Origin: a virus
Taxonomy: Duplodnaviria; Caudoviricetes
Virus record (IMG/VR): IMGVR_UViG_3300021255_002056
Location: 1-64,000 of that record
Reading direction: 5' to 3' (one strand)
DNA: 64,000 bases
Part shown: positions 1 through 64,000 of the stretch, in pieces
Numbering within the stretch: the first letter of the stretch is position 1
Layout: each line of letters begins with the position of its first letter
Notes under the pieces: model-generated
Seen by the model: only the letters and a program-made list of their open reading frames with translations
What the model was told of the DNA's origin: nothing
The model's database searches: none
Made by a program: the position numbers and the translations under genes

Positions 1-149
1 TATCTTGCAGAAGGCATAAACTCAGTTAAACTGAATTTTGACAAATCATGTATAATTCCTTGCCAAGGTATTCCACAAGCAGCGCATTCTTTAAAAACTA
101 CTAATTTATGCGTGCATATTGTTTTAAAATGTTTCCATGCTGTTTTCAT
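1..149 (-). CDS. DUF5662-like (HD-like) protein, runs off window edge
   Basis: Manually translated: MKTAWKHFKTICTHKLVVFKECAACGIPWQGIIHDLSKFSLTEF; HK...HDLSK motif typical of DUF5662. Confidence 0.65.
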   Translation of the reverse strand, partial: MKTAWKHFKTICTHKLVVFKECAACGIPWQGIIHDLSKFSLTEFMPSAR

Positions 150-315
150 TCTGTTTCACCAAAATTTCTTTGTAAAATGTTCTTCCGCAGTCTTTGCACC
201 GCCATATACTTCTATATATGTGCCTCGAACTAATATCGTTTATTTCATCGCCATATATATTTCGTACACAATATATGTTTTTATGCTTACAAAATATCCT
301 TTTGAATATATTCAT
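124..315 (-). CDS. small Cys-rich hypothetical protein (CKH...CKDC)
   Basis: ORF track 124..357; RBS-supported start at 315 (GGAGAAACAGAATG). Confidence 0.6.
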   Translation of the reverse strand: MNIFKRIFCKHKNIYCVRNIYGDEINDISSRHIYRSIWRCKDCGRTFYKEILVKQNENSMETF

Positions 316-547
316 TCTGTTTCTCCTGTGATCTTCTGTTCCATGCTTTAACCACATTTTTTATTGCTTCATCCTCAGACTGATATACTGTATCATTCTT
401 CGGATAACTTGGTTGTGCACCACATTTTTTACATCGAATTCTATATTCATAACATCCATGATAGCCATGACTTCCATGCCAAAGTGGTATCTTTTCAAGT
501 TCAACATCCGCTCCACAGAATGGGCATGGTTTTAATTCTTTGTTCAT
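287..547 (-). CDS. Lar-family restriction alleviation-like zinc protein
   Basis: ELKPCPFCG...CKKCGA...AWNRR signature. Confidence 0.75.
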   Translation of the reverse strand: MNKELKPCPFCGADVELEKIPLWHGSHGYHGCYEYRIRCKKCGAQPSYPKNDTVYQSEDEAIKNVVKAWNRRSQEKQNEYIQKDIL

Positions 548-663
548 TCTGTTTCTCCTAAGCTATATTCTCTGATATCAACATAAACTTCACTGTCTTT
601 CTCTATTAGAATATATAAATAGTACTTGCCATTTACGTAAAACAAATTGAATTGATAACTCAT
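544..663 (-). CDS. 39-aa hypothetical protein (not in ORF track)
   Basis: MSYQFNLF...SLGETE*, coupled by the junction motif at both ends. Confidence 0.5.
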   Translation of the reverse strand: MSYQFNLFYVNGKYYLYILIEKDSEVYVDIREYSLGETE

Positions 664-675
664 TCTGTTTCTTCT

Positions 676-912
676 TTAAAGCTCTTCAAGTTCTTTTTCC
701 AGATCAGATTTCATTTTAGTTAAAGCATCTTTTAGAACATCCTGTAATTTTGGTGTTCTCATAATAACACTTCCTAATGCTCGATTAGTGTCGGCAGTAC
801 TATATTCGCCATTAACAATCTCAATGGCCTCATAAATTGACGAAAGCTTATTTGATATTGCTTCATATTCACTGATTTTGGTATACATTTTGTTATACTC
901 TTCTAGTGTCAT
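676..912 (-). CDS. hypothetical protein
   Basis: ORF track; AGGAG RBS. Confidence 0.6.
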   Translation of the reverse strand: MTLEEYNKMYTKISEYEAISNKLSSIYEAIEIVNGEYSTADTNRALGSVIMRTPKLQDVLKDALTKMKSDLEKELEEL

Positions 913-954
913 CTTTTTCTCTCCTTTAATCTTAATTCTGTTTCTCCTTTATTC

Positions 955-1100
955 TCTTCGGGCAAGGATTTGCACCTTACATGATGTGCGCACATCTAGT
1001 ACAGAATTGAACTGTACAGGCTTTCATTTATCCACGCGCTTTGAACGTTGAGTGGATAACCCATTCCCAGATTAGCGTCTACCTATTCCGCCACCGAAGA
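955..1100 (-). ncRNA. tRNA-like RNA with expanded central region
   Basis: Acceptor TCTTCGG/CCGAAGA, Leu-type D arm GGCGGAATAGGTAGACGC, T arm GTAAGG-TGCAAAT-CCTTGC; several hairpins replace the anticodon arm; no encoded CCA. Confidence 0.6.
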
Positions 1101-1103
1101 TAT

Positions 1104-1262
1104 TCATTCTGCTTCTCCTGCATGTGCCTCAATTTTATAAATTGGTCTTGCATCTCTTGGTTTATGCACTATCACATATTCATAATTGTTCCGATATAAA
1201 ATATTGAGAATATTAACTAATTCAGTATCACGGACATCTAAAGTGATTATTTTTTTATTCAT
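1104..1262 (-). CDS. 52-aa hypothetical protein (not in ORF track)
   Basis: MNKKIITLDV...AGEAE*, junction-coupled. Confidence 0.5.
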   Translation of the reverse strand: MNKKIITLDVRDTELVNILNILYRNNYEYVIVHKPRDARPIYKIEAHAGEAE

Positions 1263-1636
1263 TCTGTTTCTCCTACCTTATAAAAAATAAAATCAGATCC
1301 GATAAAATCAGAGCACTTATAAAATCCGTTCATCATTAAACGAACACATCCACTTCCTACTAAACAATCAATCGAAAGGCCTATATTTGGAGTTACAGAC
1401 CAATCATAGGATGGACCATGATTGCCCATGCCATTCGGATGCACAACATCACACCATCCGCCAACAGCACCAACTATATCTCCATGATGGCACAAGATAA
1501 ATTTCATACATCTATAACCGCTATAGTGCAGTTCGTCCATAGGTACAATCACAACGTTATTAAATAAACAATCTCTACCAAACAATTCCATTTCACGAAA
1601 TTCTTCAATGGTATATTCATTTAAGTTTTTTGTCAT
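1259..1636 (-). CDS. hypothetical phage protein (HYSGYRCM motif)
   Basis: ORF track; coupled ATGA overlaps. Confidence 0.65.
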   Translation of the reverse strand: MTKNLNEYTIEEFREMELFGRDCLFNNVVIVPMDELHYSGYRCMKFILCHHGDIVGAVGGWCDVVHPNGMGNHGPSYDWSVTPNIGLSIDCLVGSGCVRLMMNGFYKCSDFIGSDFIFYKVGETE

Positions 1637-1815
1637 TCCGTTTCTCCAATTAACTTATTTAATACGAATAAAAAATCAACCGCCGAAAATCCAATAAGAT
1701 ACAATTTAATAAAACCAGGCCAATCATATACGAATGACGCAAATGACAATATTGGTATACCTAGTATGAATATTGTAACTACAACTGCTCCTATTACCTC
1801 TAATGCTTCTTTCAT
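1633..1815 (-). CDS. two-TM membrane protein
   Basis: Hydrophobic segments; start corrected to MKEAL. Confidence 0.6.
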   Translation of the reverse strand: MKEALEVIGAVVVTIFILGIPILSFASFVYDWPGFIKLYLIGFSAVDFLFVLNKLIGETE

Positions 1816-2030
1816 TCTTTTTCTCCTATTGAAACAACTATTTTGCAACTTCCATATGCAAACCATTCAATAACTTCTCTATTCAAATAAGGCTCTAATG
1901 CTTGTGAATTACTTGGACAATTAAATAATCTATAATTGTCTTCATTTCTTATCTCAATTTCGTGTTCCATTCTTAATGTTTCGATTAAGTGTTTTAACGA
2001 TAGTCTATTTTTTATTCCTGTTGCTTTCAT
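1812..2030 (-). CDS. hypothetical protein
   Basis: ORF track; coupled to neighbours. Confidence 0.55.
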   Translation of the reverse strand: MKATGIKNRLSLKHLIETLRMEHEIEIRNEDNYRLFNCPSNSQALEPYLNREVIEWFAYGSCKIVVSIGEKE

Positions 2031-2031
2031 T

Positions 2032-2256
2032 CTATTTCTCGTCTATTGTTTTAAACTCACCAGAGGTTCCTTTATTTGCTTTTTCTCTTTTTGGTATTGG
2101 TTTTAACGGGCACCATTTTGGCCTTTTTACCGTTGAAATATCATCAAACTCATTTAAAGTCATTTCATGCCCATTTAATTGGCAATAATGTGAATAGTCA
2201 AAATACTTACAATCAATACATCTTTTAGGCATATCGATTATCGCTATGGTTTTCAT
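2032..2256 (-). CDS. Cys-rich phage protein (MP..C.DC...RPKWCPL)
   Basis: Recurrent phage motif. Confidence 0.65.
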   Translation of the reverse strand: MKTIAIIDMPKRCIDCKYFDYSHYCQLNGHEMTLNEFDDISTVKRPKWCPLKPIPKREKANKGTSGEFKTIDEK

Positions 2257-2436
2257 TTATTCTTCTATAAGAACATATTTAGTTCCTAAATCATTGCAAT
2301 CAAGATGCACAGAGTTTGCTATTTTAAGCCCATACTCTCCAATAATTTCATCACATGCAAGTTCTCCAGCGTACACTACAACTGGAAGATTTTTATCAAG
2401 CTTTTCAAGCTTTGCAATCAGTTCACCGACTGTCAT
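2257..2436 (-). CDS. MTVxELI-family small protein (not in ORF track)
   Basis: MTVGELIAKLEKLDKNLPVVV..., GGAGAG RBS. Confidence 0.6.
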   Translation of the reverse strand: MTVGELIAKLEKLDKNLPVVVYAGELACDEIIGEYGLKIANSVHLDCNDLGTKYVLIEE

Positions 2437-2520
2437 TTTCTGCTCTCCTTATATTTTTTACTTTATTAAAATATCTTTAAAAACTGTAACCTGTTTACCG
2501 AAAAGAAAAAGAGTAGACGC

Positions 2521-3468
2521 TTATTTGCGCCTACCCTTTAACTGTTCTCTGAACATGACTGTGGTTTTATCTCTCTGGTGATAGTTATACAATGCCTCAA
2601 GATACTGAATGGCTTGATCTTTTGTAGCTGATGGTGGAAGAAGCATCCTACCATGTTTATCAAGCTTATCAATCATTCTCTGAGGATCAATAACATCATT
2701 CAATAAGAGATCAACCAGAATCTTCTTATAGCTTGACATAGTTTTTATGCCAATCAACTTCAAAGATTCGTTCATGATTGTGAGAGATTTTAAGACCTCT
2801 CTGGCCTTGTAATACTGCTCATCGTTAATATGGATGTAACCTTTCTTAAGGTTATTCTGAGTGTGTTTACCAACTACAACGTCCAGAATATCAGACAAGC
2901 TTACTTTCGGAAATTCGTCCTGTAAATTCTTCAAACGCTTGTAGTTGAAATTGCCGTCCTCAGAGTATGCCTTAATGTAATCGGATCCCTTCCAGCCTTT
3001 CTTCATGGAGTTCTTAGTTGCCACATCATAGATGGACATCTTTTTAACGACCATAAATTTGACCGGAGTATTTGACTTTTTGCAAGCCATAAAACGATGC
3101 TGACCATCCTCGATCTGAAATTTCTTATCGTCAGTCAAAGAAACTTCGATAGGAGCACCCTGCCATCCATTGACTTTCATATTCTCAGCAATCTTATTGA
3201 TGTGCTGAATATCAACGTCTCTGTTGGCTGTTCTGAAAACAAAATCGTCATAGTTACTGCTAGTGTAGATGTAATTTTCTTTCATACCTGTACCCTCCTT
3301 TACATCATTGATAGTGATTCCTAAATAGTCCAAATAATCTAAAAAGTCGTCCTCGTTTTTATACTCTTTAGATTCACCGCATTTAGTTACATATGCGTTA
3401 ACAAACTCTCCTTTGTTGTATACCGCAGAAATATCACCATGACGAATCGCTAAATAATAAGATTGCAT
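2521..3468 (-). CDS. ParB/Srx-like N-terminal domain protein (likely internal start at 3285)
   Basis: NRDVD...I..NM..NGW...PI.V...IEDGQHRF; strong RBS AAGGAGG before MKENY. Confidence 0.7.
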   Translation of the reverse strand: MQSYYLAIRHGDISAVYNKGEFVNAYVTKCGESKEYKNEDDFLDYLDYLGITINDVKEGTGMKENYIYTSSNYDDFVFRTANRDVDIQHINKIAENMKVNGWQGAPIEVSLTDDKKFQIEDGQHRFMACKKSNTPVKFMVVKKMSIYDVATKNSMKKGWKGSDYIKAYSEDGNFNYKRLKNLQDEFPKVSLSDILDVVVGKHTQNNLKKGYIHINDEQYYKAREVLKSLTIMNESLKLIGIKTMSSYKKILVDLLLNDVIDPQRMIDKLDKHGRMLLPPSATKDQAIQYLEALYNYHQRDKTTVMFREQLKGRRK

Positions 3469-3668
3469 TCTACTCTCCTTTGCAAAGAAAAAAAATAAAA
3501 GGAGTTTAATCCTCCTCGACTACATAATATTCTTCTTCGTGAATAATGTATTCGTGAAAATAAGCTCCAATTATTGTTCCGATACCGATACCGGCAATTA
3601 ATGCTACTAAAATATAAATCATAAATTTACCATACCTTTCTCATTATAGGGTCTGGAATTTTCGCGAA

Positions 3669-3893
3669 TTACTTTGTTTCCTTAACCTGTACGATCAAAT
3701 ACCGTTTTTTGTGTAATTCATCCAACGGACATAAAACAACAAAATTGTATTGATCTTTCTCTGGATCTGCAGTGCTAATACCAAGAATGGCGTCAATATT
3801 CCTATATGTCAGAATATTTGCTCCAATAATTCCTACAATTAGTCCAATTGCAACAGAGAAAAATATAATTAAATGAATAGCATCCATGATCAA
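3669..3893 (-). CDS. single-TM membrane protein
   Basis: N-terminal hydrophobic helix. Confidence 0.6.
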   Translation of the reverse strand: MIMDAIHLIIFFSVAIGLIVGIIGANILTYRNIDAILGISTADPEKDQYNFVVLCPLDELHKKRYLIVQVKETK

Positions 3894-4309
3894 TAACTCC
3901 TTATAACCTCGTATTCGGTTATCTTAATAGAATCCTTAGGATTTACAGCTGCCGGTATTTTACAGACTGCTCTAAGAATATCTCCGTCATAGTAATTAAA
4001 TGCAGAATAATAAGCTTCTACATCACTATAAATATCAGTGGGAAGTGAATAGTCTGGTACAGCATAATTCTTACCATCAAACGTACCAGGAAGGTAAGTC
4101 GGTTCTCTATACCTAGTTTTTAAATAGAACTTTTCTTCATCAAAACCAACTATTTCTCTTGATTCTTCAAATATCAATCCATAGCAATTGGTCTTGATTG
4201 CCTCGATAGGAGTTTTAACAAGTCTCAAACCCCAAATCTTACCTTTTGCAATGTCGTATTTTAATTGTTCTTGAATTTCTTTTTTCATTTCACTTATTAC
4301 TTCTTTCAT
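3890..4309 (-). CDS. hypothetical protein
   Basis: ORF track; GAGGAG RBS. Confidence 0.6.
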   Translation of the reverse strand: MKEVISEMKKEIQEQLKYDIAKGKIWGLRLVKTPIEAIKTNCYGLIFEESREIVGFDEEKFYLKTRYREPTYLPGTFDGKNYAVPDYSLPTDIYSDVEAYYSAFNYYDGDILRAVCKIPAAVNPKDSIKITEYEVIRSY

Positions 4310-4534
4310 TATTGCTCCTCGATTTCTAATAAAAAATAAAGGAGAAGAGCCTATGATAGACTCTCTCCTTAGCTGCGGTTTGAGAATAGAGAGGTATGCT
4401 CCGCAGGCTAACCAATGGCACCTCCTTTTGTTCTTTTATCTATATAAAAGGCTCGTGCCTGAATTAGCTGTTTTGTAAACCTCAATTTAATATAAACCAC
4501 CTCCTCATTATAGGCGTTGAAAATTACGCGAATC

Positions 4535-4879
4535 TTAAATTCTCTTAGACATTTCGATAATCAGATCACGTTTATAAGCTGAGAACATATCGCAATGTGC
4601 AGCAGAGATAACACCCTTATAAAAAGATGAGATACATCCGATCGGAAGATGAGAAATTGCTTCTTTCTTGTGCGAAGAAAACATATCACTGTTACTGATG
4701 GCTGTTACAGCGTCTCCGTATCCAGGAGCGTATTCATCATCGAGAATATCATCATCTTCGTCATCGATAAAGAAATCGTCCATAGTTGGTTCTTCTCTGT
4801 ATGCTCCGAGTTTTTCCATAAGTTTTGCATCAAGCAGCAACAAAATTCCCAATCCAAAAATCTTCATTAAATTCTTCAT
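4535..4879 (-). CDS. hypothetical protein, hydrophobic N-terminus and acidic linker
   Basis: ORF track; AGGAGG RBS. Confidence 0.6.
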   Translation of the reverse strand: MKNLMKIFGLGILLLLDAKLMEKLGAYREEPTMDDFFIDDEDDDILDDEYAPGYGDAVTAISNSDMFSSHKKEAISHLPIGCISSFYKGVISAAHCDMFSAYKRDLIIEMSKRI

Positions 4880-5081
4880 TTTTGTCCTCCTTAAATTTAA
4901 TTTGAAGAAAAAAAAGAGTCGTTATGAATGACTCCTTTCAAGTCCGTTCATACCAACCCATAAAATTAAACAAATAATTAATGTGAATACTGTTTTAATC
5001 ATGATTTTTCCTCCCTATTATTTATTCTCTTTCTCATTAGAGAGCATGAAAATTACGCGAGAGGAAAAAATAAAAAGAGTC

Positions 5082-5276
5082 TTATTTAGACTCTTTATCG
5101 GATGATCTTAATCCTAATTTACTCAACTCTGACCCGATCGATCCAGCAGTGTATTCACTACCAGCTTTGAATGCTTTGTTCAACAACCAAGTTGCTCCAA
5201 AGCTTCCAATAGCCAAGTATGCTAACTGCTTTACAATACCTTTCCTAGCCATTTTGTCGAATTCATTATTTTCCAT
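5082..5276 (-). CDS. small single-TM cassette protein
   Basis: Flanked by junction motifs; ends ESK*. Confidence 0.6.
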   Translation of the reverse strand: MENNEFDKMARKGIVKQLAYLAIGSFGATWLLNKAFKAGSEYTAGSIGSELSKLGLRSSDKESK

Positions 5277-5327
5277 AATAATACCTCCATTAAAGGATCG
5301 GAAATTTTCGCGAAGAATAAAAGAGCA

Positions 5328-5600
5328 TTATTCAGCTCTTTTAATACCCAAGTATAGAATTCCTGCTAAAACCAATGATACTGGCCAAGAAATGCATATT
5401 ATCATATACACCATTTCGAATATTAACATCAATCCGAATTTCGTTATTTTGATGCTATCTTTTACGCTTTCTGCAAAGCTGCCAAAGATTATTTCATCAA
5501 CATCAACGCCATCCACAAAGATCATTAATGCCAAAATAGCAAGATACGATATAATTGCAATAGCCCAATAAATTATTTTTAACATATCTATTACCTCCAT
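5328..5600 (-). CDS. multi-TM membrane protein
   Basis: Three hydrophobic segments; junction-flanked. Confidence 0.6.
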   Translation of the reverse strand: MEVIDMLKIIYWAIAIISYLAILALMIFVDGVDVDEIIFGSFAESVKDSIKITKFGLMLIFEMVYMIICISWPVSLVLAGILYLGIKRAE

Positions 5601-5626
5601 AAAAGACGGTGAAAAATAAAAGAGTC

Positions 5627-5778
5627 TTATTCAGACTCTTCATCACCGTTAAGCATGTGAACGTACTCAGTTAAAACTTTAATTGCATAGTCAACGCTGA
5701 TTTTCATTGCTAACCAATAGCCTCCAATAGCGCAAGCTGTTACGATCAAAGATTTAAAAATAAACATTATCATTTAAC
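5627..5778 (-). CDS. about 50-aa single-TM cassette protein (approximate bounds, not in ORF track)
   Basis: MLNDNVLFKSLIVTACAIGGYWLAM...EESE*. Confidence 0.45.
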
Positions 5779-5832
5779 ATACCCTCCTTGTCATAATAGA
5801 GGTAGAAAAATTCGCGAAAAAGAAAAGACTGG

Positions 5833-6030
5833 TTAGTCTTTATCAAAGACCATAACCATCTTTTCTTCGATGACTTCAATGGCGTCATCCATCCTTTCGT
5901 CTAAGTAATCTAATGCTTTTATAGACTCTTCTTCTATTTCCGGCCAATCATAAGCCACGATCTTTCCTAAACCGATCATGCTAATAACACTAACCGTAAA
6001 CAGTAAAACTAAACCTATAAATTTCTTCAT
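5833..6030 (-). CDS. small protein with N-terminal TM/signal segment
   Basis: MKKFIGLVLLFTVSVISMIGLG. Confidence 0.6.
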   Translation of the reverse strand: MKKFIGLVLLFTVSVISMIGLGKIVAYDWPEIEEESIKALDYLDERMDDAIEVIEEKMVMVFDKD

Positions 6031-6099
6031 TTTTCTCTACTCTCCTCACTATAGAGTATGAAAAATACGCGAAAAGAAAATATAAAAGAAAAAGAGTAG

Positions 6100-6291
6100 C
6101 TAAGACCTGCTACCCCATTCTATTTTGGATCGTTTTACAAATATCAATGTAATAATAACCGATACCACAAACATAATTATGTATAATACATTGCTTGGGT
6201 CATGTCCTAATAAGTCTATTGACGTAAGTAATGACACCTCAATGCATATACCAATAAATGCTGTGTGCAAAATATCTAATAAATTATTCAT
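6100..6291 (-). CDS. two-TM small membrane protein
   Basis: Hydrophobic; junction-flanked. Confidence 0.55.
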   Translation of the reverse strand: MNNLLDILHTAFIGICIEVSLLTSIDLLGHDPSNVLYIIMFVVSVIITLIFVKRSKIEWGSRS

Positions 6292-6358
6292 AATATAAGC
6301 CTCTCCTTTCCATAAAAGAAGAAGAAAAAAGAAAGAGTCCGAAGACCCTTAATAATCA

Positions 6359-6790
6359 TTACTCATTCATGAAGTAATGGTCTGCTAAAACTTCAGCTGA
6401 TTCATAAATAACCTTATTTCCATCAAACCAGAAATCAAATACATCGTCAGCTTCCTCGCCTTCGAACCCACTAGTCCATTCGTCGAGTGTAAACTCACGA
6501 GATTTCATCTCTAATTTATGGTCATTATGGCTAATTACAACATCAACCTTGTACATACCATTACGCCATTCAACTTCGTAATTCATATCAATACCATCGT
6601 ACTCATAATCTTCTTGAGAATCTTTTAAAGATTCAACAATTTCATAAAATACATCACAATCTTCGTTTGTAAACTTTTTAATAACTTCTTCCTCTGCTGG
6701 TTCTGTATCAGCCTCTACTGATTCGAACTGGCATCCAGTTAAATTTACTAAAACTAACAAAACAGTTAAAATTGAGAAAATTTTCTTCAT
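6359..6790 (-). CDS. lipoprotein (acidic)
   Basis: MKKIF...LVNLTGC lipobox. Confidence 0.7.
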   Translation of the reverse strand: MKKIFSILTVLLVLVNLTGCQFESVEADTEPAEEEVIKKFTNEDCDVFYEIVESLKDSQEDYEYDGIDMNYEVEWRNGMYKVDVVISHNDHKLEMKSREFTLDEWTSGFEGEEADDVFDFWFDGNKVIYESAEVLADHYFMNE

Positions 6791-6851
6791 TGTTCATACC
6801 CTCCTTTTTCTCATAAGAGAGGTCGAAATATCCGCGAAAAACAAAAGAGTC

Positions 6852-7064
6852 TTATTCAGACTCATTTGTTGAACCACTTGACACAGTAGATTCGCTTGAT
6901 CCGTAGTAGTTAGTGACGTGTGTTTCTTTTCCATCCCACTTGATTGCCTTAATAATTGCTGCAGGCGCCTCAATGAGAGACGTCACAGTAAAGAAAGTCA
7001 TCCAAGGATGTTCCTTAATAAATTCACCAACTCTTTCAGATAATGTTTTTCTTTCTTCTGCCAT
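6852..7064 (-). CDS. small cassette protein
   Basis: GGAGG RBS; ends ESE* in hairpin. Confidence 0.6.
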   Translation of the reverse strand: MAEERKTLSERVGEFIKEHPWMTFFTVTSLIEAPAAIIKAIKWDGKETHVTNYYGSSESTVSSGSTNESE

Positions 7065-7135
7065 AGTAATTTACCTCCATAATAGTCGTTGAAAAAATAA
7101 AGAGGACCTGTTTGATCCTTCTTTATTGGTGATAA

Positions 7136-7312
7136 CTATTTGCTGAATTTTCTTTTCAAAGCAGACCACTTATCTTTAAACCAGGTGTGAGCTGTTTTAA
7201 TACCTTGCCCATTGTTGACTGTACAGTCAAGCATTGCACCAAGGGATACGATCTCAACACCAAGTTTAACCCATTGTCTTACTTCTCTAGATCTTTCAAT
7301 GTTCTTAGCCAT
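7136..7312 (-). CDS. small cassette protein
   Basis: Start corrected to MAKNIE after GAGGAGG. Confidence 0.55.
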   Translation of the reverse strand: MAKNIERSREVRQWVKLGVEIVSLGAMLDCTVNNGQGIKTAHTWFKDKWSALKRKFSK

Positions 7313-7365
7313 AGTTAAATCCTCCTCGTAATAGAAGCTGAAAAACAAAAGAGCTTGTTAGGCTC

Positions 7366-7566
7366 TTATTCAAGAATATAAACATTTCCAGGAAGTTCTA
7401 TCTTCGCAGATCTGTCCATTTTATGCTTTCTCTTATATTGAAACATAAGATTAGCCTTTGCTCTGGATTCAGATTCTGCTTGAGTACCTCCCTTCCACAA
7501 ATCGTCTATAACTTTCCCAAATTGAGTAACTGCTCCTTCATAACGATAAAGTTTTCTTTCGTTCAT
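7366..7566 (-). CDS. hypothetical phage protein
   Basis: ORF track; GGAGG RBS. Confidence 0.65.
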   Translation of the reverse strand: MNERKLYRYEGAVTQFGKVIDDLWKGGTQAESESRAKANLMFQYKRKHKMDRSAKIELPGNVYILE

Positions 7567-7831
7567 AAACTTTACCTCCTTTTCATAAAAGAGGCAGAAA
7601 AAGAAAAGAGCTTGTTAGGCTCTTAATCAGACATAGATTTCATGATTTCTTTGTGACAAGAATTTATTTCGTTAAACACATATTTCCTAAGTTCGTCAAT
7701 ATCCATATCCGTACTAGGTTTAATTTGTGTAAAACCTTTTTGTTTCTTTTCCTCAAATATATCAGTGATCTCCTCACGTCTTTTAATTCTAAACATAATT
7801 CTTTTCTCCTTCTCATAATAGAGTCAGAAAA

Positions 7832-8248
7832 TTATACGAACTTCTTTTGCTGCCTATCCAGAATATAAAAGAATTTACGATACATCTGATAAAACATATC
7901 TCTTCCACATGGAACACCATCATGCATTCTGAAGTACGAATAAGTCAGGCCTTTAGTCACAGCCTTGAAAATATAAACTCCAATAACCGGATCTGTAGCT
8001 AGAGCGCACTTTTCGATCATGTCCATCTTTTCCAAATATCTTTGACGTACAGCTAAGCTTTCGTCGTCTTGCAAATGGCTATTAGAACTTACACGAATCA
8101 CCCCACCGGGAATTTTTTCACATAACGATTCGTAAATCTTCTTGAATTCCGGGTATTGCAAACAGAAATGCTTAAGCTCATAGTAACGATGTTTTGAAAT
8201 ATAATACTGGTTTTTCTTTGATACTTCAGATCTAATTACTGTTCCCAT
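7832..8248 (-). CDS. putative transcriptional regulator (RinA/ArpU-like helical protein)
   Basis: YYELKHFCLQYP...KAVTKGLTY...YRKFFYIL; family assignment tentative. Confidence 0.45.
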   Translation of the reverse strand: MGTVIRSEVSKKNQYYISKHRYYELKHFCLQYPEFKKIYESLCEKIPGGVIRVSSNSHLQDDESLAVRQRYLEKMDMIEKCALATDPVIGVYIFKAVTKGLTYSYFRMHDGVPCGRDMFYQMYRKFFYILDRQQKKFV

Positions 8249-8504
8249 CGTACATATACCCCGTTTCTTCATATAATCTTTTCGGTGAAATATAATAATT
8301 GATCCTACCTTTCTTAGATCCCATCTGGCTTACGTTAGTAATACGTTCGCCGTTCCTTGTAGCAAATCCAATTGGCAGCCATCCGGATATCAATCCGGCT
8401 CGTATCCAGTTCTGGTCTTTCTTATAGACTTTTGCTGCGATTTTAACTGGCACGCTTTTTTCGCAAAAAATAATAGGACTTGTTACAAATTTGTTCGAAT
8501 TCAT
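8232..8504 (-). CDS. putative winged-helix DNA-binding protein (excisionase/Cro-like)
   Basis: VPVKIAAKVYKKDQNWIRAGL...YYISPKRLYEETG. Confidence 0.5.
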   Translation of the reverse strand: MNSNKFVTSPIIFCEKSVPVKIAAKVYKKDQNWIRAGLISGWLPIGFATRNGERITNVSQMGSKKGRINYYISPKRLYEETGYMYDGNSN

Positions 8505-8752
8505 ATGCTTTTACCTCCGATGTACCAATAGTAAAAAGAAAAGAGGTAACCTACATACTGAAAATATAAGTCTTAAGCGAAGACCATGTATTTTGAAAGA
8601 GGTATGAATAATGATTGAGGACAAAACAAATCATGAAAGGATTGGGTAATGGCCTCCGCTTAAGACTGGCAACGTGGCCTGGGTATTGGCCAACGACAAG
8701 CAGTTTAATAAATATCTATATACGCAAAAGAAAAAGAGACTTTAATAAGTCT

Positions 8753-8926
8753 CTAACATGTACCAAAAGTAGCCATGATTTTCTTTAAATAGTTACGATC
8801 TCTGCCCAGAACTAAGCAAATTGTTTCATCATCGAAACCTTCTTTTCTTAAATCCCGAGCTGTGTAATAATCAGCTAACAATTTCTGTCCAAGTCTGACT
8901 CTTTTAGTTTCTTTAGTGTTTTTCAT
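8753..8926 (-). CDS. small HTH-like protein (approximate bounds, not in ORF track)
   Basis: MKNTKETKRVR...ARDLRKEGFDDETICLVLGRDRNYL. Confidence 0.4.
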   Translation of the reverse strand: MKNTKETKRVRLGQKLLADYYTARDLRKEGFDDETICLVLGRDRNYLKKIMATFGTC

Positions 8927-9000
8927 TATATAAACCTCTCCTTTTCATAATAGGAGATGAAAATTACGCGAAATAAATTCAAGTAAAAATAAAAAGAGTC

Positions 9001-9192
9001 TTAAATAGACTCTCTGATTACTACATGATTTTCTAATATAACTTCTTCACCATCTACATTTCTTTTTACTACTTTGCGAGTACCAACTTCTGCAATTGGT
9101 ATAATCTCATCCTTTTTAATGTTATAAATAGCGATAGGAAGTTCTTGATCATACTCTTGTAGTGCTTCAATTAAATCTTTAACTCTCTTCAT
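9001..9192 (-). CDS. MTVxELI-like family small protein
   Basis: MKRVKDLIEALQEYDQELPIAI; start corrected. Confidence 0.6.
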   Translation of the reverse strand: MKRVKDLIEALQEYDQELPIAIYNIKKDEIIPIAEVGTRKVVKRNVDGEEVILENHVVIRESI

Positions 9193-9236
9193 TTTGATTT
9201 CCTCCTTCATAAGAGCAGCCGAAAAACAAAAGAGTC

Positions 9237-9434
9237 TTATGCAGACTCTTCGTTTGATTCTTTGGCAACAGATTCCTCTGTCAGGATGCCGATGTCTTTT
9301 AAATGACATTCAAGCCCATCGATCTCTGTGCTAAGTTCCATCATCTTAGCTTTGAGATGTTTAGCTTTTTGCCTTTCTTTAAAAGCTATAAACAGCGATC
9401 CAATTGTAATTAATCCTAGTAATTTGTTGCTCAT
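9237..9434 (-). CDS. single-TM coiled-coil protein
   Basis: ORF track; ends EESA* in hairpin. Confidence 0.6.
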   Translation of the reverse strand: MSNKLLGLITIGSLFIAFKERQKAKHLKAKMMELSTEIDGLECHLKDIGILTEESVAKESNEESA

Positions 9435-9497
9435 TTTGAATCCTCCTTCATAATAGGAATGGTAATATTCGCGAAAAGAAAAGGACTTAGTAAGTCC

Positions 9498-9713
9498 TTA
9501 ATCTAATTCTTTGCATGCCTGATTAAAATGCCGTACATATATGCTTAGCTCTCTTATTGCCGTTTCTGCTTCATCACAACACTCCTGATCAGTCGAATAA
9601 GTCTCCTGATCGAGTATTGTTAAAGCTTCCATGGCTTTATCTTCTATCGCTTCAGCATAGTATAATAAAGCATCTTTCTTGCAGCTGAAATTAGATAAAT
9701 CTAAAACCTCCAT
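9498..9713 (-). CDS. cassette protein, KKDALxYYA paralog 1
   Basis: Start corrected to MEVL. Confidence 0.6.
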   Translation of the reverse strand: MEVLDLSNFSCKKDALLYYAEAIEDKAMEALTILDQETYSTDQECCDEAETAIRELSIYVRHFNQACKELD

Positions 9714-9806
9714 ATTGTCCTCCTTCATAAAAGACGGAGTTATTTCTGCGAAATACAGTTTTCACTTTGTTCAAACAGAAAAATAAAAGAGGATTTATAG
9801 TCCTCT

Positions 9807-10010
9807 TTATAGCCATTCATGTTCCAAGGCTTCTTTATAATGCTTATAAAAAATATCAACCCATCTGGCATTACGATTTGACTCATCAAAGTCTGGTTCG
9901 TCCTTGTTCAAACATTCCAGAGCTTTTGCTGAGAAATCGAGCATACCTTTTGCATAATATCTTAATGCATCCTTTTTAGTCTCGAAATGATTAATGCTAT
10001 AAATACCCAT
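9807..10010 (-). CDS. cassette protein, KKDALxYYA paralog 2
   Basis: Start corrected to MGIY. Confidence 0.6.
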   Translation of the reverse strand: MGIYSINHFETKKDALRYYAKGMLDFSAKALECLNKDEPDFDESNRNARWVDIFYKHYKEALEHEWL

Positions 10011-10077
10011 CTTTATTTTCCTCCTCATAATAGAACAGGAAAAATAAAAGAGCCAGTGCTCCTTAACCCCTTTTCGG

Positions 10078-10168
10078 ATCGGATTCAAACCGACGCTGAT
10101 AGCTTATCCGTACATATAGGATTTCTATACGGAGTACGATCGTCATCGTAACCAGGATTCAAACCTGG
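10078..10168 (-). ncRNA. candidate structured RNA with two T-loop hairpins
   Basis: CCAGG-TTTGAAT-CCTGG and GTCGG-TTTGAAT-CCGAT with two hairpins between; no convincing ORF in this cassette. Confidence 0.4.
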
Positions 10169-10230
10169 CAGGCCCAATTAGTTCAACTCTTTTATTTCTC
10201 CTCGTAATAGAACACGAAAAATAAAAGAGA

Positions 10231-10551
10231 CTATTTGATAGTCTCCAAAGATTTGTAGAATTTTACCGCATCGGATTCCAATTCAAATTTTCCATCTGTT
10301 GCGATCTTGTATATTTCATAGACTTCTTCCTCTGGCAATCCTAAATGATCCAGCCAGTCCGCAAAATAACTTCTATGATGCGGGCCTCTTGGATTCTTAA
10401 CTTTAGCATAGCACCCACTAAAATCGCCTATGCTCTTTGCCCAAGATGCAATATACCTTGAATATGGAATTCCCTGCGATGAAATCTTATTTTCATTGTA
10501 ATTCTCCGGAATACCACCAATAGTAAACTCTCTTATTTCAATATTACTCAT
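10231..10551 (-). CDS. hypothetical phage protein (GIPYSRYIASW)
   Basis: Start corrected to MSNIE. Confidence 0.6.
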   Translation of the reverse strand: MSNIEIREFTIGGIPENYNENKISSQGIPYSRYIASWAKSIGDFSGCYAKVKNPRGPHHRSYFADWLDHLGLPEEEVYEIYKIATDGKFELESDAVKFYKSLETIK

Positions 10552-10632
10552 TCTGTAATACCTCCTCATAAGAGAATAAGTTATTTCTGCGAAATACAGT
10601 TTCGCTTTGATCAAACAGAAAAATAAAAGAGA

Positions 10633-10935
10633 CTATGATAAGTCTCTAATTTTTGACAGTAAATTAACTACATCGTTGTCTGTTAGCCGGCCCTCTACAT
10701 CGTCCGTGATGTCCGTATCATATACAAGATCAAAATCATCAATAATATCAGGATTTCTGTATTCTACAACAGCTAGCTCCCAAAGATCCTTATCAGATCC
10801 ATAGGAGCCAAAGTGTTTTACTACAGATGCTCCATATCCATTATCAAATTTGAATAAATACTGAACTCCGTCGAATAAAGGCCCTTTCTTAATTAAATAG
10901 TTTTCAAAACCGTCATAATTTAAATTCTTCGTCAT
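10633..10935 (-). CDS. hypothetical phage protein (FDNGYGASVV...LWELAV)
   Basis: Recurrent phage motif; start corrected. Confidence 0.65.
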   Translation of the reverse strand: MTKNLNYDGFENYLIKKGPLFDGVQYLFKFDNGYGASVVKHFGSYGSDKDLWELAVVEYRNPDIIDDFDLVYDTDITDDVEGRLTDNDVVNLLSKIRDLS

Positions 10936-10980
10936 ACTCTTTTCCTCCTTCATTAAAGAGTAGGAAAAAGAAAAGAGACG

Positions 10981-11307
10981 CTAAGCTTCAGCGTCCCAAG
11001 AATTGTCTTCTTCGTCACAAATACGTTGGACATCCTCTTTGCCAATCCATTTTTCGCCAAAGTGATCGAGTATTTCCTGACGAGAATACCCTTCTCGATA
11101 CATATCTAAAACCATTTTGTCTCTTCTTTTGAGTTCGTCATTAAATTTATCCAACATTTCAGCGGACTGTTTCAGTTCTTCAAACCTACGTTTTAGCTCA
11201 ATTTCTTGCTTAGCTTTTGTATAAGACTTCACAAAAGTTGAACCTAACACAATAGTGTTTTTGACAACTACATAAATCCCGATAATTTCAAATAAATTAT
11301 ATTTCAT
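10981..11307 (-). CDS. hypothetical protein with possible C-terminal HTH
   Basis: VLDMYREGYSRQEILDHFG. Confidence 0.55.
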   Translation of the reverse strand: MKYNLFEIIGIYVVVKNTIVLGSTFVKSYTKAKQEIELKRRFEELKQSAEMLDKFNDELKRRDKMVLDMYREGYSRQEILDHFGEKWIGKEDVQRICDEEDNSWDAEA

Positions 11308-11403
11308 AACGTAATTCCTCCTCATAAGAGAATAAGTTATTTCTGCGAAATACAGTTTTCACTTTGCTCAAACAGAAAAATAAAAGAGCCTTATTCAGAC
11401 TCT

Positions 11404-11718
11404 TTAGTCAAGCAAAGGCTCTTCAACAACATATAATTCATGTTCTTCAACAACCCCTGTAAGTGAATATTTGATACAACATTTTATTGATCGTCTTATC
11501 ACTCCGTTAAAAAATACTGTTTTATCTTCAGATATTTCGCATTCGTCTTCTAAAAAACCATCTGATTCTATTAAAAACTTTTTGATATCAATTTCTTTAA
11601 TAAAATCAATTGCGCTTTTTCTAGTTTTAAACACTTTTATCACTAAACAGTATTTTTCATCATAATCTCCGTAATCAACATCCGTTTCATCTAATACTAA
11701 ATACACAGTGTCATTCAT
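11404..11718 (-). CDS. cassette protein, VYxV...VFKTxxxA paralog
   Basis: Start corrected to MNDTVY. Confidence 0.6.
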   Translation of the reverse strand: MNDTVYLVLDETDVDYGDYDEKYCLVIKVFKTRKSAIDFIKEIDIKKFLIESDGFLEDECEISEDKTVFFNGVIRRSIKCCIKYSLTGVVEEHELYVVEEPLLD

Positions 11719-11762
11719 TTTGAATTTCCTCCTCATAAGAGCCATAGAAAAATAAAAGAAGC

Positions 11763-12176
11763 TTAAATCTTAGCTTCTTTCATCCAGAACTCAATCTCGA
11801 CTTTCGGATCGATTTTTAAGCACCCTATAAGCTGTAGCTCATCGCCTAATCTGTAGGTCATAATATTCCTTTTCATTTGCTTATTGATCCAATTAATGAA
11901 CTGTTTTGTGCAAGCTTCTCTTATGAAGTCATTATACTCAACAAGTTCTGTCCAATCTTTACCCTTATTTTCTTCGAAATAATTCGGGTGAAGTTCGTTC
12001 CATTCTTTGTTAAGCTTTTCATATCCTTCATCAGAGTTACATAACTTTGCATAAACATTATGCGTCTGCATTAGCTCTTCTTTCATAAGCTTTTCTAAAC
12101 CAGGAATAAACCTAGCGAACGATTTCTTAAAGTTTCTTATCTCATAGTGCACTTCAAAATATAATTCGTGTTCCAT
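11763..12176 (-). CDS. hypothetical protein
   Basis: Junction-flanked. Confidence 0.6.
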   Translation of the reverse strand: MEHELYFEVHYEIRNFKKSFARFIPGLEKLMKEELMQTHNVYAKLCNSDEGYEKLNKEWNELHPNYFEENKGKDWTELVEYNDFIREACTKQFINWINKQMKRNIMTYRLGDELQLIGCLKIDPKVEIEFWMKEAKI

Positions 12177-12220
12177 TTGAATTCCTCCTCATAATAGACG
12201 AAGAAAAATAAAAGAGGAAA

Positions 12221-12391
12221 TTAATCCTCATAGTCATACTCGATCTTCACCGAAACATTTTTTATGTGCGGATCTGATTGCTTTATTTTATCAGCCCAAA
12301 ATAGTTCTTCAAGATTGGGCTTTTTCTTTATAAGCTTTCCATTAATCTCTTTCTCTGCTTGCTTCAGTAAATCAAGTGACATTTTATTCAT
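12221..12391 (-). CDS. hypothetical protein
   Basis: Junction-flanked; start corrected. Confidence 0.55.
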   Translation of the reverse strand: MNKMSLDLLKQAEKEINGKLIKKKPNLEELFWADKIKQSDPHIKNVSVKIEYDYED

Positions 12392-12435
12392 AATTGAATT
12401 CCTCCTCATAAGAGAACCAGAAAAATAAAAGAGCC

Positions 12436-12657
12436 TTATTCAGACTCTTTGGACTTTTTATTTTTATTTCTTACAAGTTTACGACCGATAAAATATATAG
12501 CTGTAGTAAATAGCGTACCAATAAATATTCCGTGTTTATTTCCTTCATCGTATGCATCCGTCAAGGCAGGATATACGAAATCCGGATTAAAATCGATAAT
12601 TGGTTCAGCCAAATCATTAAATATATTATTAACGGTTTTTTCTCTATGTGTAAGCAT
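12436..12657 (-). CDS. single-TM protein
   Basis: GIFIGTLFTTAIYFIG then basic tail; ends ESE*. Confidence 0.6.
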   Translation of the reverse strand: MLTHREKTVNNIFNDLAEPIIDFNPDFVYPALTDAYDEGNKHGIFIGTLFTTAIYFIGRKLVRNKNKKSKESE

Positions 12658-12700
12658 AAAAATCTCCTTTCCATTAAAGACCTGGAAAAATAAAAGAAGT

Positions 12701-12985
12701 CTAAAATTCGGCTTCTTTTAAATTCTGAAAATACAAAATGTGATTAATATAACTTTCTATTAAAGTTTTCTTATACTCTTTTAGTTTTTTTAAATCACGT
12801 TTCGCTACAACAAGCATTCTATACATTTGATTATTATGCATAAAAGCTGGATAATATTCAATTTGTGCATAAGTAAATAGCCAATTATCACGATAATCTT
12901 TTTTACATAAATAATTAAAATATTTTATCTCTCTATCTGATTGCGTAAAAAGAATATAAAAATCTTTATTATCTATAATTTCCAT
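12701..12985 (-). CDS. hypothetical protein
   Basis: Junction-flanked. Confidence 0.55.
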   Translation of the reverse strand: MEIIDNKDFYILFTQSDREIKYFNYLCKKDYRDNWLFTYAQIEYYPAFMHNNQMYRMLVVAKRDLKKLKEYKKTLIESYINHILYFQNLKEAEF

Positions 12986-13215
12986 TTCGATTTTCTCCTT
13001 TCATAAAAGAAAGAGAAAAATAAAAGAGCCTTATTTAGGCTCCATGCTGTTTTTGACGAGATGCCAATCTTTGTCATCCCATAATCTTTCAAAAGTCTCT
13101 AAATCATCAGAATCAACTGTAACCTTTTCATCTGTGATTTCATTTTGAAATACTATAGTAAAACCCATTTTGCATTTCCTCCTTCATTAAAGAACTAGAA
13201 AAATAAAAGAGGACA

Positions 13216-13488
13216 TTAGTCCTTCTTATCCCAATACCCAAATCCATGAGTTTTGAAATATTCGTCAAATGTCCAGTTTTTCTTTTTCGGAATCTCAAAG
13301 TCACCCATAAGCATCGGATGCGCATATATTGTGGCTATTGCAACACGATATGGATTGAGTCTATCAAGTGGCTTCAAATGTTTCACAACAAAATCGGCGA
13401 CATCATGATCGTAAACCTCAGTTCCATCGTCCCGTGAGCTATACCCATAATCATCGTGATTCTCAAAATACTTATTAAGTTTTTTCAT
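13216..13488 (-). CDS. hypothetical protein
   Basis: Junction-flanked. Confidence 0.6.
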   Translation of the reverse strand: MKKLNKYFENHDDYGYSSRDDGTEVYDHDVADFVVKHLKPLDRLNPYRVAIATIYAHPMLMGDFEIPKKKNWTFDEYFKTHGFGYWDKKD

Positions 13489-13545
13489 AATAAATTCCTC
13501 CTCATAAGAGAATGAGAAAAATAAAAGAGCTTGTTACAGCTCTTT

Positions 13546-13899
13546 TCAGAAAATATCACCGTATAAAGTAAATTCAATAATTGATACGCATTTCGTAAAT
13601 TCCTCCCAGCAAAGACGTTTATGATTTATTGGGATTAATAGTAATTCTTGAAAATAATTTTCATCATCGTAGTCGTCTAATTCAAACGCAGATGAAAGCC
13701 GTAAATAATACTGATTTTTTATCTTTTCAGTATTCAACATATACCTATAACTTCCATCTGAATTTGGACCAAATAACGAGACTCTACCAGTTTCTGATTT
13801 CCAATAATCAAGATTTTCCCCATTACCATTTCTGTCAAAGCCTTCCTGAAAGAAAATTGTGGATACTGCTTTAATTATTTCTTTTTGTTCTTTTGTCAT
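13546..13899 (-). CDS. hypothetical protein
   Basis: Junction-flanked. Confidence 0.6.
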   Translation of the reverse strand: MTKEQKEIIKAVSTIFFQEGFDRNGNGENLDYWKSETGRVSLFGPNSDGSYRYMLNTEKIKNQYYLRLSSAFELDDYDDENYFQELLLIPINHKRLCWEEFTKCVSIIEFTLYGDIF

Positions 13900-13955
13900 A
13901 TTTCCTCCTCATAAGAGTCAGAGAAAAATAAAAGAGTCTTATTTAGACCCTTCTT

Positions 13956-14132
13956 TTAATCCTCTAAAAGTACTTCATTAATATGCAATAGTTTAACTAT
14001 CCCATTGTTATTAATATGATCAATGTATTCTTCTGCTTTTTCTTTTGTTTTAAACGCAATGATAGCATCCGAAGCACCGTAATCATCACTATAATCAGAC
14101 GGATAGTCTTCTACTACAACATAAATTTTCAT
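13956..14132 (-). CDS. cassette protein, VYxV...FKTKEKA paralog
   Basis: Start corrected to MKIYVV. Confidence 0.6.
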   Translation of the reverse strand: MKIYVVVEDYPSDYSDDYGASDAIIAFKTKEKAEEYIDHINNNGIVKLLHINEVLLED

Positions 14133-14175
14133 ATCTTTTTCCTCCTCATAAAAGTAAGAGAAAAATAAAAGAGCC

Positions 14176-14439
14176 TTATTCAGACTCTTCACTCAGTTTT
14201 CTTCCGCAAAATGGGCAATAATTAATTCCCAATTGTTTTTGAAATATAAGTGTGTAATGATCTTCTTTGCTATCGTAGAATTCAACACTAGTATCAATAC
14301 TAGGATCCCATTCCTCGTTTCCAAATTGGATAATGCGGAATATCAATGATCCGATCGAACCAATATCGATTTCTTCATCGGCGTGATAATATTCATCTCT
14401 TGCACCTATTTCTTTTTTCTTTTCACAATATTTGCACAT
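14176..14439 (-). CDS. zinc-binding protein (CKYC...YCPFCGRKL)
   Basis: Two CxxC pairs; ends EESE*. Confidence 0.65.
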   Translation of the reverse strand: MCKYCEKKKEIGARDEYYHADEEIDIGSIGSLIFRIIQFGNEEWDPSIDTSVEFYDSKEDHYTLIFQKQLGINYCPFCGRKLSEESE

Positions 14440-14494
14440 TTTGTTTACCTCCTCATAAAAGTAAGAGAAAAATAAAAGAGCCTGTTAAAGCTCT

Positions 14495-14878
14495 TTATAT
14501 AAGTTCGAATTCTTCAATGTATAATATTACATCCCAAATATCAGATCCATAGAAAATTGAATCATCAAGCATGTACTCATTATTTAATAATGTTTTAATA
14601 CTCTCATTTATTTCTTCATCAGAATATCGTGTGAATACATAGCCATCTTTATCTTCGTGACATATAATTTTTCTTTTGTTTTCATAATTATTATCGATTA
14701 AAACTTTAATGTTATCGAAATAACCATGATCTAGTCCAGATTTCTCAATGTCATAATTTGCGATGTATTCTTTAGCTTTTTCCGATGATCCAGCAACACA
14801 TAACAAATATGTATTATGCTCATGATCCTCATATTCTCCTCTATTAGATTCTTCTTTTAAAACACAATATACTTTCAT
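14495..14878 (-). CDS. cassette protein, VYxV...SSEKA paralog
   Basis: Start corrected to MKVYC. Confidence 0.6.
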   Translation of the reverse strand: MKVYCVLKEESNRGEYEDHEHNTYLLCVAGSSEKAKEYIANYDIEKSGLDHGYFDNIKVLIDNNYENKRKIICHEDKDGYVFTRYSDEEINESIKTLLNNEYMLDDSIFYGSDIWDVILYIEEFELI

Positions 14879-14922
14879 TTTGAATTTCCTCCTCATAAGA
14901 GTCAGAGAAAAATAAAAGAGTC

Positions 14923-15120
14923 TTATTTAGACTCTTCATTAGAATTATATCCGATATAAAGCACAGTTGTATCAGTTCTTTCATTATAATGCTCGTGAAC
15001 ATGAGTTATTGGACCCTCTACATAACTCCAATCATCTCCGTCGCCAGCTAGTCCATCAATACAAACTTCCATATCAGGATTAAGTAATTCTAATTTTTCT
15101 TTAAGCTCTTTTACTGTCAT
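14923..15120 (-). CDS. MTVxEL-family small protein
   Basis: MTVKELKEKLELLNPDMEVCI; start corrected. Confidence 0.6.
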   Translation of the reverse strand: MTVKELKEKLELLNPDMEVCIDGLAGDGDDWSYVEGPITHVHEHYNERTDTTVLYIGYNSNEESK

Positions 15121-15228
15121 AAATATTTCCTCTCTTTCATAATACACTCTGTAATTCGCACGAAGGTTACGATGTGGTATGATGTAATCGGTTCGTACAT
15201 TGTCATAAGAGAAAGGAGAATATATTAC

Positions 15229-16302
15229 ATGACAAGAGCCAAACGCCATATGAAGCTGCCAAACGGCTTCGGACAGATCACTAAGATCCGAGGGAATCTT
15301 AGAAAACCATATCGAGTAATGACCACTGTAGGAATATCAGCAGAAGGAAGACCGATCTGTAAGATACTCAAGCCTCAAGGATACTTTGAGACCTACAACG
15401 AAGCTTATTACGCTCTGATGGAGCATCATAAAAATCCATATGATGTAAGTCAGGACACAACATTTTCCGAACTGTTCGAGGAATGGATCAAACTTAAAGC
15501 CGATACAGTATCTGAAGGAAGACTCAGACTGCTGAAATCAACATTCAAGAACTTATCTGATCTACATGGTATGCCTATGCGTGAAATAAAGCCTAGAATT
15601 ATCCGTGCTCAAATGGACAAATTCTCGTATCTGGTAAGAGGACCTAAGGATGTTAAAACTTTGCTGAATTTGGTATTTGACTATGCTATTGAAAACGAGA
15701 TAGTTGAAAAGAACTACGCCAGAGAAATCCGGTCGAACACCAAGATTGAAGAAGGATCACATCATATCTCTTTCACAGATGATGAAATATCAGTCTTATG
15801 GAGTCATTCAGATGAGGATCCGGTAAAGATGATGCTGATTCAGTGTTATACCGGTTTGAGACCTGGTGAATTAGTTAATCTAAAAGCTGAGAATATCTTT
15901 CTTGACGAGAATAAGATCGTGACAGGATCTAAATCAGAAGCTGGAAGAAACAGACAGATACCTATTCATCCTTGTATTTTGGAATTTGTGAAACATTTTA
16001 TGAAATTTTCATCCGGGAAAAATTTTGGATTTCTATTTTGTGATTCCCACAGTGAAAAAGTACGGATAGAAAGCTACAGAACGTCATTTAAGGAAATTAT
16101 TGAAAAATATCAGCTGAATCCTGAGCATAAGTGTCATGATCCGAGGAAGTTCTTTGTTACTACTGCTAAGAAATATCAACTTAATGAGTATGCAATTAAG
16201 CGTATTGTAGGACATAAAATCAAGGATTTGACTGAGAAAGTCTATACTGAAAGATCGTTTGACTGGTTATACTCTGAAATTTGCAAAATTAAGAGTGTAT
16301 GA
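15229..16302 (+). CDS. int: tyrosine recombinase / phage integrase
   Basis: N-terminal LPNGFGQI arm-binding region; catalytic TGLRPGEL (R), K, HDPR (HxxR), GH, YT; RBS GAAAGGAG places the start at 15229. Confidence 0.93.
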   Translation: MTRAKRHMKLPNGFGQITKIRGNLRKPYRVMTTVGISAEGRPICKILKPQGYFETYNEAYYALMEHHKNPYDVSQDTTFSELFEEWIKLKADTVSEGRLRLLKSTFKNLSDLHGMPMREIKPRIIRAQMDKFSYLVRGPKDVKTLLNLVFDYAIENEIVEKNYAREIRSNTKIEEGSHHISFTDDEISVLWSHSDEDPVKMMLIQCYTGLRPGELVNLKAENIFLDENKIVTGSKSEAGRNRQIPIHPCILEFVKHFMKFSSGKNFGFLFCDSHSEKVRIESYRTSFKEIIEKYQLNPEHKCHDPRKFFVTTAKKYQLNEYAIKRIVGHKIKDLTEKVYTERSFDWLYSEICKIKSV

Positions 16303-16488
16303 ATAATGTACAAACGGGGCAAGATTAATGGCTTTTAACCGCATCCTACCCCGTCAAAATATCAGTAATTATGCATGTTTTCGCATAATTATTAGTTAAA
16401 TGGTGATCAGTACGGGATTAATTCGTATCGTAAAAACCATAATAAATAAAGCATTTTATTGAATCACTGTATGAACAATGTACGAACC
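16296..16488. other. putative attP with arm-type sites and tRNA-3'-like core (16401-16419)
   Basis: TGTATGAAYAATGTACRAAC at 16296 and 16468; the minus-strand core AATCCCGTACTGATCACCA resembles a tRNA T-arm, acceptor and CCA. Confidence 0.65.
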
Positions 16489-16510
16489 ACGGCAAAAATA
16501 AAAGGACCTG

Positions 16511-16762
16511 TTAAGATCCTTTTAAATTAGATTCAACTTTATTACGATATTTATCATATTCCATTTTTAATTGAGAATAAGAAGATTCTAAAGCTTTTAT
16601 TCGTTTAGTTCTTATTCCATATGCATTACTACAAATAAAATCTATTATGCCGATATCATTTGTATAAATTGGACAGTATTTTAAGAACTCTTCTTTAATG
16701 TTCTTTAAAACTCTAATTCTATTACTTTTCTCAATTATTTTAGGCATTCCTTTATTTTTCAT
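16511..16762 (-). CDS. hypothetical cassette protein
   Basis: Junction-flanked; start corrected. Confidence 0.55.
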   Translation of the reverse strand: MKNKGMPKIIEKSNRIRVLKNIKEEFLKYCPIYTNDIGIIDFICSNAYGIRTKRIKALESSYSQLKMEYDKYRNKVESNLKGS

Positions 16763-16851
16763 AATTAAGTTCCTCCTCATAAGAGAACTGGAAAAATAAA
16801 AGACAGCTCCATCAGCTAAGTGAAGGAGCTTTAGATTCAACTGCTTATTTA

Positions 16852-17577
16852 TTAATTGACGCCACCCGTGGTTGGATATCCGTCTTCGTTTGTGAATCCG
16901 AAATTTAACACATTAAAAGTATCAAAAGTGGCATTGTACTGTGCTTCCAATAAGTGTATTCTATCCTCCAAGCATTTTGCTAATAAATATACCGTCCCTT
17001 GTGCAGTGCTATTTGTGGCACCAATAAAAATTACATTTTGACCTTTTAAAACAGCAGAATAGATTTCGCTATATTTTTTATTCAAAGTGTACGCATTCGC
17101 AATTGGGTTCTTATCAACTTCAACAATTAAGCCTAATGCAGAAGTAAAACTATCATTTACTTCAAATTTTTGAACTTTTTCATTAATTTTCAGCGAATAT
17201 GTCCCAGTTTCGGCGGTCATAACGTTGGTAGCACCAAAGAGAATGTCAATATAAACTGGAAAATTTGTGAAACTTGGATCTGTTTCTCCAACTTCGCCCC
17301 AATATTCGCCATCTTCTTCGCTATGTACGTAAGGCAATGTGTAATTCTCTCCGTTGAAAGTTACAGAAATATCTGATTTAGGAAGGTCACCTTGCAAAGT
17401 AATTATTGCTGACGGAAAAACCCCCCCATCTTCAATTGTCGTTACTTCTCCATCAAATAAATACATTTCATTAACAGAGTAGATTCCCCCACCTGTGGCA
17501 ATTCCATCCTCCATGTGGTTCAACTTTTCTTCAGTGATTAAATCACCTGTGTTCCAAGTCTGTTTTTCGTAAGCCAT
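16852..17577 (-). CDS. YxKQTW-family virion accessory protein 1
   Basis: MAYEKQTWNTGDLITEEKLNHMEDGI N-terminus. Confidence 0.7.
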   Translation of the reverse strand: MAYEKQTWNTGDLITEEKLNHMEDGIATGGGIYSVNEMYLFDGEVTTIEDGGVFPSAIITLQGDLPKSDISVTFNGENYTLPYVHSEEDGEYWGEVGETDPSFTNFPVYIDILFGATNVMTAETGTYSLKINEKVQKFEVNDSFTSALGLIVEVDKNPIANAYTLNKKYSEIYSAVLKGQNVIFIGATNSTAQGTVYLLAKCLEDRIHLLEAQYNATFDTFNVLNFGFTNEDGYPTTGGVN

Positions 17578-17815
17578 TAGTTTTTCCTCCATTTTGATTT
17601 TTATAGTCTTTGCGAAACTAAGTCCTTTGTGGTGTGCTGGTAAGATTTAGTCATATAGAAAGGAGATTACATGAATGTGCCAAACGCCAAGAAATGAGCA
17701 TTCATGTTATATGGTAAGAATCAAAAGAAATAACTTGCCCGCAAAGAAAGGATAGCCGCAACATACCAGCACACCATAAAAGACAGCTCCCTCAGCTAAG
17801 TGAAGGAGCTTTATA

Positions 17816-18592
17816 TTAATCTAATTTATTTCTAAAAGTTGCAGTTCCTTCTTTTACAATGACAGCTGGTTTAAAAGTCGGTGCCGCTTCGAGCTGAGGT
17901 ACTACATAATAGACAAAAAAGCCTTGACAATCATTTGCCAAATATTGTTTGCCACTCGGAACGGATGCTTCGTCCGCAGGTAATACCGTTTTAATTTTTC
18001 CTTTTACACAAAGCAATAAATTCAAATCAAAATCATTAACATATACCCAATTATTTGCGATAACATCATTCAAATCTTCACTAACTTCTATAAAATCAGC
18101 CGTGTCATTGTTGATCTTGAATACTACATCATTTCTTATATTAACAGGGATAATTACGCTATTAATCTTTTCTTTAAACTCGCTGTTTATTTGCAGATCT
18201 TCATCTTTAATCGTCAACGAATGCGTTCCGGCTTCCGATGTAAAGAGCGAATATCCATTTATATCTAGAGAGATATTTAATGGGTAGTTCTCAAAAGATG
18301 GGCCGTCATCTCCACCTTCGCCATAGAAAACCATCATGCCATCATCATGATATGGCAACAAGTATTCTTTTCCGTTAAAAATAACTTTTAAATCGCTTTC
18401 TGGCAGTTGTTTTGTTGTAGTAAAAGTTCCGTCATTGAACCCTCCGCCGTCAGCTGTCGTCACTTCCCCATCGAAATATGTTACATTCTCAACAGAGTAG
18501 ATTCCACCACCTGTAGAAACACCATCTTCAATATGATTAAGTTTCTCTTCAGTAATTACATCACCTGTGTTCCATGTCTGCTTTTCGTACAT
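17816..18592 (-). CDS. YxKQTW-family virion accessory protein 2
   Basis: MYEKQTWNTGDVITEEKLNHIEDG. Confidence 0.7.
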   Translation of the reverse strand: MYEKQTWNTGDVITEEKLNHIEDGVSTGGGIYSVENVTYFDGEVTTADGGGFNDGTFTTTKQLPESDLKVIFNGKEYLLPYHDDGMMVFYGEGGDDGPSFENYPLNISLDINGYSLFTSEAGTHSLTIKDEDLQINSEFKEKINSVIIPVNIRNDVVFKINNDTADFIEVSEDLNDVIANNWVYVNDFDLNLLLCVKGKIKTVLPADEASVPSGKQYLANDCQGFFVYYVVPQLEAAPTFKPAVIVKEGTATFRNKLD

Positions 18593-18608
18593 TTATAGGT
18601 GTCCTTTC

Positions 18609-18980
18609 TTACATAACGCCGCCACCGCCATCGTCAGCAATAGTGAGTTCTGGATATCCATCCTCAAAGCTTGTAGAATAACTGATTACATTAGTGTTGC
18701 CAATTATGTGTGCATTGATGATAAAGCCATTACCATTTTTTGACGCAACAAACCCAGTTACAAAACATTGGGATTCAACACGACGTATCATTACGATAGT
18801 GCCACTATCATAAGCATTGCGGATTTCTTTATATGTTTTGTCTAAGGTAGAACCGATATCTTCATTATAATTTTCATTTACAATAAGAACTCCACCTGCA
18901 TTGGAGATGCCATCCTCAATGTGATTAAGTTTTTCTTCGGTGATTACATCTCCTGTATTCCATGTTTGTTTTGTGTACAT
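18609..18980 (-). CDS. YxKQTW-family virion accessory protein 3
   Basis: MYTKQTWNTGDVITEEKLNHIEDGI. Confidence 0.7.
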   Translation of the reverse strand: MYTKQTWNTGDVITEEKLNHIEDGISNAGGVLIVNENYNEDIGSTLDKTYKEIRNAYDSGTIVMIRRVESQCFVTGFVASKNGNGFIINAHIIGNTNVISYSTSFEDGYPELTIADDGGGGVM

Positions 18981-18998
18981 AATATTCTCCTTTATTAA

Positions 18999-19340
18999 TT
19001 AGTGAATATCGCCACTACCATCGTCTGGATATCCGTCTTCTGTCGCTGTGTTATATGTATTACCATTGCCAAACATAACAACAAATGGTTTTACAGATCC
19101 GTCATCATTAGTGATCTGAATCAAACTACTGTAAGTTTCGCTGCCAGAATTAAGATCAGCGGAAAATAATAAAACTTTCGCACCGTTTATGTATGCATCA
19201 TGAATTTCTTTCCACGTTTTATCTAAGGTGCTTTTTGATGCGCTTTCATCATAATTACAATTTACAATAAGAACTCCACCACCTGTATTATTAAGTTTTT
19301 CAGCGGTGATTGTTTCACCTGTAGTCCATGTGTAAGCCAT
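18999..19340 (-). CDS. YxKQTW-family virion accessory protein 4 (shortened anchor)
   Basis: MAYTWTTGETITAEKLN. Confidence 0.65.
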   Translation of the reverse strand: MAYTWTTGETITAEKLNNTGGGVLIVNCNYDESASKSTLDKTWKEIHDAYINGAKVLLFSADLNSGSETYSSLIQITNDDGSVKPFVVMFGNGNTYNTATEDGYPDDGSGDIH

Positions 19341-19360
19341 TAATTTTTCCTCCAAATTAA

Positions 19361-19687
19361 TCAAAGAAGACCTTTATCTTGAAGGTCTTTGACTTCATGC
19401 TTAATATAACTGTTCTGCTTCTTGCCAATATAAAGATCGTATTCTTCAAAGAAACGTTTCTTACTGATCTCGTCAAGAGGCTGCCCAGTTCGTTTAATTT
19501 CAGATAATTCCTGAACCAAGAAGTTCTTAATTCCCTGCATTTCAACTTCGTCGATTCGTTTGTTTAAAGGCTCCAAAGCCTTGTTTACTGCTTTCTTTAC
19601 AGAGTAGTAAATCGTAGCTAAGGAGCCTACTAAAGCAATGATGAATTTTGCAGCATCGCTAATATTGCCTAATGTAATATTTTCCAT
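19361..19687 (-). CDS. lysis-module membrane protein (holin-associated)
   Basis: One N-terminal TM then coiled coil; next to the endolysin. Confidence 0.55.
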   Translation of the reverse strand: MENITLGNISDAAKFIIALVGSLATIYYSVKKAVNKALEPLNKRIDEVEMQGIKNFLVQELSEIKRTGQPLDEISKKRFFEEYDLYIGKKQNSYIKHEVKDLQDKGLL

Positions 19688-19705
19688 GGTTTAATCTTCT
19701 TCCTT

Positions 19706-20626
19706 CTATATAAATTTCTTGACAATTTCAGCAATCTGCTGCATGCCTTCTTTGTAACTATCACGTTCGTTCTTTAAATTCGTGACAGCATCTGTAATTG
19801 TTTGTAGTGCTTTAGAAATATCAGTATCAGTCTTCTTCGGGAGGAAATCTGTAGTGATATCAGAGCACCATCTATCTTTAGAAATCTCGTACCAGTATTT
19901 AATATCTTCGCCTCTTTGCTCTTTGTAATACTTTTTATCTGCTTCAGAAGTATTCTCAATAGCGTAGACATTATAATATCCAGTATCTACATGACCCACA
20001 ATCGTTCCAGATAATGAAGGACTTGTACGAATTCTAAGACTTGTATCTGTCGTTCTGATCTGGTCAACTGTTTCATTTCTCTCAACTGATGGAATCTTAT
20101 TTGGCATAGACAAAATATAAGCAGGCTGTGCACCAACTTTTCTATTCATTTTGTCTAAAGGCCATTCATGATACATTCTTGAAGGATAATTCTTCTCGAA
20201 ATACTCAGATACCTGCTGAAGAGAAGTAAAACGAGACCTAGTGTCATACGATCCATCGGATAAAGTAGATACGCCGTTTTCTCCAGTATAAAAAGAACCC
20301 CTAATCCAAGGAGTTCCGTCCACTATTTTGAAAACTCGACCTACATGTGGAACTGCGGTCCATTCAATTACATCGCCAACCTTAAGTTTAGAAAGATCAA
20401 ATGGAATTAAGTTCCAGTCATTTGTTAAATGTTCATGCCAATGCGAAGCGCCAACAACTTTTGAAACCGGTCTAGGAGTTCCTGTAACACCACAATCGCC
20501 AATTACAAATGTAGTGCAATCCGGTAAACAATCTTCTATAGTTGCTACTGGATTAAATGCTGGATCCCAGAAGTAGTAATGGTATTCTCCACCGTATTTG
20601 ATCTTATCTAATGTGAGATCTACCAT
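19706..20626 (-). CDS. putative endolysin (CHAP-like Cys/His peptidase + SH3b + coiled coil)
   Basis: LPDCTTF (Cys), GASHW, GD.IEW...PHV; SH3-like LRIRTSPSLSGTIVG. Confidence 0.65.
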   Translation of the reverse strand: MVDLTLDKIKYGGEYHYYFWDPAFNPVATIEDCLPDCTTFVIGDCGVTGTPRPVSKVVGASHWHEHLTNDWNLIPFDLSKLKVGDVIEWTAVPHVGRVFKIVDGTPWIRGSFYTGENGVSTLSDGSYDTRSRFTSLQQVSEYFEKNYPSRMYHEWPLDKMNRKVGAQPAYILSMPNKIPSVERNETVDQIRTTDTSLRIRTSPSLSGTIVGHVDTGYYNVYAIENTSEADKKYYKEQRGEDIKYWYEISKDRWCSDITTDFLPKKTDTDISKALQTITDAVTNLKNERDSYKEGMQQIAEIVKKFI

Positions 20627-20630
20627 AGAT

Positions 20631-21050
20631 TTAACCCTGCCCTTCTAGATCGATAATGGCTTCCTGTACTGTTGGTATTTTATTGGCATTTTCGACAATT
20701 TTATCAAGATCAACTTGACGTTTAATTCCTGCATATTCATATACATTCTGAATCAACTTAGCTGCCCAAACTAAATAGACACCACGTTTTGTGATGTCTA
20801 CTGCCTGAGCTAATGTGTAAGTTGTTTCTCCGATCGTGATTTCAAATTCTCCACCAAATATCTGTGATGCAGCAATAAGACAAAGAATTGAAACCAGCCA
20901 AAGAGCGTAACTGCATATGCCATCAATCAGCTCTTGTTTATTATAAGAGCCGTCTTTACGAGCTTTCATTACTCCTGAAGCTGTATTACCAGCCATAAGA
21001 AGCGTTACAGCCATGCCAAAATATAAAAATGATGTTACATCAAATTTCAT
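20631..21050 (-). CDS. holin
   Basis: GNTASGVMKARKDGSYNKQELIDG resembles holin family 4; 2-3 TMs; upstream of the lysin. Confidence 0.65.
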   Translation of the reverse strand: MKFDVTSFLYFGMAVTLLMAGNTASGVMKARKDGSYNKQELIDGICSYALWLVSILCLIAASQIFGGEFEITIGETTYTLAQAVDITKRGVYLVWAAKLIQNVYEYAGIKRQVDLDKIVENANKIPTVQEAIIDLEGQG

Positions 21051-21117
21051 AGTAACGACTCCTTTCTTTTTTAAATTATTTATTATTTACGATATTAGGT
21101 GTAAGCAATTAATGTTC

Positions 21118-21621
21118 CTATTCATCATCGGATGATTCACTAGGTGCAACAACAGCTGTACCTACAACAGCTGTACCTACTACTGCGCTGTCGCCGGAAT
21201 CTGATTTGCTATCTCCAGGAACAAAGCCCATAAGATCCTGATATGCTTCACCTGAGAAATGATTACCTACTTCATAGAATCTCTTAGTCAAAGATGTATC
21301 ATTATACTCTAAAAATTGAAGAGTTTCTGTTTTCAGATCTTCATATTTCGTCATCGATGTGCCGTTACCTAAAGTAACAGGAACTACTTCATCTAAGTAC
21401 ATTGCTAAGAATTCGTTATCAGTAACCGGTTTCTTAAACTCAGCGTCTTTGAATAAGAATGTGTTTCCGTCTTCTTCATAGAAGTAAACGATCTGCGCCA
21501 TTGCATGGACGTCATCTGTAAATTCATAAATCAGGCCTTTGAATTTGTCACGCATATCTAATGAAGTAGCTTCATTAAGCATTTCGCTAAAACTCTTACC
21601 TGTAATCGTGCTGTTTGCCAT
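21118..21621 (-). CDS. putative virion protein with C-terminal AVVGT repeats
   Basis: SAVVGTAVVGTAVV tandem 15-bp repeat. Confidence 0.5.
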   Translation of the reverse strand: MANSTITGKSFSEMLNEATSLDMRDKFKGLIYEFTDDVHAMAQIVYFYEEDGNTFLFKDAEFKKPVTDNEFLAMYLDEVVPVTLGNGTSMTKYEDLKTETLQFLEYNDTSLTKRFYEVGNHFSGEAYQDLMGFVPGDSKSDSGDSAVVGTAVVGTAVVAPSESSDDE

Positions 21622-21649
21622 ATAAATCCTCCTCTATTTTGATTTTTCA

Positions 21650-21745
21650 CTATCCGATTGTAACGGTAGTGCCATAAGTATTAGCTGTCTCAACGTAAGG
21701 AATCGCTTCGACAGTAATTTGAGATAAATGAGTCGTAATTAGAAT
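21650..21745 (-). pseudogene. remnant of a tail-associated gene C-terminus
   Basis: LSQITVEAIPYVETANTYGTTVTIG* with no intact upstream frame. Confidence 0.4.
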
Positions 21746-21960
21746 AAAAAATGAGGAATTCGCTGTGTGCACTATTTTCCGGATATGTGGAATAACCAGA
21801 TCAGCAAGGTTTTACAGTTTTATCAGGCAAATATAAGCATGCTATACGCATTATTGTCACTATAAAAAGTAGACCTAAAAATGCTTTGCCATGATCCCAT
21901 CCGAGAAAAATCTCTTATATGTAGGCCCAACCTCATTACCTTATTTACTTAAAGTCTTTT

Positions 21961-22308
21961 CTAACCGAACGATTTCGCAGGATAGCCAGTTGGTGAATTG
22001 GCCATATAATCTTGTTCTCCAACAGTGACAATATATTCGTTAGAATCGCTGTACATTCCTACTGAATTCACAATAGTAAGTCTTGTCACGAATATGCCGG
22101 TGTTTACCTCTATGTTGGCAGCCATACCAACTAGCTTTCCACTCATTAAAGCGTTTTGAATTTCTTCCCATGTATGATTTAAAGTTCCATTTTCATCTTC
22201 AGTAAGGACTAATGAACCTCCAGCATTTGCGATTCCGTCTTCAATATGATTGAGTTTCTCTTCTGTGATTACATCACCTGTTGCCCATGTTTGTTTTTCG
22301 TAAGCCAT
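21961..22308 (-). CDS. YxKQTW-family virion accessory protein 5
   Basis: MAYEKQTWATGDVITEEKLNHIEDGI. Confidence 0.7.
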   Translation of the reverse strand: MAYEKQTWATGDVITEEKLNHIEDGIANAGGSLVLTEDENGTLNHTWEEIQNALMSGKLVGMAANIEVNTGIFVTRLTIVNSVGMYSDSNEYIVTVGEQDYMANSPTGYPAKSFG

Positions 22309-22311
22309 TTT

Positions 22312-23439
22312 CTACTCCTTATAAGGTCTTTTGGTGTATCCAGTCTTACATACACCACATTCTTCGTTATTCTTAATCAACTGAGCAGAAACCGGATCAT
22401 TCTCCATATCTTCCCAAATATCATAAATATGATCTTCATCGTATTCATCATCATGAATTTGGTCAAAGAATTCTTTAATGCCCATTGCAGGAATAATACC
22501 AAGCATAGAGCCAGATCCCCATTTATCAGTAGAGATCATCGAGAACATTTCTGAAAGTACTTGCTCAGAAATATCATTCTCTATGCGTTTATAACACTTG
22601 TGATAGAACTTTTTGACGTATTCCCAGTTTTGTTTAGCGAATACAGGCTGTCTAGCAAGTGTCTCAATATAGTAATAATAAAGCTGGAGCATACATGACA
22701 CGGTCCATTGTGTGGCAGCACCAGAGAATGGTTTCTGCCGCCTGACGTTTTCAATAGCGTAAATCATGTTGTCTGTCCAGCCGCATAAGCATTGGTCGTA
22801 AGCATACTGACCGTCGTTGATTCTAGTAATACTGTTTTCTTTATTATGCCAGTAGTACACAACGTCGGTGATGTAGCGTACTTGTTCTCCAGGATTATCG
22901 CAAAGAAGCTTTACCCATGTATTGAATCCGGTATCTTCGTTTGCACGAGTTTCATTGAAATGGATTTTATAACGGTCGATAAACTCTCTGCGATAAATTT
23001 TTCCGAACATCCAAACCATATCATTTCCATGTGGAAGCATCTGCTGAAGATTTTCTCCAAGTTGCATAAACACTGCGGAGCAGCATTTAATGCTTGGATC
23101 AGCCTTAATGCCCTCTCGCAGCGTTTCTAGTGCCAAAGCTCCGGCAAACGTATCATCGGCATCAATACAAGTAAAGAACTCATCCTCTGTGTTATCAATA
23201 CCGTACTGCCTAGCGACACCTGGACCTCCATTTTCTTCAAGCTTAATTTCTTTAATACTCATGTATGGTTTAAACATTTTTACCAATGCCTGATAATCCC
23301 CGTTCGGGCAGCAGTCGTTAACGATCGTAACATCAAGATCATCTAAAATCGACTGCGCCGCGATTGAGGATAAAGTACGTAATAAAGTTCCCTGCGCCTT
23401 ATACGCAGGAATGATAATATCGATTCTATTTTTCTTCAT
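22312..23439 (-). CDS. glycosyltransferase family 2
   Basis: IDIIIPAYK...VNDC...NGGPGVARQYG...IDADD (DxD)...EDTGFN. Confidence 0.9.
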   Translation of the reverse strand: MKKNRIDIIIPAYKAQGTLLRTLSSIAAQSILDDLDVTIVNDCCPNGDYQALVKMFKPYMSIKEIKLEENGGPGVARQYGIDNTEDEFFTCIDADDTFAGALALETLREGIKADPSIKCCSAVFMQLGENLQQMLPHGNDMVWMFGKIYRREFIDRYKIHFNETRANEDTGFNTWVKLLCDNPGEQVRYITDVVYYWHNKENSITRINDGQYAYDQCLCGWTDNMIYAIENVRRQKPFSGAATQWTVSCMLQLYYYYIETLARQPVFAKQNWEYVKKFYHKCYKRIENDISEQVLSEMFSMISTDKWGSGSMLGIIPAMGIKEFFDQIHDDEYDEDHIYDIWEDMENDPVSAQLIKNNEECGVCKTGYTKRPYKE

Positions 23440-23456
23440 GCGGGCTTCCTTTCTTT

Positions 23457-26400
23457 TTACAATCTGTAAATACGATACAAATATATATTGTATTTTGCAT
23501 TAAACCATCTGATGTTAAGTAAATTTGGAGTTAAAGAATTATCGAATTTTTCTTCATAATATACTATTTCGCCCATTAAGCTATTGTTTGGATATGCAAT
23601 AGCATTACTAGCGTTCTTAATAGCATCTAACATTTGCGAATTTTTCGAATAAATATTTAATATTTTATTTGGATCATGAGAAATAAAGTAATTATAAAAA
23701 TTACTATTCACAGCAGATGATGAATTATTAGGCAATGTTATATCCGTCATGTTAGTGCATCCAAAAAACATGTGATCTCCAAAATTACCGCAATAGTCAG
23801 AAATAAAAATATTTTGGCATAAATTTGAACACCCAAAAAACATTTCTCTTGCATCATTAATACCTGACGGTAAATAAATATTCTGATTTAAAGCTTTACA
23901 ATTTTTAAATGTACCAGCAAACGAGTAGTTCTTAGCATTTGGGAATACTATATTTTGATTTAAATTTACACAGTTTTCGAACATATAAGGAGCCCAAACG
24001 GTGCCATTAGTATTTGATACTGATTGATTAAAAAAGTTAAAGATTACTTGCGAATTAAAATTTGTACAGTCAGATAATGCATGATCAAAATTAAAGGCAC
24101 TATAAGTAGGTTTATGTACCTCAAATTTAATAGGTACATTTAATTTTGTGCATCCTTTGAAAACATACATATATTGTGACGCGTGATATGCGTTTATATT
24201 GTTGGTCATAAAACTTATTGGTGAATTAAGATTAATGCAATTGGCAAATGTGCTAACATATATTGCCTGTGAAGATGCTGTACTTTTTGGAATATTTAAA
24301 AATGATATTGGTTTGTTTAAACTTGAACAATTCTGAAATAATCTAGTAAAGTCTGTACAATTACATTCAAACAGAATATCTTGATCTAAATTTGAGCACC
24401 CATCAAATGCTGCTGCTATATTTCTCACATTACTTGGAATACGTATATTCTGATTTAATGCTATGCAGTTTGCGAACATACCATATATTGAATATTTTTG
24501 CCCAGTATCAGGAAGTTTAATATTCTGATTTAGATTATAACAATTCGAGAACATCCATTGCATATCATTTGCATAAACTGGGATTTGAATATTCTGATTC
24601 AGATTATAGCAATGCGAGAACATGGAACATAAATTTACAGCATTATTTGGAAGATGAATATTTTGATCTAAACTATGGCATCCATAGAACATTCTATAAC
24701 TATTACGACCGTAAGAGGTATTTACAAAATCTGGTAATTGAATGTTTTGGTTAAATGAGTAACAATTTTCAAATATATAATTTAAAGTTAAGCAATAATC
24801 ATTTGGAAAAACAAAATTTTGGTTAAACGACTGGCAATTTAAAAAAGTATTTTGAAAGCTTACATTTTGCAGATGTGTTTGTGGAAAAACTACAGGCTGG
24901 TTAAAAGATATACACGAATTAAATAAACCATGATACCCCCACGTCGCATTTACCACACTAGGAATATTGATAGGCTGATCAAATGACGTGCACCCTGAAA
25001 ATACAAGCATAAAATCATCAACAACTTCTTTGTTAAATATTATTGAGCTATTTAAATTCGAACAACCACTAAACATACCGGTAACACTTGAAGCATTAAC
25101 AACAAACGGCTGGTTTAGAACACTGCAATTTCTAAACATATAATCTGCATCAACTATTCCATTTGGTATACTAATTGGCTGGTTTAAACTAGAACACCCG
25201 TCAAACATCGAATGGGAGTCGCTAGTCGCACTAGGAATTTGAATATTATAATTTAAACTTATACAGTTTTCAAATAAATACGCTGTACTTGCGGTTGAAG
25301 GAATAAAAACATTTTGATTAAAATTCTTACAACCAGAAAAAATACCGACAAGATTTCCATGATTAGGTAGCTCTATATTAATATTAAAATTATCGCAATT
25401 AGCATACATAAAAGAATAATCATTAACAGAAGTGCTATTTAGTAAAACGCTTTTAAAATTACAGTATTTACAATTTTTATATACGCGAGCTGCATTTATA
25501 ATTTTTTTAGCGTTTTCATAATATGGTTCTTCTGAAATGCTAGTACCGCAAAATGCAGCATAAACAGAATCAATATTATCATGTATATACGTATTTTGAT
25601 TAAAATTACTGCAATCTAAAAACATAGAACTTATCGAATTAACATTCTTAGGTATTTCAATATTTTGATTTAAATTAGTGCAGCTTGAAAATAACGAAAA
25701 AACATTCGTTACTGAATCAGGAATTTTTATATTTTGATTAAAATTCGTGCAATTCCTAAAAGCGCCCCATATCGAATATCCATCAACATTATCTATTTCT
25801 GGAAAGCGTATATTTTGATTTAAATTTGAGCATTCGCTAAAAATTAAGGACAAAGTCAATCTTGATGCATGCATATACTCTGGAAAAATTAAATTCTGAT
25901 TAAAATTTGTGCAACTATCAAACATTGACTGAAATGTTATTGTATTATTAGCAGATAAATGCTTTGGAAAAATAACGCTACGATTAAAATTCCTACATCC
26001 GCCAAACATACCCTCTAACTGAACACTAGCATTAGAAGAAATATACTCTGGAAAAATAAAATTTTGATTAAATTGCGTACATTGGTCAAGTATTCTCAAA
26101 AATGAAACGTTATTTTCAGTAGATATATTTGCTCTAAATAATATTTCATTATTAAAAGAACTGCAACGCCAAAATGCACGTTCTGCGTTTTCTATTGGAC
26201 CTAAAAAGTTTATTTCACTATTTAATTTTCCGCAATTATAAAACGCATTTGAAATACTATATACATTTTGCGGTATTTTCACTGGTTTATTAAACTGCTG
26301 GCAATTATATAATAAATGTGAACAGTTTGTTACACTTTCAGGAAGGGTTATTTCACGATTAAAAGAGGCGCAACTAAATACTTGAGCTTTTTTAGTGCCA

Positions 26401-26564
26401 TTCGGAAATGCGATTCGTCCATTCCAATATGTACTATTAGTGATAAATACTAAATATTCGTTATTAGCTGGTACGTTATATCCATAATTTCCGTTTACAT
26501 CAAATATAATAGAGCATCTTAATCCATTTCCGGAATTTGATCCGAAATTTATTGCAAAACTCAT
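23457..26564 (-). CDS. DUF285/BspA-like leucine-rich repeat protein (putative adhesin)
   Basis: Dozens of 22-28 aa MFxxCxxLNQNIxxP repeats. Confidence 0.8.
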   Translation of the reverse strand: MSFAINFGSNSGNGLRCSIIFDVNGNYGYNVPANNEYLVFITNSTYWNGRIAFPNGTKKAQVFSCASFNREITLPESVTNCSHLLYNCQQFNKPVKIPQNVYSISNAFYNCGKLNSEINFLGPIENAERAFWRCSSFNNEILFRANISTENNVSFLRILDQCTQFNQNFIFPEYISSNASVQLEGMFGGCRNFNRSVIFPKHLSANNTITFQSMFDSCTNFNQNLIFPEYMHASRLTLSLIFSECSNLNQNIRFPEIDNVDGYSIWGAFRNCTNFNQNIKIPDSVTNVFSLFSSCTNLNQNIEIPKNVNSISSMFLDCSNFNQNTYIHDNIDSVYAAFCGTSISEEPYYENAKKIINAARVYKNCKYCNFKSVLLNSTSVNDYSFMYANCDNFNINIELPNHGNLVGIFSGCKNFNQNVFIPSTASTAYLFENCISLNYNIQIPSATSDSHSMFDGCSSLNQPISIPNGIVDADYMFRNCSVLNQPFVVNASSVTGMFSGCSNLNSSIIFNKEVVDDFMLVFSGCTSFDQPINIPSVVNATWGYHGLFNSCISFNQPVVFPQTHLQNVSFQNTFLNCQSFNQNFVFPNDYCLTLNYIFENCYSFNQNIQLPDFVNTSYGRNSYRMFYGCHSLDQNIHLPNNAVNLCSMFSHCYNLNQNIQIPVYANDMQWMFSNCYNLNQNIKLPDTGQKYSIYGMFANCIALNQNIRIPSNVRNIAAAFDGCSNLDQDILFECNCTDFTRLFQNCSSLNKPISFLNIPKSTASSQAIYVSTFANCINLNSPISFMTNNINAYHASQYMYVFKGCTKLNVPIKFEVHKPTYSAFNFDHALSDCTNFNSQVIFNFFNQSVSNTNGTVWAPYMFENCVNLNQNIVFPNAKNYSFAGTFKNCKALNQNIYLPSGINDAREMFFGCSNLCQNIFISDYCGNFGDHMFFGCTNMTDITLPNNSSSAVNSNFYNYFISHDPNKILNIYSKNSQMLDAIKNASNAIAYPNNSLMGEIVYYEEKFDNSLTPNLLNIRWFNAKYNIYLYRIYRL

Positions 26565-26580
26565 TTATACACCTCCTCTT

Positions 26581-29500
26581 CTATCCAAGAACAACATGGT
26601 ATCCCTGAATAGTATCAGGAATTGTGAGAACTGATAAATTATCAGCTCGTATATTTGCAATATTTAAACCTGTGATTATCATATTTTCGCCGCTAATCGT
26701 GTAATTTAAATATTTTAAATCTGGTTCCACAATTATGATACTGAAGAACGCAGTATATGTTGTGGCCTCTGTAATTGGTTCAAGACTAGGCTCCCAGCCT
26801 TGGAAGACACCTCCATTTATAGATTCAGGGGTCTCTCCTGCGTAAACAGGAATATCACCATATGGAACATCTTTTTGAACATATAGTGTTCCTCCGCCGT
26901 CATCATCGTGTCTAATAAATGTTGCATTATATGTGCGAACGGTTCTTCTATAAGCCGCATAAACAGATCTGTCTGTAGTTACAAATCTAGTAGCTTCTGG
27001 ATCGTTCTCATATTGATCCGGTAGTAAACTCCAGCCTATAAAATTATAAATATATTGCGCAGTTTGCGATCTACCTGGTCTATCACCATATCTGCCATGC
27101 GTACCATTTAAAATTTCCTCTGTATATAATAGTTGTGATCCATCATAATTGTAATAATACAAATTTGAAACTAATTTATCAGCATTAATAACAAGACCTG
27201 GATATCTAGATTTAATTTCAGCAAGCCAAGCACCTGTAATGGATCCTAAACCATTAATAGTTCCGTATACTTGAGCTTTATCAACGTTGTTTCCGCTCTC
27301 ATCAACACCCTTCATGGCATCCAATAAGTCACAGAACTGCTCGACTTCAGTTGTAGTACTCATGCTGAACGTAAATCCAACTAGTCTAATTCTTGAATTA
27401 GCAGGAATTGCATGTAATATAGTCCAAATATCGACAACAGAACTTACGTTTTCGAGTCTCAGCGTTGTAATATTCGCGTAAGATGGCATTACAAATTCAG
27501 TAATCGCCTGTTGGTTCCTTATAGTCAGGTTTGTTATAGTACTAGGTAAATGCAGAACCTTTAAGACACCACCATTTGGAAGTGTTACTCCTGTCACAGA
27601 AGTTCCATCGAAATAAACATACTCAATATTGGAACAACCAGAAATATCAACCGCCTGAGTCAAATTTGGGCAGTTTCTAACATCCAAAGTTTGCAACAGA
27701 ACATTATTACCAAGAGTTAAGGTCTTAAGGTTTCCGTTTGTATATGAAGAAGAACTATCCCCTATTTTGAGATTCTGCAATTTAGTAGCCATAGAAAAAT
27801 CTGCAAAGCCTACTTTTAAGCCAGACAAATCTCCAACAGAAGAAATTTGCGATGCTGAATAAATATAAATTTCAGTATCATTCAATGTATCGATTGGACA
27901 TTCAAGAGTTGTGGCAACACCTCTTTGTCCTCTCTTCTGAACTAAATAGCTACCGTATTTAATTGACGGATAAATATCTGCATATGGTGTGACAGTAATA
28001 TTATCCTTAGCATATCCTCTTACCTGAATTAAGTCAGAAAGAGCATCACCGGCATTAAACTTACTGTCCATATATCTAAATCTGTTGTACAGCCACCATT
28101 TACGCTGTTCAGATTTAGAACCCTGAAGCATGTCCAAATAAGCACCTGTTCCATCATCAAATAATGGTTTCAGATACTTGAAGTATGAGTCTTCATTAAA
28201 AATTGCTTCTGGCCATTTATCTTGGTGATCCTCAAATCTCTGTTCAACATTAGCATAGCTAAGAATCGTACCAGATCTTAATGACTGATACATCTGCTGA
28301 ATCTGAATTGGGAATGAATCACGTAAATTACACCAAAGAACAGAATCCTGGCCATTAAATACATTTGCACCACCGGAGAGATGGTCTGTATCTTCTAATG
28401 AATATCCGAATGCTAAAGAACCTTCGTTGTTAATACCAATAGCAGTATCCATATCATAAGGCTCTGCAACAGCTTTTCTATCAATTACAGTAACCTTAGT
28501 CGGATCTGTATCTGCTCCTGAGAAACCAATAAACAAGTTCTTAGCTCTCGAGTCAACCATCAAGAATAATTCAGTAAACAGATAATAGAAAATAAACGAA
28601 TCTACATCTGCATAATTACCAAATTCGTTCTTAAATTTAGCCAAACGATAATCTGCAGTATCATTTGTATACTCTACACCATCATAAGTTACAGATGCTG
28701 GTAATCTATCTCCAGTTGCATTTTCTCTATATGTCGAATAAACAAAAGATTCAAGCTCCTGAAGTTTAGAATAATCGGTCCAACTGTCATTCGGGAACCT
28801 TGCTTCGTAGTCATATCTCCACTGTTCTTTTGATTCACCTGTACTAGGATCAAGTACCATGGTCTCGTCGAAGTAATCTGTCTTAAACAGCATCAGATTA
28901 GACGTGTTATTTTGAAATTCCCATGATTCCATATCTCCAGAGTATCCATAAGGACCTGGAGCACGTTTTGGTAAGTTAAAATTATACTTACCCATGAACG
29001 TTAATTCATTTGTGTTTGTATTATTCCAGAATAAAACGATTGGGAAACCATAAATACCCCATCTTACTTTTGGATTAGTAAGCATCTCTCTTCTCTTTAC
29101 AGGAGTAATATCATTGAAAAGCTTAACTAATTCAACATTATTAGCACCTTCTGAAGAAGCGACGTCTGCTTTTAATACAAATCTATTAAATGGAACGATA
29201 TTTTCAGCGAGTTCATAATTATCTGCATGCTCACCGTTAATATCAAATCCACTCTTGAATTGCAAGTCATAGTTCTTTCTTGCGTAAACTGCTGATGAAG
29301 TACCCTGTACATTGATCTGGCATGCACTGAACGAGAAAGACTTAACTGAATTTGCAGGATCTGTATAAGTTCCCGAAACCGTCTTTTTGTCTCCCTTATA
29401 CTGAGGCAATTCGGCAGCATTAATGATCATATATGGTAAATCATTTGGCAGTTTACTTATAACTACCTGACCATATTCATCATAAATATCATTGTGATGA

Positions 29501-31698
29501 TAACGATAAAGCAGATCCTCAATGTCCTGAGAATCGGCAATCCAGTTATCAAGAATCTGATGTCTGGTTAAGTTGTTATCATAAATACGGATATTATAAA
29601 TATCAGTAGTGCAGTAATTAGATCCGATTGTAATACCGACAGGATCCATTTGCGAGAAGTCATCATCTGCTGGATACTGAACTACACCGGACATAATTCC
29701 GTTTGTGTAAATATAAATAAGACGATTTTCGTTTCTCTTTTCAACTACGAAAGTGACACGAATATGCTCATCCTCTTTATACTGAGTAAATATTTCAGAC
29801 TGTTCTGATCTTAAGAAAGCTCTCTGTGCTGTTAATTCAAAACCACGATTTCCTGAAAGACAAGACAAAATAACCGAATCGTAATCAAGAATATTTCTAG
29901 TTGCGAATTCAAGCTCTATTGTTTTACCTGTAGTTCTGAAGTCTTGCGCAAAAGCTTTATAAGGGATTGTAACTCTAGCATCACCAGCAACTCTTAAAGC
30001 TGTGTATCCGTTAGAGTCATTTTTCCATCCATCAGATACAAAGTTAAAGCCTGTGAGCTGAGCTGAAATATCATTGTATTTCCAAATTGAAGGATCTTCT
30101 TCATTGTTAGATCTTCCTTGAGCTGTTAAATACAGCGATAAGTCATTTGTTTCAGCATGAACATCTATACCTGAATCTTCGACAGTTAAAGAGAACTCTT
30201 TCTCAACTTTACCAACAACAATCTTCATATCGAGTGGACCGATTTCATCTGGTCTATATAACCAAGTATGCTCGTTTCTATCGACTGTTAGTGTTGTTAC
30301 TAGCTCATCATTTGCATAAAACTGAGCTTGTGAAGTTAAACTATTTGCTGTATAAACTCTATACGGAATAGAAATCGTCTCGTATTGTCTAGCTGTTGTA
30401 TCTCTGAATGTTGAAGTGATAATCGGAACTACTGAAGATCCATCAGAAACGATCAAATCATAGAATAATTCATTTGATCTGACTTCAGTTCCGTCAATTA
30501 CACCTGTAAAATATACAAGTAATATATGAGATCCATGTGCTAAAGTGCCTAAATTCTGAGATTGCTGTCTTCCAGAAGTAGTTACAATAGCTTGAGCTTC
30601 ATCGATACCGTCAATAACAAAGTGAACAGTCTTCTCAACATTTCCAGTTGGTGTGTAAGTATAAACCAAATATTCGTTCGAATTATACACAATAGATGGG
30701 TCAAATGATGAAGCTATTTTTAAATCTACAACTGTAACTGTAAATATAATACTTGAAGTATTGCCGTATACATCTGTTAATGTGATACGAACCTTGTTTG
30801 AACCCATTCCAAGGTAGTCAGAGACATCAATATTCAGTAAACCCTGCGCAGCATCAGATGTATGCTTCACGATGTTATTCACTCTTACAGTTAAAGTTCC
30901 ATTTCCTGTAGGGACTTCATCTTCTGTAGATGACCATGTTACAGCAATTGAAACTTTTGCACCAGTAGAGACTGTTTTGCTTAACCAGCCAGAGGAGTTA
31001 GTGACTTTAATGACAGCATTATTGCCGCCACCGCCGCCTCCACCTCCTCCACCGCCGCCAATGCCGGTGATCTGGAAGAGCTCTTCATCATCATGCATAA
31101 AATAAGCTATGCCATCTTCGACGTAGCCCCTATTTACATAGTTAAGTAATTCAGTATTTAAGCTCTCAATATTTTGAGTATTAGTTGTAATGTCGCTTGT
31201 TAAAGCATCAACCTGAGCAGTAACTGCTTTATTTTGAATAGGATTGGTTGATGTATCACTAAGATCAGTATCAACCTTAACCGCGCCCTTCTTTGAGTCT
31301 GTTGCATCCGGAAGATACTTATCAAGAATCTGTACATCACCGGAACTGTCGCCAATGTACGGAACATGAACTTCAGTGTCATTAGCGAATGTAATTCCTA
31401 CATATCTTAATCCAGGATCTGAAGCTTTAGCAACTTTTACAACACCATATTTATTATTAAGTGCTGTCGGAATATCTACAGCTCGATCTGAATCAGGTGT
31501 TAATGTTACACCATTTATCTTGATAGATTCAATAGTGTTTACTTCTGATCCAGCTTCAATATTTGCAAGTTTTGTATGGTCGTTAATAATTGGAGTAATA
31601 TTATACTTTCTGGCTTTAACACCATCATCGATGACCAAGAAATACTCACCAGATAATTCAGTAAGTAATTCAAGATCAGTTATTCGTTTATCGCTCAT
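26581..31698 (-). CDS. large tail fibre/baseplate protein with beta-sandwich, CotH-kinase-like, LRR and Listeria-Bacteroides-type repeat regions
   Basis: MSDKRITDL fibre N-terminus, poly-Gly linker, QGTSS/KNY/VDSRAKN/PYDMDT motifs, LRR stretch, YxFxGW repeats. Confidence 0.75.
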   Translation of the reverse strand: MSDKRITDLELLTELSGEYFLVIDDGVKARKYNITPIINDHTKLANIEAGSEVNTIESIKINGVTLTPDSDRAVDIPTALNNKYGVVKVAKASDPGLRYVGITFANDTEVHVPYIGDSSGDVQILDKYLPDATDSKKGAVKVDTDLSDTSTNPIQNKAVTAQVDALTSDITTNTQNIESLNTELLNYVNRGYVEDGIAYFMHDDEELFQITGIGGGGGGGGGGGGNNAVIKVTNSSGWLSKTVSTGAKVSIAVTWSSTEDEVPTGNGTLTVRVNNIVKHTSDAAQGLLNIDVSDYLGMGSNKVRITLTDVYGNTSSIIFTVTVVDLKIASSFDPSIVYNSNEYLVYTYTPTGNVEKTVHFVIDGIDEAQAIVTTSGRQQSQNLGTLAHGSHILLVYFTGVIDGTEVRSNELFYDLIVSDGSSVVPIITSTFRDTTARQYETISIPYRVYTANSLTSQAQFYANDELVTTLTVDRNEHTWLYRPDEIGPLDMKIVVGKVEKEFSLTVEDSGIDVHAETNDLSLYLTAQGRSNNEEDPSIWKYNDISAQLTGFNFVSDGWKNDSNGYTALRVAGDARVTIPYKAFAQDFRTTGKTIELEFATRNILDYDSVILSCLSGNRGFELTAQRAFLRSEQSEIFTQYKEDEHIRVTFVVEKRNENRLIYIYTNGIMSGVVQYPADDDFSQMDPVGITIGSNYCTTDIYNIRIYDNNLTRHQILDNWIADSQDIEDLLYRYHHNDIYDEYGQVVISKLPNDLPYMIINAAELPQYKGDKKTVSGTYTDPANSVKSFSFSACQINVQGTSSAVYARKNYDLQFKSGFDINGEHADNYELAENIVPFNRFVLKADVASSEGANNVELVKLFNDITPVKRREMLTNPKVRWGIYGFPIVLFWNNTNTNELTFMGKYNFNLPKRAPGPYGYSGDMESWEFQNNTSNLMLFKTDYFDETMVLDPSTGESKEQWRYDYEARFPNDSWTDYSKLQELESFVYSTYRENATGDRLPASVTYDGVEYTNDTADYRLAKFKNEFGNYADVDSFIFYYLFTELFLMVDSRAKNLFIGFSGADTDPTKVTVIDRKAVAEPYDMDTAIGINNEGSLAFGYSLEDTDHLSGGANVFNGQDSVLWCNLRDSFPIQIQQMYQSLRSGTILSYANVEQRFEDHQDKWPEAIFNEDSYFKYLKPLFDDGTGAYLDMLQGSKSEQRKWWLYNRFRYMDSKFNAGDALSDLIQVRGYAKDNITVTPYADIYPSIKYGSYLVQKRGQRGVATTLECPIDTLNDTEIYIYSASQISSVGDLSGLKVGFADFSMATKLQNLKIGDSSSSYTNGNLKTLTLGNNVLLQTLDVRNCPNLTQAVDISGCSNIEYVYFDGTSVTGVTLPNGGVLKVLHLPSTITNLTIRNQQAITEFVMPSYANITTLRLENVSSVVDIWTILHAIPANSRIRLVGFTFSMSTTTEVEQFCDLLDAMKGVDESGNNVDKAQVYGTINGLGSITGAWLAEIKSRYPGLVINADKLVSNLYYYNYDGSQLLYTEEILNGTHGRYGDRPGRSQTAQYIYNFIGWSLLPDQYENDPEATRFVTTDRSVYAAYRRTVRTYNATFIRHDDDGGGTLYVQKDVPYGDIPVYAGETPESINGGVFQGWEPSLEPITEATTYTAFFSIIIVEPDLKYLNYTISGENMIITGLNIANIRADNLSVLTIPDTIQGYHVVLG

Positions 31699-31701
31699 GA
31701 A

Positions 31702-32115
31702 TTATCCCTCCAATTCTTTAATCCTTTGTCTCCAAGTTTTACGTTTACGAATCGTATCTCGGTATTCCTTGGAATATTTAATATTGATTGCAATTATATC
31801 TCTGATCCATGTTAAAGGATTATCTAAAGCAATGATTTCCTCTAACCATTTAGCAGCAATATAATCTGTTTCTAATAATCTTTCTTTTAGTGTTTGTATC
31901 TCTTTTTTATTGTTTTCTTCTTCAGAAACCTTATTAATTTGGCTCCATTTTGAATTATCGAAGATGAGCTCATTCTTGCCTAATTTATACGCAGCCATAC
32001 GGCCATTTGTAAAATCATAGTCATCAAGATTTAGCTCAACATAGTCTCTTTTCGTCCCAGTATGACGAATATAAACGCAATAACCATTGCTGTCCGTTAC
32101 TACTTCGTATTTCAT
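31702..32115 (-). CDS. tail fibre assembly chaperone-like protein
   Basis: EIQTLKERLLETDYIAAK motif; position next to the fibre gene. Confidence 0.55.
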   Translation of the reverse strand: MKYEVVTDSNGYCVYIRHTGTKRDYVELNLDDYDFTNGRMAAYKLGKNELIFDNSKWSQINKVSEEENNKKEIQTLKERLLETDYIAAKWLEEIIALDNPLTWIRDIIAINIKYSKEYRDTIRKRKTWRQRIKELEG

Positions 32116-32828
32116 AGTGCTTTCTCTACCAAATACACATGCGTTTCAAAAGTGTTATCAAAACTATCAGATGCTACATTGGCGGTTGCCTTACTTCTGA
32201 TTCTGCAAGTAAGTATTCCGGTTTCTTTATCGTATTTTTTCTCTAATTTATGAGTACAAGTAACTGACCAAGTACCTGCTTCGCCTCTAAAATGGTTAAA
32301 TACATACGAATAAGGATTATCCGGAAGATCTGCACGACCTGTTTTATTTCTAGCTATGATAAAATTGTTTTCCGTATACTTGTCGTATTTTGTTGGAAAT
32401 TTTTCCTTAATATTGAAAGTTTGATCACTTCCAAGATCGATAAGTTTACTTGGATCGACTACTAAAACCGGAGTTACTTTAACAACTTTTTTACTAGATC
32501 CCTCAAGAAAATGATTAGAAGTGAATGTTCCAGTATCAGAATCATATTTCTTAGCAAGCCATCCCCATATGGATAAATAACTTTCATCTCCAGGAACAGT
32601 TATACTATTGCTAGCACTAACATCTTCCATACTTAAGTAATAGAAGTTGTCTACTGTAAGATCCTTATACTTGCTAGTGTATTTCTTAATATCCCACTCT
32701 GTTCCGCTTCCAAGATTTACAATTTTGGAATTACCCCAAATCTCCTTTTCGCCCAAATAAATTTGCCGTATTTCTTTTTCGCCGATATAAACTTTATCGA
32801 CCTCTTTTTCACCCAAGAATAATGGCAT
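32112..32828 (-). CDS. tail fibre accessory protein with YxGEKE N-terminal repeats and an internally duplicated domain
   Basis: LFLGEKEV/VYIGEKEI/IYLGEKEIW; NLGSG...DNF...KKYDSDTG versus DLGSD...NNF...KKYDKETG. Confidence 0.6.
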   Translation of the reverse strand: MPLFLGEKEVDKVYIGEKEIRQIYLGEKEIWGNSKIVNLGSGTEWDIKKYTSKYKDLTVDNFYYLSMEDVSASNSITVPGDESYLSIWGWLAKKYDSDTGTFTSNHFLEGSSKKVVKVTPVLVVDPSKLIDLGSDQTFNIKEKFPTKYDKYTENNFIIARNKTGRADLPDNPYSYVFNHFRGEAGTWSVTCTHKLEKKYDKETGILTCRIRSKATANVASDSFDNTFETHVYLVEKAL

Positions 32829-32830
32829 AA

Positions 32831-33457
32831 TTAACTCTCCGGAATAAAGTAAAGAGTGTGCGCATTTTTGGTTTCTAAAGCTGTGTAATCCGCATCTGAA
32901 ATGATTTTAAAATTTAAAGTTAACTCGGAATTTGTTGCATCTAATTCGGGAGCAGCTTCTGTTCCAGCCATTGCAAAGTGAATGCCACTTACAGAAGTAC
33001 CATTAGGGCCCATAACAGTCATGATGTTTTCAGCAGTATTAACTCCACTAGATCCTGTAGTGATCTTATACAACGGAAGATCCCTTAAGGTACCAGATCC
33101 GTTAAGATTATCCTTCTTTAAATTTCCTAAAGAAGTAAGATAAACAAATTCGCCTCTTTGGCCATTAGGCGCATTTAAATTAATTCTTGCACAAAGATAG
33201 AATGTCGAATTAGATGGAAGCTGGTTATCGCCATCAAGTGTTTGTCTGCTCGTTATTTTGAAAAATGAGCCTCCAATAACCGCTTCACTTCCTGAATCGA
33301 AGTACGCTGTTAAACTGTTTGAAGAATAATGAAGCGTGAACTGATCTCCAACACCTTCGCAAACACAGTCCTGGCCCATTGTAGCGTATACAGCGCCGTC
33401 ATATTTAGAATCAATCTGATAATTCTCACCAACATCATATAGCGTTTGTATTGCCAT
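32831..33457 (-). CDS. baseplate/upper tail fibre protein
   Basis: Position; C-terminal DADYTALETKNAHTLYFI motif. Confidence 0.55.
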   Translation of the reverse strand: MAIQTLYDVGENYQIDSKYDGAVYATMGQDCVCEGVGDQFTLHYSSNSLTAYFDSGSEAVIGGSFFKITSRQTLDGDNQLPSNSTFYLCARINLNAPNGQRGEFVYLTSLGNLKKDNLNGSGTLRDLPLYKITTGSSGVNTAENIMTVMGPNGTSVSGIHFAMAGTEAAPELDATNSELTLNFKIISDADYTALETKNAHTLYFIPES

Positions 33458-33469
33458 AATAAAACCTCC

Positions 33470-33934
33470 TTACAGTTTCTGATAAATAAAATTTCTAGAT
33501 GTTTCGAATTCATCTAGAAGTCGTTTAGGATCATAAATACGAATATTAAAATCCCTATGAAAATATACATTAGACTTGTCGATCGAATAAGCCTCGAGTA
33601 ACTCATTGATCAGTCCTATAGTTCTATCTAACGATTCATCAAACTTACTATCACTAAGAGTTGAGCAAATAGCTATCGCGATTGTATATTTGTCTCCAAA
33701 ATCTTTATACATTCCTGTGTGATAGACCATAAAATCGTTAGGCATTAGCTGAATTGTTGTTTTATTATCTACAATGTAGTGAAAACATGTATTTTCTTTT
33801 GATTCTTTATTGTAGTAATTAAAATAATCATTAATGGATTTACTATAATCTTTAGTTTCGTAAATAGTAATTCCACGAATATCTTCAATAGATCTAGGAA
33901 GACCATATTGAAGCCATTTTGTTTCATCTAGCAT
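33470..33934 (-). CDS. N-acetylmuramoyl-L-alanine amidase (Amidase_2) fold protein, degenerate active site
   Basis: GITIYET, FHYIVD, YHTG, IAIAIC, VYFHRDF. Confidence 0.7.
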   Translation of the reverse strand: MLDETKWLQYGLPRSIEDIRGITIYETKDYSKSINDYFNYYNKESKENTCFHYIVDNKTTIQLMPNDFMVYHTGMYKDFGDKYTIAIAICSTLSDSKFDESLDRTIGLINELLEAYSIDKSNVYFHRDFNIRIYDPKRLLDEFETSRNFIYQKL

Positions 33935-33947
33935 AAATATAATCCTC

Positions 33948-36194
33948 CTAAATCTTTTTAAGTGTTAATAATTGAGTAAGTTTCGATCTAACTTTTCCAC
34001 AAATAAGATCTACAGATTCAACATTATAGTTTTCAGCTTTACTAATTTCATATCCGGTTATAACAGAATCGTAGTAATCTTTCTGTGTATAAATATCAAT
34101 TCCTGCTCCAAGCCTAAATTGATCAAATTGGTAAATGAAGTTCTTTAAAACCAAAGTAAAACTGATTTGATGATTGTACATTTGATCAGGTAAACTATTC
34201 GCGACGATATCACTAATCGGGTCATCACTAAATACAATCTCAGTATTTACAGATCGCATTCTGGAAATATCATCTGCTTTTGCTTCATGCTTATCTGTCT
34301 CTGTAGCAACCCATGTCGCTCTATAAGTAACACTATCGCCTGCAAATATAATCAATCGGTTTGTTTCTTCGGCAGTTGTTACAGGATTCATGTTTGTGAT
34401 TGCATAAACATTATCACCAACACTGATCTTTTCATAACTAGGAACTTTTATAGTTACAAAATTGTCATGGTCTGTGTCTTTTTCAGCAAAAACGTTCATC
34501 TCAAACTCAAATATAATTCCATAATGCTCATACAGATAATAAATGAATTCTTCGAAATCCATTATTTCGCCAATAGCATATGTCGGCAAATTTATTCCGA
34601 TGTTTGAAGGTTCATATCTGACTGTAAAACCAGAAAGCCTCTGAGCAACTAACGGATCGACATAGTCACTTCCAACAATATGACCAGAAGCATAATAATC
34701 GACAATATTTTTAATCGATTTTTCAAGAACAACGTCTGTCGCTTTTGTGGAATTTAATCCTAAAACATCCTCAAAGAATGGAAGCTTGTACTTTTCAGTA
34801 ATCTTAGTCCATTTCCTTGCGTCCCATTTTTCAGGAGTAGTAATAGCTGTCCTACATTGGTATATTGCTTCGGAATAACTTACATAATCACCTACAGCAT
34901 AAGTTTTTTTCTCTGAGTCGTATGGTTTAAACGATAGATAGTTAAGATATATGTTCCAACCATCATGGCCAGTATCTTTATCCGTATAAAGAACGCATAG
35001 CTTATTCATTCCTTTAACAAGCTGAAGCTCCAGCATTGTCTCAGTAGCAGCATCAATATCTGCAAGAAGTGCATCGTTAAGATACACAGATCCATTATCT
35101 TCGGTTATCAATGTTGCATTAACAATCGTTGGTTTAGAGCACCAGACATAAGTTGTAGCTCTTGCTGTATAAGCATTGCCGATGTCTATTCGCCAAGTTC
35201 CTGGATCAGGATAAGTGGCTGTTGATTCTGGAGACAAAGCGTCAATGTCATCCATATGCGGATAAGTGCTTCCTACTTCGCTGTATTTTTCAAAGAACCA
35301 GCTATTGTCATATGAAGCAGGTGGTGTTTCGCCCTTTTCATAGATCCACTGACCCTTATAAAAAGACTGCATCTGAGAGCACAGTATTCGCTTTTCGTTT
35401 GCTGCAGAATCAACATTCTCTATTGACTTGATAACACCGTTGTAAATTGTTTTGCCTTTCGGATCGTAAAGACCAAGAACATCTCCTGGCTCAACATTAT
35501 CCGGAAGATCATAAACATTTATTGTGCTGTTTGCATTAGTCATCAAATCAACAGAAATATCAAAAGTTTTTACCCTTACAAATACTTTTGGTACATCCCT
35601 TAGTGCTAATTGGTCTTTAATATAACAGCTATACTGGTAAATTCCATCTGTAGAAGGAGTTCTCTTGTACGAAGCTACAAGAATCTTATTTGTATCTACA
35701 TGGATGCTTCTTGGATTTTCAATAGATCCATCAGACCATTCATAAAATGTATAATTCGGAAATGGTCTTGCCCAAACAACTGTATCAAAAGGTTCATATT
35801 GATCATTTTTAGAAACATAAACTGATGTATGCGGTGTATCAGTTATTGCTTCTAGATGCCATTTAGGATCTTCTTCAAAATATGCAGTAACATAAATATC
35901 TTGATTCGCGTGAATCGAATATGTATTTTCGGTTATCGCTAATCTTTCTTCTTCAACTATGAACCTTACAGAATCTTCGGCAATAATTGGAGTATTATAT
36001 GAATCCGCAACCAAGAAGGCATTTAGCGGATAGAACTCCATTTTGAATAAATGATAATGAGTATTCGGAGTAGCTGTAAAGTCTATCCAGTTCTGCATGT
36101 ATTCATCAGATTCTGGACTAGATCCATCTGGTGAATGCCTAGTATAAGTTAATGTTCCATTTCCATTTACGGTAACATGTACATTCCATATCAT
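33948..36194 (-). CDS. baseplate hub / Tal-like tail protein with inserted PA14-like and CBM5/12-like modules
   Basis: Follows Dit; YDSEKKTYAVGDYVSY...YQC...W motif. Confidence 0.6.
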   Translation of the reverse strand: MIWNVHVTVNGNGTLTYTRHSPDGSSPESDEYMQNWIDFTATPNTHYHLFKMEFYPLNAFLVADSYNTPIIAEDSVRFIVEEERLAITENTYSIHANQDIYVTAYFEEDPKWHLEAITDTPHTSVYVSKNDQYEPFDTVVWARPFPNYTFYEWSDGSIENPRSIHVDTNKILVASYKRTPSTDGIYQYSCYIKDQLALRDVPKVFVRVKTFDISVDLMTNANSTINVYDLPDNVEPGDVLGLYDPKGKTIYNGVIKSIENVDSAANEKRILCSQMQSFYKGQWIYEKGETPPASYDNSWFFEKYSEVGSTYPHMDDIDALSPESTATYPDPGTWRIDIGNAYTARATTYVWCSKPTIVNATLITEDNGSVYLNDALLADIDAATETMLELQLVKGMNKLCVLYTDKDTGHDGWNIYLNYLSFKPYDSEKKTYAVGDYVSYSEAIYQCRTAITTPEKWDARKWTKITEKYKLPFFEDVLGLNSTKATDVVLEKSIKNIVDYYASGHIVGSDYVDPLVAQRLSGFTVRYEPSNIGINLPTYAIGEIMDFEEFIYYLYEHYGIIFEFEMNVFAEKDTDHDNFVTIKVPSYEKISVGDNVYAITNMNPVTTAEETNRLIIFAGDSVTYRATWVATETDKHEAKADDISRMRSVNTEIVFSDDPISDIVANSLPDQMYNHQISFTLVLKNFIYQFDQFRLGAGIDIYTQKDYYDSVITGYEISKAENYNVESVDLICGKVRSKLTQLLTLKKI

Positions 36195-36209
36195 AAACAG
36201 TTCACCTCA

Positions 36210-37286
36210 CTATACAGAGAAATAACTGTTCTTGAATGCTACTTCTACAGTTCCATTGAATGTCTCAAGATTACCTGCTGTCAAATTAAATATTGACCTT
36301 CCAACTTTTAATTTGCACCATGTAAAATATGCAATCTCATCTCTAACAGAAAAATCTTGCTTTTGTTCTGGATTTGAGACAACTAAGCCGTTTTCTTCTT
36401 CCAAATAAATAAAAGAATCACCATCAACGCTATTAATTATTACATGATCATATGTTCCTTTTAGAGCACATAAGCCATATCTAGTGTTATTCTGGTATAA
36501 AGTAAAAGTCGGATTGCTAATAGTTCCATTGATCGTAACAGTGAAACCAACTTCATCTGTTCCAGTATTAATAATTTCCAAACCGGATGAGAAATCATCT
36601 CCAAGATAGTAGTATGGTCTCATTAAAGGATAGTTCTTACCTACTTGGACTCTTTTCCAATGACTTGAATTGAATGCTTCTGGAGTAGAAATAGCTGCTA
36701 TACACTCGTACGTATGAACCATGTCATCATCTTCTTTGTAAACATAGCCATCAACTACTTTAACTCTATCACCAACAGCATACGTAGAACTTGAGTCATA
36801 CTCTGGTGCTATTGAATCATCTGAGCTGTTAGTTAAAACAAACATATGCTCTGACGAGTCAAGCCATTGAGATAATCTATGGATCGTTATTTGAGCTCTT
36901 AACGTTCCATCCTGGGACATCTCGCCTTTATTAATATTGCTAATAATAACGTTTGAATAAAAACTATACCGCTCATCATCAACAAAGTTCGGTGTTAAAT
37001 AATGAAATTCGATTGGCTTAAATCTAATAAAACTAATAAAATCCTGATAATCCTCATAGATAAGGTTTGGGGAGCTGTTGTAAAAGACAAGCTCCCCTGT
37101 AATATCAACCATATCTAATCCTTCAGAGATAAGAAGTTCTGAATTATTAATTTTTCTTGTTTTATATCTAGACTTAAAACCAAAGCCAGAAGGAGTACTT
37201 AAGAAAGTTTTGCATTTAGTATCATCTGTTAAGTAGTATTTCTCACCTTGAGAATTTACTAACCAAAATTTTCTATAATCAGACAT
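36210..37286 (-). CDS. distal tail protein (evolved Dit with CBM-like insert)
   Basis: Directly after TMP; PSGFGF and KLKVGRSIF-type motifs; insert YDSSSTYAVGDRV...YEC...HW. Confidence 0.75.
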   Translation of the reverse strand: MSDYRKFWLVNSQGEKYYLTDDTKCKTFLSTPSGFGFKSRYKTRKINNSELLISEGLDMVDITGELVFYNSSPNLIYEDYQDFISFIRFKPIEFHYLTPNFVDDERYSFYSNVIISNINKGEMSQDGTLRAQITIHRLSQWLDSSEHMFVLTNSSDDSIAPEYDSSSTYAVGDRVKVVDGYVYKEDDDMVHTYECIAAISTPEAFNSSHWKRVQVGKNYPLMRPYYYLGDDFSSGLEIINTGTDEVGFTVTINGTISNPTFTLYQNNTRYGLCALKGTYDHVIINSVDGDSFIYLEEENGLVVSNPEQKQDFSVRDEIAYFTWCKLKVGRSIFNLTAGNLETFNGTVEVAFKNSYFSV

Positions 37287-37303
37287 TTAGTCTCCTCCTT
37301 TCT

Positions 37304-40300
37304 TTAGATTGCGCTTCCAAGAATACGATTAACTTCGTTAGCTATTTGCCTTGAGTACCGCATTACATCTGCTTCAGAAAGGTCTCTTCCTGCATTATTA
37401 ACTGTAAAATTAACAGTAACACCACTAGAGTTCTTTCCTAATACGCCATTTTGAATTCCTAAACGCGCAGACGAAATATTTAAAGCTGCATCATATTGGT
37501 CTTCGCTAGAAAGAAGGCCATTAATGGATTTGGCTCCTTCCAAAATATTTGCAGTGTCTAAAACAGGACTAATAATAGGATTGTATTCGCTATTTAAAAT
37601 ATCATCGGATGCATGAAGAGCCATTTGAACTGCGTTTGAGATTTTATTTGCTGCATCTCCAGCCGTTGCAATAGCGTCTTCGGATAAATCGCTTATACCA
37701 TTAGTCAAACCCATCACAAAGAAACTACCTAATTCATAAGCAACTTTTGATGGTGAATTAACCATCCAATTATCACCAACTATTTGTGAAGTTTTTTTAG
37801 CGATTTCTTCTGCTTTCGGATATAAAACAGAAATAGCCATTTCATCCATACCATCGGCCAATCCTTTAACCCAGTTCTTGCCCATCGTAGTAAATATACC
37901 AACTGTAGTCATTTTGTGACCTTCGTATTCGGATTCAGAAAAGTGTTTTATTAATTCTTGTACTGTCTTATCAACGTTTTTATGCAAAGATTTTACAGCG
38001 TCTGATTCGGTTAGCACTTTGCTTAAAGAACTTAAATATGTGGTTCCGGTTTCTGTGGCTCCAGTTTCTACTTGTTCGGTAAGTTGCTCATTATTAAACA
38101 ATGAACCGAATATTCCTAAGAAGCTGCTTCCAAATCCTTCCGCAGCAGATTCCCCTTCGCTTTCTGTAGTACTATCTCCAGCAAGAACAGAATTCACAAT
38201 TTCTTTCAAACCTGAAGCATACTGCTTAACTTTTTCGCCTGCTGCAGATAAAGTAGTTTCAATTCCAGACATATTATCAGATTCAGCCATTTCGGCAATC
38301 ATAGTGCTAATGTCAAGCATTTTCTGTACTTGCTCAGTATCTGGTATAGTTGGTGGGAAATCATTAACAAATGATTTGAAACTTCCAGCAAAGCTTGCAA
38401 TTCCTTTTCCAAGAGCCTTAATATTTGATCCACCACTGAAAGTTCCCTCAGTTGGGTTAAGACTATTTTCAAGCTCAACAAATTTACCAGAAAGTTCAAT
38501 AACGCTATCAATAATGTTTCCAAGAATCTCAAATCTATCTGGGTTTAAAGATTTTCTTATAGAAACTTCTCCTGCTCCAGGAATTGTTTCCGTGATCGTC
38601 GAGAATTCTTTGCTAGTGGTAGTTTGAATATAAGTGAATGCATTTAAACCTTCTGTTAAGCCTTCTGCAAATTTCTTAATTCTTGCACCAAAATCGCCAA
38701 GATTTCCTTCATCGCTTCCCTTTAAAAGACTCATTAAGCTTTTTGACGAAGCAACGCTATCCTCAAGATCTCTTAAAGCTTCGCCAGCTTTAACTACTCG
38801 TTCAAGTACTGCGTCATTAAATCCTTTAGACCCAGTTTCTTCGTCTCCATTTACAAATATATTGGACATTTCGACAAGGCCTCTGGCAAATGAAGTAATC
38901 CTATCTCCAAAATCTCCAAGATCACTTTCACCAATGATTTTTTGTAATAAACCGCCTTTGCTGCCTAAGGATGTTTCCAATTCTCGCATAGTTTCACCAG
39001 CAGTAGCAGCTATTGTTAATGCATCGCTATTAAAACCACTGCCTTCAGTTCCGCCGACCAAAATATTTGACATGTTGACAAGAGCTCTGGCATAAGAATT
39101 CATTCCTCGACCAAAATCTTCGAGATTTGTCTTTTTGCCAACAATCAAATCTATCAAGCCACCAGAACGGCCTAACGAACTTGACAAGTTTGTAAACATT
39201 TCTCCTATTTTTGCAGCAGAATCTAATTTTGCTGGACTAATAGTTTTTATTTCATCAGAAAAGCTTGTGATAACTGTAGCGTATGCTGAGAAGAATTCAC
39301 CAACTTTTTCGAAATTAAGATTGTTATTCTGGCCTAAAGTTCTAATAGAATTAATAAATGTTTTAGCGCCAAAAACATCAATTACAGAACTTACTGCAGT
39401 AATTTTAGCAGTAAAATCTGATGGTGTCTCCATTTCGAACAACGGTTTAACACTTTCAACAAATCCAGCAATACTTGCGCCAATTCGTTCAAGGCCATTA
39501 GCAATAGATGCGATTAATCCGCCACCAATATTTTCTATTAAACTGCCAGCAAATCCGCCAATAGCATCTCCAAAGCCTTTCATGAACATTGCAAAACGAT
39601 CTATGTCTTCTTGAGAAATATCTGCATTTTGAGATAGAATTGCTGAAGCCACAGTGACAACAGTAAGCAATGCTGCAAATACAGAAAGCAATGGACCAAC
39701 AGTTGATAAGCTAATAGATGCCAATGAACCTGCAATTGATAATGCCAAAATTGCTCCAGATAAAGCGGCAATTACTTCTGAAAGCCCATTTGCAATTTGC
39801 AATGCAACCTGTGGATCTTTTATATTGGTTGTAAGCACATATAATGCCGCTCCAACCTCAGCAAGTATTACTGCCATACTAGCCAAAGCTATTCCGACTT
39901 GCCCTAAATTTGTAGTGCCAAATTTAGAAATTGTAAAGAATAATAGGCCAAGTGTTCCCAATACAGAAACGATAGAACCAACAGATACTATAAGTTTATT
40001 TGTATCCAAAAAACTTAATACAAAAATGGACCCGGCGACGAGAGCTATCATAGTGATTAATGTTGCTAAAGCCTTAACACTATTAGGATTAAAATTGCCG
40101 ACAGCTTTTCCCATCAAGCCTACCATTCCACCTATTCCCAAAAGAAGTGCCACAACAGAGCCAACGCCTTTTATAAGTTCGTCAACATCCATGTTTTTGA
40201 ATATCAATACAGCTCCTGCCAAAGCATATAAGCTTATTGCTATACTTCCAATAAGAACACCCATGGCGATTATATTTTTCCAAGATGTTGCTTCTTTTGT

Positions 40301-43300
40301 TTTTGGATTAAATGAACTGATCCAAGCCGTAAACGATGCAATAATGCCCATTACAATCATTAGTACAGAAACTGTTGCACCGCCTTTTATCAATAAGTTT
40401 TTATCGATTTCGCCAAGCTTTTCAATAGCTTTTCCAAATAAAAAGACTGATGCAATAAGCGAAATAGTGAACGCCGCCATTCCAAGGAAATCTGTTGAAA
40501 TACTATTCAAAAGCTTCATAGCAACAACCAAAGATACCAATAACGGAATAGCTGAAATCATACTTATAGTGAGATTCATTATTCCCGATATGCTCTTTTC
40601 AAGATCCATGGATGATAACTTATCTAAAGCTTTAGAAAGGACAAACAATGTTCCGACAATTGACAAAATCGGTAAAGATGCGCCAGCATTTAATCCTTTT
40701 ATTGCACGAGATGCAGCGAGCATAAGAATGACTGAGCCAATAAAGCCCGCAATAGCAGATCCAATATCTTCGAAATGAATCTTTGACATTTTCTGTAATG
40801 CTACAGCAAGTATATATATGCTTCCTGCAAATCCAATAAGCATTCCGGCAGATACAATAGCATCCTTGTCGCCATATTTCTTCATTATTGCGATTAACGA
40901 ACCTACGCCGACAACTAAAGCAATCATACTGCCTATAGCAAGTAATGCAGATTGTGTTATGTCATTAATTTGCTCAAAGTTTTTCAATGCAATACTTAAT
41001 ACAGTAACAGCTGCAGCCATACCAAGCATTAATGCTGTTAACTTATTAATTCCATTGTCAGATACATCGCCTAAACTTTTCGAAGATTTACCTACAAAAT
41101 GATTAAAAACCGCGACGATAGTTAATAATGCAGCAATTGCACCTATAGCTTCAAGCAATGCAATAGGATCTATCTTGGCAAGTACATACATGGCTGCGGT
41201 CAATATTGTAATCGCAATAGCGACTTTTAAAATATTTTCAGTTTTAACATTCTTGGTCATTTGATTAAAATAACCAGAAATTGATGTACCAACTTGCCCT
41301 ATTGTCGTCGAAAGTTGCTTTCCTACTCCAGCAAAAGATTTAAGAACATCGTTAATTGTTTCTATTGGTGTCAACAACCCGTTTAAGAAAGTAGAAACAC
41401 TGTTCATCGCTTTACCTATGCCGCTAACCAAAACATAACCTGTAAGGAATCCGGCAAGCTGTTCAAAGCGTTTTCTAATTTCTGTTGTTATAGAAGATAA
41501 TTTATCCCAGTCAATATCAAGCTTACTAATAGTGTCTTCGATCGTGTTAATAATGTCATTAAAACCTTTGATCATATCAGCATTTACAGCTGAAAGCCCA
41601 TTACTTAAGCTTAATGGCTTTAGAAAATCATTTATATTAAGTTTCTTATCTTTTAATTCGTTGAATTTAGTGTTAACAGTTCCAAAGAATCCTTCAGCAG
41701 ATTCACGTATTGTATCAAAAGAAAGATTTTTCAGAGAAAAGTTTTTAATATTATTTAAAATACTGCTAATATTTTCTGAGACACTTTCTATCTGAACAAA
41801 CTGCTCCAACCATTTTTTAACTCTATCTATGGCGTTTCCAATTAATTCAGCACCATTTTGAATTGTTTCTAATATTACATTATTGTTGGAAAGCCAATCA
41901 ACAGCTCTCTTTGAAGCTTCTATAATTTTTTCTGATAGTTCAACTACTTTTTCTCTAAAACCTTCTAAATATGGCTCAACAATCGGATAAATGGCTTTTA
42001 TTCCATCTCTAACAGTATTGTATATACCTTTAACTAAATTACCTACAGCAATACCTATTCCTGCAAGAACCGATAATATAGGTGAGCCTTTTATGGTATT
42101 TATAAATTCTTCAGATTTAAAGAAATCGAAATTAAAATAATCAGAAAGATTTATCTTTTTTAAATTTGAAAAGACAGAAACAATCGTGTTTGGAATGTCT
42201 TTAATTTTTTCGACTATTTTATTGACAAAGCCATGAATATCTAAACTTTTAAAAAATGAAGACAATTTAATTGTCTTTAGTCGCTTAAAAGCATTCGCAA
42301 AACTTAATGGAAGATTTCTTAGATTGTTAATAATATTTTCAAATGACAAATTCTTTACAGCATTCCATAATAAAACAGGAAGCTTTTTAAGATCATTAAA
42401 CGCTGATTCAAAAGAAAGGTTTTTTAAATAAGCCAAAGCATCTTTTATAGACATTGATACTTTATTCAAATCAATAAATTTAGAAATCCATTTTGAAACT
42501 GAATCAGAAATTCCGTCAAATAAAGATTTTACATTTTCTAAATTTACAAATTGGCCAATAAAATTTCTTGTTGAATCAATTGCGGAATTTACAATAGTTG
42601 TAAGTTTACTGAAATCTCCGGTAAATAAACCACTATTTTTTATCCATTCAGTCATACGGTCAACACCAGTTGTTAATCCGTCAACAAAATCAGATAAACT
42701 TATTTTTACTTTATCAAATGATGGAACCAATTTTACAACATTATCCTTAAAAGCTTTTAGAGAAGGCTGGATTAATCTTGTGATTGTTCCTACTAGACCT
42801 TCCTTTAAAGTTTTGAATAACGTGTTTATTGAATTACCAAGTTTGTCTATTGAACTAAATGCATTTTTAATAACTGGAGCAACGGTTTTAATCTTCTCAA
42901 TAATTGCCGAATTTCCAGTTGCATTTTTAATTGCTTCTGTAAAATCATGGACCTTTAAAACTATGTCATAAATAATTTCTGAAAAATCCCAGCCAAATAA
43001 ATTCTTCCAAAATTCGCCAAGAATATTTTTTAGATTCTTTATTGTGCCAGTAATATTCGTAATTGTTTCTGAAAGTAATACTTGCCCAGATTTTTGATTT
43101 AATTTTTCTAATATCTTAGATAAAGGTGCATCTGCATCTTCTAAACTAGCAATAAATTCTTTTATTGCAGCAGCATCTTTTTTTGAAACACCTAAGTTCT
43201 CTAGTTGTGCTTCGGAAAGATGCTCTATATCTTTAGCTGTTAATTCATAACCAGCTTTATGGCCTAATTCAGCCATTTTATTAACTAAATCATATTGAAC

Positions 43301-44860
43301 TGTAGCATAATCAAGACCAGCTTCAGCTAGTTTATTAATACGTTCCTCTCCGTTTCCATATTTACCAGACCAAATATCATTATAAATTTGCTGAATATGG
43401 GCAAGAGAATCAACTGCATCGGAAGCATCACCAACAGACTCTTTTAACTTTTCAACATAATCTTTGGTAAACTTACTTAATAAATTAGCTATACCAGCTT
43501 TTCTATTAGGAGAAGCTTCGCTTTCAATTATTGCGTTTCCATGGCCAAGAGCATTCGCTAAAGAACCATATTGCTGAATTAATTTTTCAACATTCCAGCC
43601 ATTGTCCTTTAAAAACGTTTTAAATGACTTGTCGTAGTCTTCGAAATCAAGACCACTTTCGGTCATAACATTTTTTATTTGGTCATAATTACTGCTAAAA
43701 GCTTTTGCCAATACATCATTACGAACATCACCGGCACTAGCAAAAATATCATACAAATCGTTTGCTAAATTTGTCCATGTTTCTTTTGCTTGAGTGTAAT
43801 CGCCAAAGAATAATTCAAAACTTTTCAACCATTTTGAAGAAACAGCGTCTTTTGTCGCATCAATCGCCTCGTTGAATGTTTTGGCTTCCTGAGCAGCTTT
43901 TGCAGCACGTAGATAAATATCATCATAATCCTGCGCTAAATACTTATAAGCATCAGAATATGTGTCAAATTTACCAGCTTCTACGAGTTCATCAGCCATC
44001 TGGGTATATTTAGCGAATTTGCCGAATGTTTCTTCCATTACGGTTGTATCAGCCCAACCTTCTTTTAAAGTTTCGCTAAAATTTCCTATATCGACAATGG
44101 TTTTCTTAACTGTTTGTCCGTTCTTATTGAGTCTTCCTAACTCGATTGCAGTCTCAATAAATGATTGCTTTAATTCTTTAGAAGCAACGCCTGCAAGCTC
44201 TAAAGACTTCCAATCCATATATTTCAGAGCTCCAGCTCCATAGGATTGATTTAAATTGTAAATAGCTCTACTAAATTCTGCAGGTCCTTTACCAGCAAAT
44301 GCAACGGCATTCGCAATACCGGTTATCATCGGTACGAGTCGTTCAATATCACCGCCATTAGTTGTCAACTGAGCTAATGACCCAGCCATCTCATTAAAAC
44401 CGTAAGATGTCTCATCTGAAAATCTCATTAATTTATCAAGATAGCCATTAATATTATCAAGATCTCTTCCTGTTGAATTTAATAATGTCTGTACTGATTT
44501 TACCTTATCTTCATATTTACTATATCCTTGATAAAATGTTTCAATACCAGACATGGTTTTTATGAAATTTGGTGCAAATTCCATAGTTAAAAAATTGCCA
44601 ATGGCACGTAAAGCACCAATACCAACTTCTTTTAAACCATTAAATTTATTCTTTGCTTCGTCTACACCGCTTACAAGTACTTTTAAATCAAATTTCTTAG
44701 CTGCGTCTTCTAATTCTTCAATACCTTTTTTTGCACCGTCAAACTTAGATGCTTTCTCGAAACGGTTTAACGAGTCAATAGACTGTTGAACTTTCTTTTC
44801 AAATTGATCGTTTTCAAACTGTAACGATACAACTTTTTCGTCAATTGTTCTACTCATCAA
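37304..44860 (-). CDS. tape measure protein (2518 aa)
   Basis: Length, tape-measure N-domain (FSDETSYGFNEM...AIYNLNQSYGAG), hydrophobic helical repeats. Confidence 0.93.
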   Translation of the reverse strand: MMSRTIDEKVVSLQFENDQFEKKVQQSIDSLNRFEKASKFDGAKKGIEELEDAAKKFDLKVLVSGVDEAKNKFNGLKEVGIGALRAIGNFLTMEFAPNFIKTMSGIETFYQGYSKYEDKVKSVQTLLNSTGRDLDNINGYLDKLMRFSDETSYGFNEMAGSLAQLTTNGGDIERLVPMITGIANAVAFAGKGPAEFSRAIYNLNQSYGAGALKYMDWKSLELAGVASKELKQSFIETAIELGRLNKNGQTVKKTIVDIGNFSETLKEGWADTTVMEETFGKFAKYTQMADELVEAGKFDTYSDAYKYLAQDYDDIYLRAAKAAQEAKTFNEAIDATKDAVSSKWLKSFELFFGDYTQAKETWTNLANDLYDIFASAGDVRNDVLAKAFSSNYDQIKNVMTESGLDFEDYDKSFKTFLKDNGWNVEKLIQQYGSLANALGHGNAIIESEASPNRKAGIANLLSKFTKDYVEKLKESVGDASDAVDSLAHIQQIYNDIWSGKYGNGEERINKLAEAGLDYATVQYDLVNKMAELGHKAGYELTAKDIEHLSEAQLENLGVSKKDAAAIKEFIASLEDADAPLSKILEKLNQKSGQVLLSETITNITGTIKNLKNILGEFWKNLFGWDFSEIIYDIVLKVHDFTEAIKNATGNSAIIEKIKTVAPVIKNAFSSIDKLGNSINTLFKTLKEGLVGTITRLIQPSLKAFKDNVVKLVPSFDKVKISLSDFVDGLTTGVDRMTEWIKNSGLFTGDFSKLTTIVNSAIDSTRNFIGQFVNLENVKSLFDGISDSVSKWISKFIDLNKVSMSIKDALAYLKNLSFESAFNDLKKLPVLLWNAVKNLSFENIINNLRNLPLSFANAFKRLKTIKLSSFFKSLDIHGFVNKIVEKIKDIPNTIVSVFSNLKKINLSDYFNFDFFKSEEFINTIKGSPILSVLAGIGIAVGNLVKGIYNTVRDGIKAIYPIVEPYLEGFREKVVELSEKIIEASKRAVDWLSNNNVILETIQNGAELIGNAIDRVKKWLEQFVQIESVSENISSILNNIKNFSLKNLSFDTIRESAEGFFGTVNTKFNELKDKKLNINDFLKPLSLSNGLSAVNADMIKGFNDIINTIEDTISKLDIDWDKLSSITTEIRKRFEQLAGFLTGYVLVSGIGKAMNSVSTFLNGLLTPIETINDVLKSFAGVGKQLSTTIGQVGTSISGYFNQMTKNVKTENILKVAIAITILTAAMYVLAKIDPIALLEAIGAIAALLTIVAVFNHFVGKSSKSLGDVSDNGINKLTALMLGMAAAVTVLSIALKNFEQINDITQSALLAIGSMIALVVGVGSLIAIMKKYGDKDAIVSAGMLIGFAGSIYILAVALQKMSKIHFEDIGSAIAGFIGSVILMLAASRAIKGLNAGASLPILSIVGTLFVLSKALDKLSSMDLEKSISGIMNLTISMISAIPLLVSLVVAMKLLNSISTDFLGMAAFTISLIASVFLFGKAIEKLGEIDKNLLIKGGATVSVLMIVMGIIASFTAWISSFNPKTKEATSWKNIIAMGVLIGSIAISLYALAGAVLIFKNMDVDELIKGVGSVVALLLGIGGMVGLMGKAVGNFNPNSVKALATLITMIALVAGSIFVLSFLDTNKLIVSVGSIVSVLGTLGLLFFTISKFGTTNLGQVGIALASMAVILAEVGAALYVLTTNIKDPQVALQIANGLSEVIAALSGAILALSIAGSLASISLSTVGPLLSVFAALLTVVTVASAILSQNADISQEDIDRFAMFMKGFGDAIGGFAGSLIENIGGGLIASIANGLERIGASIAGFVESVKPLFEMETPSDFTAKITAVSSVIDVFGAKTFINSIRTLGQNNNLNFEKVGEFFSAYATVITSFSDEIKTISPAKLDSAAKIGEMFTNLSSSLGRSGGLIDLIVGKKTNLEDFGRGMNSYARALVNMSNILVGGTEGSGFNSDALTIAATAGETMRELETSLGSKGGLLQKIIGESDLGDFGDRITSFARGLVEMSNIFVNGDEETGSKGFNDAVLERVVKAGEALRDLEDSVASSKSLMSLLKGSDEGNLGDFGARIKKFAEGLTEGLNAFTYIQTTTSKEFSTITETIPGAGEVSIRKSLNPDRFEILGNIIDSVIELSGKFVELENSLNPTEGTFSGGSNIKALGKGIASFAGSFKSFVNDFPPTIPDTEQVQKMLDISTMIAEMAESDNMSGIETTLSAAGEKVKQYASGLKEIVNSVLAGDSTTESEGESAAEGFGSSFLGIFGSLFNNEQLTEQVETGATETGTTYLSSLSKVLTESDAVKSLHKNVDKTVQELIKHFSESEYEGHKMTTVGIFTTMGKNWVKGLADGMDEMAISVLYPKAEEIAKKTSQIVGDNWMVNSPSKVAYELGSFFVMGLTNGISDLSEDAIATAGDAANKISNAVQMALHASDDILNSEYNPIISPVLDTANILEGAKSINGLLSSEDQYDAALNISSARLGIQNGVLGKNSSGVTVNFTVNNAGRDLSEADVMRYSRQIANEVNRILGSAI

Positions 44861-45299
44861 CTATCTCCTTCCATGCATCTTTTGCTATCTTGTCAAAAAT
44901 AGGCTGAATAGCAGGATTGATGTAATCAATGCCTTCTACCCAGCCTCCAGTTCCAGTACTATGTCCGTACTGTAATAAAATAGCAACCTGGACAGTATAT
45001 TGCCTTTTACCAGTACTACCGTTTTTGTTTTTTGCTGTATAATCAGCAGACACAACATTAGAATTACAAAATTCTATGCCAAGTACTTGCTTTTCTTCAT
45101 TAACTTTAATTCTATAGAACCAAGAATCTCTAGTGTTCCCAGTATCAACTGGCGTAACAGATTTTAATGCTTCGACACCTTGTTCACCATATTTATCAAG
45201 AAGCCATGTTTTAAGCAAAAGCTTTTTTATTGGATTCTTTATATCCGCAAGATACTTAAAGGCTTTATCGTAATGCCCTTTTGATTTAATTCTAAGCAT
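44850..45299 (-). CDS. HK97 gp10-like neck/tail protein
   Basis: TPVDTGNTRDSW; LQYGH.T..G.WVEG..YINPA. Confidence 0.75.
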   Translation of the reverse strand: MLRIKSKGHYDKAFKYLADIKNPIKKLLLKTWLLDKYGEQGVEALKSVTPVDTGNTRDSWFYRIKVNEEKQVLGIEFCNSNVVSADYTAKNKNGSTGKRQYTVQVAILLQYGHSTGTGGWVEGIDYINPAIQPIFDKIAKDAWKEIVDE

Positions 45300-45317
45300 T
45301 TTAAAACCTCCAAATCT

Positions 45318-45860
45318 CTAGCCTCGACTATGAAGTTTTGCCCTTCTAGCTTGATTCAAAGCCTTATTTCTACTGATTATTTCTTTTTGGCTCATCTTCT
45401 TATCCGGACTATTTTTACTTGCGCAGACACGAATTAAAGTCATCAGTCTACTTAAATGCCATTTTTGGCATTCAAACGGAATATTATAACTGATCATCCA
45501 ATAATAGATTATCTCAGCTGTAATTATCTCCCTGCTTGTACTCTTTTTTTCGTCACTAAAAGTAGTGGCTGTCATTGGATCGTTGATGTAATTATTTATC
45601 TTTATTAGATCTTTTTGCGAAATACAATAATATATAATTGGATCTACATTTTGGGTTAAAGTCATGCACCTAATGTAGTCAATTTCTTCCTCTTTCGTTT
45701 TATTGTTTAATGAAAGATAAGGTTTTTTCCATTTAGATTCCCATTTTGAAATAGAAACCAATGAATGCTCTAAAACAAGAGTTACATCATTTTTAATATT
45801 AATGAACTCTTGTTTTTTTTCGTCAAACCATTCGCCTTTATGGATGACAAGTTTGTACAT
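45318..45860 (-). CDS. tail assembly chaperone (second)
   Basis: LEHSLVSISKWESKWKKP...WHLSRLMTLI; position before TMP. Confidence 0.65.
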   Translation of the reverse strand: MYKLVIHKGEWFDEKKQEFINIKNDVTLVLEHSLVSISKWESKWKKPYLSLNNKTKEEEIDYIRCMTLTQNVDPIIYYCISQKDLIKINNYINDPMTATTFSDEKKSTSREIITAEIIYYWMISYNIPFECQKWHLSRLMTLIRVCASKNSPDKKMSQKEIISRNKALNQARRAKLHSRG

Positions 45861-46303
45861 TATTCAGCTTTTAAATTCTCTAATAGTTTCTTTGTGTCGT
45901 CATCAATTTCGCCATTAGCAATTGCTTCATTAGCCTTAGCTGCTAAATCTGCAGGTAAAATACCATTGATGAACGCTGAAGCTGAATCAGTATTTGTAGC
46001 AAGCTCCATGTAAATTTCGGAATAAGCTTCTGTTGAAGCAAAATCTTCGCGAATTTCGTCTGACTTCTTAAATCTCTTACCATCTTCCGACTTAATACCG
46101 TAAGCAAGAAGAATAATTTTCTTAAACAACTTAATTAACGCTGGCGTGTCTTTAGCATTTACAATTTTCTTAATGATTTCTAACAAACCGCCATCGGTTG
46201 AAAGCTGCATGTCAATTAATTCAGCTTTCGTAAAATTGAAGTAAAAATCTTCTGTTCTTTCTACTCCATTAAAATCAGTGTAAGTAACAGTCTTTTTATA
46301 CAT
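45860..46303 (-). CDS. tail assembly chaperone
   Basis: TYTDFNG...EDFYFN; position after the major tail gene. Confidence 0.7.
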   Translation of the reverse strand: MYKKTVTYTDFNGVERTEDFYFNFTKAELIDMQLSTDGGLLEIIKKIVNAKDTPALIKLFKKIILLAYGIKSEDGKRFKKSDEIREDFASTEAYSEIYMELATNTDSASAFINGILPADLAAKANEAIANGEIDDDTKKLLENLKAE

Positions 46304-46324
46304 AATTCTCTCCTTTCATAAATA

Positions 46325-46354
46325 AAGGGCTGAATAGAAAACTAGACAGCCCTT
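46325..46354 (-). terminator. intrinsic terminator-like hairpin after the major tail gene
   Basis: AAGGGCTG...CAGCCCTT stem followed by TATTT. Confidence 0.55.
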
Positions 46355-46375
46355 CCCCATTTTGATTATTTGCTA

Positions 46376-47056
46376 CTAAGCTAAAATAGTCTTGATTTCA
46401 TCTGGTAAAGGAAGTCTTGCAGAAGTTCCTTCGCCACCAGAAGCACCATCAGTTCCGTAAAGAACATCTTCAAGGGCTTTTAACTTCGAAGCTTCGAGTT
46501 TCGTTGAATCAATTTCAAGAGTACAAGTAGGCTTGAAACCAGTTACTGGAACCGGAGTACAAGAAACTTCCCAAGACATTTCAACTGCAGACGGTGAATC
46601 GTTTACTGTGTCATGCGTCTTTGCAGAAGGAGATGCCTTACAGCCATAAACAATATGCAGTTTATAACCATAGTTATCACCCTGAGTATCATTTCCGACG
46701 ATTGTTCTGTAGCAGAAGCCAAAAGGCTGACGAGCCTGCTGACCAATAACTACGCCTTTAGCATCATTATCAAGTAAGGATGCTGAGCCATCACACGCTT
46801 CAAATTCATCAGGATAAGTGTAAGCTCTAATTGTGCCGCCGTATTCTTCAGCTGAGAACATTGTGATATAGTTAATATCATCTGCCCACAATTTGGTTGG
46901 TTCTGCACCTGAAGGATTTTCATCAAAGCCTAAAAGACCATTCCAAGCGACTCCTTTAGAATAGACATTGCTGCTGTCGATCAGATAGAGAACTGCATTA
47001 CGAGCACCAGTTTCATATACTTTTTCACCAATCTGATCCCAAACTAATTTGGCCAT
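46376..47056 (-). CDS. major tail (tube) protein
   Basis: GVAWNGL...ADDINY...AYTYPDEF...FGFCYRT...LHIVYG motifs. Confidence 0.85.
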   Translation of the reverse strand: MAKLVWDQIGEKVYETGARNAVLYLIDSSNVYSKGVAWNGLLGFDENPSGAEPTKLWADDINYITMFSAEEYGGTIRAYTYPDEFEACDGSASLLDNDAKGVVIGQQARQPFGFCYRTIVGNDTQGDNYGYKLHIVYGCKASPSAKTHDTVNDSPSAVEMSWEVSCTPVPVTGFKPTCTLEIDSTKLEASKLKALEDVLYGTDGASGGEGTSARLPLPDEIKTILA

Positions 47057-47068
47057 TTTATTCCTCCA

Positions 47069-47380
47069 TTAAAAATATAAATTAAACACATCATGATAAA
47101 GATTATCTGAAACAAAACGGCGATCATATGAACAGTATGGAAGTTCCAATAATTTGTCCACATAATCGTCGTTGTCCGGATTTCTATCAATTAATGTTAT
47201 AGTATACCGATTTAATCCTTTATAAGATGTATCATCGGCGTAATCAATATCTCGTGAAGCTCTTTCATAAACTATACACGGATACTTTATCAAGTGTTGC
47301 GCAGGAGATTGAAAATAAACGTTTTTATTACCTAAGATTTCTCTAAAAATCGGAGAAAGCTCAATTCGGTTCCTCGCCAT
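47069..47380 (-). CDS. tail completion/terminator protein
   Basis: VYFQ...KYPCIVY...YTIT.I; position. Confidence 0.7.
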   Translation of the reverse strand: MARNRIELSPIFREILGNKNVYFQSPAQHLIKYPCIVYERASRDIDYADDTSYKGLNRYTITLIDRNPDNDDYVDKLLELPYCSYDRRFVSDNLYHDVFNLYF

Positions 47381-47687
47381 TCCACAAACCTCCTAACGAC
47401 ATAATTAATCTGGGATACTGAACTTCGATATCATTAATCTTCCATTTAGTTCCCATAAATGTAACATATTTCATTCGATAGAAATTCTCTCTAGCATATG
47501 GATCGGCAATAAAACTTATTTGATTTGAAATGTTGAAACCGTCATTTATCTGACCAGCAGCGCCATTAATTTTGTTATTTCTTAAAATATCGCCATAATA
47601 CGATCTTTCGATTATGTGTTCAACCCAAACATCAGGAGCTGTCTCTTCAGTAACTGCAAAGCCTATTTGCCCATACCATTTCGCCAT
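47361..47687 (-). CDS. head closure / head-tail adaptor
   Basis: Follows the capsid gene; ISFIADPYA...YV.F.G.KW.I. Confidence 0.7.
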   Translation of the reverse strand: MAKWYGQIGFAVTEETAPDVWVEHIIERSYYGDILRNNKINGAAGQINDGFNISNQISFIADPYARENFYRMKYVTFMGTKWKINDIEVQYPRLIMSLGGLWNGEEPN

Positions 47688-47725
47688 TTTGAATTATTCC
47701 TTTCTATCGAACGAACCTATTTGTA

Positions 47726-49558
47726 CTATTCTCCAGTAGTACCGTCAGCTGCTTTCAGAACGATAGCAGAGTGAGGAAGTACTAAAGCACCAGAGCAACG
47801 AGTTTCAATCAAATACTTCATCTTGTTGTAGTCGATATCGAAATCGTCGAACAGAGATACTTCGCCACCCTTGTTCATACCAACATTGTAGTCGTTCAGA
47901 TCGAGAGCAACAGCGTAAACATCTTCTGGCATAACGCTAGTCGGAACCTTGACAACACGGTCAACAGACATTGCAGAAGCAACTTCATTCATGCCTTTGT
48001 AAAGTCTCTGACCAATCTTATCTTCCATTAACAGAATGTCAGAAACGATATCAGTCCTAACGAATGCAGTGATGTTACCAGAACCCTCATAGTCGTCAAG
48101 AGACTTAACCATCTGATTAGTAACAGCATGAGCTAATGTTTCATCATCCTTAGGCGTAACGGTATATGCCATTGCATAAAGATTTTCTTCTGTATCCTTA
48201 ACAACTGGGATAATGTTTTGTTCATTGATCTTATCAGGATCAGTAGTAGATCTGCCATCACCGAAAATATAAGCACGTGCCCTTTCTTCATCAAGCTTCA
48301 TGCGCATTTCTTTCTTGACCCAAGCGATCATATCAATATCAGTGATATCGATGACATCGTCACGGTCAAAGCTCTGAAGCTTGTAAATAGTTGTCGGATC
48401 AACTTTTCTCTTTAAGAGTTTGAAGACTTCTTCGACCTTCTTAGTACCCTTAACATAACCCTTAGCTCTAGCTGTAGCAGGAGTAATGTCAGCGTGCGTC
48501 ATCTTGATCTTAGCGAACGGAGTCTTATGCACACCATTGTTGATTACAGAAATCCATCCATTAGGAATAGTGTTTACAAACGGAATATCGTTCGAAACAT
48601 TTCTATATTCCGGTGCCAAATAGTCAAGATGCTCAACACTATGAACAAGAACTTCTTCATTGTTCAGTCCATGAGCTAATAAAGATTCCTTAACAGAACC
48701 GTATCTCTTTGCATCCTGCAAAGCGCTCATAATTTCAGCAGACATGCCATCGTTTTCGATGACTTCTTCATTGTCAAACGCGTTATGCTTCATTTCTTTT
48801 TCCTCTTCTTCATCATCATTTTCGCCAGCAGAAGCTAAAGCTTCGCCGACAAGGTATTCAGTAACTTTTCTCTGTTCAGGCGTCATAGAATCTAAAACGT
48901 CTTTTACAGTCATATCATCTTTTTTATCAGCCATTTCTTTTTCCTCTCCGTTTTTGTCTGATTCATCAGCAGAATGAGTAAGTTCTTCTTTTCTTTCAGT
49001 TTCTTCTACCGTTTCTTTATCTTTAACTTCCTCTTTTTCTGATTCTTCAGGATCATCTACAACTTCGATTTCATCAGATTCGTCACTATGCTCGACAATT
49101 AAATCTTCGCCAGTATAGATTTCAGCTCCAACAGCTACTGGATCGTCATCAATACTGTGTGCCATCACATATTCAATCGATGCTCCAGGATTTGCTCCAG
49201 CAAGAACTAAGCTAACTTCTCTAATAACACCATGCAAAACATCACCATTAGGCGTTTGCTTCAATCCATTAGCAAAGATTGATAAGCTAGCAATGTCACC
49301 ATGCTGCAAAATAGCTTTAATCCTTTGTGATTTAGGAAGCTCATTGAAATAGCCATACGCTTTTACACCCTCATCGGAGTTCTTCAATAGCGCATGGCCT
49401 AAAATGTTGTCTGGATCATTATGCTGATGATTCCAAACAAGCGGTACGGTAACACCATCACAATCTTTGAACGCATTATGACGAATCGTTCTTCCGTCGG
49501 AGCATTTTAAATCGTTTCTAGTGGCCCAACCCCAAAAATCGTAATCTTTTTTAGCCAT
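47726..49558 (-). CDS. fused HK97-type prohead protease - scaffold - major capsid protein
   Basis: DF.GWAT...LVWNHQH...LSIFA...REVSLV..GANPGA protease; acidic linker; capsid C-half (FDDFDIDYNKMKYLIETRCSGAL). Confidence 0.88.
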   Translation of the reverse strand: MAKKDYDFWGWATRNDLKCSDGRTIRHNAFKDCDGVTVPLVWNHQHNDPDNILGHALLKNSDEGVKAYGYFNELPKSQRIKAILQHGDIASLSIFANGLKQTPNGDVLHGVIREVSLVLAGANPGASIEYVMAHSIDDDPVAVGAEIYTGEDLIVEHSDESDEIEVVDDPEESEKEEVKDKETVEETERKEELTHSADESDKNGEEKEMADKKDDMTVKDVLDSMTPEQRKVTEYLVGEALASAGENDDEEEEKEMKHNAFDNEEVIENDGMSAEIMSALQDAKRYGSVKESLLAHGLNNEEVLVHSVEHLDYLAPEYRNVSNDIPFVNTIPNGWISVINNGVHKTPFAKIKMTHADITPATARAKGYVKGTKKVEEVFKLLKRKVDPTTIYKLQSFDRDDVIDITDIDMIAWVKKEMRMKLDEERARAYIFGDGRSTTDPDKINEQNIIPVVKDTEENLYAMAYTVTPKDDETLAHAVTNQMVKSLDDYEGSGNITAFVRTDIVSDILLMEDKIGQRLYKGMNEVASAMSVDRVVKVPTSVMPEDVYAVALDLNDYNVGMNKGGEVSLFDDFDIDYNKMKYLIETRCSGALVLPHSAIVLKAADGTTGE

Positions 49559-49579
49559 TTTGAATTTTTACTCCTTTGT

Positions 49580-50878
49580 TTAAATCTCAGATATTTTTAA
49601 TTCACCCAAGCTTTGATTTTCATTGCCATTGGATTGCCCTTCACTTTCCTCAGGAACAGTATCTGCGACATTCGGGAAATTATCGCCAGTTGCCTGGTTA
49701 ATGTTCTTATTTCTAAGTTCATTAGCTCTTGGATCGTCTGACGGAAGTAACCCAACTACCTGCCTGAATTCATTAGAAGACATAATTTCATTTCTCGTAA
49801 ACTTATCAGCTAACTCAGCAAGTTTAGATGTTGGCACAAGCTTGAATGGATCCCTAAAGAACGCTATTGACTGATGCTGTGTAATCGCGGTCTTTGTTAG
49901 AAACTTTCGTTTCATTTCATCTGCAATAGCTGAAACAATAGGCTCAATAGTTCGCGAGTAGTAATTGATCATAGTTTGCTCGTCAGCTGTTCCGTCAAGT
50001 ATCGCCGTAGTGATTCCTAACTGCCCGTATAAGATGTTTGTCAAGTATTCAATACGTGATAAAAGATCGTTCTCCAACGGACGATTCAACTGTGTGATCT
50101 TTTCTGTTGCGTCGACATATGCTATACCGTATTTACTTCCGGTAAGCTGCATCTCAATGTCTTTACGACGTTGCTCTGCTTGCTGCCTTTTTGTTTCAGT
50201 TTTAACTAAATAAGGCAACTGAATAATCATATCCAGTTTACCCGATCCGCTTTGTTCATCTACAATGTCCATTAACGTTAAAGTACGAATTAATCGCTGC
50301 AACGTTGAGTTTGGCTCATTCATTATTGAATATAGCGGATTTTCAATGATTGCAACGTTCTTTTTAGCAAACCATAATTCCTCATGACCGCCAGTTCGAT
50401 CGTTGTAAACATTGACCTTTACATTGTCGGGAGACCAACCAACGATCTTCCCGACACGTAAAGAGAGTATATCAAAAGACCCCTTATCGGGATCTATTGA
50501 TGTATCGATTGGTACAATTGCTATTGTGCCTTCATCAAACATTGACATAACAATATCTTGAATAAAAGCTCGTCCGGTCTGATCTTTATTTGCCGAAATT
50601 GATAAGCAATCGTTTAATCTTGAATCCATCTTGCTTACAAAGTAGCCATTAGCATCAAGCTTTACATGCTCGAATCTAATCTGCGCTACATCCAAAGCAA
50701 TACGGTTATAGATAGATGTGACTATAGTCCTCTCGTTTCCTCGAGACAATCTATGCCGATATGGATTGTATGATGAATAGGAAACCTGACCATAATCATA
50801 CATGTAAGGTTCAGGAGTCGGATCCCTATTCATGAAGGCGTTCCATGCGTGGATTAGCCTATCGCCGAATTTTGGCAT
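49580..50878 (-). CDS. portal protein
   Basis: IYNRIALDVA...ANKDQTGRAFIQD...NEIMSSNEFR motifs. Confidence 0.9.
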   Translation of the reverse strand: MPKFGDRLIHAWNAFMNRDPTPEPYMYDYGQVSYSSYNPYRHRLSRGNERTIVTSIYNRIALDVAQIRFEHVKLDANGYFVSKMDSRLNDCLSISANKDQTGRAFIQDIVMSMFDEGTIAIVPIDTSIDPDKGSFDILSLRVGKIVGWSPDNVKVNVYNDRTGGHEELWFAKKNVAIIENPLYSIMNEPNSTLQRLIRTLTLMDIVDEQSGSGKLDMIIQLPYLVKTETKRQQAEQRRKDIEMQLTGSKYGIAYVDATEKITQLNRPLENDLLSRIEYLTNILYGQLGITTAILDGTADEQTMINYYSRTIEPIVSAIADEMKRKFLTKTAITQHQSIAFFRDPFKLVPTSKLAELADKFTRNEIMSSNEFRQVVGLLPSDDPRANELRNKNINQATGDNFPNVADTVPEESEGQSNGNENQSLGELKISEI

Positions 50879-50903
50879 TTAGGGCTTACCTCCTCTTAAA
50901 AAT

Positions 50904-51314
50904 TTAATTTGTAGAACCTAACTGACTAATTAGAGACTCAATTACTCGCCTCTCACTTTCACTCTTGGCTCCATCCATCATAGTGCTCTCAAGTTGAGCA
51001 ATCATTCTATCTTTTACACTATGACCGCTATAGCCTCTGTCTATTGAATAATCATAAGATCTATCTGGATAATAATCACGGTATGAATTTCCATTATTCA
51101 TGTTATTATATCGTCCATAATACCTATTGGATCTCATACTATCCATAGAATATGAAGCATCTGAATCATGTTCTTCCACCATTTTGATTTTTTCTAAAAG
51201 ACAAACTGCTTTCGTTGCCATTTCTAATTCAGCAGGTGTAAGATCATTCTTTGCAGTAATTCTATCAAGCTCTTTTCCGACAAGTTTGCTGAGCTTTTCT
51301 AATGATTCATCCAT
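50904..51314 (-). CDS. helical protein with Y/D/S/R-rich low-complexity linker (cassette gene 6)
   Basis: ORF track. Confidence 0.6.
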   Translation of the reverse strand: MDESLEKLSKLVGKELDRITAKNDLTPAELEMATKAVCLLEKIKMVEEHDSDASYSMDSMRSNRYYGRYNNMNNGNSYRDYYPDRSYDYSIDRGYSGHSVKDRMIAQLESTMMDGAKSESERRVIESLISQLGSTN

Positions 51315-51328
51315 TGTTCCACTCCTCC

Positions 51329-51793
51329 TTATCGGCTAATAACAAGATCTGGCCTCGTTAAAATAATATTAGCGTTTTCAACCAATACTGCTTGTGAACT
51401 AGTGTTCACAACAGAAACGTTTTCACAGCAGCCATTCCATACTTCAACATTAATAGCTCTACTAACATTGAAATATGCATTAGCTTCAGTTGGTGTAACT
51501 ACCATTTCACTTGCAGGAATAATTGAACCATCAATAGACAACGCTAAAGAAATAGGTTCGACTGTTCCGCCTTCAGGAATTGCAATATTTGCACCAAAAT
51601 CAACTAAATACTGGGCCTCTTGTTTCTTGCAACAGCATCCGCATCTATTCGGTGTCCAGCCACTCAATAAGAAATTTCCAGAACCATCTCTATGTCGGAC
51701 GAATCCTCTAGTGCATGGCACTGGTGCGTCTGTAAAAACTACGACTCCTCCTTGAGCGACGGTCTGCGTGGCATTTGCACTGTATTCAGCCAT
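51329..51793 (-). CDS. BclA-C/C1q-like beta-sandwich protein (cassette gene 5)
   Basis: QTVAQGGVVVF...HRDGSGNF.L...YLVDFGANI...VSVVNTS..AV.V.NANI. Confidence 0.5.
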   Translation of the reverse strand: MAEYSANATQTVAQGGVVVFTDAPVPCTRGFVRHRDGSGNFLLSGWTPNRCGCCCKKQEAQYLVDFGANIAIPEGGTVEPISLALSIDGSIIPASEMVVTPTEANAYFNVSRAINVEVWNGCCENVSVVNTSSQAVLVENANIILTRPDLVISR

Positions 51794-51803
51794 ATGCCAC
51801 CTC

Positions 51804-52481
51804 CTAGTTGCAGCCGCAGTTGCCCCAACCAGAATTACAGCAATTTGGATTTGGTACAGTGTAAGCAGGGATCGGTGTAGGATTCAAATACTGTTCTAAC
51901 GCCTGAGTCTGAGCAGCATTATTAGCTAAAATCTGAGCTGTCTGAGCATTCTGAGATGCTGCAAGAGCCTGCATATTAAGCTGAGTCCTAAGCTGAGCAA
52001 TAGTTTCATTCTTAGCTTCGATTTCCTGCTGGCACATCTTATCAAGAATAGCCTGAGTATTAGCTGTGTTAGACGCAATAACATCTCTAAGAGCTTCGGT
52101 TAATGCGTTCCTATCCGCACAGTTCTCTGTAGCAACAGTGTATTTAATATCAGCAAGATTAGACGTAATGCCATTTAAAGCCTGAAGAGTATTCATATTG
52201 CCATTGCAACGTGAAACTTCGGCATTAGCAAATCCAGTAGATACAGCTGAAGTGAGACCATTAATACCGCTCATAACTGCCTGCTGATCAAAACCTTTTT
52301 GCATACCGCCATCTCCATATCCTCCGCGACCAAAAGTATTTCCGTTCATCATGAACAGGAATAATACTAAAAGCCACCAAGCTCCATCACCATTAAATCC
52401 AAAACCATTTCCATTGTTACCGCCAGTTACAGCTGCAACATCTGCTGCAGATAAACCAGAACCGTAATCAGTAAGCGCCAT
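51804..52481 (-). CDS. spore-coat-like protein (G/N-rich, W-rich TM, coiled coil, Cys-rich tail; cassette gene 4)
   Basis: GNGFGFNGDGAWWLLVLFLF...ENCADR...CCNSGWGNCGCN. Confidence 0.5.
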   Translation of the reverse strand: MALTDYGSGLSAADVAAVTGGNNGNGFGFNGDGAWWLLVLFLFMMNGNTFGRGGYGDGGMQKGFDQQAVMSGINGLTSAVSTGFANAEVSRCNGNMNTLQALNGITSNLADIKYTVATENCADRNALTEALRDVIASNTANTQAILDKMCQQEIEAKNETIAQLRTQLNMQALAASQNAQTAQILANNAAQTQALEQYLNPTPIPAYTVPNPNCCNSGWGNCGCN

Positions 52482-52513
52482 AGTGCGAATTTTACCTCCT
52501 TAATAATTATCTT

Positions 52514-52711
52514 CTAATAATTTCGCCCAGTAATAAGATTTGCGATTTCTCTAAGCTGATTAAACTCTTGCTGGGTCATCTGGCCAGAATTAAGAAGCTC
52601 CTGCACCTTTTGCTGCGGGGTCACATTCTGATTCTGACTTTGATATTGCTGAGCAAAATCATTAAAATTCTTCATTAACTGACCTAAATTATTTAACATC
52701 GGATTTATCAT
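52514..52711 (-). CDS. small Q/N-rich protein (cassette gene 3)
   Basis: PQQKVQELLNSGQMTQQEFNQL. Confidence 0.6.
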   Translation of the reverse strand: MINPMLNNLGQLMKNFNDFAQQYQSQNQNVTPQQKVQELLNSGQMTQQEFNQLREIANLITGRNY

Positions 52712-53111
52712 TTAAAGGTCCTTTCTTAGCTTTATAAAGCTGATTTCTGATTCCTTGAAATTGATTATCCAAGTATGTCTTTAAGTCATCAAGTTCCTTC
52801 TTAGTTACAAAGTAACTTTCTGAAGGATTAGCCTCTACTTTTGGGGTTGTTTCAGTAAATGAAAACGATCTCAAAAGCTGAGGAGTACCATTAGCAGCTG
52901 TTGATTTGATCCAAAATTGATTGGAATTCAAGTCCATTAAATACACGGTATTTCCTGCTGCAACCGGATAGTTGTTTGCTCCTGCTTCTCCGCTTACAAA
53001 AACTATAGTTGGTGGAACAGAATTATACGGTTGGAAACCACTAGTATTTAAGTTAGTACTGCCATAGGCATTAGGTGTTGGCTGAGTATAATTTGGATTA
53101 TAATAAGCCAT
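52689..53111 (-). CDS. hypothetical protein (cassette gene 2)
   Basis: VSGEAGA..YPVAAG.TV.LMD...FWIKS; start corrected. Confidence 0.6.
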   Translation of the reverse strand: MAYYNPNYTQPTPNAYGSTNLNTSGFQPYNSVPPTIVFVSGEAGANNYPVAAGNTVYLMDLNSNQFWIKSTAANGTPQLLRSFSFTETTPKVEANPSESYFVTKKELDDLKTYLDNQFQGIRNQLYKAKKGPLNDKSDVK

Positions 53112-53113
53112 TT

Positions 53114-53497
53114 TTATCTCTCCTTTCTCCAATAATAAATAGGAACTTCATCTCCGGAATCCCATGCATCATAGTAAAAACCATCTTTTACAGCCACCAC
53201 ATGCTCTCCTGTGGCTAAAAGAAAAGTTCCGTTTGGATTATCCTCGCAGAACTGTTTTACTGTGTAACAATCTGGACAGGTATTTGAAATATTAAATCGC
53301 ATATACCCTTTTGATTTAAGATATGATCCCCATACATTATTAGCTGATGGCATATCTTTCATCTCAAATCCTTTTAACATAACTTCGGTATACGTCTTAT
53401 CCCAAGATAAATCTAGTAATATAGATAGTCCTCGAATAACGCAATCACCAACTTTTATACCTTTTGGATTTGGATTATAGAATACAAATCTCTCCAT
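53114..53497 (-). CDS. putative papain-like cysteine peptidase (cassette gene 1)
   Basis: YNPNP...GDCVIR (Cys)...HVVAV (His)...YDAWDSG. Confidence 0.55.
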   Translation of the reverse strand: MERFVFYNPNPKGIKVGDCVIRGLSILLDLSWDKTYTEVMLKGFEMKDMPSANNVWGSYLKSKGYMRFNISNTCPDCYTVKQFCEDNPNGTFLLATGEHVVAVKDGFYYDAWDSGDEVPIYYWRKER

Positions 53498-53508
53498 TTT
53501 GATTTATA

Positions 53509-54516
53509 CTAATTAAAGTGCCCGAACAAATATTGTGCTATTAATTCTGTAGAAGTATGTGTGGAATTTGCGATATTCTTAATACTTGTTCCAGAATTAA
53601 ATAACTCTCCTATTTTTTTAATTTGTTCTTTAGTTAATGTGTAACCGCTATATGTCATATCTCTTTCTTTATCTTTATTCTTATCTTTATTCTTATCTTT
53701 ATTCTTATCTTTATCTTTATTTTGTTTATTAGTTTCGTATACGTTTATGTCATTTGTTTCTTTATACTTATCATTTAAAGCTTTCGTTCTGTTATAGTCA
53801 GCTTTTTTATTTTCTATATTTGCTAAATTATTCATATACTCCGACTCTTTTTTAGCAGCCGCATACTTATCTTCTGCAGTGTCTTTTTTAGTCATATTAT
53901 TAATTGCTGCTTCGATAAGTTTCTTACCAGCATCTTGCATTGCCGGAACAACAACCTTATCCATCATTAACTTGGTAAACTGTTCACCTCTTGAAACTGG
54001 TTTTGGATCAAGTTCTTTGATTTTATTTCTAACATCAGCAGCATCTTTTTCAAGTTTTAATCTAGCAATATATTTTTCAAGCTGTTTATCAGTTAATTCT
54101 GAAATATTTTTATTTCTTGGCGAACGATTTTTTTCCGTATTAATTTTTGTGTAATCATCAACTTTCTTATTTAGCTGCTTTTTAGTGTCATTAATATCGT
54201 CTACTGTCGCTTTTTCATCAGCAGCTTTAGCCAATTTTCGTGCAGTACTAGTAATTCCCTTCAATTTTGGGGACATGGCATTATCGATCGCTTTTCTTTC
54301 AGCTCTGGTGGTTTTAATATATTTTCCATCAGCTGCTTTACGATACTTATAAACGCCACTAGATGTCATAATATACTCGCCAGATGAAAGTTTTCTATAG
54401 CGTGCTTTGCCCTCCTCGGTTAAAGAACCATCAGGATTTTGATAGCGTCGTACACCCCATTTTTGACCGAGGATTCCATGATGATACAATTCATCTTTTG
54501 TCAAATAATACTCCAT
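53509..54516 (-). CDS. LxH-leader internal virion protein
   Basis: ELYHHGILGQKWGVRRYQNPDGSLT; KDKNKD 12-bp tandem repeat near 53665-53718; C-terminal HTH-like segment. Confidence 0.7.
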   Translation of the reverse strand: MEYYLTKDELYHHGILGQKWGVRRYQNPDGSLTEEGKARYRKLSSGEYIMTSSGVYKYRKAADGKYIKTTRAERKAIDNAMSPKLKGITSTARKLAKAADEKATVDDINDTKKQLNKKVDDYTKINTEKNRSPRNKNISELTDKQLEKYIARLKLEKDAADVRNKIKELDPKPVSRGEQFTKLMMDKVVVPAMQDAGKKLIEAAINNMTKKDTAEDKYAAAKKESEYMNNLANIENKKADYNRTKALNDKYKETNDINVYETNKQNKDKDKNKDKNKDKNKDKERDMTYSGYTLTKEQIKKIGELFNSGTSIKNIANSTHTSTELIAQYLFGHFN

Positions 54517-54531
54517 TTTGAATCCTCCAGA

Positions 54532-55110
54532 TTACTGATTGCGTTGATGAGAATATTTATCTTCCAAATAATCTGCAAAGCTGTCCCAACCGGTTTCCCC
54601 TCCGTAAAGAACTATAGTATTAACTGCATAGTTGCTATATTCTCTTAATAATGATTGAAGCGAAGAACTATCTTTTGGCGTAATGGAATCTAATTCCATA
54701 TCATATTTACGCAAAATAGCATTTATCTTGTCTAGTTTTGCTTGAAGTTTTCTTGTCTTTGAACTTAAACTATTTGCTTTGATCTCAGCTCTTCTAGCTT
54801 TTTCTTCAAGCTTTGCTGCTTTTTCTTTGGATGTAAACAGTCCAGTTTCTTTTTTTCTAAGTTTCGCAGCTTTATTCTCAAGCTTAGCTATCTTAGTTCC
54901 ATGCTTTTGTGTTTCTTTATCTATCTCGGATTGTATGTCTTTGGCTTTTTTTACATAATTATCATATTCGCCTCTTAACTCGGCGTAACGAATTTTGCCT
55001 TCTGGAGTTAATGAGCCATCCGGATTCTGATAACGACGAATTCCCCATTTTTGTCCGAGAATTCCATGATGCTCTAAATAATCTTGCTTAGTTAAATAAT
55101 ATTCGCTCAT
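54532..55110 (-). CDS. LxH-leader internal virion protein, coiled coil
   Basis: YLEHHGILGQKWGIRRYQNPDGSLT; start corrected to MSEYY. Confidence 0.7.
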   Translation of the reverse strand: MSEYYLTKQDYLEHHGILGQKWGIRRYQNPDGSLTPEGKIRYAELRGEYDNYVKKAKDIQSEIDKETQKHGTKIAKLENKAAKLRKKETGLFTSKEKAAKLEEKARRAEIKANSLSSKTRKLQAKLDKINAILRKYDMELDSITPKDSSSLQSLLREYSNYAVNTIVLYGGETGWDSFADYLEDKYSHQRNQ

Positions 55111-55114
55111 AATA

Positions 55115-55366
55115 TTAGTCCTCCAATAAACTAATAGATAGTTCTTTTCCACCTATAAATTCTTCATATGAAATCATAGTTGGAGAAAAAACACTTACCC
55201 TACCAGTTTTCTTTTCAACTCCAACCAAACTATCCAATTCATTTTCGTTAGGATCGAGACGGTAATCAAACACAAAATATGATTCGTATTCAATTAAATT
55301 GCACAATGTCAGTCCTTCAGAAAAATCTGATTCTTTCACAATTTTATATGCTTCTTTTAATGTCAT
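55115..55366 (-). CDS. putative immunity protein (Imm35/YrhB-like) for the upstream papain toxin
   Basis: 83 aa acidic protein; EY..YFVF.Y......V.VEKKTG.V; directly downstream of the toxin. Confidence 0.55.
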   Translation of the reverse strand: MTLKEAYKIVKESDFSEGLTLCNLIEYESYFVFDYRLDPNENELDSLVGVEKKTGRVSVFSPTMISYEEFIGGKELSISLLED

Positions 55367-55382
55367 ATTTTTCTCCTAACGC

Positions 55383-57209
55383 TTAATGACGCAATTTTTT
55401 AGCATACTCAAGATCATCAACCCAATCCATGTAATCATCAATTTCAGATTGTGCTCCATATGCATCAAGAGTATCTATAATTTCTTCGCAAATATCTTCA
55501 AGCTCGCTATATGTCATAGACATTTTATTCTTTCCAGCAGGATGCAAAAGTTCATTTTTACTGATTTTGTTTTCTTCCAAAGCTTTGGTGTAATAGTTAT
55601 ACATATTTAAATAAACCCAAGCAATTTGCTCATTTTTATCAGCTGTATAATTACCATGATCAGCAATATCCGTAGGACATGTAACAAATGAAATTCTTTC
55701 AGTGTCTACTTCAAGATTATCCGTTCTTAGTAAATAAACTCCTGAAAGACCCGTTTTTTCTTTATTAGTTTTGTCCATGGCAGTTGTTTTAACCAAATAT
55801 TCAGTAATGTCTATTTCATGATCAGGGTTGCCAATTCTTTTTTCATCCGGTTGAGTATCAATAAATGTAACTACGCCATTATGAACTTCGTAATTAAATA
55901 TGTGAGCACTAGACGGATACCAGTCAACACTTATAAAACCGGTTGAATCTTTTCCATTAGATTTTTTAAGTATTTTGGAAATTAAAGAATCTTTAAGTTT
56001 TCCAGCAACTTCGTAATCTTGTTCTTTATTCTTATATGGCTTATAAGTATCATCTAAAGTCTTATAAACATCTGAAAAATCTAAATGATCAAATTTTGGA
56101 GATGTAAGACCGTTCTTTGTTTTATAAAAACTAGCTATTTCCGAAAGAGGCAATCCTTTAAAAATATTAGGTATAGCTTTTACGTCAACACCTTTTAAAC
56201 GCAGATCATAAGCTATTGAACAAGAATAGCAGTTTTTCTGAAAAAGTTCTTTATCTGATCTAAAATAAGGATTTACTGCATCTCTACTTTTTTGTATTGA
56301 AGTCTTTTCGCTTATAGGCTTAAATACTTTAGATAGATCCTTATTTTTCTCAATAAAGTCATTAAATGAGCTGTTAACGTTTTTAGCTGCATCATTTGCT
56401 TTTTTTATAAAACTATTAATAAAAGAAATACCATTTTTCGTGAATTCTTTTCTTTTATTATTAATTGAGGTTTTGGCATCGCCTATTTTATTATTAACCG
56501 TGTTTTCAATAGCATTCTTAGCATCAGAAATTGCATTCCTAGCATAGTCAGCCATATTTAATACTCTATTTTTTTCTTTATTTATTTTTGACGTGACTTT
56601 AGATTTTGTATTATCTATTGTGTCATTAACAATTGTGTTGATAGATTTAATTTTTCTATTAACTATATCTTTAGATTTTTCTACAAAATTTTTACCTTTT
56701 TCACTTTTCTTTTTATCAAGTTTTTCAATTTTTTCGCTTTTCTTTTTATCAAGTTTTTTAACTTTTTCTGAATATTTTGTAAAAGGAACTTTCTTTGAAA
56801 CTACTTCACTAGACTCATTTTGAGTCTCTTTTTTTCTAGCATTAGTCTTTGGACCAAATGCTTTTCGTTTCTCTGAATTATTTGAATCATTTTTATCTTC
56901 AGAATTTGTGTCTTTCTGACTAGATGTTTTATATGGTTTGAACAAATTAGCAAATATATTTGTAATACTATTTTTTGCTAGAACAAATGAACGTTTATTT
57001 GTAAAACCAGTTTTTCCTCTGCTATAAGCATCGTATTCAGCTTTCGTATAAAAATACTTGTATTTTGGTTTTGAATCTGAACCAAGATTTATTCTCTCAT
57101 AATATTTATGATGTTCTTTTTTACCGCCTAATTTAATTCCCCAGTGATATAATTCATTTTCCTTATGGATAGCATACTCTTGATTATGTTTTTCCATAGT
57201 GCAGTTCAT
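55383..57209 (-). CDS. LxH-leader protein with C-terminal papain-fold toxin (Tox-PL-like) domain
   Basis: ELYHWG leader; NCYSCSIAYDLRLKG...W..S.AHIFNYEV.NG....IDTQ (Cys-His-Asp). Confidence 0.75.
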   Translation of the reverse strand: MNCTMEKHNQEYAIHKENELYHWGIKLGGKKEHHKYYERINLGSDSKPKYKYFYTKAEYDAYSRGKTGFTNKRSFVLAKNSITNIFANLFKPYKTSSQKDTNSEDKNDSNNSEKRKAFGPKTNARKKETQNESSEVVSKKVPFTKYSEKVKKLDKKKSEKIEKLDKKKSEKGKNFVEKSKDIVNRKIKSINTIVNDTIDNTKSKVTSKINKEKNRVLNMADYARNAISDAKNAIENTVNNKIGDAKTSINNKRKEFTKNGISFINSFIKKANDAAKNVNSSFNDFIEKNKDLSKVFKPISEKTSIQKSRDAVNPYFRSDKELFQKNCYSCSIAYDLRLKGVDVKAIPNIFKGLPLSEIASFYKTKNGLTSPKFDHLDFSDVYKTLDDTYKPYKNKEQDYEVAGKLKDSLISKILKKSNGKDSTGFISVDWYPSSAHIFNYEVHNGVVTFIDTQPDEKRIGNPDHEIDITEYLVKTTAMDKTNKEKTGLSGVYLLRTDNLEVDTERISFVTCPTDIADHGNYTADKNEQIAWVYLNMYNYYTKALEENKISKNELLHPAGKNKMSMTYSELEDICEEIIDTLDAYGAQSEIDDYMDWVDDLEYAKKLRH

Positions 57210-57212
57210 TAT

Positions 57213-57521
57213 TTAACGTTTTTTGTTTAATAAGTCCCTTAATATATCACTGGTAGGCTTATTATACTTTTTAATTTTTATGCTAGTAGTTCTAATTCCA
57301 TTTAGCAATCTTGCTATGAATCTTTTTCCTTTATATGCAAGTCTATCTGCTCTTTTTTGAATGTCGTCTAACCCATTTTCTTTATTTGAAGAATCATCGT
57401 CTGATAATTTATCTCCATATAAATAATAGGTTTTTCCGTTTTTTACATATTTTGAAATATACTTATGCTTCTTCCATCCAGATCCTTTTGCCGAATGATA
57501 TAACTCATATCCCATAAACAC
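57213..57521 (-). CDS. small LxH-leader protein
   Basis: YELYHSAKGSGWKKHKYISK....K..Y.Y. Confidence 0.65.
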   Translation of the reverse strand: MFMGYELYHSAKGSGWKKHKYISKYVKNGKTYYLYGDKLSDDDSSNKENGLDDIQKRADRLAYKGKRFIARLLNGIRTTSIKIKKYNKPTSDILRDLLNKKR

Positions 57522-57527
57522 ATCTCC

Positions 57528-57767
57528 TCAAATAATCTTCTTTCCAGATCTGTATTGGTCTAAAGGAATATCAAATGGAAAGAACGCTTTGATTTCCTTT
57601 GTTGTTTTATTAATAGAAAAACTTCTATTTAAAGGACCTTCATCTTGATGTTTAATTACATAATCATTCGGTATTAAATTAAACACCAAAATATCGCCAT
57701 AGTCATAAACCGAATCAATTATGTATGACGGAAAGGCATTATTAATTATTTCCTTGTATTCTTCCAT
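57528..57767 (-). CDS. putative immunity protein (Imm35/YrhB-like) for the upstream papain toxin
   Basis: 79 aa; DY...LVF......FSINKTTKEI; overlaps the toxin stop. Confidence 0.55.
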   Translation of the reverse strand: MEEYKEIINNAFPSYIIDSVYDYGDILVFNLIPNDYVIKHQDEGPLNRSFSINKTTKEIKAFFPFDIPLDQYRSGKKII

Positions 57768-58738
57768 GAACTCTTCCTTTCGTGTTCAATGGCGTTTATG
57801 TATTTAATAGATCCATTTTGATAAATCAACAGATAGCATAAACTATTCTGCTTGAGATGAACCTTTATAAAAGTTTTGTACCTTGTAACTGCAAAATTGT
57901 TTAGTCTAAACTGACTAGCTAAACAGTCTAACGATAGTAACGCATAGTCATTATCCTTTGGGCAAGTTGTGTCGAATAGTTTATTCTTCACACATTTTAA
58001 AATACGTTCGGTAGGCTCTTCGTTATCTGTACGAAAGTAATATAGTCTATTTAAGTAATCATAGTATTCACTTAAATATCGAATTTTACTATGCTGGCAA
58101 TCTCTTAAAATTACTCTGCCATTCAATACCTCATAAATTAATGAATGAGCACCACCAAAAGTCCACATTAAACTAATCTGTCCTCTTGCGTTGTTACCCT
58201 GACTAATCAATTCTTCTTCTATATCAGAACAAGAATAATTAGAGGTGCTCATATACCGGTATCCAGGATACTCTTCATCAAAACGCTTCTGTTTCAACTC
58301 TTTGCCATCGTAAAACGGAGCAGAGTTTTTATGTGTCCACCAAGAATAAATCTCAAATATACTATTAATACTAGAATCAATATCAGAATTGTTATGATAA
58401 TCGTCTGCTTCTACGTCAAAACCTCTTCTTCGGAGATCGTACGCTGCAGAACAATAAGCGCAATTAATAGTAAATGCTTGATCATCTTTAAGATAAGGAT
58501 TAACTCGCTGCATATCATCATTCATACTCATTGGAAATTGTTTTCGCTTAAGATCGGATAATTTATCAGGATTATCCTCTGAAACTTGATTAAGCATTAA
58601 TTGAATAGAGTTTTTCCAATTGATTAAAATATTTAACTCTTTTAATCCTTTGCCGTTTGCAGTTAATTTCAATCCTCTATTAATATTCGCTAAAAGTTTT
58701 GACTTACTGCTTTTCGGAGACCTGATAAACTCATTCAT
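57746..58738 (-). CDS. papain-fold toxin (Tox-PL-like), no LxH leader
   Basis: NCAYCSAAYDLRRRG...W..GGAHSLIYEV.NG....RDCQ. Confidence 0.75.
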   Translation of the reverse strand: MNEFIRSPKSSKSKLLANINRGLKLTANGKGLKELNILINWKNSIQLMLNQVSEDNPDKLSDLKRKQFPMSMNDDMQRVNPYLKDDQAFTINCAYCSAAYDLRRRGFDVEADDYHNNSDIDSSINSIFEIYSWWTHKNSAPFYDGKELKQKRFDEEYPGYRYMSTSNYSCSDIEEELISQGNNARGQISLMWTFGGAHSLIYEVLNGRVILRDCQHSKIRYLSEYYDYLNRLYYFRTDNEEPTERILKCVKNKLFDTTCPKDNDYALLSLDCLASQFRLNNFAVTRYKTFIKVHLKQNSLCYLLIYQNGSIKYINAIEHERKSSWKNTRK

Positions 58739-58748
58739 AACTTATCTC

Positions 58749-60512
58749 CTAAAAACTATCTTTGTTATGTTTAAACGCAACAAAAGCGTCAAGCATTGCT
58801 GCTACGCAGTCTATTTTCTGATCGGAACGTTTCTTATATAACTTCCGGTTTCCATTAGTATCTTCCAAAGTAATACAGTTGCCCATTGCAAAGTTCATGA
58901 TTAATTCATCAAATAAAAGAAGCCTCTGTTCAGAAAGCTTCTTTAATTCTCCTAATGGAACAGATTCTGTTCTAGCACCCTGAATAACTTTTTCAACTCC
59001 AAATGGTCCATGCTCTGTTTCCCATCGCTCTACAAATTCTTTTGCATTATACGGGTCAAATCCAAAGCAGTTAACATCATAGCCATGAACATCTATAAAT
59101 CTATCTAGGTCATCATAGACTTCCATCATGTCTAAAATTGTTCCATCCATGATCATCAGGCTGCCTTCTTTGACAAAATCATCGTATTTACTCTTAAGCG
59201 CTGACGGTAATTTGTCATAAGTAAATGAGCTTATATAGTTTCTAGTCTTTACACCAAAGGCGTCACCTCTAAGTGGGAACAAAAATGTAAACGCACAAAA
59301 GTCATCACCCTGAGACATATCTGCTCCAAGAGAACACTGCATTTTATCAAATGATCTAAAATGGTGAGGAAGAGTTTCTTCGTACGGAAAATAATATGTA
59401 TAACCTTCCAAAGGAATTCCAAATCTCTTAGCCAGAATATCGTTTCTATTTGATGGAGATTTCTCAGCTCGCTCCTTATCCAACTGGTAGGTTTCATAGC
59501 TTACTGTAATACCTAGATTTGGATTCGCTTTAACCCACATAGCAGGATCGTCAACCTCTTCAACAGAATCCAATCTGTAATACCAGATCGATACTCTTGG
59601 GTTGATGTAATCTCCTTTAAGTATGTCGATTAGCTCCATTTTGATAGTATCACCTGGGCCATTTCGAACTGTACCTTCTGAAGAAGTAGCAACAATCAAA
59701 TAGTCGTTTACTTCTTCAATACCACCTTGCTCCTTAGTACAAGACTGCTCAATAGCGCCAATGACGTCTTCCCTTGTATCTCCAGACAACCATTCATCGA
59801 CTGTTGCGATCTTAACACGATAACCCTGAAGCTTATCACGGCTCATAGGTTTTACTTCGATCGTAGATCCGGTAATAAAATTCTGAATACCTTTCTTAGT
59901 AGAGGCAAGCTTTACTCTATCAGCTCTATTACCGGTTGTGTTTTGTAAAGATCCGTAGGTCATGAACTTGAACATAGGTCCTCTAGATCGATTAATAGCC
60001 GTTCGGATCGGAGATAGCACTTCATCAGCTTGAGCCATTGTTGGAGCTGTAACTGTTTGGCCATTAGCACTACGATCACAGATCAGAAAATATGCCTGAA
60101 GAAAAGCTGCATACATAGACTTTGCAGCACCTCTGGCAATAATTAAATATTGTTTTGTAATTAGGCGTTTCTTAAAATATTTGCTAACATAGTGGCCTCC
60201 TCGTCCGTTAGGATCTGGAACCCATACACTACGTTCAACAAAGTAATACCATCCAAAAATCTGTTCTGACCAAAGCTTAAACGACTCAAGCATTTTAACA
60301 TCGCCACCGTTTGTAAGAGTTAATTCATTCTCACAAAAAGCAACAAAGCCATTCATTGCATCAGGATCATAGTAGACTCCTGGATTACTAATAAGATCAT
60401 CGATACGGTTCATCTCCATAGCGATGTACTTATTAATTTTTGTCTCTCCTCTCATTACGGAATCTCTAAATCTACCGTAATATATCGGTACGGCAGTATT
60501 AGACAACGGCAT
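58749..60512 (-). CDS. terL: terminase large subunit
   Basis: Walker A ARGAAKS, Walker B IATVDEW, nuclease GADMSQGDD and KIDCVAAMLDA. Confidence 0.93.
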   Translation of the reverse strand: MPLSNTAVPIYYGRFRDSVMRGETKINKYIAMEMNRIDDLISNPGVYYDPDAMNGFVAFCENELTLTNGGDVKMLESFKLWSEQIFGWYYFVERSVWVPDPNGRGGHYVSKYFKKRLITKQYLIIARGAAKSMYAAFLQAYFLICDRSANGQTVTAPTMAQADEVLSPIRTAINRSRGPMFKFMTYGSLQNTTGNRADRVKLASTKKGIQNFITGSTIEVKPMSRDKLQGYRVKIATVDEWLSGDTREDVIGAIEQSCTKEQGGIEEVNDYLIVATSSEGTVRNGPGDTIKMELIDILKGDYINPRVSIWYYRLDSVEEVDDPAMWVKANPNLGITVSYETYQLDKERAEKSPSNRNDILAKRFGIPLEGYTYYFPYEETLPHHFRSFDKMQCSLGADMSQGDDFCAFTFLFPLRGDAFGVKTRNYISSFTYDKLPSALKSKYDDFVKEGSLMIMDGTILDMMEVYDDLDRFIDVHGYDVNCFGFDPYNAKEFVERWETEHGPFGVEKVIQGARTESVPLGELKKLSEQRLLLFDELIMNFAMGNCITLEDTNGNRKLYKKRSDQKIDCVAAMLDAFVAFKHNKDSF

Positions 60513-60515
60513 TGG

Positions 60516-60875
60516 TTAGATCTCTCCTATCTCTCCAACATAATTTTGTGTAATAAAACCTCTCCACTCCAATTCGTCAATAGTTTCTTTTAAAGCTGTT
60601 GCTAAAGTGGATGAAGTCGGCGGATCAAAAATAGATTTAGTTTTTAATCCTGCCCAAGTAATGAGAGTTCTTAAATTTATCGGCTGACCTTTAATTAAAA
60701 TATCGGACCACTTAGATGTATTGTCTTTGATTGTGTGAGCTTCATCAGATAAGCCTTCCTGGTAGACAATAAATAGTACTGCATTAATAGCAATTATTAA
60801 ATCTCTATCAAAGTCCGTATTTCTTCGATCAATTCCGATTACATCTTTAATCGAATCTAAAATACTTTGATCCAT
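60516..60875 (-). CDS. head-tail connector (gp6-like)
   Basis: SILDSIK...FDRDLIIAIN...FDPPTSS...ELEWR. Confidence 0.75.
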   Translation of the reverse strand: MDQSILDSIKDVIGIDRRNTDFDRDLIIAINAVLFIVYQEGLSDEAHTIKDNTSKWSDILIKGQPINLRTLITWAGLKTKSIFDPPTSSTLATALKETIDELEWRGFITQNYVGEIGEI

Positions 60876-60878
60876 AAT

Positions 60879-61304
60879 CTACCTCCTCCAAAGACAGGTA
60901 TCATTAGGAGAACGGTCCACAAAAGACTTAGTGAAAATATCGTTCTCACTTCCATAGTGTATTAAATTATGTGTATCTAATTTTGTGGTGATCAAGTTTT
61001 CAGGATCAAATACCATTTGACTTCTTTGTAAAATATCCTCAACAGTGATCGGATTAATGTGATGAATAATTGCATTTTTATAGATCTCATATCCTTCACA
61101 TCCCAAATCACAGCCATTGTCTCTAAGAATAATCTTTCTCTTAACACTTTTCCATTCAAGACAATGGTAAAGTAACTGGTTCAAATATCTCTCATACCCA
61201 AACGTTTCTTTGGCAACACTCCCATGAAGAAGTAAGTATTCTAACCTTTCCTGAAAACTTTTTAGTTTAATTAATTCTGAATAACATCTAGAATAGTTCA
61301 ACAT
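60879..61304 (-). CDS. HNH endonuclease (packaging-associated)
   Basis: RDNGCDLGC...IHHINP...NLIT....HNLIH; start corrected. Confidence 0.8.
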   Translation of the reverse strand: MLNYSRCYSELIKLKSFQERLEYLLLHGSVAKETFGYERYLNQLLYHCLEWKSVKRKIILRDNGCDLGCEGYEIYKNAIIHHINPITVEDILQRSQMVFDPENLITTKLDTHNLIHYGSENDIFTKSFVDRSPNDTCLWRR

Positions 61305-61644
61305 CTTCGTTGTCCTCATCACTAGATGAATTTCCAGTATAAATTCCGAATGCTTGCATAGCTGCAGCGAAGAGTTCTTCGGAATGTTTTGCAGATTGCA
61401 ATGCTTGAGTTTTAGCAACAAGCAATTCGTTTTCTTTTCTAAGCTTCTCCAGCTCTAATTTGCTTTTTGTTGATCCCAATCTGAGAAAGTGGACCAATTC
61501 TTGTGATGATGCTGTATGATTACGGATCCTATACTCCACTTCATCTGCTGCAAGAGCTATAAGCTGGTTCTCACGACCCTCTTCTGTCTCAGCTGGACGT
61601 AGTTTTGGTATAGTTTCTTCTACGACTACACGCTTTTTAGCCAT
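61288..61644 (-). CDS. terS: putative terminase small subunit
   Basis: First gene of the packaging operon; RENQLIALA...ASSQ...LEKL..EN.LL coiled coil. Confidence 0.55.
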   Translation of the reverse strand: MAKKRVVVEETIPKLRPAETEEGRENQLIALAADEVEYRIRNHTASSQELVHFLRLGSTKSKLELEKLRKENELLVAKTQALQSAKHSEELFAAAMQAFGIYTGNSSSDEDNEDVELF

Positions 61645-61688
61645 GATCTCACTTCCTTTCCTATCAGTTCTGTAATAGTTTTAATATA

Positions 61689-61817
61689 CTTTAGTGTCAT
61701 TTATGAGGCATTAAATACTTGGAGAGTAGATGCCAAGTCACAAAAACGAAGACACCTCGTGCGAAAGGAGAGTAGAGCCCTAACACGGTACTTAATACCT
61801 CGTAAATAACGCTAAAG
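61689..61817. ncRNA. 30-bp imperfect inverted repeat enclosing about 70 nt (candidate structured leader RNA)
   Basis: Arms 61689-61718 and 61788-61817 differ only by 5 transitions. Confidence 0.45.
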
Positions 61818-61854
61818 AGTACCATGGAAAAGCGATTGGGTTTCCGAAAATATC

Positions 61855-61945
61855 AGCAAAAAATCCCGCCGGAGAATTTTTTGAGACCGCCGCGATGCAA
61901 TAGGGGGTGGGCTTTATAAGAGCCCCCCTCCAGTGCACTGCGAGG
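61855..61945. other. putative cos/packaging-site region
   Basis: GC-rich island (CCGCCGCG, GGGGGTGGG...GCCCCCC) in an AT-rich genome upstream of terS/HNH. Confidence 0.45.
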
Positions 61946-61981
61946 CAATAACTAGGTTAAAGATAAAAATGCAATTAAAAC

Positions 61982-62287
61982 TTAATCATTAAACGATTTG
62001 TAATCTTTGTTGATTACTTTTTTGTAAATTCCAAGAAAATCGTTTTCAATTATTTCGTCAATTGCACGTTCAATCTCATCATTGTTTAGTTCGTCGCTCA
62101 ATTGTTCGGATGTTTTCGCGATTCTTGCTAAATAATTGCTTGAACAATAACCTTTTAAATTGTCAAACATAAGCCAATCACTGAATTGAGTGAATGGATC
62201 ATAAGGATTGTCAATTGTTGTTAATGCGAACTTTGCATTGTTTTCAATTGAACTGTTTGCTTTTGCGATTTCTTTTGCATTAGCCAT
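61982..62287 (-). CDS. hypothetical protein (LTTIDNPYDPF motif) downstream of RNAP
   Basis: ORF track; GAAAGGAG RBS. Confidence 0.65.
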   Translation of the reverse strand: MANAKEIAKANSSIENNAKFALTTIDNPYDPFTQFSDWLMFDNLKGYCSSNYLARIAKTSEQLSDELNNDEIERAIDEIIENDFLGIYKKVINKDYKSFND

Positions 62288-62312
62288 TTTTCTACAACAA
62301 TTCTCCTTTCAC

Positions 62313-64000
62313 TCAAGCTTTCAAAGCCTTGGCAATAGTACTTGCTGAAACACCAAGGGCTGCGGCTATTTCGGCATTAGTCTTTCCACTTTGTGACATT
62401 GCTTTTGCTCGGCTCTTCATTGCGTCTGTCATGACTTTTCTTGAACTCGGTGTAGCTCTCTCCCTTAGCTTATCCGTGTCTGTATGGTCAAGTACTTTTC
62501 TTAAAGTATTAGCATGAACTGCACCAGCTTGAATGGCTTCCCAAATGCTATCTGTAATTGTGATTTCATTCCTTTGAGCTCCTACTCTAGCCCTAGCCTT
62601 GGTGAGTTCTACCTGCCTCAGTTTCTTCTTATCTTCCTTCTTAATGTCTGGATTACTCTGTACTTTAGCTTTGAAGTTTACTGTAGCTATTACTTGAGCT
62701 TGTCTTTCTCTAGGCTTATTCTTAGTTGATAGGTCTAACTGGTTCTCAAGCTCTTGTACCTCATTAGCGTATTTCTTAGCTGCAGCACTGCTGTATTCAG
62801 AACCTTTAGTATCATAACTAAGCTTCCTAGCCTGGTTGGCTAGGCTCTTCATAGTATTAGCATAAGAAGCATAAAGCTGTTCCATAGGGGAATTACTATC
62901 AGATATTAAAGTTCTAGCATCATCTGTTTCAGCCATCTTTGTGCTTGGCTGTGTACGAGTTTTCTCTATTATCTTTACTTCCCCAGTCTTTTTATTAACC
63001 TTCTCTATTGTATACCTAGCTTTAGGATCTTCTTTGTATAGCAATGCTCCTTCAGGTTTAGATGGATCATAATCTGGGCGACCCTTAATATTTATTCTTG
63101 GCTGGCCTTTTCTTCTTACTACATCTTTCTGAGACTTAGCCATTGAAATAAGAGTTGACGCACCATATACTTCTTTTCCTTCTTCATCCAGATGAGCTTG
63201 ATACTTCTTTTTAAGGCGTTCAATCTCATTCTGAGCGTAACTCGATTGGTAATCAAGTTTATGCTTTTCCGCATCAATAACAACCATTGAATGACGAACT
63301 GCTTTTGCTAATTCATCTTCTGTAGCACCTTTAATGGTCATATCATTGATAAGATTTGAAATACGCCCCATTTCATTTTGAGTATTCTTCATTACTTTAA
63401 ATTCGTATCCTGCTTTATTAAAGTAATGCTTATTACCATTCTTATCTTCGTAAGTCTTACTAGGATCGCAGCCATATACTTCTTTTGGCTCAAATCCTTC
63501 TAAGCCTTTCAAAGACTTTCCATTGTTATTCTTGATTCTGATAGTACTGTTTGTCGGAATTACCATAACAGTATCACCATCAAAATCAGCTCCAGAAAGC
63601 TTTTCTGCAACAGAAGCATTAATACCGACAGCATCTCTTGAGTTCTTGCCGATCATTGCAACACCATCTTTCTGTTTATTATTAACAGTTAGAATTGGTA
63701 TCTCAAATGGTCCACCATGCGGATAACGAATTAACGCGACCTGTTCACCATCTTTATAGTTAGGTGCATAGATTTCATTACTTTTCATAGACGGAATAGG
63801 TAAAATAACCTGGAACTTCTGTCTTGGTAAAGCCGCTGCCGTTAGGTGAACTGCTGACGAATCACAATCACTTGCAAATGAGTCTAAGTAATACTTTTTA
63901 AGCGTATTATTTTCAAGACTCATAATGTCTTTTAACTCTTCTTGCTTTTCAAGAACAGCTAAATTCAACTGTCTCTTTGCTAACTGAACTGTTTGTTTAG
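62313..64000 (-). CDS. two-barrel (double-psi beta-barrel) DNA-dependent RNA polymerase, 5'-truncated by the window
   Basis: LIRYPH...LSGADFDGDTV catalytic motif; frame stays open to the window edge; C-terminal HTH. Confidence 0.85.
   Translation of the reverse strand, partial: KQTVQLAKRQLNLAVLEKQEELKDIMSLENNTLKKYYLDSFASDCDSSAVHLTAAALPRQKFQVILPIPSMKSNEIYAPNYKDGEQVALIRYPHGGPFEIPILTVNNKQKDGVAMIGKNSRDAVGINASVAEKLSGADFDGDTVMVIPTNSTIRIKNNNGKSLKGLEGFEPKEVYGCDPSKTYEDKNGNKHYFNKAGYEFKVMKNTQNEMGRISNLINDMTIKGATEDELAKAVRHSMVVIDAEKHKLDYQSSYAQNEIERLKKKYQAHLDEEGKEVYGASTLISMAKSQKDVVRRKGQPRINIKGRPDYDPSKPEGALLYKEDPKARYTIEKVNKKTGEVKIIEKTRTQPSTKMAETDDARTLISDSNSPMEQLYASYANTMKSLANQARKLSYDTKGSEYSSAAAKKYANEVQELENQLDLSTKNKPRERQAQVIATVNFKAKVQSNPDIKKEDKKKLRQVELTKARARVGAQRNEITITDSIWEAIQAGAVHANTLRKVLDHTDTDKLRERATPSSRKVMTDAMKSRAKAMSQSGKTNAEIAAALGVSASTIAKALKA

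Follow-up and report, generated by a model that had tools for sequence, protein, structure and literature searches.

Composite joints with terminator-like and promoter-like signals link about 40 small genes of a phage genome and are sites of cassette turnover

Integron cassettes (IntI, attI, attC) are without promoters of their own and share Pc. Morons, described by Hendrix and colleagues in lambdoid and other temperate phages, are single accessory genes that have their own promoter and terminator and lie between other genes; as far as we are aware, they are scattered and have no one common junction sequence. Promoter sets read by phage polymerases include the T7-type class II/III promoters and the early promoters of the N4 virion polymerase, and we know of no case in which the promoter of a 1706-family two-barrel polymerase has been determined. 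The closest known system to the one described here is that of the promoter-early stem-loop (PeSL) cassettes of T4-type phages, where the logic of modular shuffling is already known (Arbiol et al. 2010, PMC2839356; Comeau et al. 2014, PMC4122927). Intergenic repeats have also been reported in actinobacteriophages, namely SAS/ESAS (clusters K and EF) and an 18-bp motif of Microbacterium cluster EC, and their function was stated to be unknown (Jacobs-Sera et al. 2020, PMC7302621).

The cassette array and its joints

In the 85-kb phage genome G000, about 40 tiny genes stand in series with the same short junction signal between neighbours. They lie in the window, that is, the whole stretch of 64,000 nt that was analysed, and are laid out as follows.

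2500..16835, minus strand: cassette array of 43 units (39 small ORFs, three ncRNA-like units and one micro-ORF) with composite joints between them
2521..3468, minus strand: last array unit, encoding a ParB-like protein (phrog_12305), with a strong terminator behind it at 2539-2508
15229..16302, plus strand: tyrosine integrase, the only plus-strand gene, with ordinary phage-integrase domains
16511..16811, minus strand: outlying cassette beyond the integrase (gene 16511-16762, motif 16811-16777)

Counted unit by unit, a terminator-like hairpin with T-run stands 3' of 36 of the 43 units and the promoter-like motif stands 5' of 34, with both present in 32. The first-pass annotation was therefore correct in placing about 35 minus-strand cassettes between 2500 and 16835, and the cassette that it had seen on the far side of the integrase is real. 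The gap from the motif end to the start codon is 9-20 nt. Downstream of the ParB-like unit, at the array end, the genes are tightly packed and without joints. The best explanation of the array is that a 1706-like siphovirus has its hyperplastic region of accessory genes here.

The cargo is, as had been described, a collection of unrelated small ORFs and apparent ncRNAs. The genes are essentially unrelated ORFans with one significant paralogue pair, and searches of them against Pfam and PHROGs named nothing except the ParB-like gene. Three further units have no credible ORF, fold better than shuffled sequences (z about -3) and matched no family in Rfam.

10040..10212, minus strand: ncRNA-like cassette with motif, about 165 nt free of ORFs, two T-arm-like hairpins (GGTTTGAATCC) and a terminator
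4335..4512, minus strand: ncRNA-like cassette with a type B motif (window 4539-4505) and a terminator-like hairpin at its end
8515..8735, minus strand: structured non-coding stretch without motif

The joints are 43-100 nt long and pack three expression signals together in the order intrinsic-terminator-like hairpin with T-run, promoter-like motif and Shine-Dalgarno. The composite junction proposed earlier is confirmed at the sequence level, with the correction that the ATG follows GGAGG by 4-10 nt and not by 6-10 nt. Since the joints combine these signals, each gene looks like a self-contained transcription unit, as had also been proposed, the promoter half of this statement being a prediction. 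We infer both the terminator and the promoter activity of the joints from their sequence. Between 1 and 19 kb, 40 terminator-like sites of hairpin plus T-run were found against 7.9 +/- 3.0 in shuffles, nearly all of them on the minus strand and at gene ends. The hairpin often takes in the end of the upstream gene, with its final 3-4 codons and stop codon, and many hairpins have arms of 7-9 bp around a 5-7-nt loop. The stems vary, with at least 23 inner 6-mers, and they co-vary, pairing being 100% with an arm's own partner and 55% with the arms of other units.

Three classes of joint were distinguished. Type A is short, with the T-run fused straight to the motif, such that the terminator T-run forms the motif's upstream half as well and the purine-rich tail of the motif serves at the same time as the Shine-Dalgarno. 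Type B carries a TCGCG box, and type C differs from type A by an added 46-nt insert that contains a TCGCA box.

14879..14937, minus strand: typical type A joint; hairpin GAAGAGTCT-AAATA-AGACTCTTT at 14937-14915 with the upstream stop codon in its loop, T-run TTTTATTTTTC doubling as the upstream half of the motif, N5, core CTCTTATGA ending at 14893, GGAGG at 14892-14888 and ATG at 14878
8927..9015, minus strand: typical type B joint; terminator 9015-8993, motif window 8979-8945 (reading TTCGCG-TAATTTTC-ATCTC-CTATTATGA), Shine-Dalgarno and ATG at 8926
11308..11405, minus strand: type C long joint; terminator 11405-11383, 46-nt insert with TCGCA-GAAATAAC, and core CTCTTATGAGGAGG; further copies lie upstream of the genes at 10551 and 9713

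The promoter-like motif and its candidate reader

The core word CTCTTATGAGGAGG occurs in 15 copies at <=2 mismatches where 0.35 are expected, every one of them a minus-strand copy at 4.5-16.8 kb. A motif model, which the first-pass annotation had recommended building, took the form of a 35-nt weight matrix from the joints and proved strand-specific, with 40 forward and 0 reverse matches in the whole 85-kb genome and 0-1 in Markov shuffles. The consensus is (TCGCG or CTCTT)-wAwwTTyC-N5-CTnTwATGA, also written TCGCG-N13-CTnTwATGA. The sigma-70 consensus was found at 67 sites against 82 expected, with none at any joint. Outside the array, 6-7 copies of the motif precede early and replication genes, while the 45-kb structural block contains no convincing copy. 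Within the array, copies precede the ORF-less units at 10236 and 4539.

Three distant relatives (G002, G004 and G005) have 8, 7 and 11 forward copies, respectively, and 0 reverse; the position just after terminators is kept and the Shine-Dalgarno follows at anywhere between about 1 and about 30 nt. A homologous motif in Lactococcus phage 1706, CGCA-TGTTTTAC-N5-CTATAGTAG, occurs in 11 copies with 0 reverse, and CGCG is absent from most of these. In Microbacterium phage Camille (GC 56%) the motif reads TCGCG-TAAATTAC-N5-TTATTATGAGAA, with the same spacing and again after terminators. A motif copy of 1706 precedes a stretch that appears tRNA-like by eye; ARAGORN made no tRNA call there.

The variable Shine-Dalgarno distance in the relatives, the ORF-less units and the copies outside the array suggest that the motif works at the level of DNA and transcription. 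It is very improbable that the conserved word acts in RNA, either in a hairpin that hides the Shine-Dalgarno (CTC:GAG) or as a site that a phage protein binds or cleaves. Although the upstream CTCC/CCTC of several joints can pair with GGAG/GAGG, the relatives keep CTnTwATGA with the Shine-Dalgarno up to about 30 nt off, the copy at 81461 has its Shine-Dalgarno 18 nt away, and the motif precedes non-coding units too.

A candidate reader of the motif is encoded at the edge of the window.

62313..64000, minus strand: 3' part of the two-barrel RNA polymerase gene (PHROG 4291), the whole gene running to 65309, past the window

Searches with the 998-aa product gave PHROG 4291 at E = 0 and weak hits to RdRP and, at the C-terminus, to HTH/sigma-r4-like domains. 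The gene is present in G001, G002 and G005 and was not seen in G004, a contig that is 89% complete; the Camille polymerase is 44% identical to the one encoded here. Since all motif-bearing phages but this one incomplete contig carry a 1706-type polymerase, the motif is probably the promoter of that enzyme. We propose that the single-chain two-barrel polymerase (1706 ORF75 family) would start transcription within ATGA or directly behind it, such that every small gene or RNA would be its own transcription unit. A start near ATGA would, however, leave the Shine-Dalgarno at the extreme 5' end of the mRNA, an unusual arrangement that counts against this reading.

It is possible, but unlikely, that the motif is instead read by the host RNA polymerase redirected by a sigma-like or activator protein of the phage. 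The core does contain a -10-like hexamer (TATTAT, TATAAT or TCTTAT), and the polymerase gene lies in an operon that is itself headed by a motif copy (66314), which leaves a bootstrap problem if the virion does not bring the enzyme in. Furthermore YonO, the only tested relative, transcribes late and not early genes, namely those of SPbeta as one operon from a single known start site without consensus (PMC5467207); by analogy, the polymerase here might be a late-gene enzyme and not the reader of these early-looking units. However, no register of the motif satisfies the sigma-A rules, position -11 being variable or -7 being A/G, with no -35 at 16-18 nt. In addition, the sequence and spacing of the motif are kept across polymerase-sharing phages of Firmicutes-type and Actinobacteria hosts, and no sigma factor was found among the early proteins scanned, many of which are unknowns.

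Type A joints may be weak promoters, differently regulated promoters or non-promoters. If they were non-promoters, the region 9.8-16.8 kb would be read through polycistronically from a few type B/C promoters, with the hairpins as attenuators or 3' stabilisers and CTCTTATGAGGAGG as a strong ribosome-binding region spread by recombination. This would be in keeping with the absence from type A of the TCGCG box, which is conserved in all distant relatives and nearly invariant there, with the restriction of type A to the G000 lineage, and with the dispersal of three type C joints with the full box through the type A half. We nevertheless regard it as decidedly unlikely: type A joints match the motif at 22 of its 27 positions with unchanged spacing, the invariant C, C, CT, T, AT and G among them, the copies in phage 1706 are mostly without CGCG too, and a hairpin with T-run at almost every junction would be a heavy cost for a read-through operon.

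Turnover of cassettes at the joints

Comparison with G001, a relative 96% identical to G000, revealed four cassettes in G000 only, one in G001 only, one that had moved and three divergent swaps, including the following.

14176..14439, minus strand: G000-only cassette, absent from G001 and flanked by a 35-nt identical joint repeat
13546..13899, minus strand: G000-only cassette; elsewhere in the block, G001 carries a 125-aa cassette unrelated to it
13216..13488, minus strand: moved cassette, at another position in G001, where the joint before it is of type C and not of type A; N5, core and Shine-Dalgarno travel along
10231..10551, minus strand: G000-only cassette, crossover in 19 nt common to hairpin arm and T-run
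5328..5585, minus strand: G000-only cassette, crossover in the T-run
6359..6790, minus strand: swapped cassette, with a 37%-identical allele in G001 and only the first 44 nt shared

The first-pass annotation had suggested aligning relatives to see whether indel breakpoints fall in junctions, and their distribution is indeed non-random: the joint zone makes up 24% of the array and takes in 16 of 17 homology-block ends (P = 1.5e-9). A skew of surviving breakpoints to intergenic DNA would also arise purely from selection for intact genes. The sole block end outside the joints is the shared 44-nt signal-peptide-like start of cassette 6359..6790. The 26-kb replication region forms a single unbroken alignment block between the two genomes. 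In nine stretches from seven metagenome contigs the joint is shared, over half of the cassettes are new and part of the order is permuted, and the cultured phages 1706 and P1046 differ at joints by one missing and one tandemly duplicated cassette. Across these comparisons the joints are sites of cassette insertion, deletion, reordering, duplication and replacement, which upholds the earlier idea that shared junctions allow the cargo to change.

G000, G001 and metagenome contigs L174-L182 are short-read assemblies and the joints are repeats, such that the cassette differences could be assembly artefacts. We assign this an almost negligible probability, as sequencing reads are longer than these repeats of 20-60 nt, every joint variant is consistent in itself (the upstream gene keeps its hairpin and the downstream gene its core), and 1706 and P1046, which were isolated and sequenced separately, show the same pattern.

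The crossover sites differ by event, lying in a 35-nt identical stretch, in hairpin arm and T-run, in the T-run, or in the CTTTAATG core. Given these varying crossover points, and a single-strand annealing protein (phrog_4787) and an exonuclease (phrog_3953) among the phage's own products, the turnover fits homologous recombination and not integrase or attC-like chemistry. The first-pass annotation had called the logic integron-like, and in that reading the neighbouring tyrosine integrase would recombine the hairpin sites and move cassettes site-specifically. The integrase does sit within the array, the 7-9-bp arms and short loops resemble a recombinase core site, and single cassettes are the units of change. 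We nonetheless consider this highly improbable. The crossover position changes from event to event, and the stems vary and co-vary, therefore no protein-binding word is conserved. The integrase has ordinary phage domains and a repeat set of its own, its module being bracketed by a perfect 14-nt inverted repeat (15190-15203/16475-16488) and a 20-nt direct repeat (16296-16315/16468-16487). On metagenome contig L180 the module is absent at the same place and the array start is still shuffled; 1706 and P1046 shuffle alike, with no integrase annotated in the parts of their records examined. The phage also has its own annealing protein and exonuclease, and each cassette here appears to have a promoter, which integron cassettes do not. 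The integrase is an ordinary phage module within the variable region, not the shuffling enzyme; integron-like logic thus fails as a mechanism, and the accompanying remark that the sites are not attC holds.

The joints are near-identical direct repeats of 20-60 nt, and the comparisons indicate that homologous recombination or copy-choice between them deletes, inserts, duplicates, transposes or replaces single cassettes and also re-pairs hairpins with the predicted promoters, probably assisted by the annealing protein and exonuclease. Taken whole, a reading in which joints with a phage-polymerase promoter separate cassettes that are turned over by homologous recombination between joints seems to us likely.

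Comparison with known systems

Like integrons, the array consists of one-directional single-gene cassettes of unrelated functions that lie next to a tyrosine recombinase, each gene being followed by a hairpin-forming element. Unlike integrons, it has joints without a fixed crossover point or a conserved attC-type core, cassettes that each appear to have a promoter in place of a shared Pc, and an integrase that is of phage type and dispensable in a relative's array. With morons it shares single accessory genes that have their own (here predicted) promoter and terminator, whereas here a single family of joints connects about 40 units and is itself the substrate for recombination.

The SAS, ESAS and EC repeats are likewise asymmetric same-strand motifs, in 10-12 copies, a few to 30 nt 5' of start codons. 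Their sequences are unlike the motif here, the EC motif core was searched for in Camille and not found, and no terminator fusion, cassette shuffling or link to a phage RNA polymerase was reported for them (PMC7302621). As in the T7 and N4 promoter sets, a conserved 20-30-nt word up to the start site, here a predicted one, is repeated before phage genes and is unlike host promoters, but the candidate enzyme here is a 1706-family two-barrel polymerase.

The likeness to PeSL is closest. Both are composite intergenic modules of upstream stop codon, stem-loop terminator, promoter, Shine-Dalgarno and start (PMC2839356, PMC4122927), terminator and promoter being predicted ones here, both precede ORFan genes of a hyperplastic region, in both near-identical phages differ by indels, replacements and moves bounded by the modules, and in both homologous recombination is the proposed mechanism. 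In contrast to PeSL, the promoter half here is not sigma-70-like and is a phage-family motif found along with a two-barrel RNA polymerase, a temperate 1706-like siphovirus takes the place of a T4-like myovirus, and the array is far more regular, with about 40 units in 14 kb, overlapping signals and joints down to 43 nt.

Genome layout and anatomy of the joints

The record analysed here, G000 (IMGVR_UViG_3300021255_002056; 85,080 bp), is that of a siphovirus that encodes a tape-measure protein of 2,518 aa, a protease-capsid fusion and a large terminase (TerL). The window takes in its first 64 kb, and every gene there except one lies on the minus strand. Gene order and strand are those of Lactococcus phage 1706, running through packaging, head, tail, many small genes, replication and polymerase, with the cassette array (2500-16835, minus strand) corresponding to the block of many small genes. 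A primase-polymerase and a helicase are also encoded, and the recombination genes comprise a single-strand annealing protein (phrog_4787) and an exonuclease (phrog_3953). The array had no megablast match among 50,697 phage records. Since relatives of TerL turn up in assemblies labelled with many phyla, TerL does not indicate the host.

The word CTCTTATGAGGAGG occurs 15 times at two or fewer mismatches (0.35 expected), always on the minus strand, and between 1 and 19 kb there are 40 terminator-like hairpins with a T-run behind them, where shuffled sequence gives 7.9 +/- 3.0. By reading each intergenic stretch and then aligning them, we derived a common 35-nt architecture, (CTCTT or TCGCG)-wAwwTTyC-N5-CTnTwATGA, which is followed by a GGAGG-type Shine-Dalgarno sequence (SD) 4-10 nt 5' of the ATG. 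The first-pass annotation had called for a motif model, and a weight matrix built on this architecture gives 40 hits in G000, all forward and none reverse, compared with 0-1 in shuffles. Among the 43 units in 2.3-16.8 kb, 34 have the motif, 36 the terminator and 32 both, which confirms the earlier observation of about 35 single-gene cassettes on the minus strand with hairpin, motif and SD between most genes. The joints fall into three types.

Types of joint in the array (minus strand)
Type A: 43-57 nt, mostly in 9.8-16.8 kb; the terminator T-run doubles as the wAwwTTyC element
Type B: mostly in 2.5-9.5 kb; TTCGCG forms its own box, 3' of the T-run
Type C: three joints; type A plus a 46-nt insert supplying a TCGCA box

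In eight cassettes the stop codon lies inside the hairpin loop (GAG TCT GAA TAA GACTC), so that unrelated proteins end in the same E/K-E-S-E/K tail. The stem sequences of the remaining hairpins vary, yet each arm pairs with its own partner, so that the stems co-vary.

At about 2.5 kb there is a sharp change from one-gene units to an operon downstream of the array: from 2257 to 1 (minus strand), and on from position 85080 of G000 downwards, small genes adjoin or overlap one another and have no joints between them. Adjoining the array, two tail-fibre-like paralogues (16852-17577 and 17816-18592, minus strand) have their first ~30 residues in common (MAYEKQTWNTGD...), and each is followed by the identical terminator AGCTCCTTCACTTAGCTGAkGGAGCT. 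The close relative G001 has, in place of the second, a 123-aa gene in which the N-terminus alone is retained. The pair looks like a swappable receptor-binding cassette.

Cassette turnover and cargo

G001 (IMGVR_UViG_3300021431_000010; 84,113 bp) has a TerL 100% identical to that of G000 and DNA about 96% identical. The 26-kb replication region aligns between the two as one block; the array does not, and is the most rearranged region.

Cassettes of the G000 array (minus strand) that differ in presence or position from G001
14176-14439: absent from G001
13546-13899: absent from G001
10231-10551: absent from G001
5328-5585: absent from G001
13216-13488: at another position in G001

One cassette was found in G001 alone, and three have been swapped for alleles of 37%, 52% and 76% identity. 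The joint zone, which makes up 24% of the array, contains 16 of the 17 internal homology-block ends (binomial P = 1.5e-9), and the single end outside falls within a gene, after its first 44 nt, where a shared signal-peptide-like start ends. Aligning related genomes was the breakpoint test suggested in the first-pass annotation, and the breakpoints are not random with respect to the junctions; the insertion, deletion and reordering that it had envisaged there are thus borne out.

The joint triplets are clean chimeras, in which the hairpin goes with the upstream gene and the N5, core and SD with the downstream gene. The crossover fell somewhere within a 35-nt identical stretch in one event, in 19 nt of hairpin arm and T-run in a second, in the T-run in a third, and in the CTTTAATG core in the transposition. 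The variable crossovers and co-varying stems, together with the phage's own annealing protein and exonuclease, argue for homology-driven exchange, not site-specific recombination.

The same joint was found in nine stretches of seven metagenome contigs, each with 3-22 motifs and none in reverse; over half of the cassettes in them are new, and cassette order is permuted in part. With distant relatives just 2 of 40 cargo proteins are shared. Short metagenome contigs carrying the joint had no terminal repeats that would point to cassette mini-circles. Between the cultured phages 1706 and P1046 (another Lactococcus phage) one cassette is missing and one 144-bp mini-cassette is tandemly duplicated, both at joints. 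The mini-cassette, which consists of a motif, a ~20-codon ORF and a terminator in 144-145 bp, is single in 1706 and lies at positions 25137, 25282 and 25426 of the P1046 record. This duplication is a fresh product of unequal crossover at joints in a cultured phage.

The cargo consists of ORFans, with a ParB-like gene alone being named by Pfam and PHROGs, and just one paralogue pair is significant, in agreement with the unrelated small ORFs described at first pass. Two possible families of remote paralogues seen by eye were not significant in phmmer: one comprises 14923-15120, 9001-9192 and 2257-2436 (minus strand; N-termini MTVxELxxKL...P.V.Y), the other 14495-14878, 13956-14132 and 11404-11718 (minus strand; N-termini MKxYxVxxE...KxKxxAxxYI). 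As to the apparent non-coding RNAs also reported at first pass, three units lack an ORF, and their folds are more stable than those of shuffles (z about -3). Rfam (at gathering and at E <= 1) and ARAGORN on the window yielded neither a tRNA nor a known RNA family in the non-coding cassettes. One ORF-less unit behind a motif (10040-10212, minus strand; MFE z = -3.3) holds two T-arm-like hairpins, CCAGG-TTTGAAT-CCTGG and TCGG-TTTGAAT-CCGA. In phage 1706 (~31.1 kb) a stretch behind a motif copy appears tRNA-like by eye, with a D-arm and a T-arm but lacking a distinct anticodon arm. ARAGORN finds no tRNA in 1706, P1046 or the Microbacterium phage Camille, which means that the stretch seen in 1706 is no canonical tRNA.

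Cassettes behind type B joints (as at 4922-5002, 3506-3893 and 5328-6790, minus strand) mostly specify very small proteins that have a membrane-like, hydrophobic segment; in the type A half the products are for the most part small, acidic and soluble. These two types of joint may correspond to two cargo classes that differ in function or timing.

The motif as a candidate promoter

A sigma-70 promoter at the joints was rejected, since a scan gave 67 sites against 82 expected, with none at the joints. In a manual check no sigma-A register fitted the motif, the -11 A / -7 T rule being unmet in every one. Outside the array, six or seven copies stand ahead of early and replication genes (66-83 kb), and the 45-kb structural block holds no convincing one. 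Three distant, TerL-related genomes (G002, G004 and G005; TerL identity, measured for G005 alone, 73%) carry 8, 7 and 11 forward copies respectively and none in reverse. There the motif reads TTCGCG-wAwwTTwC-N5-CTnTwATGr, usually directly after a terminator, and its distance to the SD ranges from 1 to about 30 nt. This variable distance favours a DNA or transcription signal and speaks against a translation signal; a hairpin that hides the SD was likewise rejected because motif and SD drift apart in these relatives.

Phage 1706 has a homologous motif, CGCA/CACA-TGTTTTAC-N5-CTATAGTAG, in 11 copies with none in reverse, and P1046 has 10 copies. In Camille, which has a 56% GC genome, the form TCGCG-TAAATTAC-N5-TTATTATGAGAA is found with the same spacing, after terminators and ~20 nt ahead of the SD. 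The 18-bp motif of Microbacterium cluster EC was considered as the same signal and rejected: its core, CT[AC]TAGG, is absent from the Camille coding strand, which carries the TCGCG...TATkrTGAGAA motif in its place. Taken across these phages, the motif is old.

A probable reader is encoded in G000 itself. A 998-aa protein of G000 matches PHROG 4291 (E = 0), with weak RdRP and C-terminal HTH matches, and it is a member of the '1706' family, a group of YonO-like two-barrel RNA polymerases that Ruprich-Robert and Thuriaux proposed and of which 1706 ORF75 is the namesake (PMC2919709). Its gene is present in G000, G001, G002 and G005, and was not found in the incomplete G004 contig, which has the motif. 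Camille has both motif and polymerase, the latter 44% identical to that of G000, and 1706 and P1046 have the motif. With its spacing and strand conserved, the motif thus accompanies the polymerase gene across phages whose hosts belong to different phyla. To our knowledge, no promoter has been described for this class of polymerase. We infer that the motif would be the promoter of the PHROG 4291 polymerase. Transcription would then start in or just after ATGA, and the first nucleotides transcribed would be those of the purine-rich tail (GAGGAGG, GAGAA, TAGAAAG), which in the G000 array doubles as the SD. For YonO just one start site has been mapped and no promoter defined (PMC5467207). In the literature searched, which did not include the 2008 paper on phage 1706, no promoter or repeat is described for 1706, CHPC971 or P1046.

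For the 1706-family polymerase the array thus supplies a candidate promoter in ~40 natural versions, already aligned, which makes the promoter question directly testable in vitro. With more doubt than confidence, we suggest that the 43-nt type A joint could be a near-minimal expression mark built of fully overlapping signals, in which the U-tract would serve as promoter upstream element and the first transcribed purines as SD, to be read by a two-barrel polymerase possibly delivered with the virion. The same 43 nt would provide portable homology by which the annealing protein and exonuclease capture and reshuffle any gene, which would amount to an integron that lacks an integrase, and the ~40 variants per genome would define the promoter of the family. 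The very compact, overlapping signals could also be useful in practice as an expression joint of natural origin.

Comparison with integrons, morons and PeSL cassettes

By Pfam the integrase in the array is of an ordinary phage type (Phage_integrase, SAM-like and central domains). Its module is bracketed by a perfect 14-nt inverted repeat (GGTTCGTACATTGT; 15190-15203 / 16475-16488), and the adjoining 200 nt of non-coding DNA contain a 20-nt direct repeat (16296-16315 / 16468-16487); these repeats are likely integrase binding sites or attP. The integrase is kept in place in G001 and, at 50% identity, in the metagenome contig L177. In a second contig, L180, the module is absent from the same place (metagenome loci were checked by tblastn) and an ncRNA-like unit is found there instead; the L180 array is shuffled despite this. 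The integrase looks like one more variable insert in the region, not the engine of shuffling.

Of the interpretation given at first pass, the shuffling of cargo at the joints stands, and as a mechanism the integron analogy does not. Integrons have a fixed attC/attI crossover point, whereas crossovers here fall in four different parts of the joint, and the conserved core of attC has no counterpart in the hairpins. Integron cassettes are promoterless and depend on one common promoter beside intI; here 34 of 43 units have their own promoter-like motif. An integron also has an adjoining IntI-type integrase that is needed for movement, in contrast to the ordinary integrase here, which is missing from the shuffled L180. 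The array is not an integron.

Morons are accessory genes with their own promoter and terminator, and sequence signals for both are present here at 32 of 43 units. The array marks some 40 ORFans as accessory genes that are probably expressed independently, and they are natural candidates for host-takeover or anti-defence functions.

The closest described system is that of the promoter-early stem-loop (PeSL) cassettes of T4-type phages, in which a stem-loop terminator, an early promoter and an SD precede ORFans in hyperplastic regions, and which mediate indels, mini-circles having been demonstrated (PMC2839356, PMC4122927). The likenesses are a terminator-like stem-loop in the module (40 sites against 7.9 in shuffles, at 36 of 43 units, with predicted activity), an SD and ORFan start at its 3' end in a hyperplastic region, and indels and replacements among close relatives bounded by modules. 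The PeSL promoter is a strong, sigma-70-like early promoter (-35/-10, AT-rich upstream), whereas no sigma-A register accommodates the present motif. The array stands apart in its phage lineage, in a promoter-like motif of non-host type, in its regularity (~40 units) and in its compaction. The recombination logic is the same though the promoter-like motif departs from host consensus, and we propose that the array would work like a PeSL system. Terminator-promoter cassette shuffling is thereby extended from T4-like myoviruses to the temperate 1706-like siphovirus lineage, which takes in dairy Lactococcus phages.

Follow-up and report, generated by a model that had tools for sequence, protein, structure and literature searches.

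Gene content of the terL-portal interval

The window is a 64,000-nucleotide stretch of an 85,080-bp genome from a temperate gut siphophage of the 1706/Oengus/actinophage supercluster, with a tyrosine integrase gene indicating the temperate lifestyle. Between the large terminase (terL) and portal genes, the minus strand carries two Tox-PL1 papain-fold genes, two small acidic genes and a set of genes whose products begin with short leaders, all of them close-packed and in the orientation of the late head genes. The papain-fold proteins are termed ToxA and ToxB and their small neighbours ImmA and ImmB. The features that bear on the argument are as follows.

62313..64000 (to ~65309 of the genome), minus strand: C-terminal part of a two-barrel RNA polymerase homologue of 998 aa in all (phrog_4291, 1083 bits; GADFDGD motif)
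58749..60512, minus strand: terL, large terminase, upstream anchor of the variable region (PF20441, E 1.3e-32; phrog_9, E 1.5e-105)
57746..58738, minus strand: ToxA, leaderless Tox-PL1 protein, 330 aa (PF15644, 22.7–24.1 bits)
57528..57767, minus strand: ImmA, 79-aa acidic (pI 4.9) candidate immunity protein or inhibitor (family alignment A1; no Pfam match)
57213..57521, minus strand: 102-aa basic protein, almost wholly type-2 leader (ELYH...KKHKY...YYLY; type-2 leader HMM, E 2e-3)
55383..57209, minus strand: ToxB, leader-bearing Tox-PL1 protein, 608 aa (PF15644, 31.1 bits; type-2 leader HMM, E 2e-11)
55115..55366, minus strand: ImmB, 83-aa acidic (pI 4.35) candidate immunity protein of the ImmA family (aligns in A1)
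54532..55152, minus strand: DUF7211-leader protein, 206-aa ORF with a coiled-coil basic body (PF23847, 21.9–25 bits; own leader HMM, E 9e-23)
53509..54516, minus strand: DUF7211-leader protein, 335 aa, pI 9.5, with a Lys-rich low-complexity body (PF23847, 30.1 bits; own leader HMM, E 1.3e-24)
50904..53497, minus strand: conserved block of six genes (127, 147, 65, 225, 154 and 136 aa) in PHROG families of unknown function
49580..50878, minus strand: portal, downstream anchor of the variable region (PF04860, E 4e-19)
47726..49558, minus strand: fusion of prohead protease, acidic scaffold-like linker and major capsid protein (PF05065 on aa 380–602)
15172..16302, plus strand: tyrosine integrase (PF00589, E 3.7e-13)

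The 206-aa ORF probably has its true start at the ATG at 55110. The six-gene block, which precedes the portal here, is 94–99% identical in L009, a sister genome whose terL protein is 100% identical, and lies upstream of terL in two other relatives (L042 and L087). The MuF domain (PF04233) has no match at E ≤ 1 anywhere in the 85,080 bp, and the earlier note's remark that no MuF domain is recognisable at this locus holds for the whole genome.

Papain-fold proteins and their small partners

ToxA and ToxB contain true Tox-PL1 domains. ToxA consists of an N-terminal helical hairpin, the core (aa 56–253) and an additional C-terminal α/β domain, and ToxB of a type-2 leader (aa 17–66), a Lys/Ser-rich basic linker, the Tox-PL1 domain (aa ~300–520) and an acidic tail. 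The NC–H–DxQ signature of Tox-PL1 (Zhang et al. 2012, PMC3482391) is found as N92-C93 (NCAYC), H198 and D213-x-Q215 in ToxA and as N326-C327 (NCYSC), H436 and D451-x-Q453 in ToxB, so that the two intact NCxxC...H...DxQ papain-fold proteins read from the DNA by the earlier note are confirmed in coordinates, strand and residues. Across 150 homologues N92, C93, H198 and Q215 never vary, and D213 reaches at least 90% conservation. The Tox-PL search proposed in the same note places ToxB above the PF15644 (Tox-PL1, Gln_amidase) cut-off of 24.1 bits, and ToxA at 22.7 bits by hmmscan and 24.1 bits in the genome search. ToxA and the C-terminus of ToxB are paralogues (30% identity, E 7e-19). ToxA has 1,955 homologue clusters, with a PF15644 match in 115 of the 119 tested; a MuF domain was found in none of 119 Tox-PL1 homologues.

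The AF2 model of ToxA (pLDDT 90.2) has a papain-like α+β fold that is closest to the effectors SpvD, OspI and AvrPphB. Residues 56–244 align to SpvD with Z 9.8 over 153 residues, followed by OspI (Z 7.9), AvrPphB (Z 7.6) and C39 leader-peptide peptidases (Z about 7), with a weak resemblance to MepS, Tse1 and a phage endolysin (Z 4.6–5.0).

Directly downstream of each papain-fold gene comes a small one, of 79 aa after ToxA and 83 aa after ToxB, as the earlier note observed. ImmA and ToxA share 22 nt at the ToxA stop, and ImmB starts 16 nt past ToxB; ImmB matches the A1 HMM with E 2.9e-26, as a training member, and aligns pairwise to ImmA with E 7e-4. In all 11 cassettes compared, the window's two and those of L009, L011, L039, L043, L066, L087, L095, L096 and L100, a small ORF (79–98 aa) of this one family comes after the Tox-PL1 gene. 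The three partner ORFs outside the profile-building set score E 1.6e-20, 1.9e-19 and 1.5e-7, and the profile matched no further ORF across 80 related loci. The partners have pI values of 4.3–4.9 against 9.1–10 for the cargo proteins.

Imm35 is specifically tied to Tox-PL1 (Zhang et al. 2012, PMC3482391), and the earlier note had suggested a search with its HMM. PF15567 gives no match for nine members of the partner family at E ≤ 1 and none in the genome at E ≤ 10, and hhalign of A1 against a YrhB/Imm35 alignment reaches a probability of only 22.6% (E 9.2e-4; the 31 aligned columns, at 35% identity, fall in the C-terminal hairpin). The predicted fold of the small partners nevertheless appears to resemble that of Imm35. 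The ImmA model (AF2, pLDDT 89) superposes on an Imm35 cluster representative at TM 0.66/0.60 (70 residues, rmsd 2.6), the fold being small and common enough for PepSY, BLIP and cystatin-like matches also to reach Z about 5, and a language-model score of 0.81 between partner and Imm35 cluster serves as a lead only. Like Imm35/YrhB, the partners are acidic proteins of ~80–95 aa with a predicted α plus four-stranded β fold, have the C-terminal '...K-x-[ST]-G-E...' hairpin in common and adjoin a Tox-PL1 gene. Unlike Imm35, they do not keep its conserved Trp, and the family is virus-associated with few database relatives.

Leader classes and variation among relatives

The 206- and 335-aa proteins are headed by the DUF7211 motif (PF23847), a 25-residue HMM from a Pfam entry without assigned function, the longer protein scoring above the cut-off of 27 and the shorter just below it. 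The same HMM has no match in ToxB or the 102-aa protein, which carry a second leader type, "HKY...RYFY", covered by no Pfam family. Since hhalign of DUF7211 against the type-2 leader detected no homology, with only the L-x-H prefix in common, what looked like one shared leader could be a pair of independent devices. The N-terminus of the RNA polymerase homologue gives a weak DUF7211 match and represents a third, DUF7211-like leader. In all, two or three classes of leader can be distinguished. The earlier note had counted four proteins with a shared LxH leader, interleaved with the toxins. There are indeed four basic L-x-H proteins, but with two kinds of leader, only two of them DUF7211; ToxB is itself one of the four, and ToxA has no leader. 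A conserved clade of ToxA-like proteins (P0124–P0126 and L011) is likewise leaderless, and at least one toxin here may therefore go unpackaged or need an adaptor.

Tox-PL1 domains are fused to a DUF7211 leader in L066, to the type-2 leader in L043, L095, L096 and most of the 150 database homologues, and to the RNA-polymerase-type leader in L039, which shows the leaders to be interchangeable. Among more than 3,300 DUF7211 proteins the motif is almost always N-terminal and the C-termini are diverse. Bodies include GNAT, Tox-PL1 and 2H-phosphoesterase domains, with CW_7 cell-wall-binding repeats in some; in most no enzyme domain is recognisable. One cargo is common to DUF7211 and MuF carriers: the 2H-phosphoesterase domain of ReqiPoco6 gp015, a DUF7211 protein, recurs in proteins of Microbacterium and Arthrobacter phages whose annotation reads 'capsid maturation protease and MuF-like fusion protein'.

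The locus is hypervariable, with breakpoints at leader-coding DNA. The distance between terL and portal varies from 18 bp to 7.8 kb among 80 relatives. L009 is without ToxB and ImmB and has its cassettes swapped: homology stops at 57451, right behind the leader of the 102-aa protein, and survives across the swapped part only as leader-coding patches. The comparison of related phages advocated in the earlier note thus reveals variable C-termini behind leaders and a gene content that changes from phage to phage. DUF7211 ORFs adjoin terL or portal in 76 of the 80 relatives, often as a single copy directly upstream of terL, and the motif starts within the first 35 residues in 124 of 140 instances. 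Three of three arbitrarily picked DUF7211 proteins sit in connector-terL-portal-S78/capsid modules, and in Gordonia phage Kenosha every terL-portal gene (4/4) has DUF7211. Tox-PL1 occurs in only ~7 of the 80 loci, against the near-universal leaders. The tag is therefore a core feature of the head module rather than a toxin-specific chassis.

Proposed cargo loading and comparison with known systems

Our analysis favours, with a probability of roughly 55%, the view that the head module contains a hypervariable series of cargo cassettes, which would supply leader-loaded Tox-PL1 effectors with small inhibitors and eject the effectors into the next host. The tags probably load proteins into the virus head, replacing the usual MuF carrier. 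Each cassette would encode a basic protein composed of an N-terminal L-x-H leader, a Lys/Ser-rich linker and an exchangeable C-terminal body. The leader would dock the protein within the assembling procapsid, either at the portal or at the acidic, scaffold-like stretch within the protease-capsid fusion, and the cargo would exit with the DNA to work in the next host cell; the phage RNA polymerase, bearing a related leader, may take the same exit route. Once inside, the Tox-PL1 enzyme, which its small partner would have kept silent in the producer or lysogen, might cleave or deamidate a host protein. Phages would exchange cargo by recombining at the conserved DNA that encodes the leaders. Ejection, toxicity and immunity are what we infer for the system as a whole, and packaging and injection are suggested by gene position and by the record of Lactococcus phage 1706 (EU081845.1), in which ORF7 and ORF75 are 'structural protein' by depositor annotation. 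ORF7 has two DUF7211 cores and lies directly upstream of terL, and ORF75 is the RNA polymerase homologue. A possible receiving site is the protease-capsid linker, which here contains five [LIVMF]-x-H-[SGA] motifs, the last ~10 residues ahead of the predicted start of the capsid domain. In 52 relatives, whose sequences are related, 56% of linker His residues lie in this motif; composition would predict 4.8%, and the figure for the capsid domain is 8%.

Alternatively, the Tox-PL1/small-gene pairs might be unpackaged intracellular morons that work in the lysogen or the late-infected cell, as toxin-antitoxin, abortive-infection or superinfection-exclusion systems do, with the gap as a recombination-prone insertion site. 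The phage is temperate, ToxA and its clade lack leaders, and the gap is a hotspot that also houses genes unrelated to the pairs, among them the six-gene block and, in FP_oengus, a gene on the reverse strand. We regard this as unlikely, however, as the pairs share orientation and tight spacing with the late head genes, and ToxB and most of the 150 homologues bear leaders that otherwise mark head-module proteins. It is less probable still that the DUF7211 and type-2 proteins serve chiefly in structure or assembly, as internal core, DNA-condensing or portal-associated proteins whose leader is an assembly interface, with enzymatic bodies such as Tox-PL1 as occasional passengers that act in morphogenesis and not in the next host. 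Their bodies are strongly basic and low in complexity, enzyme domains are rare, 1706 ORF7 is labelled structural, and at least one DUF7211 protein, often the sole one, accompanies terL in nearly all relatives. Yet copy number and C-termini differ among near-identical phages, which is unusual for essential structural parts, GNAT, Tox-PL1 and 2H-phosphoesterase bodies do exist, and a dedicated inhibitor gene fits a purely structural protein poorly.

A processing role, in which Tox-PL1 is a peptidase that trims leaders or frees cargo in the capsid or on ejection, has been proposed for MuF-Tox-PL1 proteins (Zhang et al. 2012, PMC3482391), and both the nearby C39 fold and the L-x-H motifs common to leaders and protease-capsid linker are in keeping with it. 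We nonetheless consider it very improbable: Tox-PL1 is confined to a small fraction of the leader-bearing loci, an S78-type prohead protease is already part of the phage's gene set, and two paralogues at 30% identity, each with its own inhibitor, are a better fit to effectors. That the papain-fold domains are virion cell-wall hydrolases (NlpC/P60- or CHAP-like) aiding peptidoglycan penetration is hardly credible, despite the lysins of the papain superfamily, the weak matches to MepS, Tse1 and an endolysin, and the CW_7 repeats of some DUF7211 proteins, as the best fold matches are intracellular effector proteases or deamidases (Z 7.6–9.8), the family is PF15644 rather than NlpC/P60 or CHAP, no signal peptide is present, and a wall hydrolase needs no cytoplasmic acidic inhibitor.

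Within the cargo-cassette model, a wider and more tentative proposal is that the L-x-H leaders (DUF7211, type-2 and RNA-polymerase variant) form one capsid-loading code, read by the protease, scaffold and portal machinery throughout the supercluster and used to inject RNA polymerase and exchangeable effectors. If true, the code would span Actinobacteria and Firmicutes, its effectors would include Tox-PL1 toxins with Imm35-like antidotes, and phage capsids would possess a MuF-independent and naturally modular means of protein delivery. The locus would be a new form of phage-borne polymorphic toxin-immunity system, and no publication on this tagged cargo-cassette arrangement was found in the literature.

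In phage T4, the internal proteins IPI-III and Alt carry short N-terminal capsid-targeting sequences, are loaded into the prohead and are then injected, and an L-x-E protease-type motif recurs in the cargo leaders and the scaffold. The present locus is alike in having a short N-terminal peptide common to otherwise unrelated proteins and a putative protease-type motif in leaders and scaffold, L-x-H in place of L-x-E. It differs in that there is no sequence relationship, that the phage belongs to the siphophages of HK97 type and has its protease and capsid protein fused, and that cleavage and packaging are putative here. As the conserved part of the leader lies downstream of L-x-H, it may also, unlike in T4, remain on the mature protein.

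Cpe1-Cpi1 of T6SS/CDI is an experimentally proven pair of an antibacterial papain-like cysteine protease and a small cognate binding neutraliser (PMC12136450). A papain-fold cysteine enzyme with a small partner is the common element, neutralisation being putative here. Cpe1 belongs to a different, C39-like papain clade, is delivered by T6SS/CDI rather than by phage and is paired with an unrelated protein, Cpi1; Foldseek provides the sole link, a weak match (E 1.6e-2) with an entry named 'Papain-like cysteine protease toxin/immunity pair'.

The MuF polymorphic toxins of temperate phages include MuF-Tox-PL1 fusions (Zhang et al. 2012, PMC3482391; Jamet et al. 2017, PMC5576092). They differ from the present cassettes in their N-terminal module, which is a folded MuF domain rather than a leader of 25–50 residues; here several cassettes also stand in tandem, and ToxA is carrier-less. 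The two systems nevertheless share a position in the head module beside terminase and portal, an exchangeable C-terminal toxin of the same Tox-PL1 family, a small downstream gene of immunity type, and a temperate phage of gut Firmicutes type.

Gene order and turnover of the head module

The window covers the opening 64 kb of an IMG/VR virus record of 85,080 bp, rated complete by CheckV, and nearly all of its genes lie on the minus strand. The phage carries a tyrosine integrase gene (15172-16302) and is therefore temperate. Two papain-fold proteins of the Tox-PL1 family, ToxA and ToxB, lie in its head module, each followed by a small gene.

Head-module features in order of transcription
60516-60875, minus, connector protein
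58749-60512, minus, terL
57746-58738, minus, ToxA, 330 aa
57528-57767, minus, 79-aa gene (ImmA)
57213-57521, minus, 102-aa gene
55383-57209, minus, ToxB, 608 aa
55115-55366, minus, 83-aa gene (ImmB)
54532-55152, minus, 206-aa gene
53509-54516, minus, 335-aa gene
50904-53497, minus, six conserved small genes
49580-50878, minus, portal
47726-49558, minus, protease-capsid fusion

All members of the six-gene block belong to PHROG families without an assigned function. They comprise a 127-aa protein with a Cys...His...Asp pattern, for which a PDB sequence search found nothing, proteins of 147, 65 and 136 aa, a Gly-rich protein of 225 aa whose tail is rich in Cys, and a 154-aa Cys-rich protein. The block moves as a unit, standing before portal in the window and its sister genome L009 and upstream of terL in two other relatives (L042 and L087). 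Elsewhere, the gene of a 1,035-aa tail-region protein with seven DUF285 repeats and BspA-type leucine-rich repeats adjoins a family-2 glycosyltransferase gene (23457-26564 and 22312-23439), and the gene of the distal tail protein is directly preceded by a 2,518-aa ORF (37304-44860) that probably encodes the tape measure.

The phage falls in a supercluster with Lactococcus phage 1706, Faecalibacterium phage FP_oengus, Rhodococcus phages ReqiPepy6 and ReqiPoco6 and Arthrobacter, Gordonia and Streptomyces phages (bioRxiv 10.1101/842583). Compared by blastn with the phage collection, the locus matched at terL only; 80 related viral loci were retrieved by terL. The variable content behind a constant leader that the earlier note proposed to look for is borne out: in these relatives the terL-portal distance ranges from 18 bp to 7.8 kb, the array in the window being the largest, and among database proteins diverse C-termini follow the DUF7211 leader. 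At least one DUF7211 ORF is present in 76 of the 80 loci, either in the terL-portal interval or directly behind the connector gene. The same head module also houses three DUF7211 proteins picked from the database, and in Gordonia phage Kenosha all four terL-portal genes bear the tag. Tox-PL1 is present in only about 7 loci, so the toxin is accessory and the tag core. L009 encodes a terL protein 100% identical to that of the window, with upstream DNA 97.7% identical, but has no ToxB or ImmB and encodes different leader proteins. Homology ends at 57451, the end of the leader of the 102-aa protein, and resumes at 53504; between these points L009 aligns only in leader-coding patches (72-79%). Such breakpoints would be expected if, as in polymorphic toxin systems, cargo were exchanged by recombination within the conserved leader DNA.

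Leader types and their proposed role in capsid loading

The earlier note described four interleaved proteins with one shared leader. The observation is real, with the count and classes of leaders corrected: two classes are present, only L-x-H is common to them in a joint alignment, and ToxA is leaderless. The 206- and 335-aa proteins, 79% identical across their first 48 residues, carry DUF7211, whose consensus reads E-L-x-H-[HYW]-G-I-K-G-x-K-W-G-V-R-R-Y-Q-N-x-D-G-x-L-T. Over 3,300 proteins in the database, 184-587 aa long, contain this domain, nearly always at the N-terminus and with mutually unrelated C-termini, a few with GNAT or CW_7 domains; its profile found nothing among PDB sequences. 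The 102-aa protein and ToxB gave no match to DUF7211 and share a second leader, L-Y-H...D-H-K-Y-I-x-R...K-W-R-Y-F-Y-T-x-x-E-Y-x-A-Y-L, which has no Pfam entry and stands at the head of most of the 150 nearest Tox-PL1 proteins. As hhalign detected no homology between the two types, their union as one family was rejected.

A third variant, L-x-H-Y-G...G-R-Y-P-W-G-S-G, opens the 998-aa two-barrel RNA polymerase homologue of the phage. Its gene (genome 62313-65309; window 62313-64000 and beyond) belongs to phrog_4291 and encodes a GADFDGD catalytic loop and a C-terminal HTH behind a DUF7211-like leader, L-M-H-Y-G...G-R-Y-P-W-G-S-G. Among the relatives Tox-PL1 is fused to each leader, DUF7211 in L066, type 2 in L043 and the polymerase type in L039, which argues that all three do the same job. 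Close relatives of ToxA are likewise leaderless (L011 and the ToxA-like proteins P0124-P0126) or fused to type 2 (P0127, P0129-P0131). In L009, a separate 148-aa type-2-leader gene precedes ToxA; two stop codons lie between them, so that a single split gene was rejected. This gene lies on a 458-bp segment between terL and ToxA (L009:11721-12218) that is cleanly missing at window 58740-58746. In the loci examined, leaderless ToxA genes always have a leader-only gene beside them (the 102-aa gene in the window, the 148/165-aa genes in L009 and L011), whose product could be a non-covalent adaptor.

All evidence for packaging is indirect. In Lactococcus phage 1706, ORF7 lies directly upstream of terL, combines two DUF7211 cores with a type-2-like motif and is labelled 'structural protein' by the depositors (GenBank EU081845.1). 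The same label on ORF75, the RNA polymerase homologue, suggests that the polymerase is packaged in the virion. ReqiPoco6 gp015 bears DUF7211 and a 2H-phosphoesterase domain. Phages of Microbacterium and Arthrobacter have the latter in proteins whose annotation is 'capsid maturation protease and MuF-like fusion protein'; the same cargo is thus found on either carrier. Both gp015 (L091:14111-15727) and Kenosha gp13 lie upstream of terL and join an N-terminal 2H-phosphoesterase ('RNA ligase') to an internal DUF7211 motif.

The protease-capsid fusion (47726-49558) contains five [LIVMF]-x-H-[SGA] motifs in its acidic linker (aa 125-330), at aa 132, 155, 193, 294 and 304, the last lying about 10 residues ahead of the predicted capsid domain. 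Each of the 52 relatives examined has 3-5 of them, similarly placed, and they account for 56% of linker His against 4.8% expected from composition, a figure inflated by the kinship of the 52 sequences. The motifs look like a putative prohead-protease site code common with the L-x-H cargo leaders.

We consider capsid delivery the most economical explanation of the locus, at slightly better than even odds. An intracellular module that is never packaged is the strongest competitor; it would accommodate the leaderless ToxA, but sits less easily with the leaders on ToxB and on most of the 150 homologues, since such leaders otherwise mark proteins of the head module. That the tagged proteins are chiefly structural, as the label on ORF7 would have it, is less probable, since near-identical phages differ in the number of such proteins and in their C-termini.

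Papain-fold proteins and their small partners

The two papain-fold proteins match PF15644 (Tox-PL1, 'Gln_amidase') as the earlier note had proposed, ToxB above the gathering score and ToxA at threshold, and are paralogues (30% identity, E 7e-19). Their triads are intact: N92, C93, H198 and Q215 of ToxA are invariant in a 150-sequence alignment and D213 nearly so, with N326/C327, H436 and D451-x-Q453 as counterparts in ToxB. NC-H-DxQ is the signature defining the family (Zhang et al. 2012, PMC3482391). With ToxA as query, HMMER run over all 1.84 billion cluster representatives recovered 1,955 relatives at E<=1e-3. PF15644 is matched by 115 of 119 sequences tested (117 database hits, ToxA and ToxB), and MuF, WXG/LXG or RHS domains were found in none. 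The 85-kb genome likewise gave no MuF match, in line with the earlier reading.

The AlphaFold model of ToxA (pLDDT 90.2) gave no Foldseek match in the PDB at E<=0.001, the Tox-PL1 profile found nothing among PDB sequences, and fold matches were visible with VIA-align only. By that method the core (residues 56-244) aligned best with SpvD (Z 9.8), OspI (Z 7.9) and AvrPphB (Z 7.6). These are injected papain-fold effectors, OspI being a glutamine deamidase. C39 leader peptidases came next, at Z about 7; a processing peptidase, which that match would fit, we regard as unlikely. A wall hydrolase is less likely still, cell-wall amidases reaching Z 4.6-5 at most. Behind the core, aa 262-330 (57746-57955) form a confidently modelled extra domain of one helix and four strands.

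The small proteins are acidic (79 aa, pI 4.9; 83 aa, pI 4.35) and resemble each other weakly (E 7e-4). One partner family follows Tox-PL1 in six terL-selected relatives (L009, L011, L039, L043, L066 and L087) and in L095, L096 and L100, loci reached via unrelated look-ups whose partners, outside the profile training, scored E 1.6e-20, 1.9e-19 and 1.5e-7. With the two cassettes of the window, pairing therefore holds in 11 of 11, and the profile matched no further ORF among the 80 loci. Used as query in a word-based search, ImmA brought up no more than 3 proteins.

The small gene behind each toxin was correctly noted. Of the link to Imm35 that the earlier note drew, the pairing with Tox-PL1 holds, but the Imm35 (PF15567) profile had no match anywhere in the 85-kb genome. 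The family matched neither Pfam nor PDB sequences, and solved structures gave weak alignments (Z about 5) to BLIP-like, PepSY and cystatin-like folds. Three weaker lines point to Imm35: the partner model (pLDDT 89) superposes on an Imm35 cluster representative (TM 0.66/0.60, 70 residues); hhalign against the YrhB/Imm35 alignment gave E 9e-4 at only 22.6% probability, with a '...K-x-[ST]-G-E...' hairpin common to both; and a language-model search listed an Imm35 cluster at 0.81. In our reading the partners are divergent, virus-associated candidate inhibitors of an Imm35-like type and at most putative members of Imm35 proper. Comparative genomics and the predicted fold lend good support to reading the locus as a putative toxin-immunity system.

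Relation to phage-borne polymorphic toxins

To our knowledge, the MuF head protein is the sole carrier so far known for phage-borne polymorphic toxins. Here Tox-PL1 and an Imm35-like partner are carried instead on short N-terminal leaders, which tag almost all accessory genes near terminase and portal in a lineage whose hosts include both Firmicutes of the gut and Actinobacteria of the soil. No relevant publication on DUF7211 or its motif came up in literature searches. Should the leaders be loading signals, they would give a function to a Pfam domain unexplained in thousands of proteins, reveal the route by which the RNA polymerase and effectors of these phages enter the cell and provide a short portable tag for capsid loading of proteins. 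This is directly testable in relatives available in culture, namely Lactococcus phage 1706, Faecalibacterium phage FP_oengus and Gordonia DJ-cluster phages. The system is a variant of phage-borne polymorphic toxins, sharing its toxin family and head-module logic with MuF-Tox-PL1 (Zhang 2012, PMC3482391; Jamet 2017, PMC5576092) but differing in its carrier, which is new.
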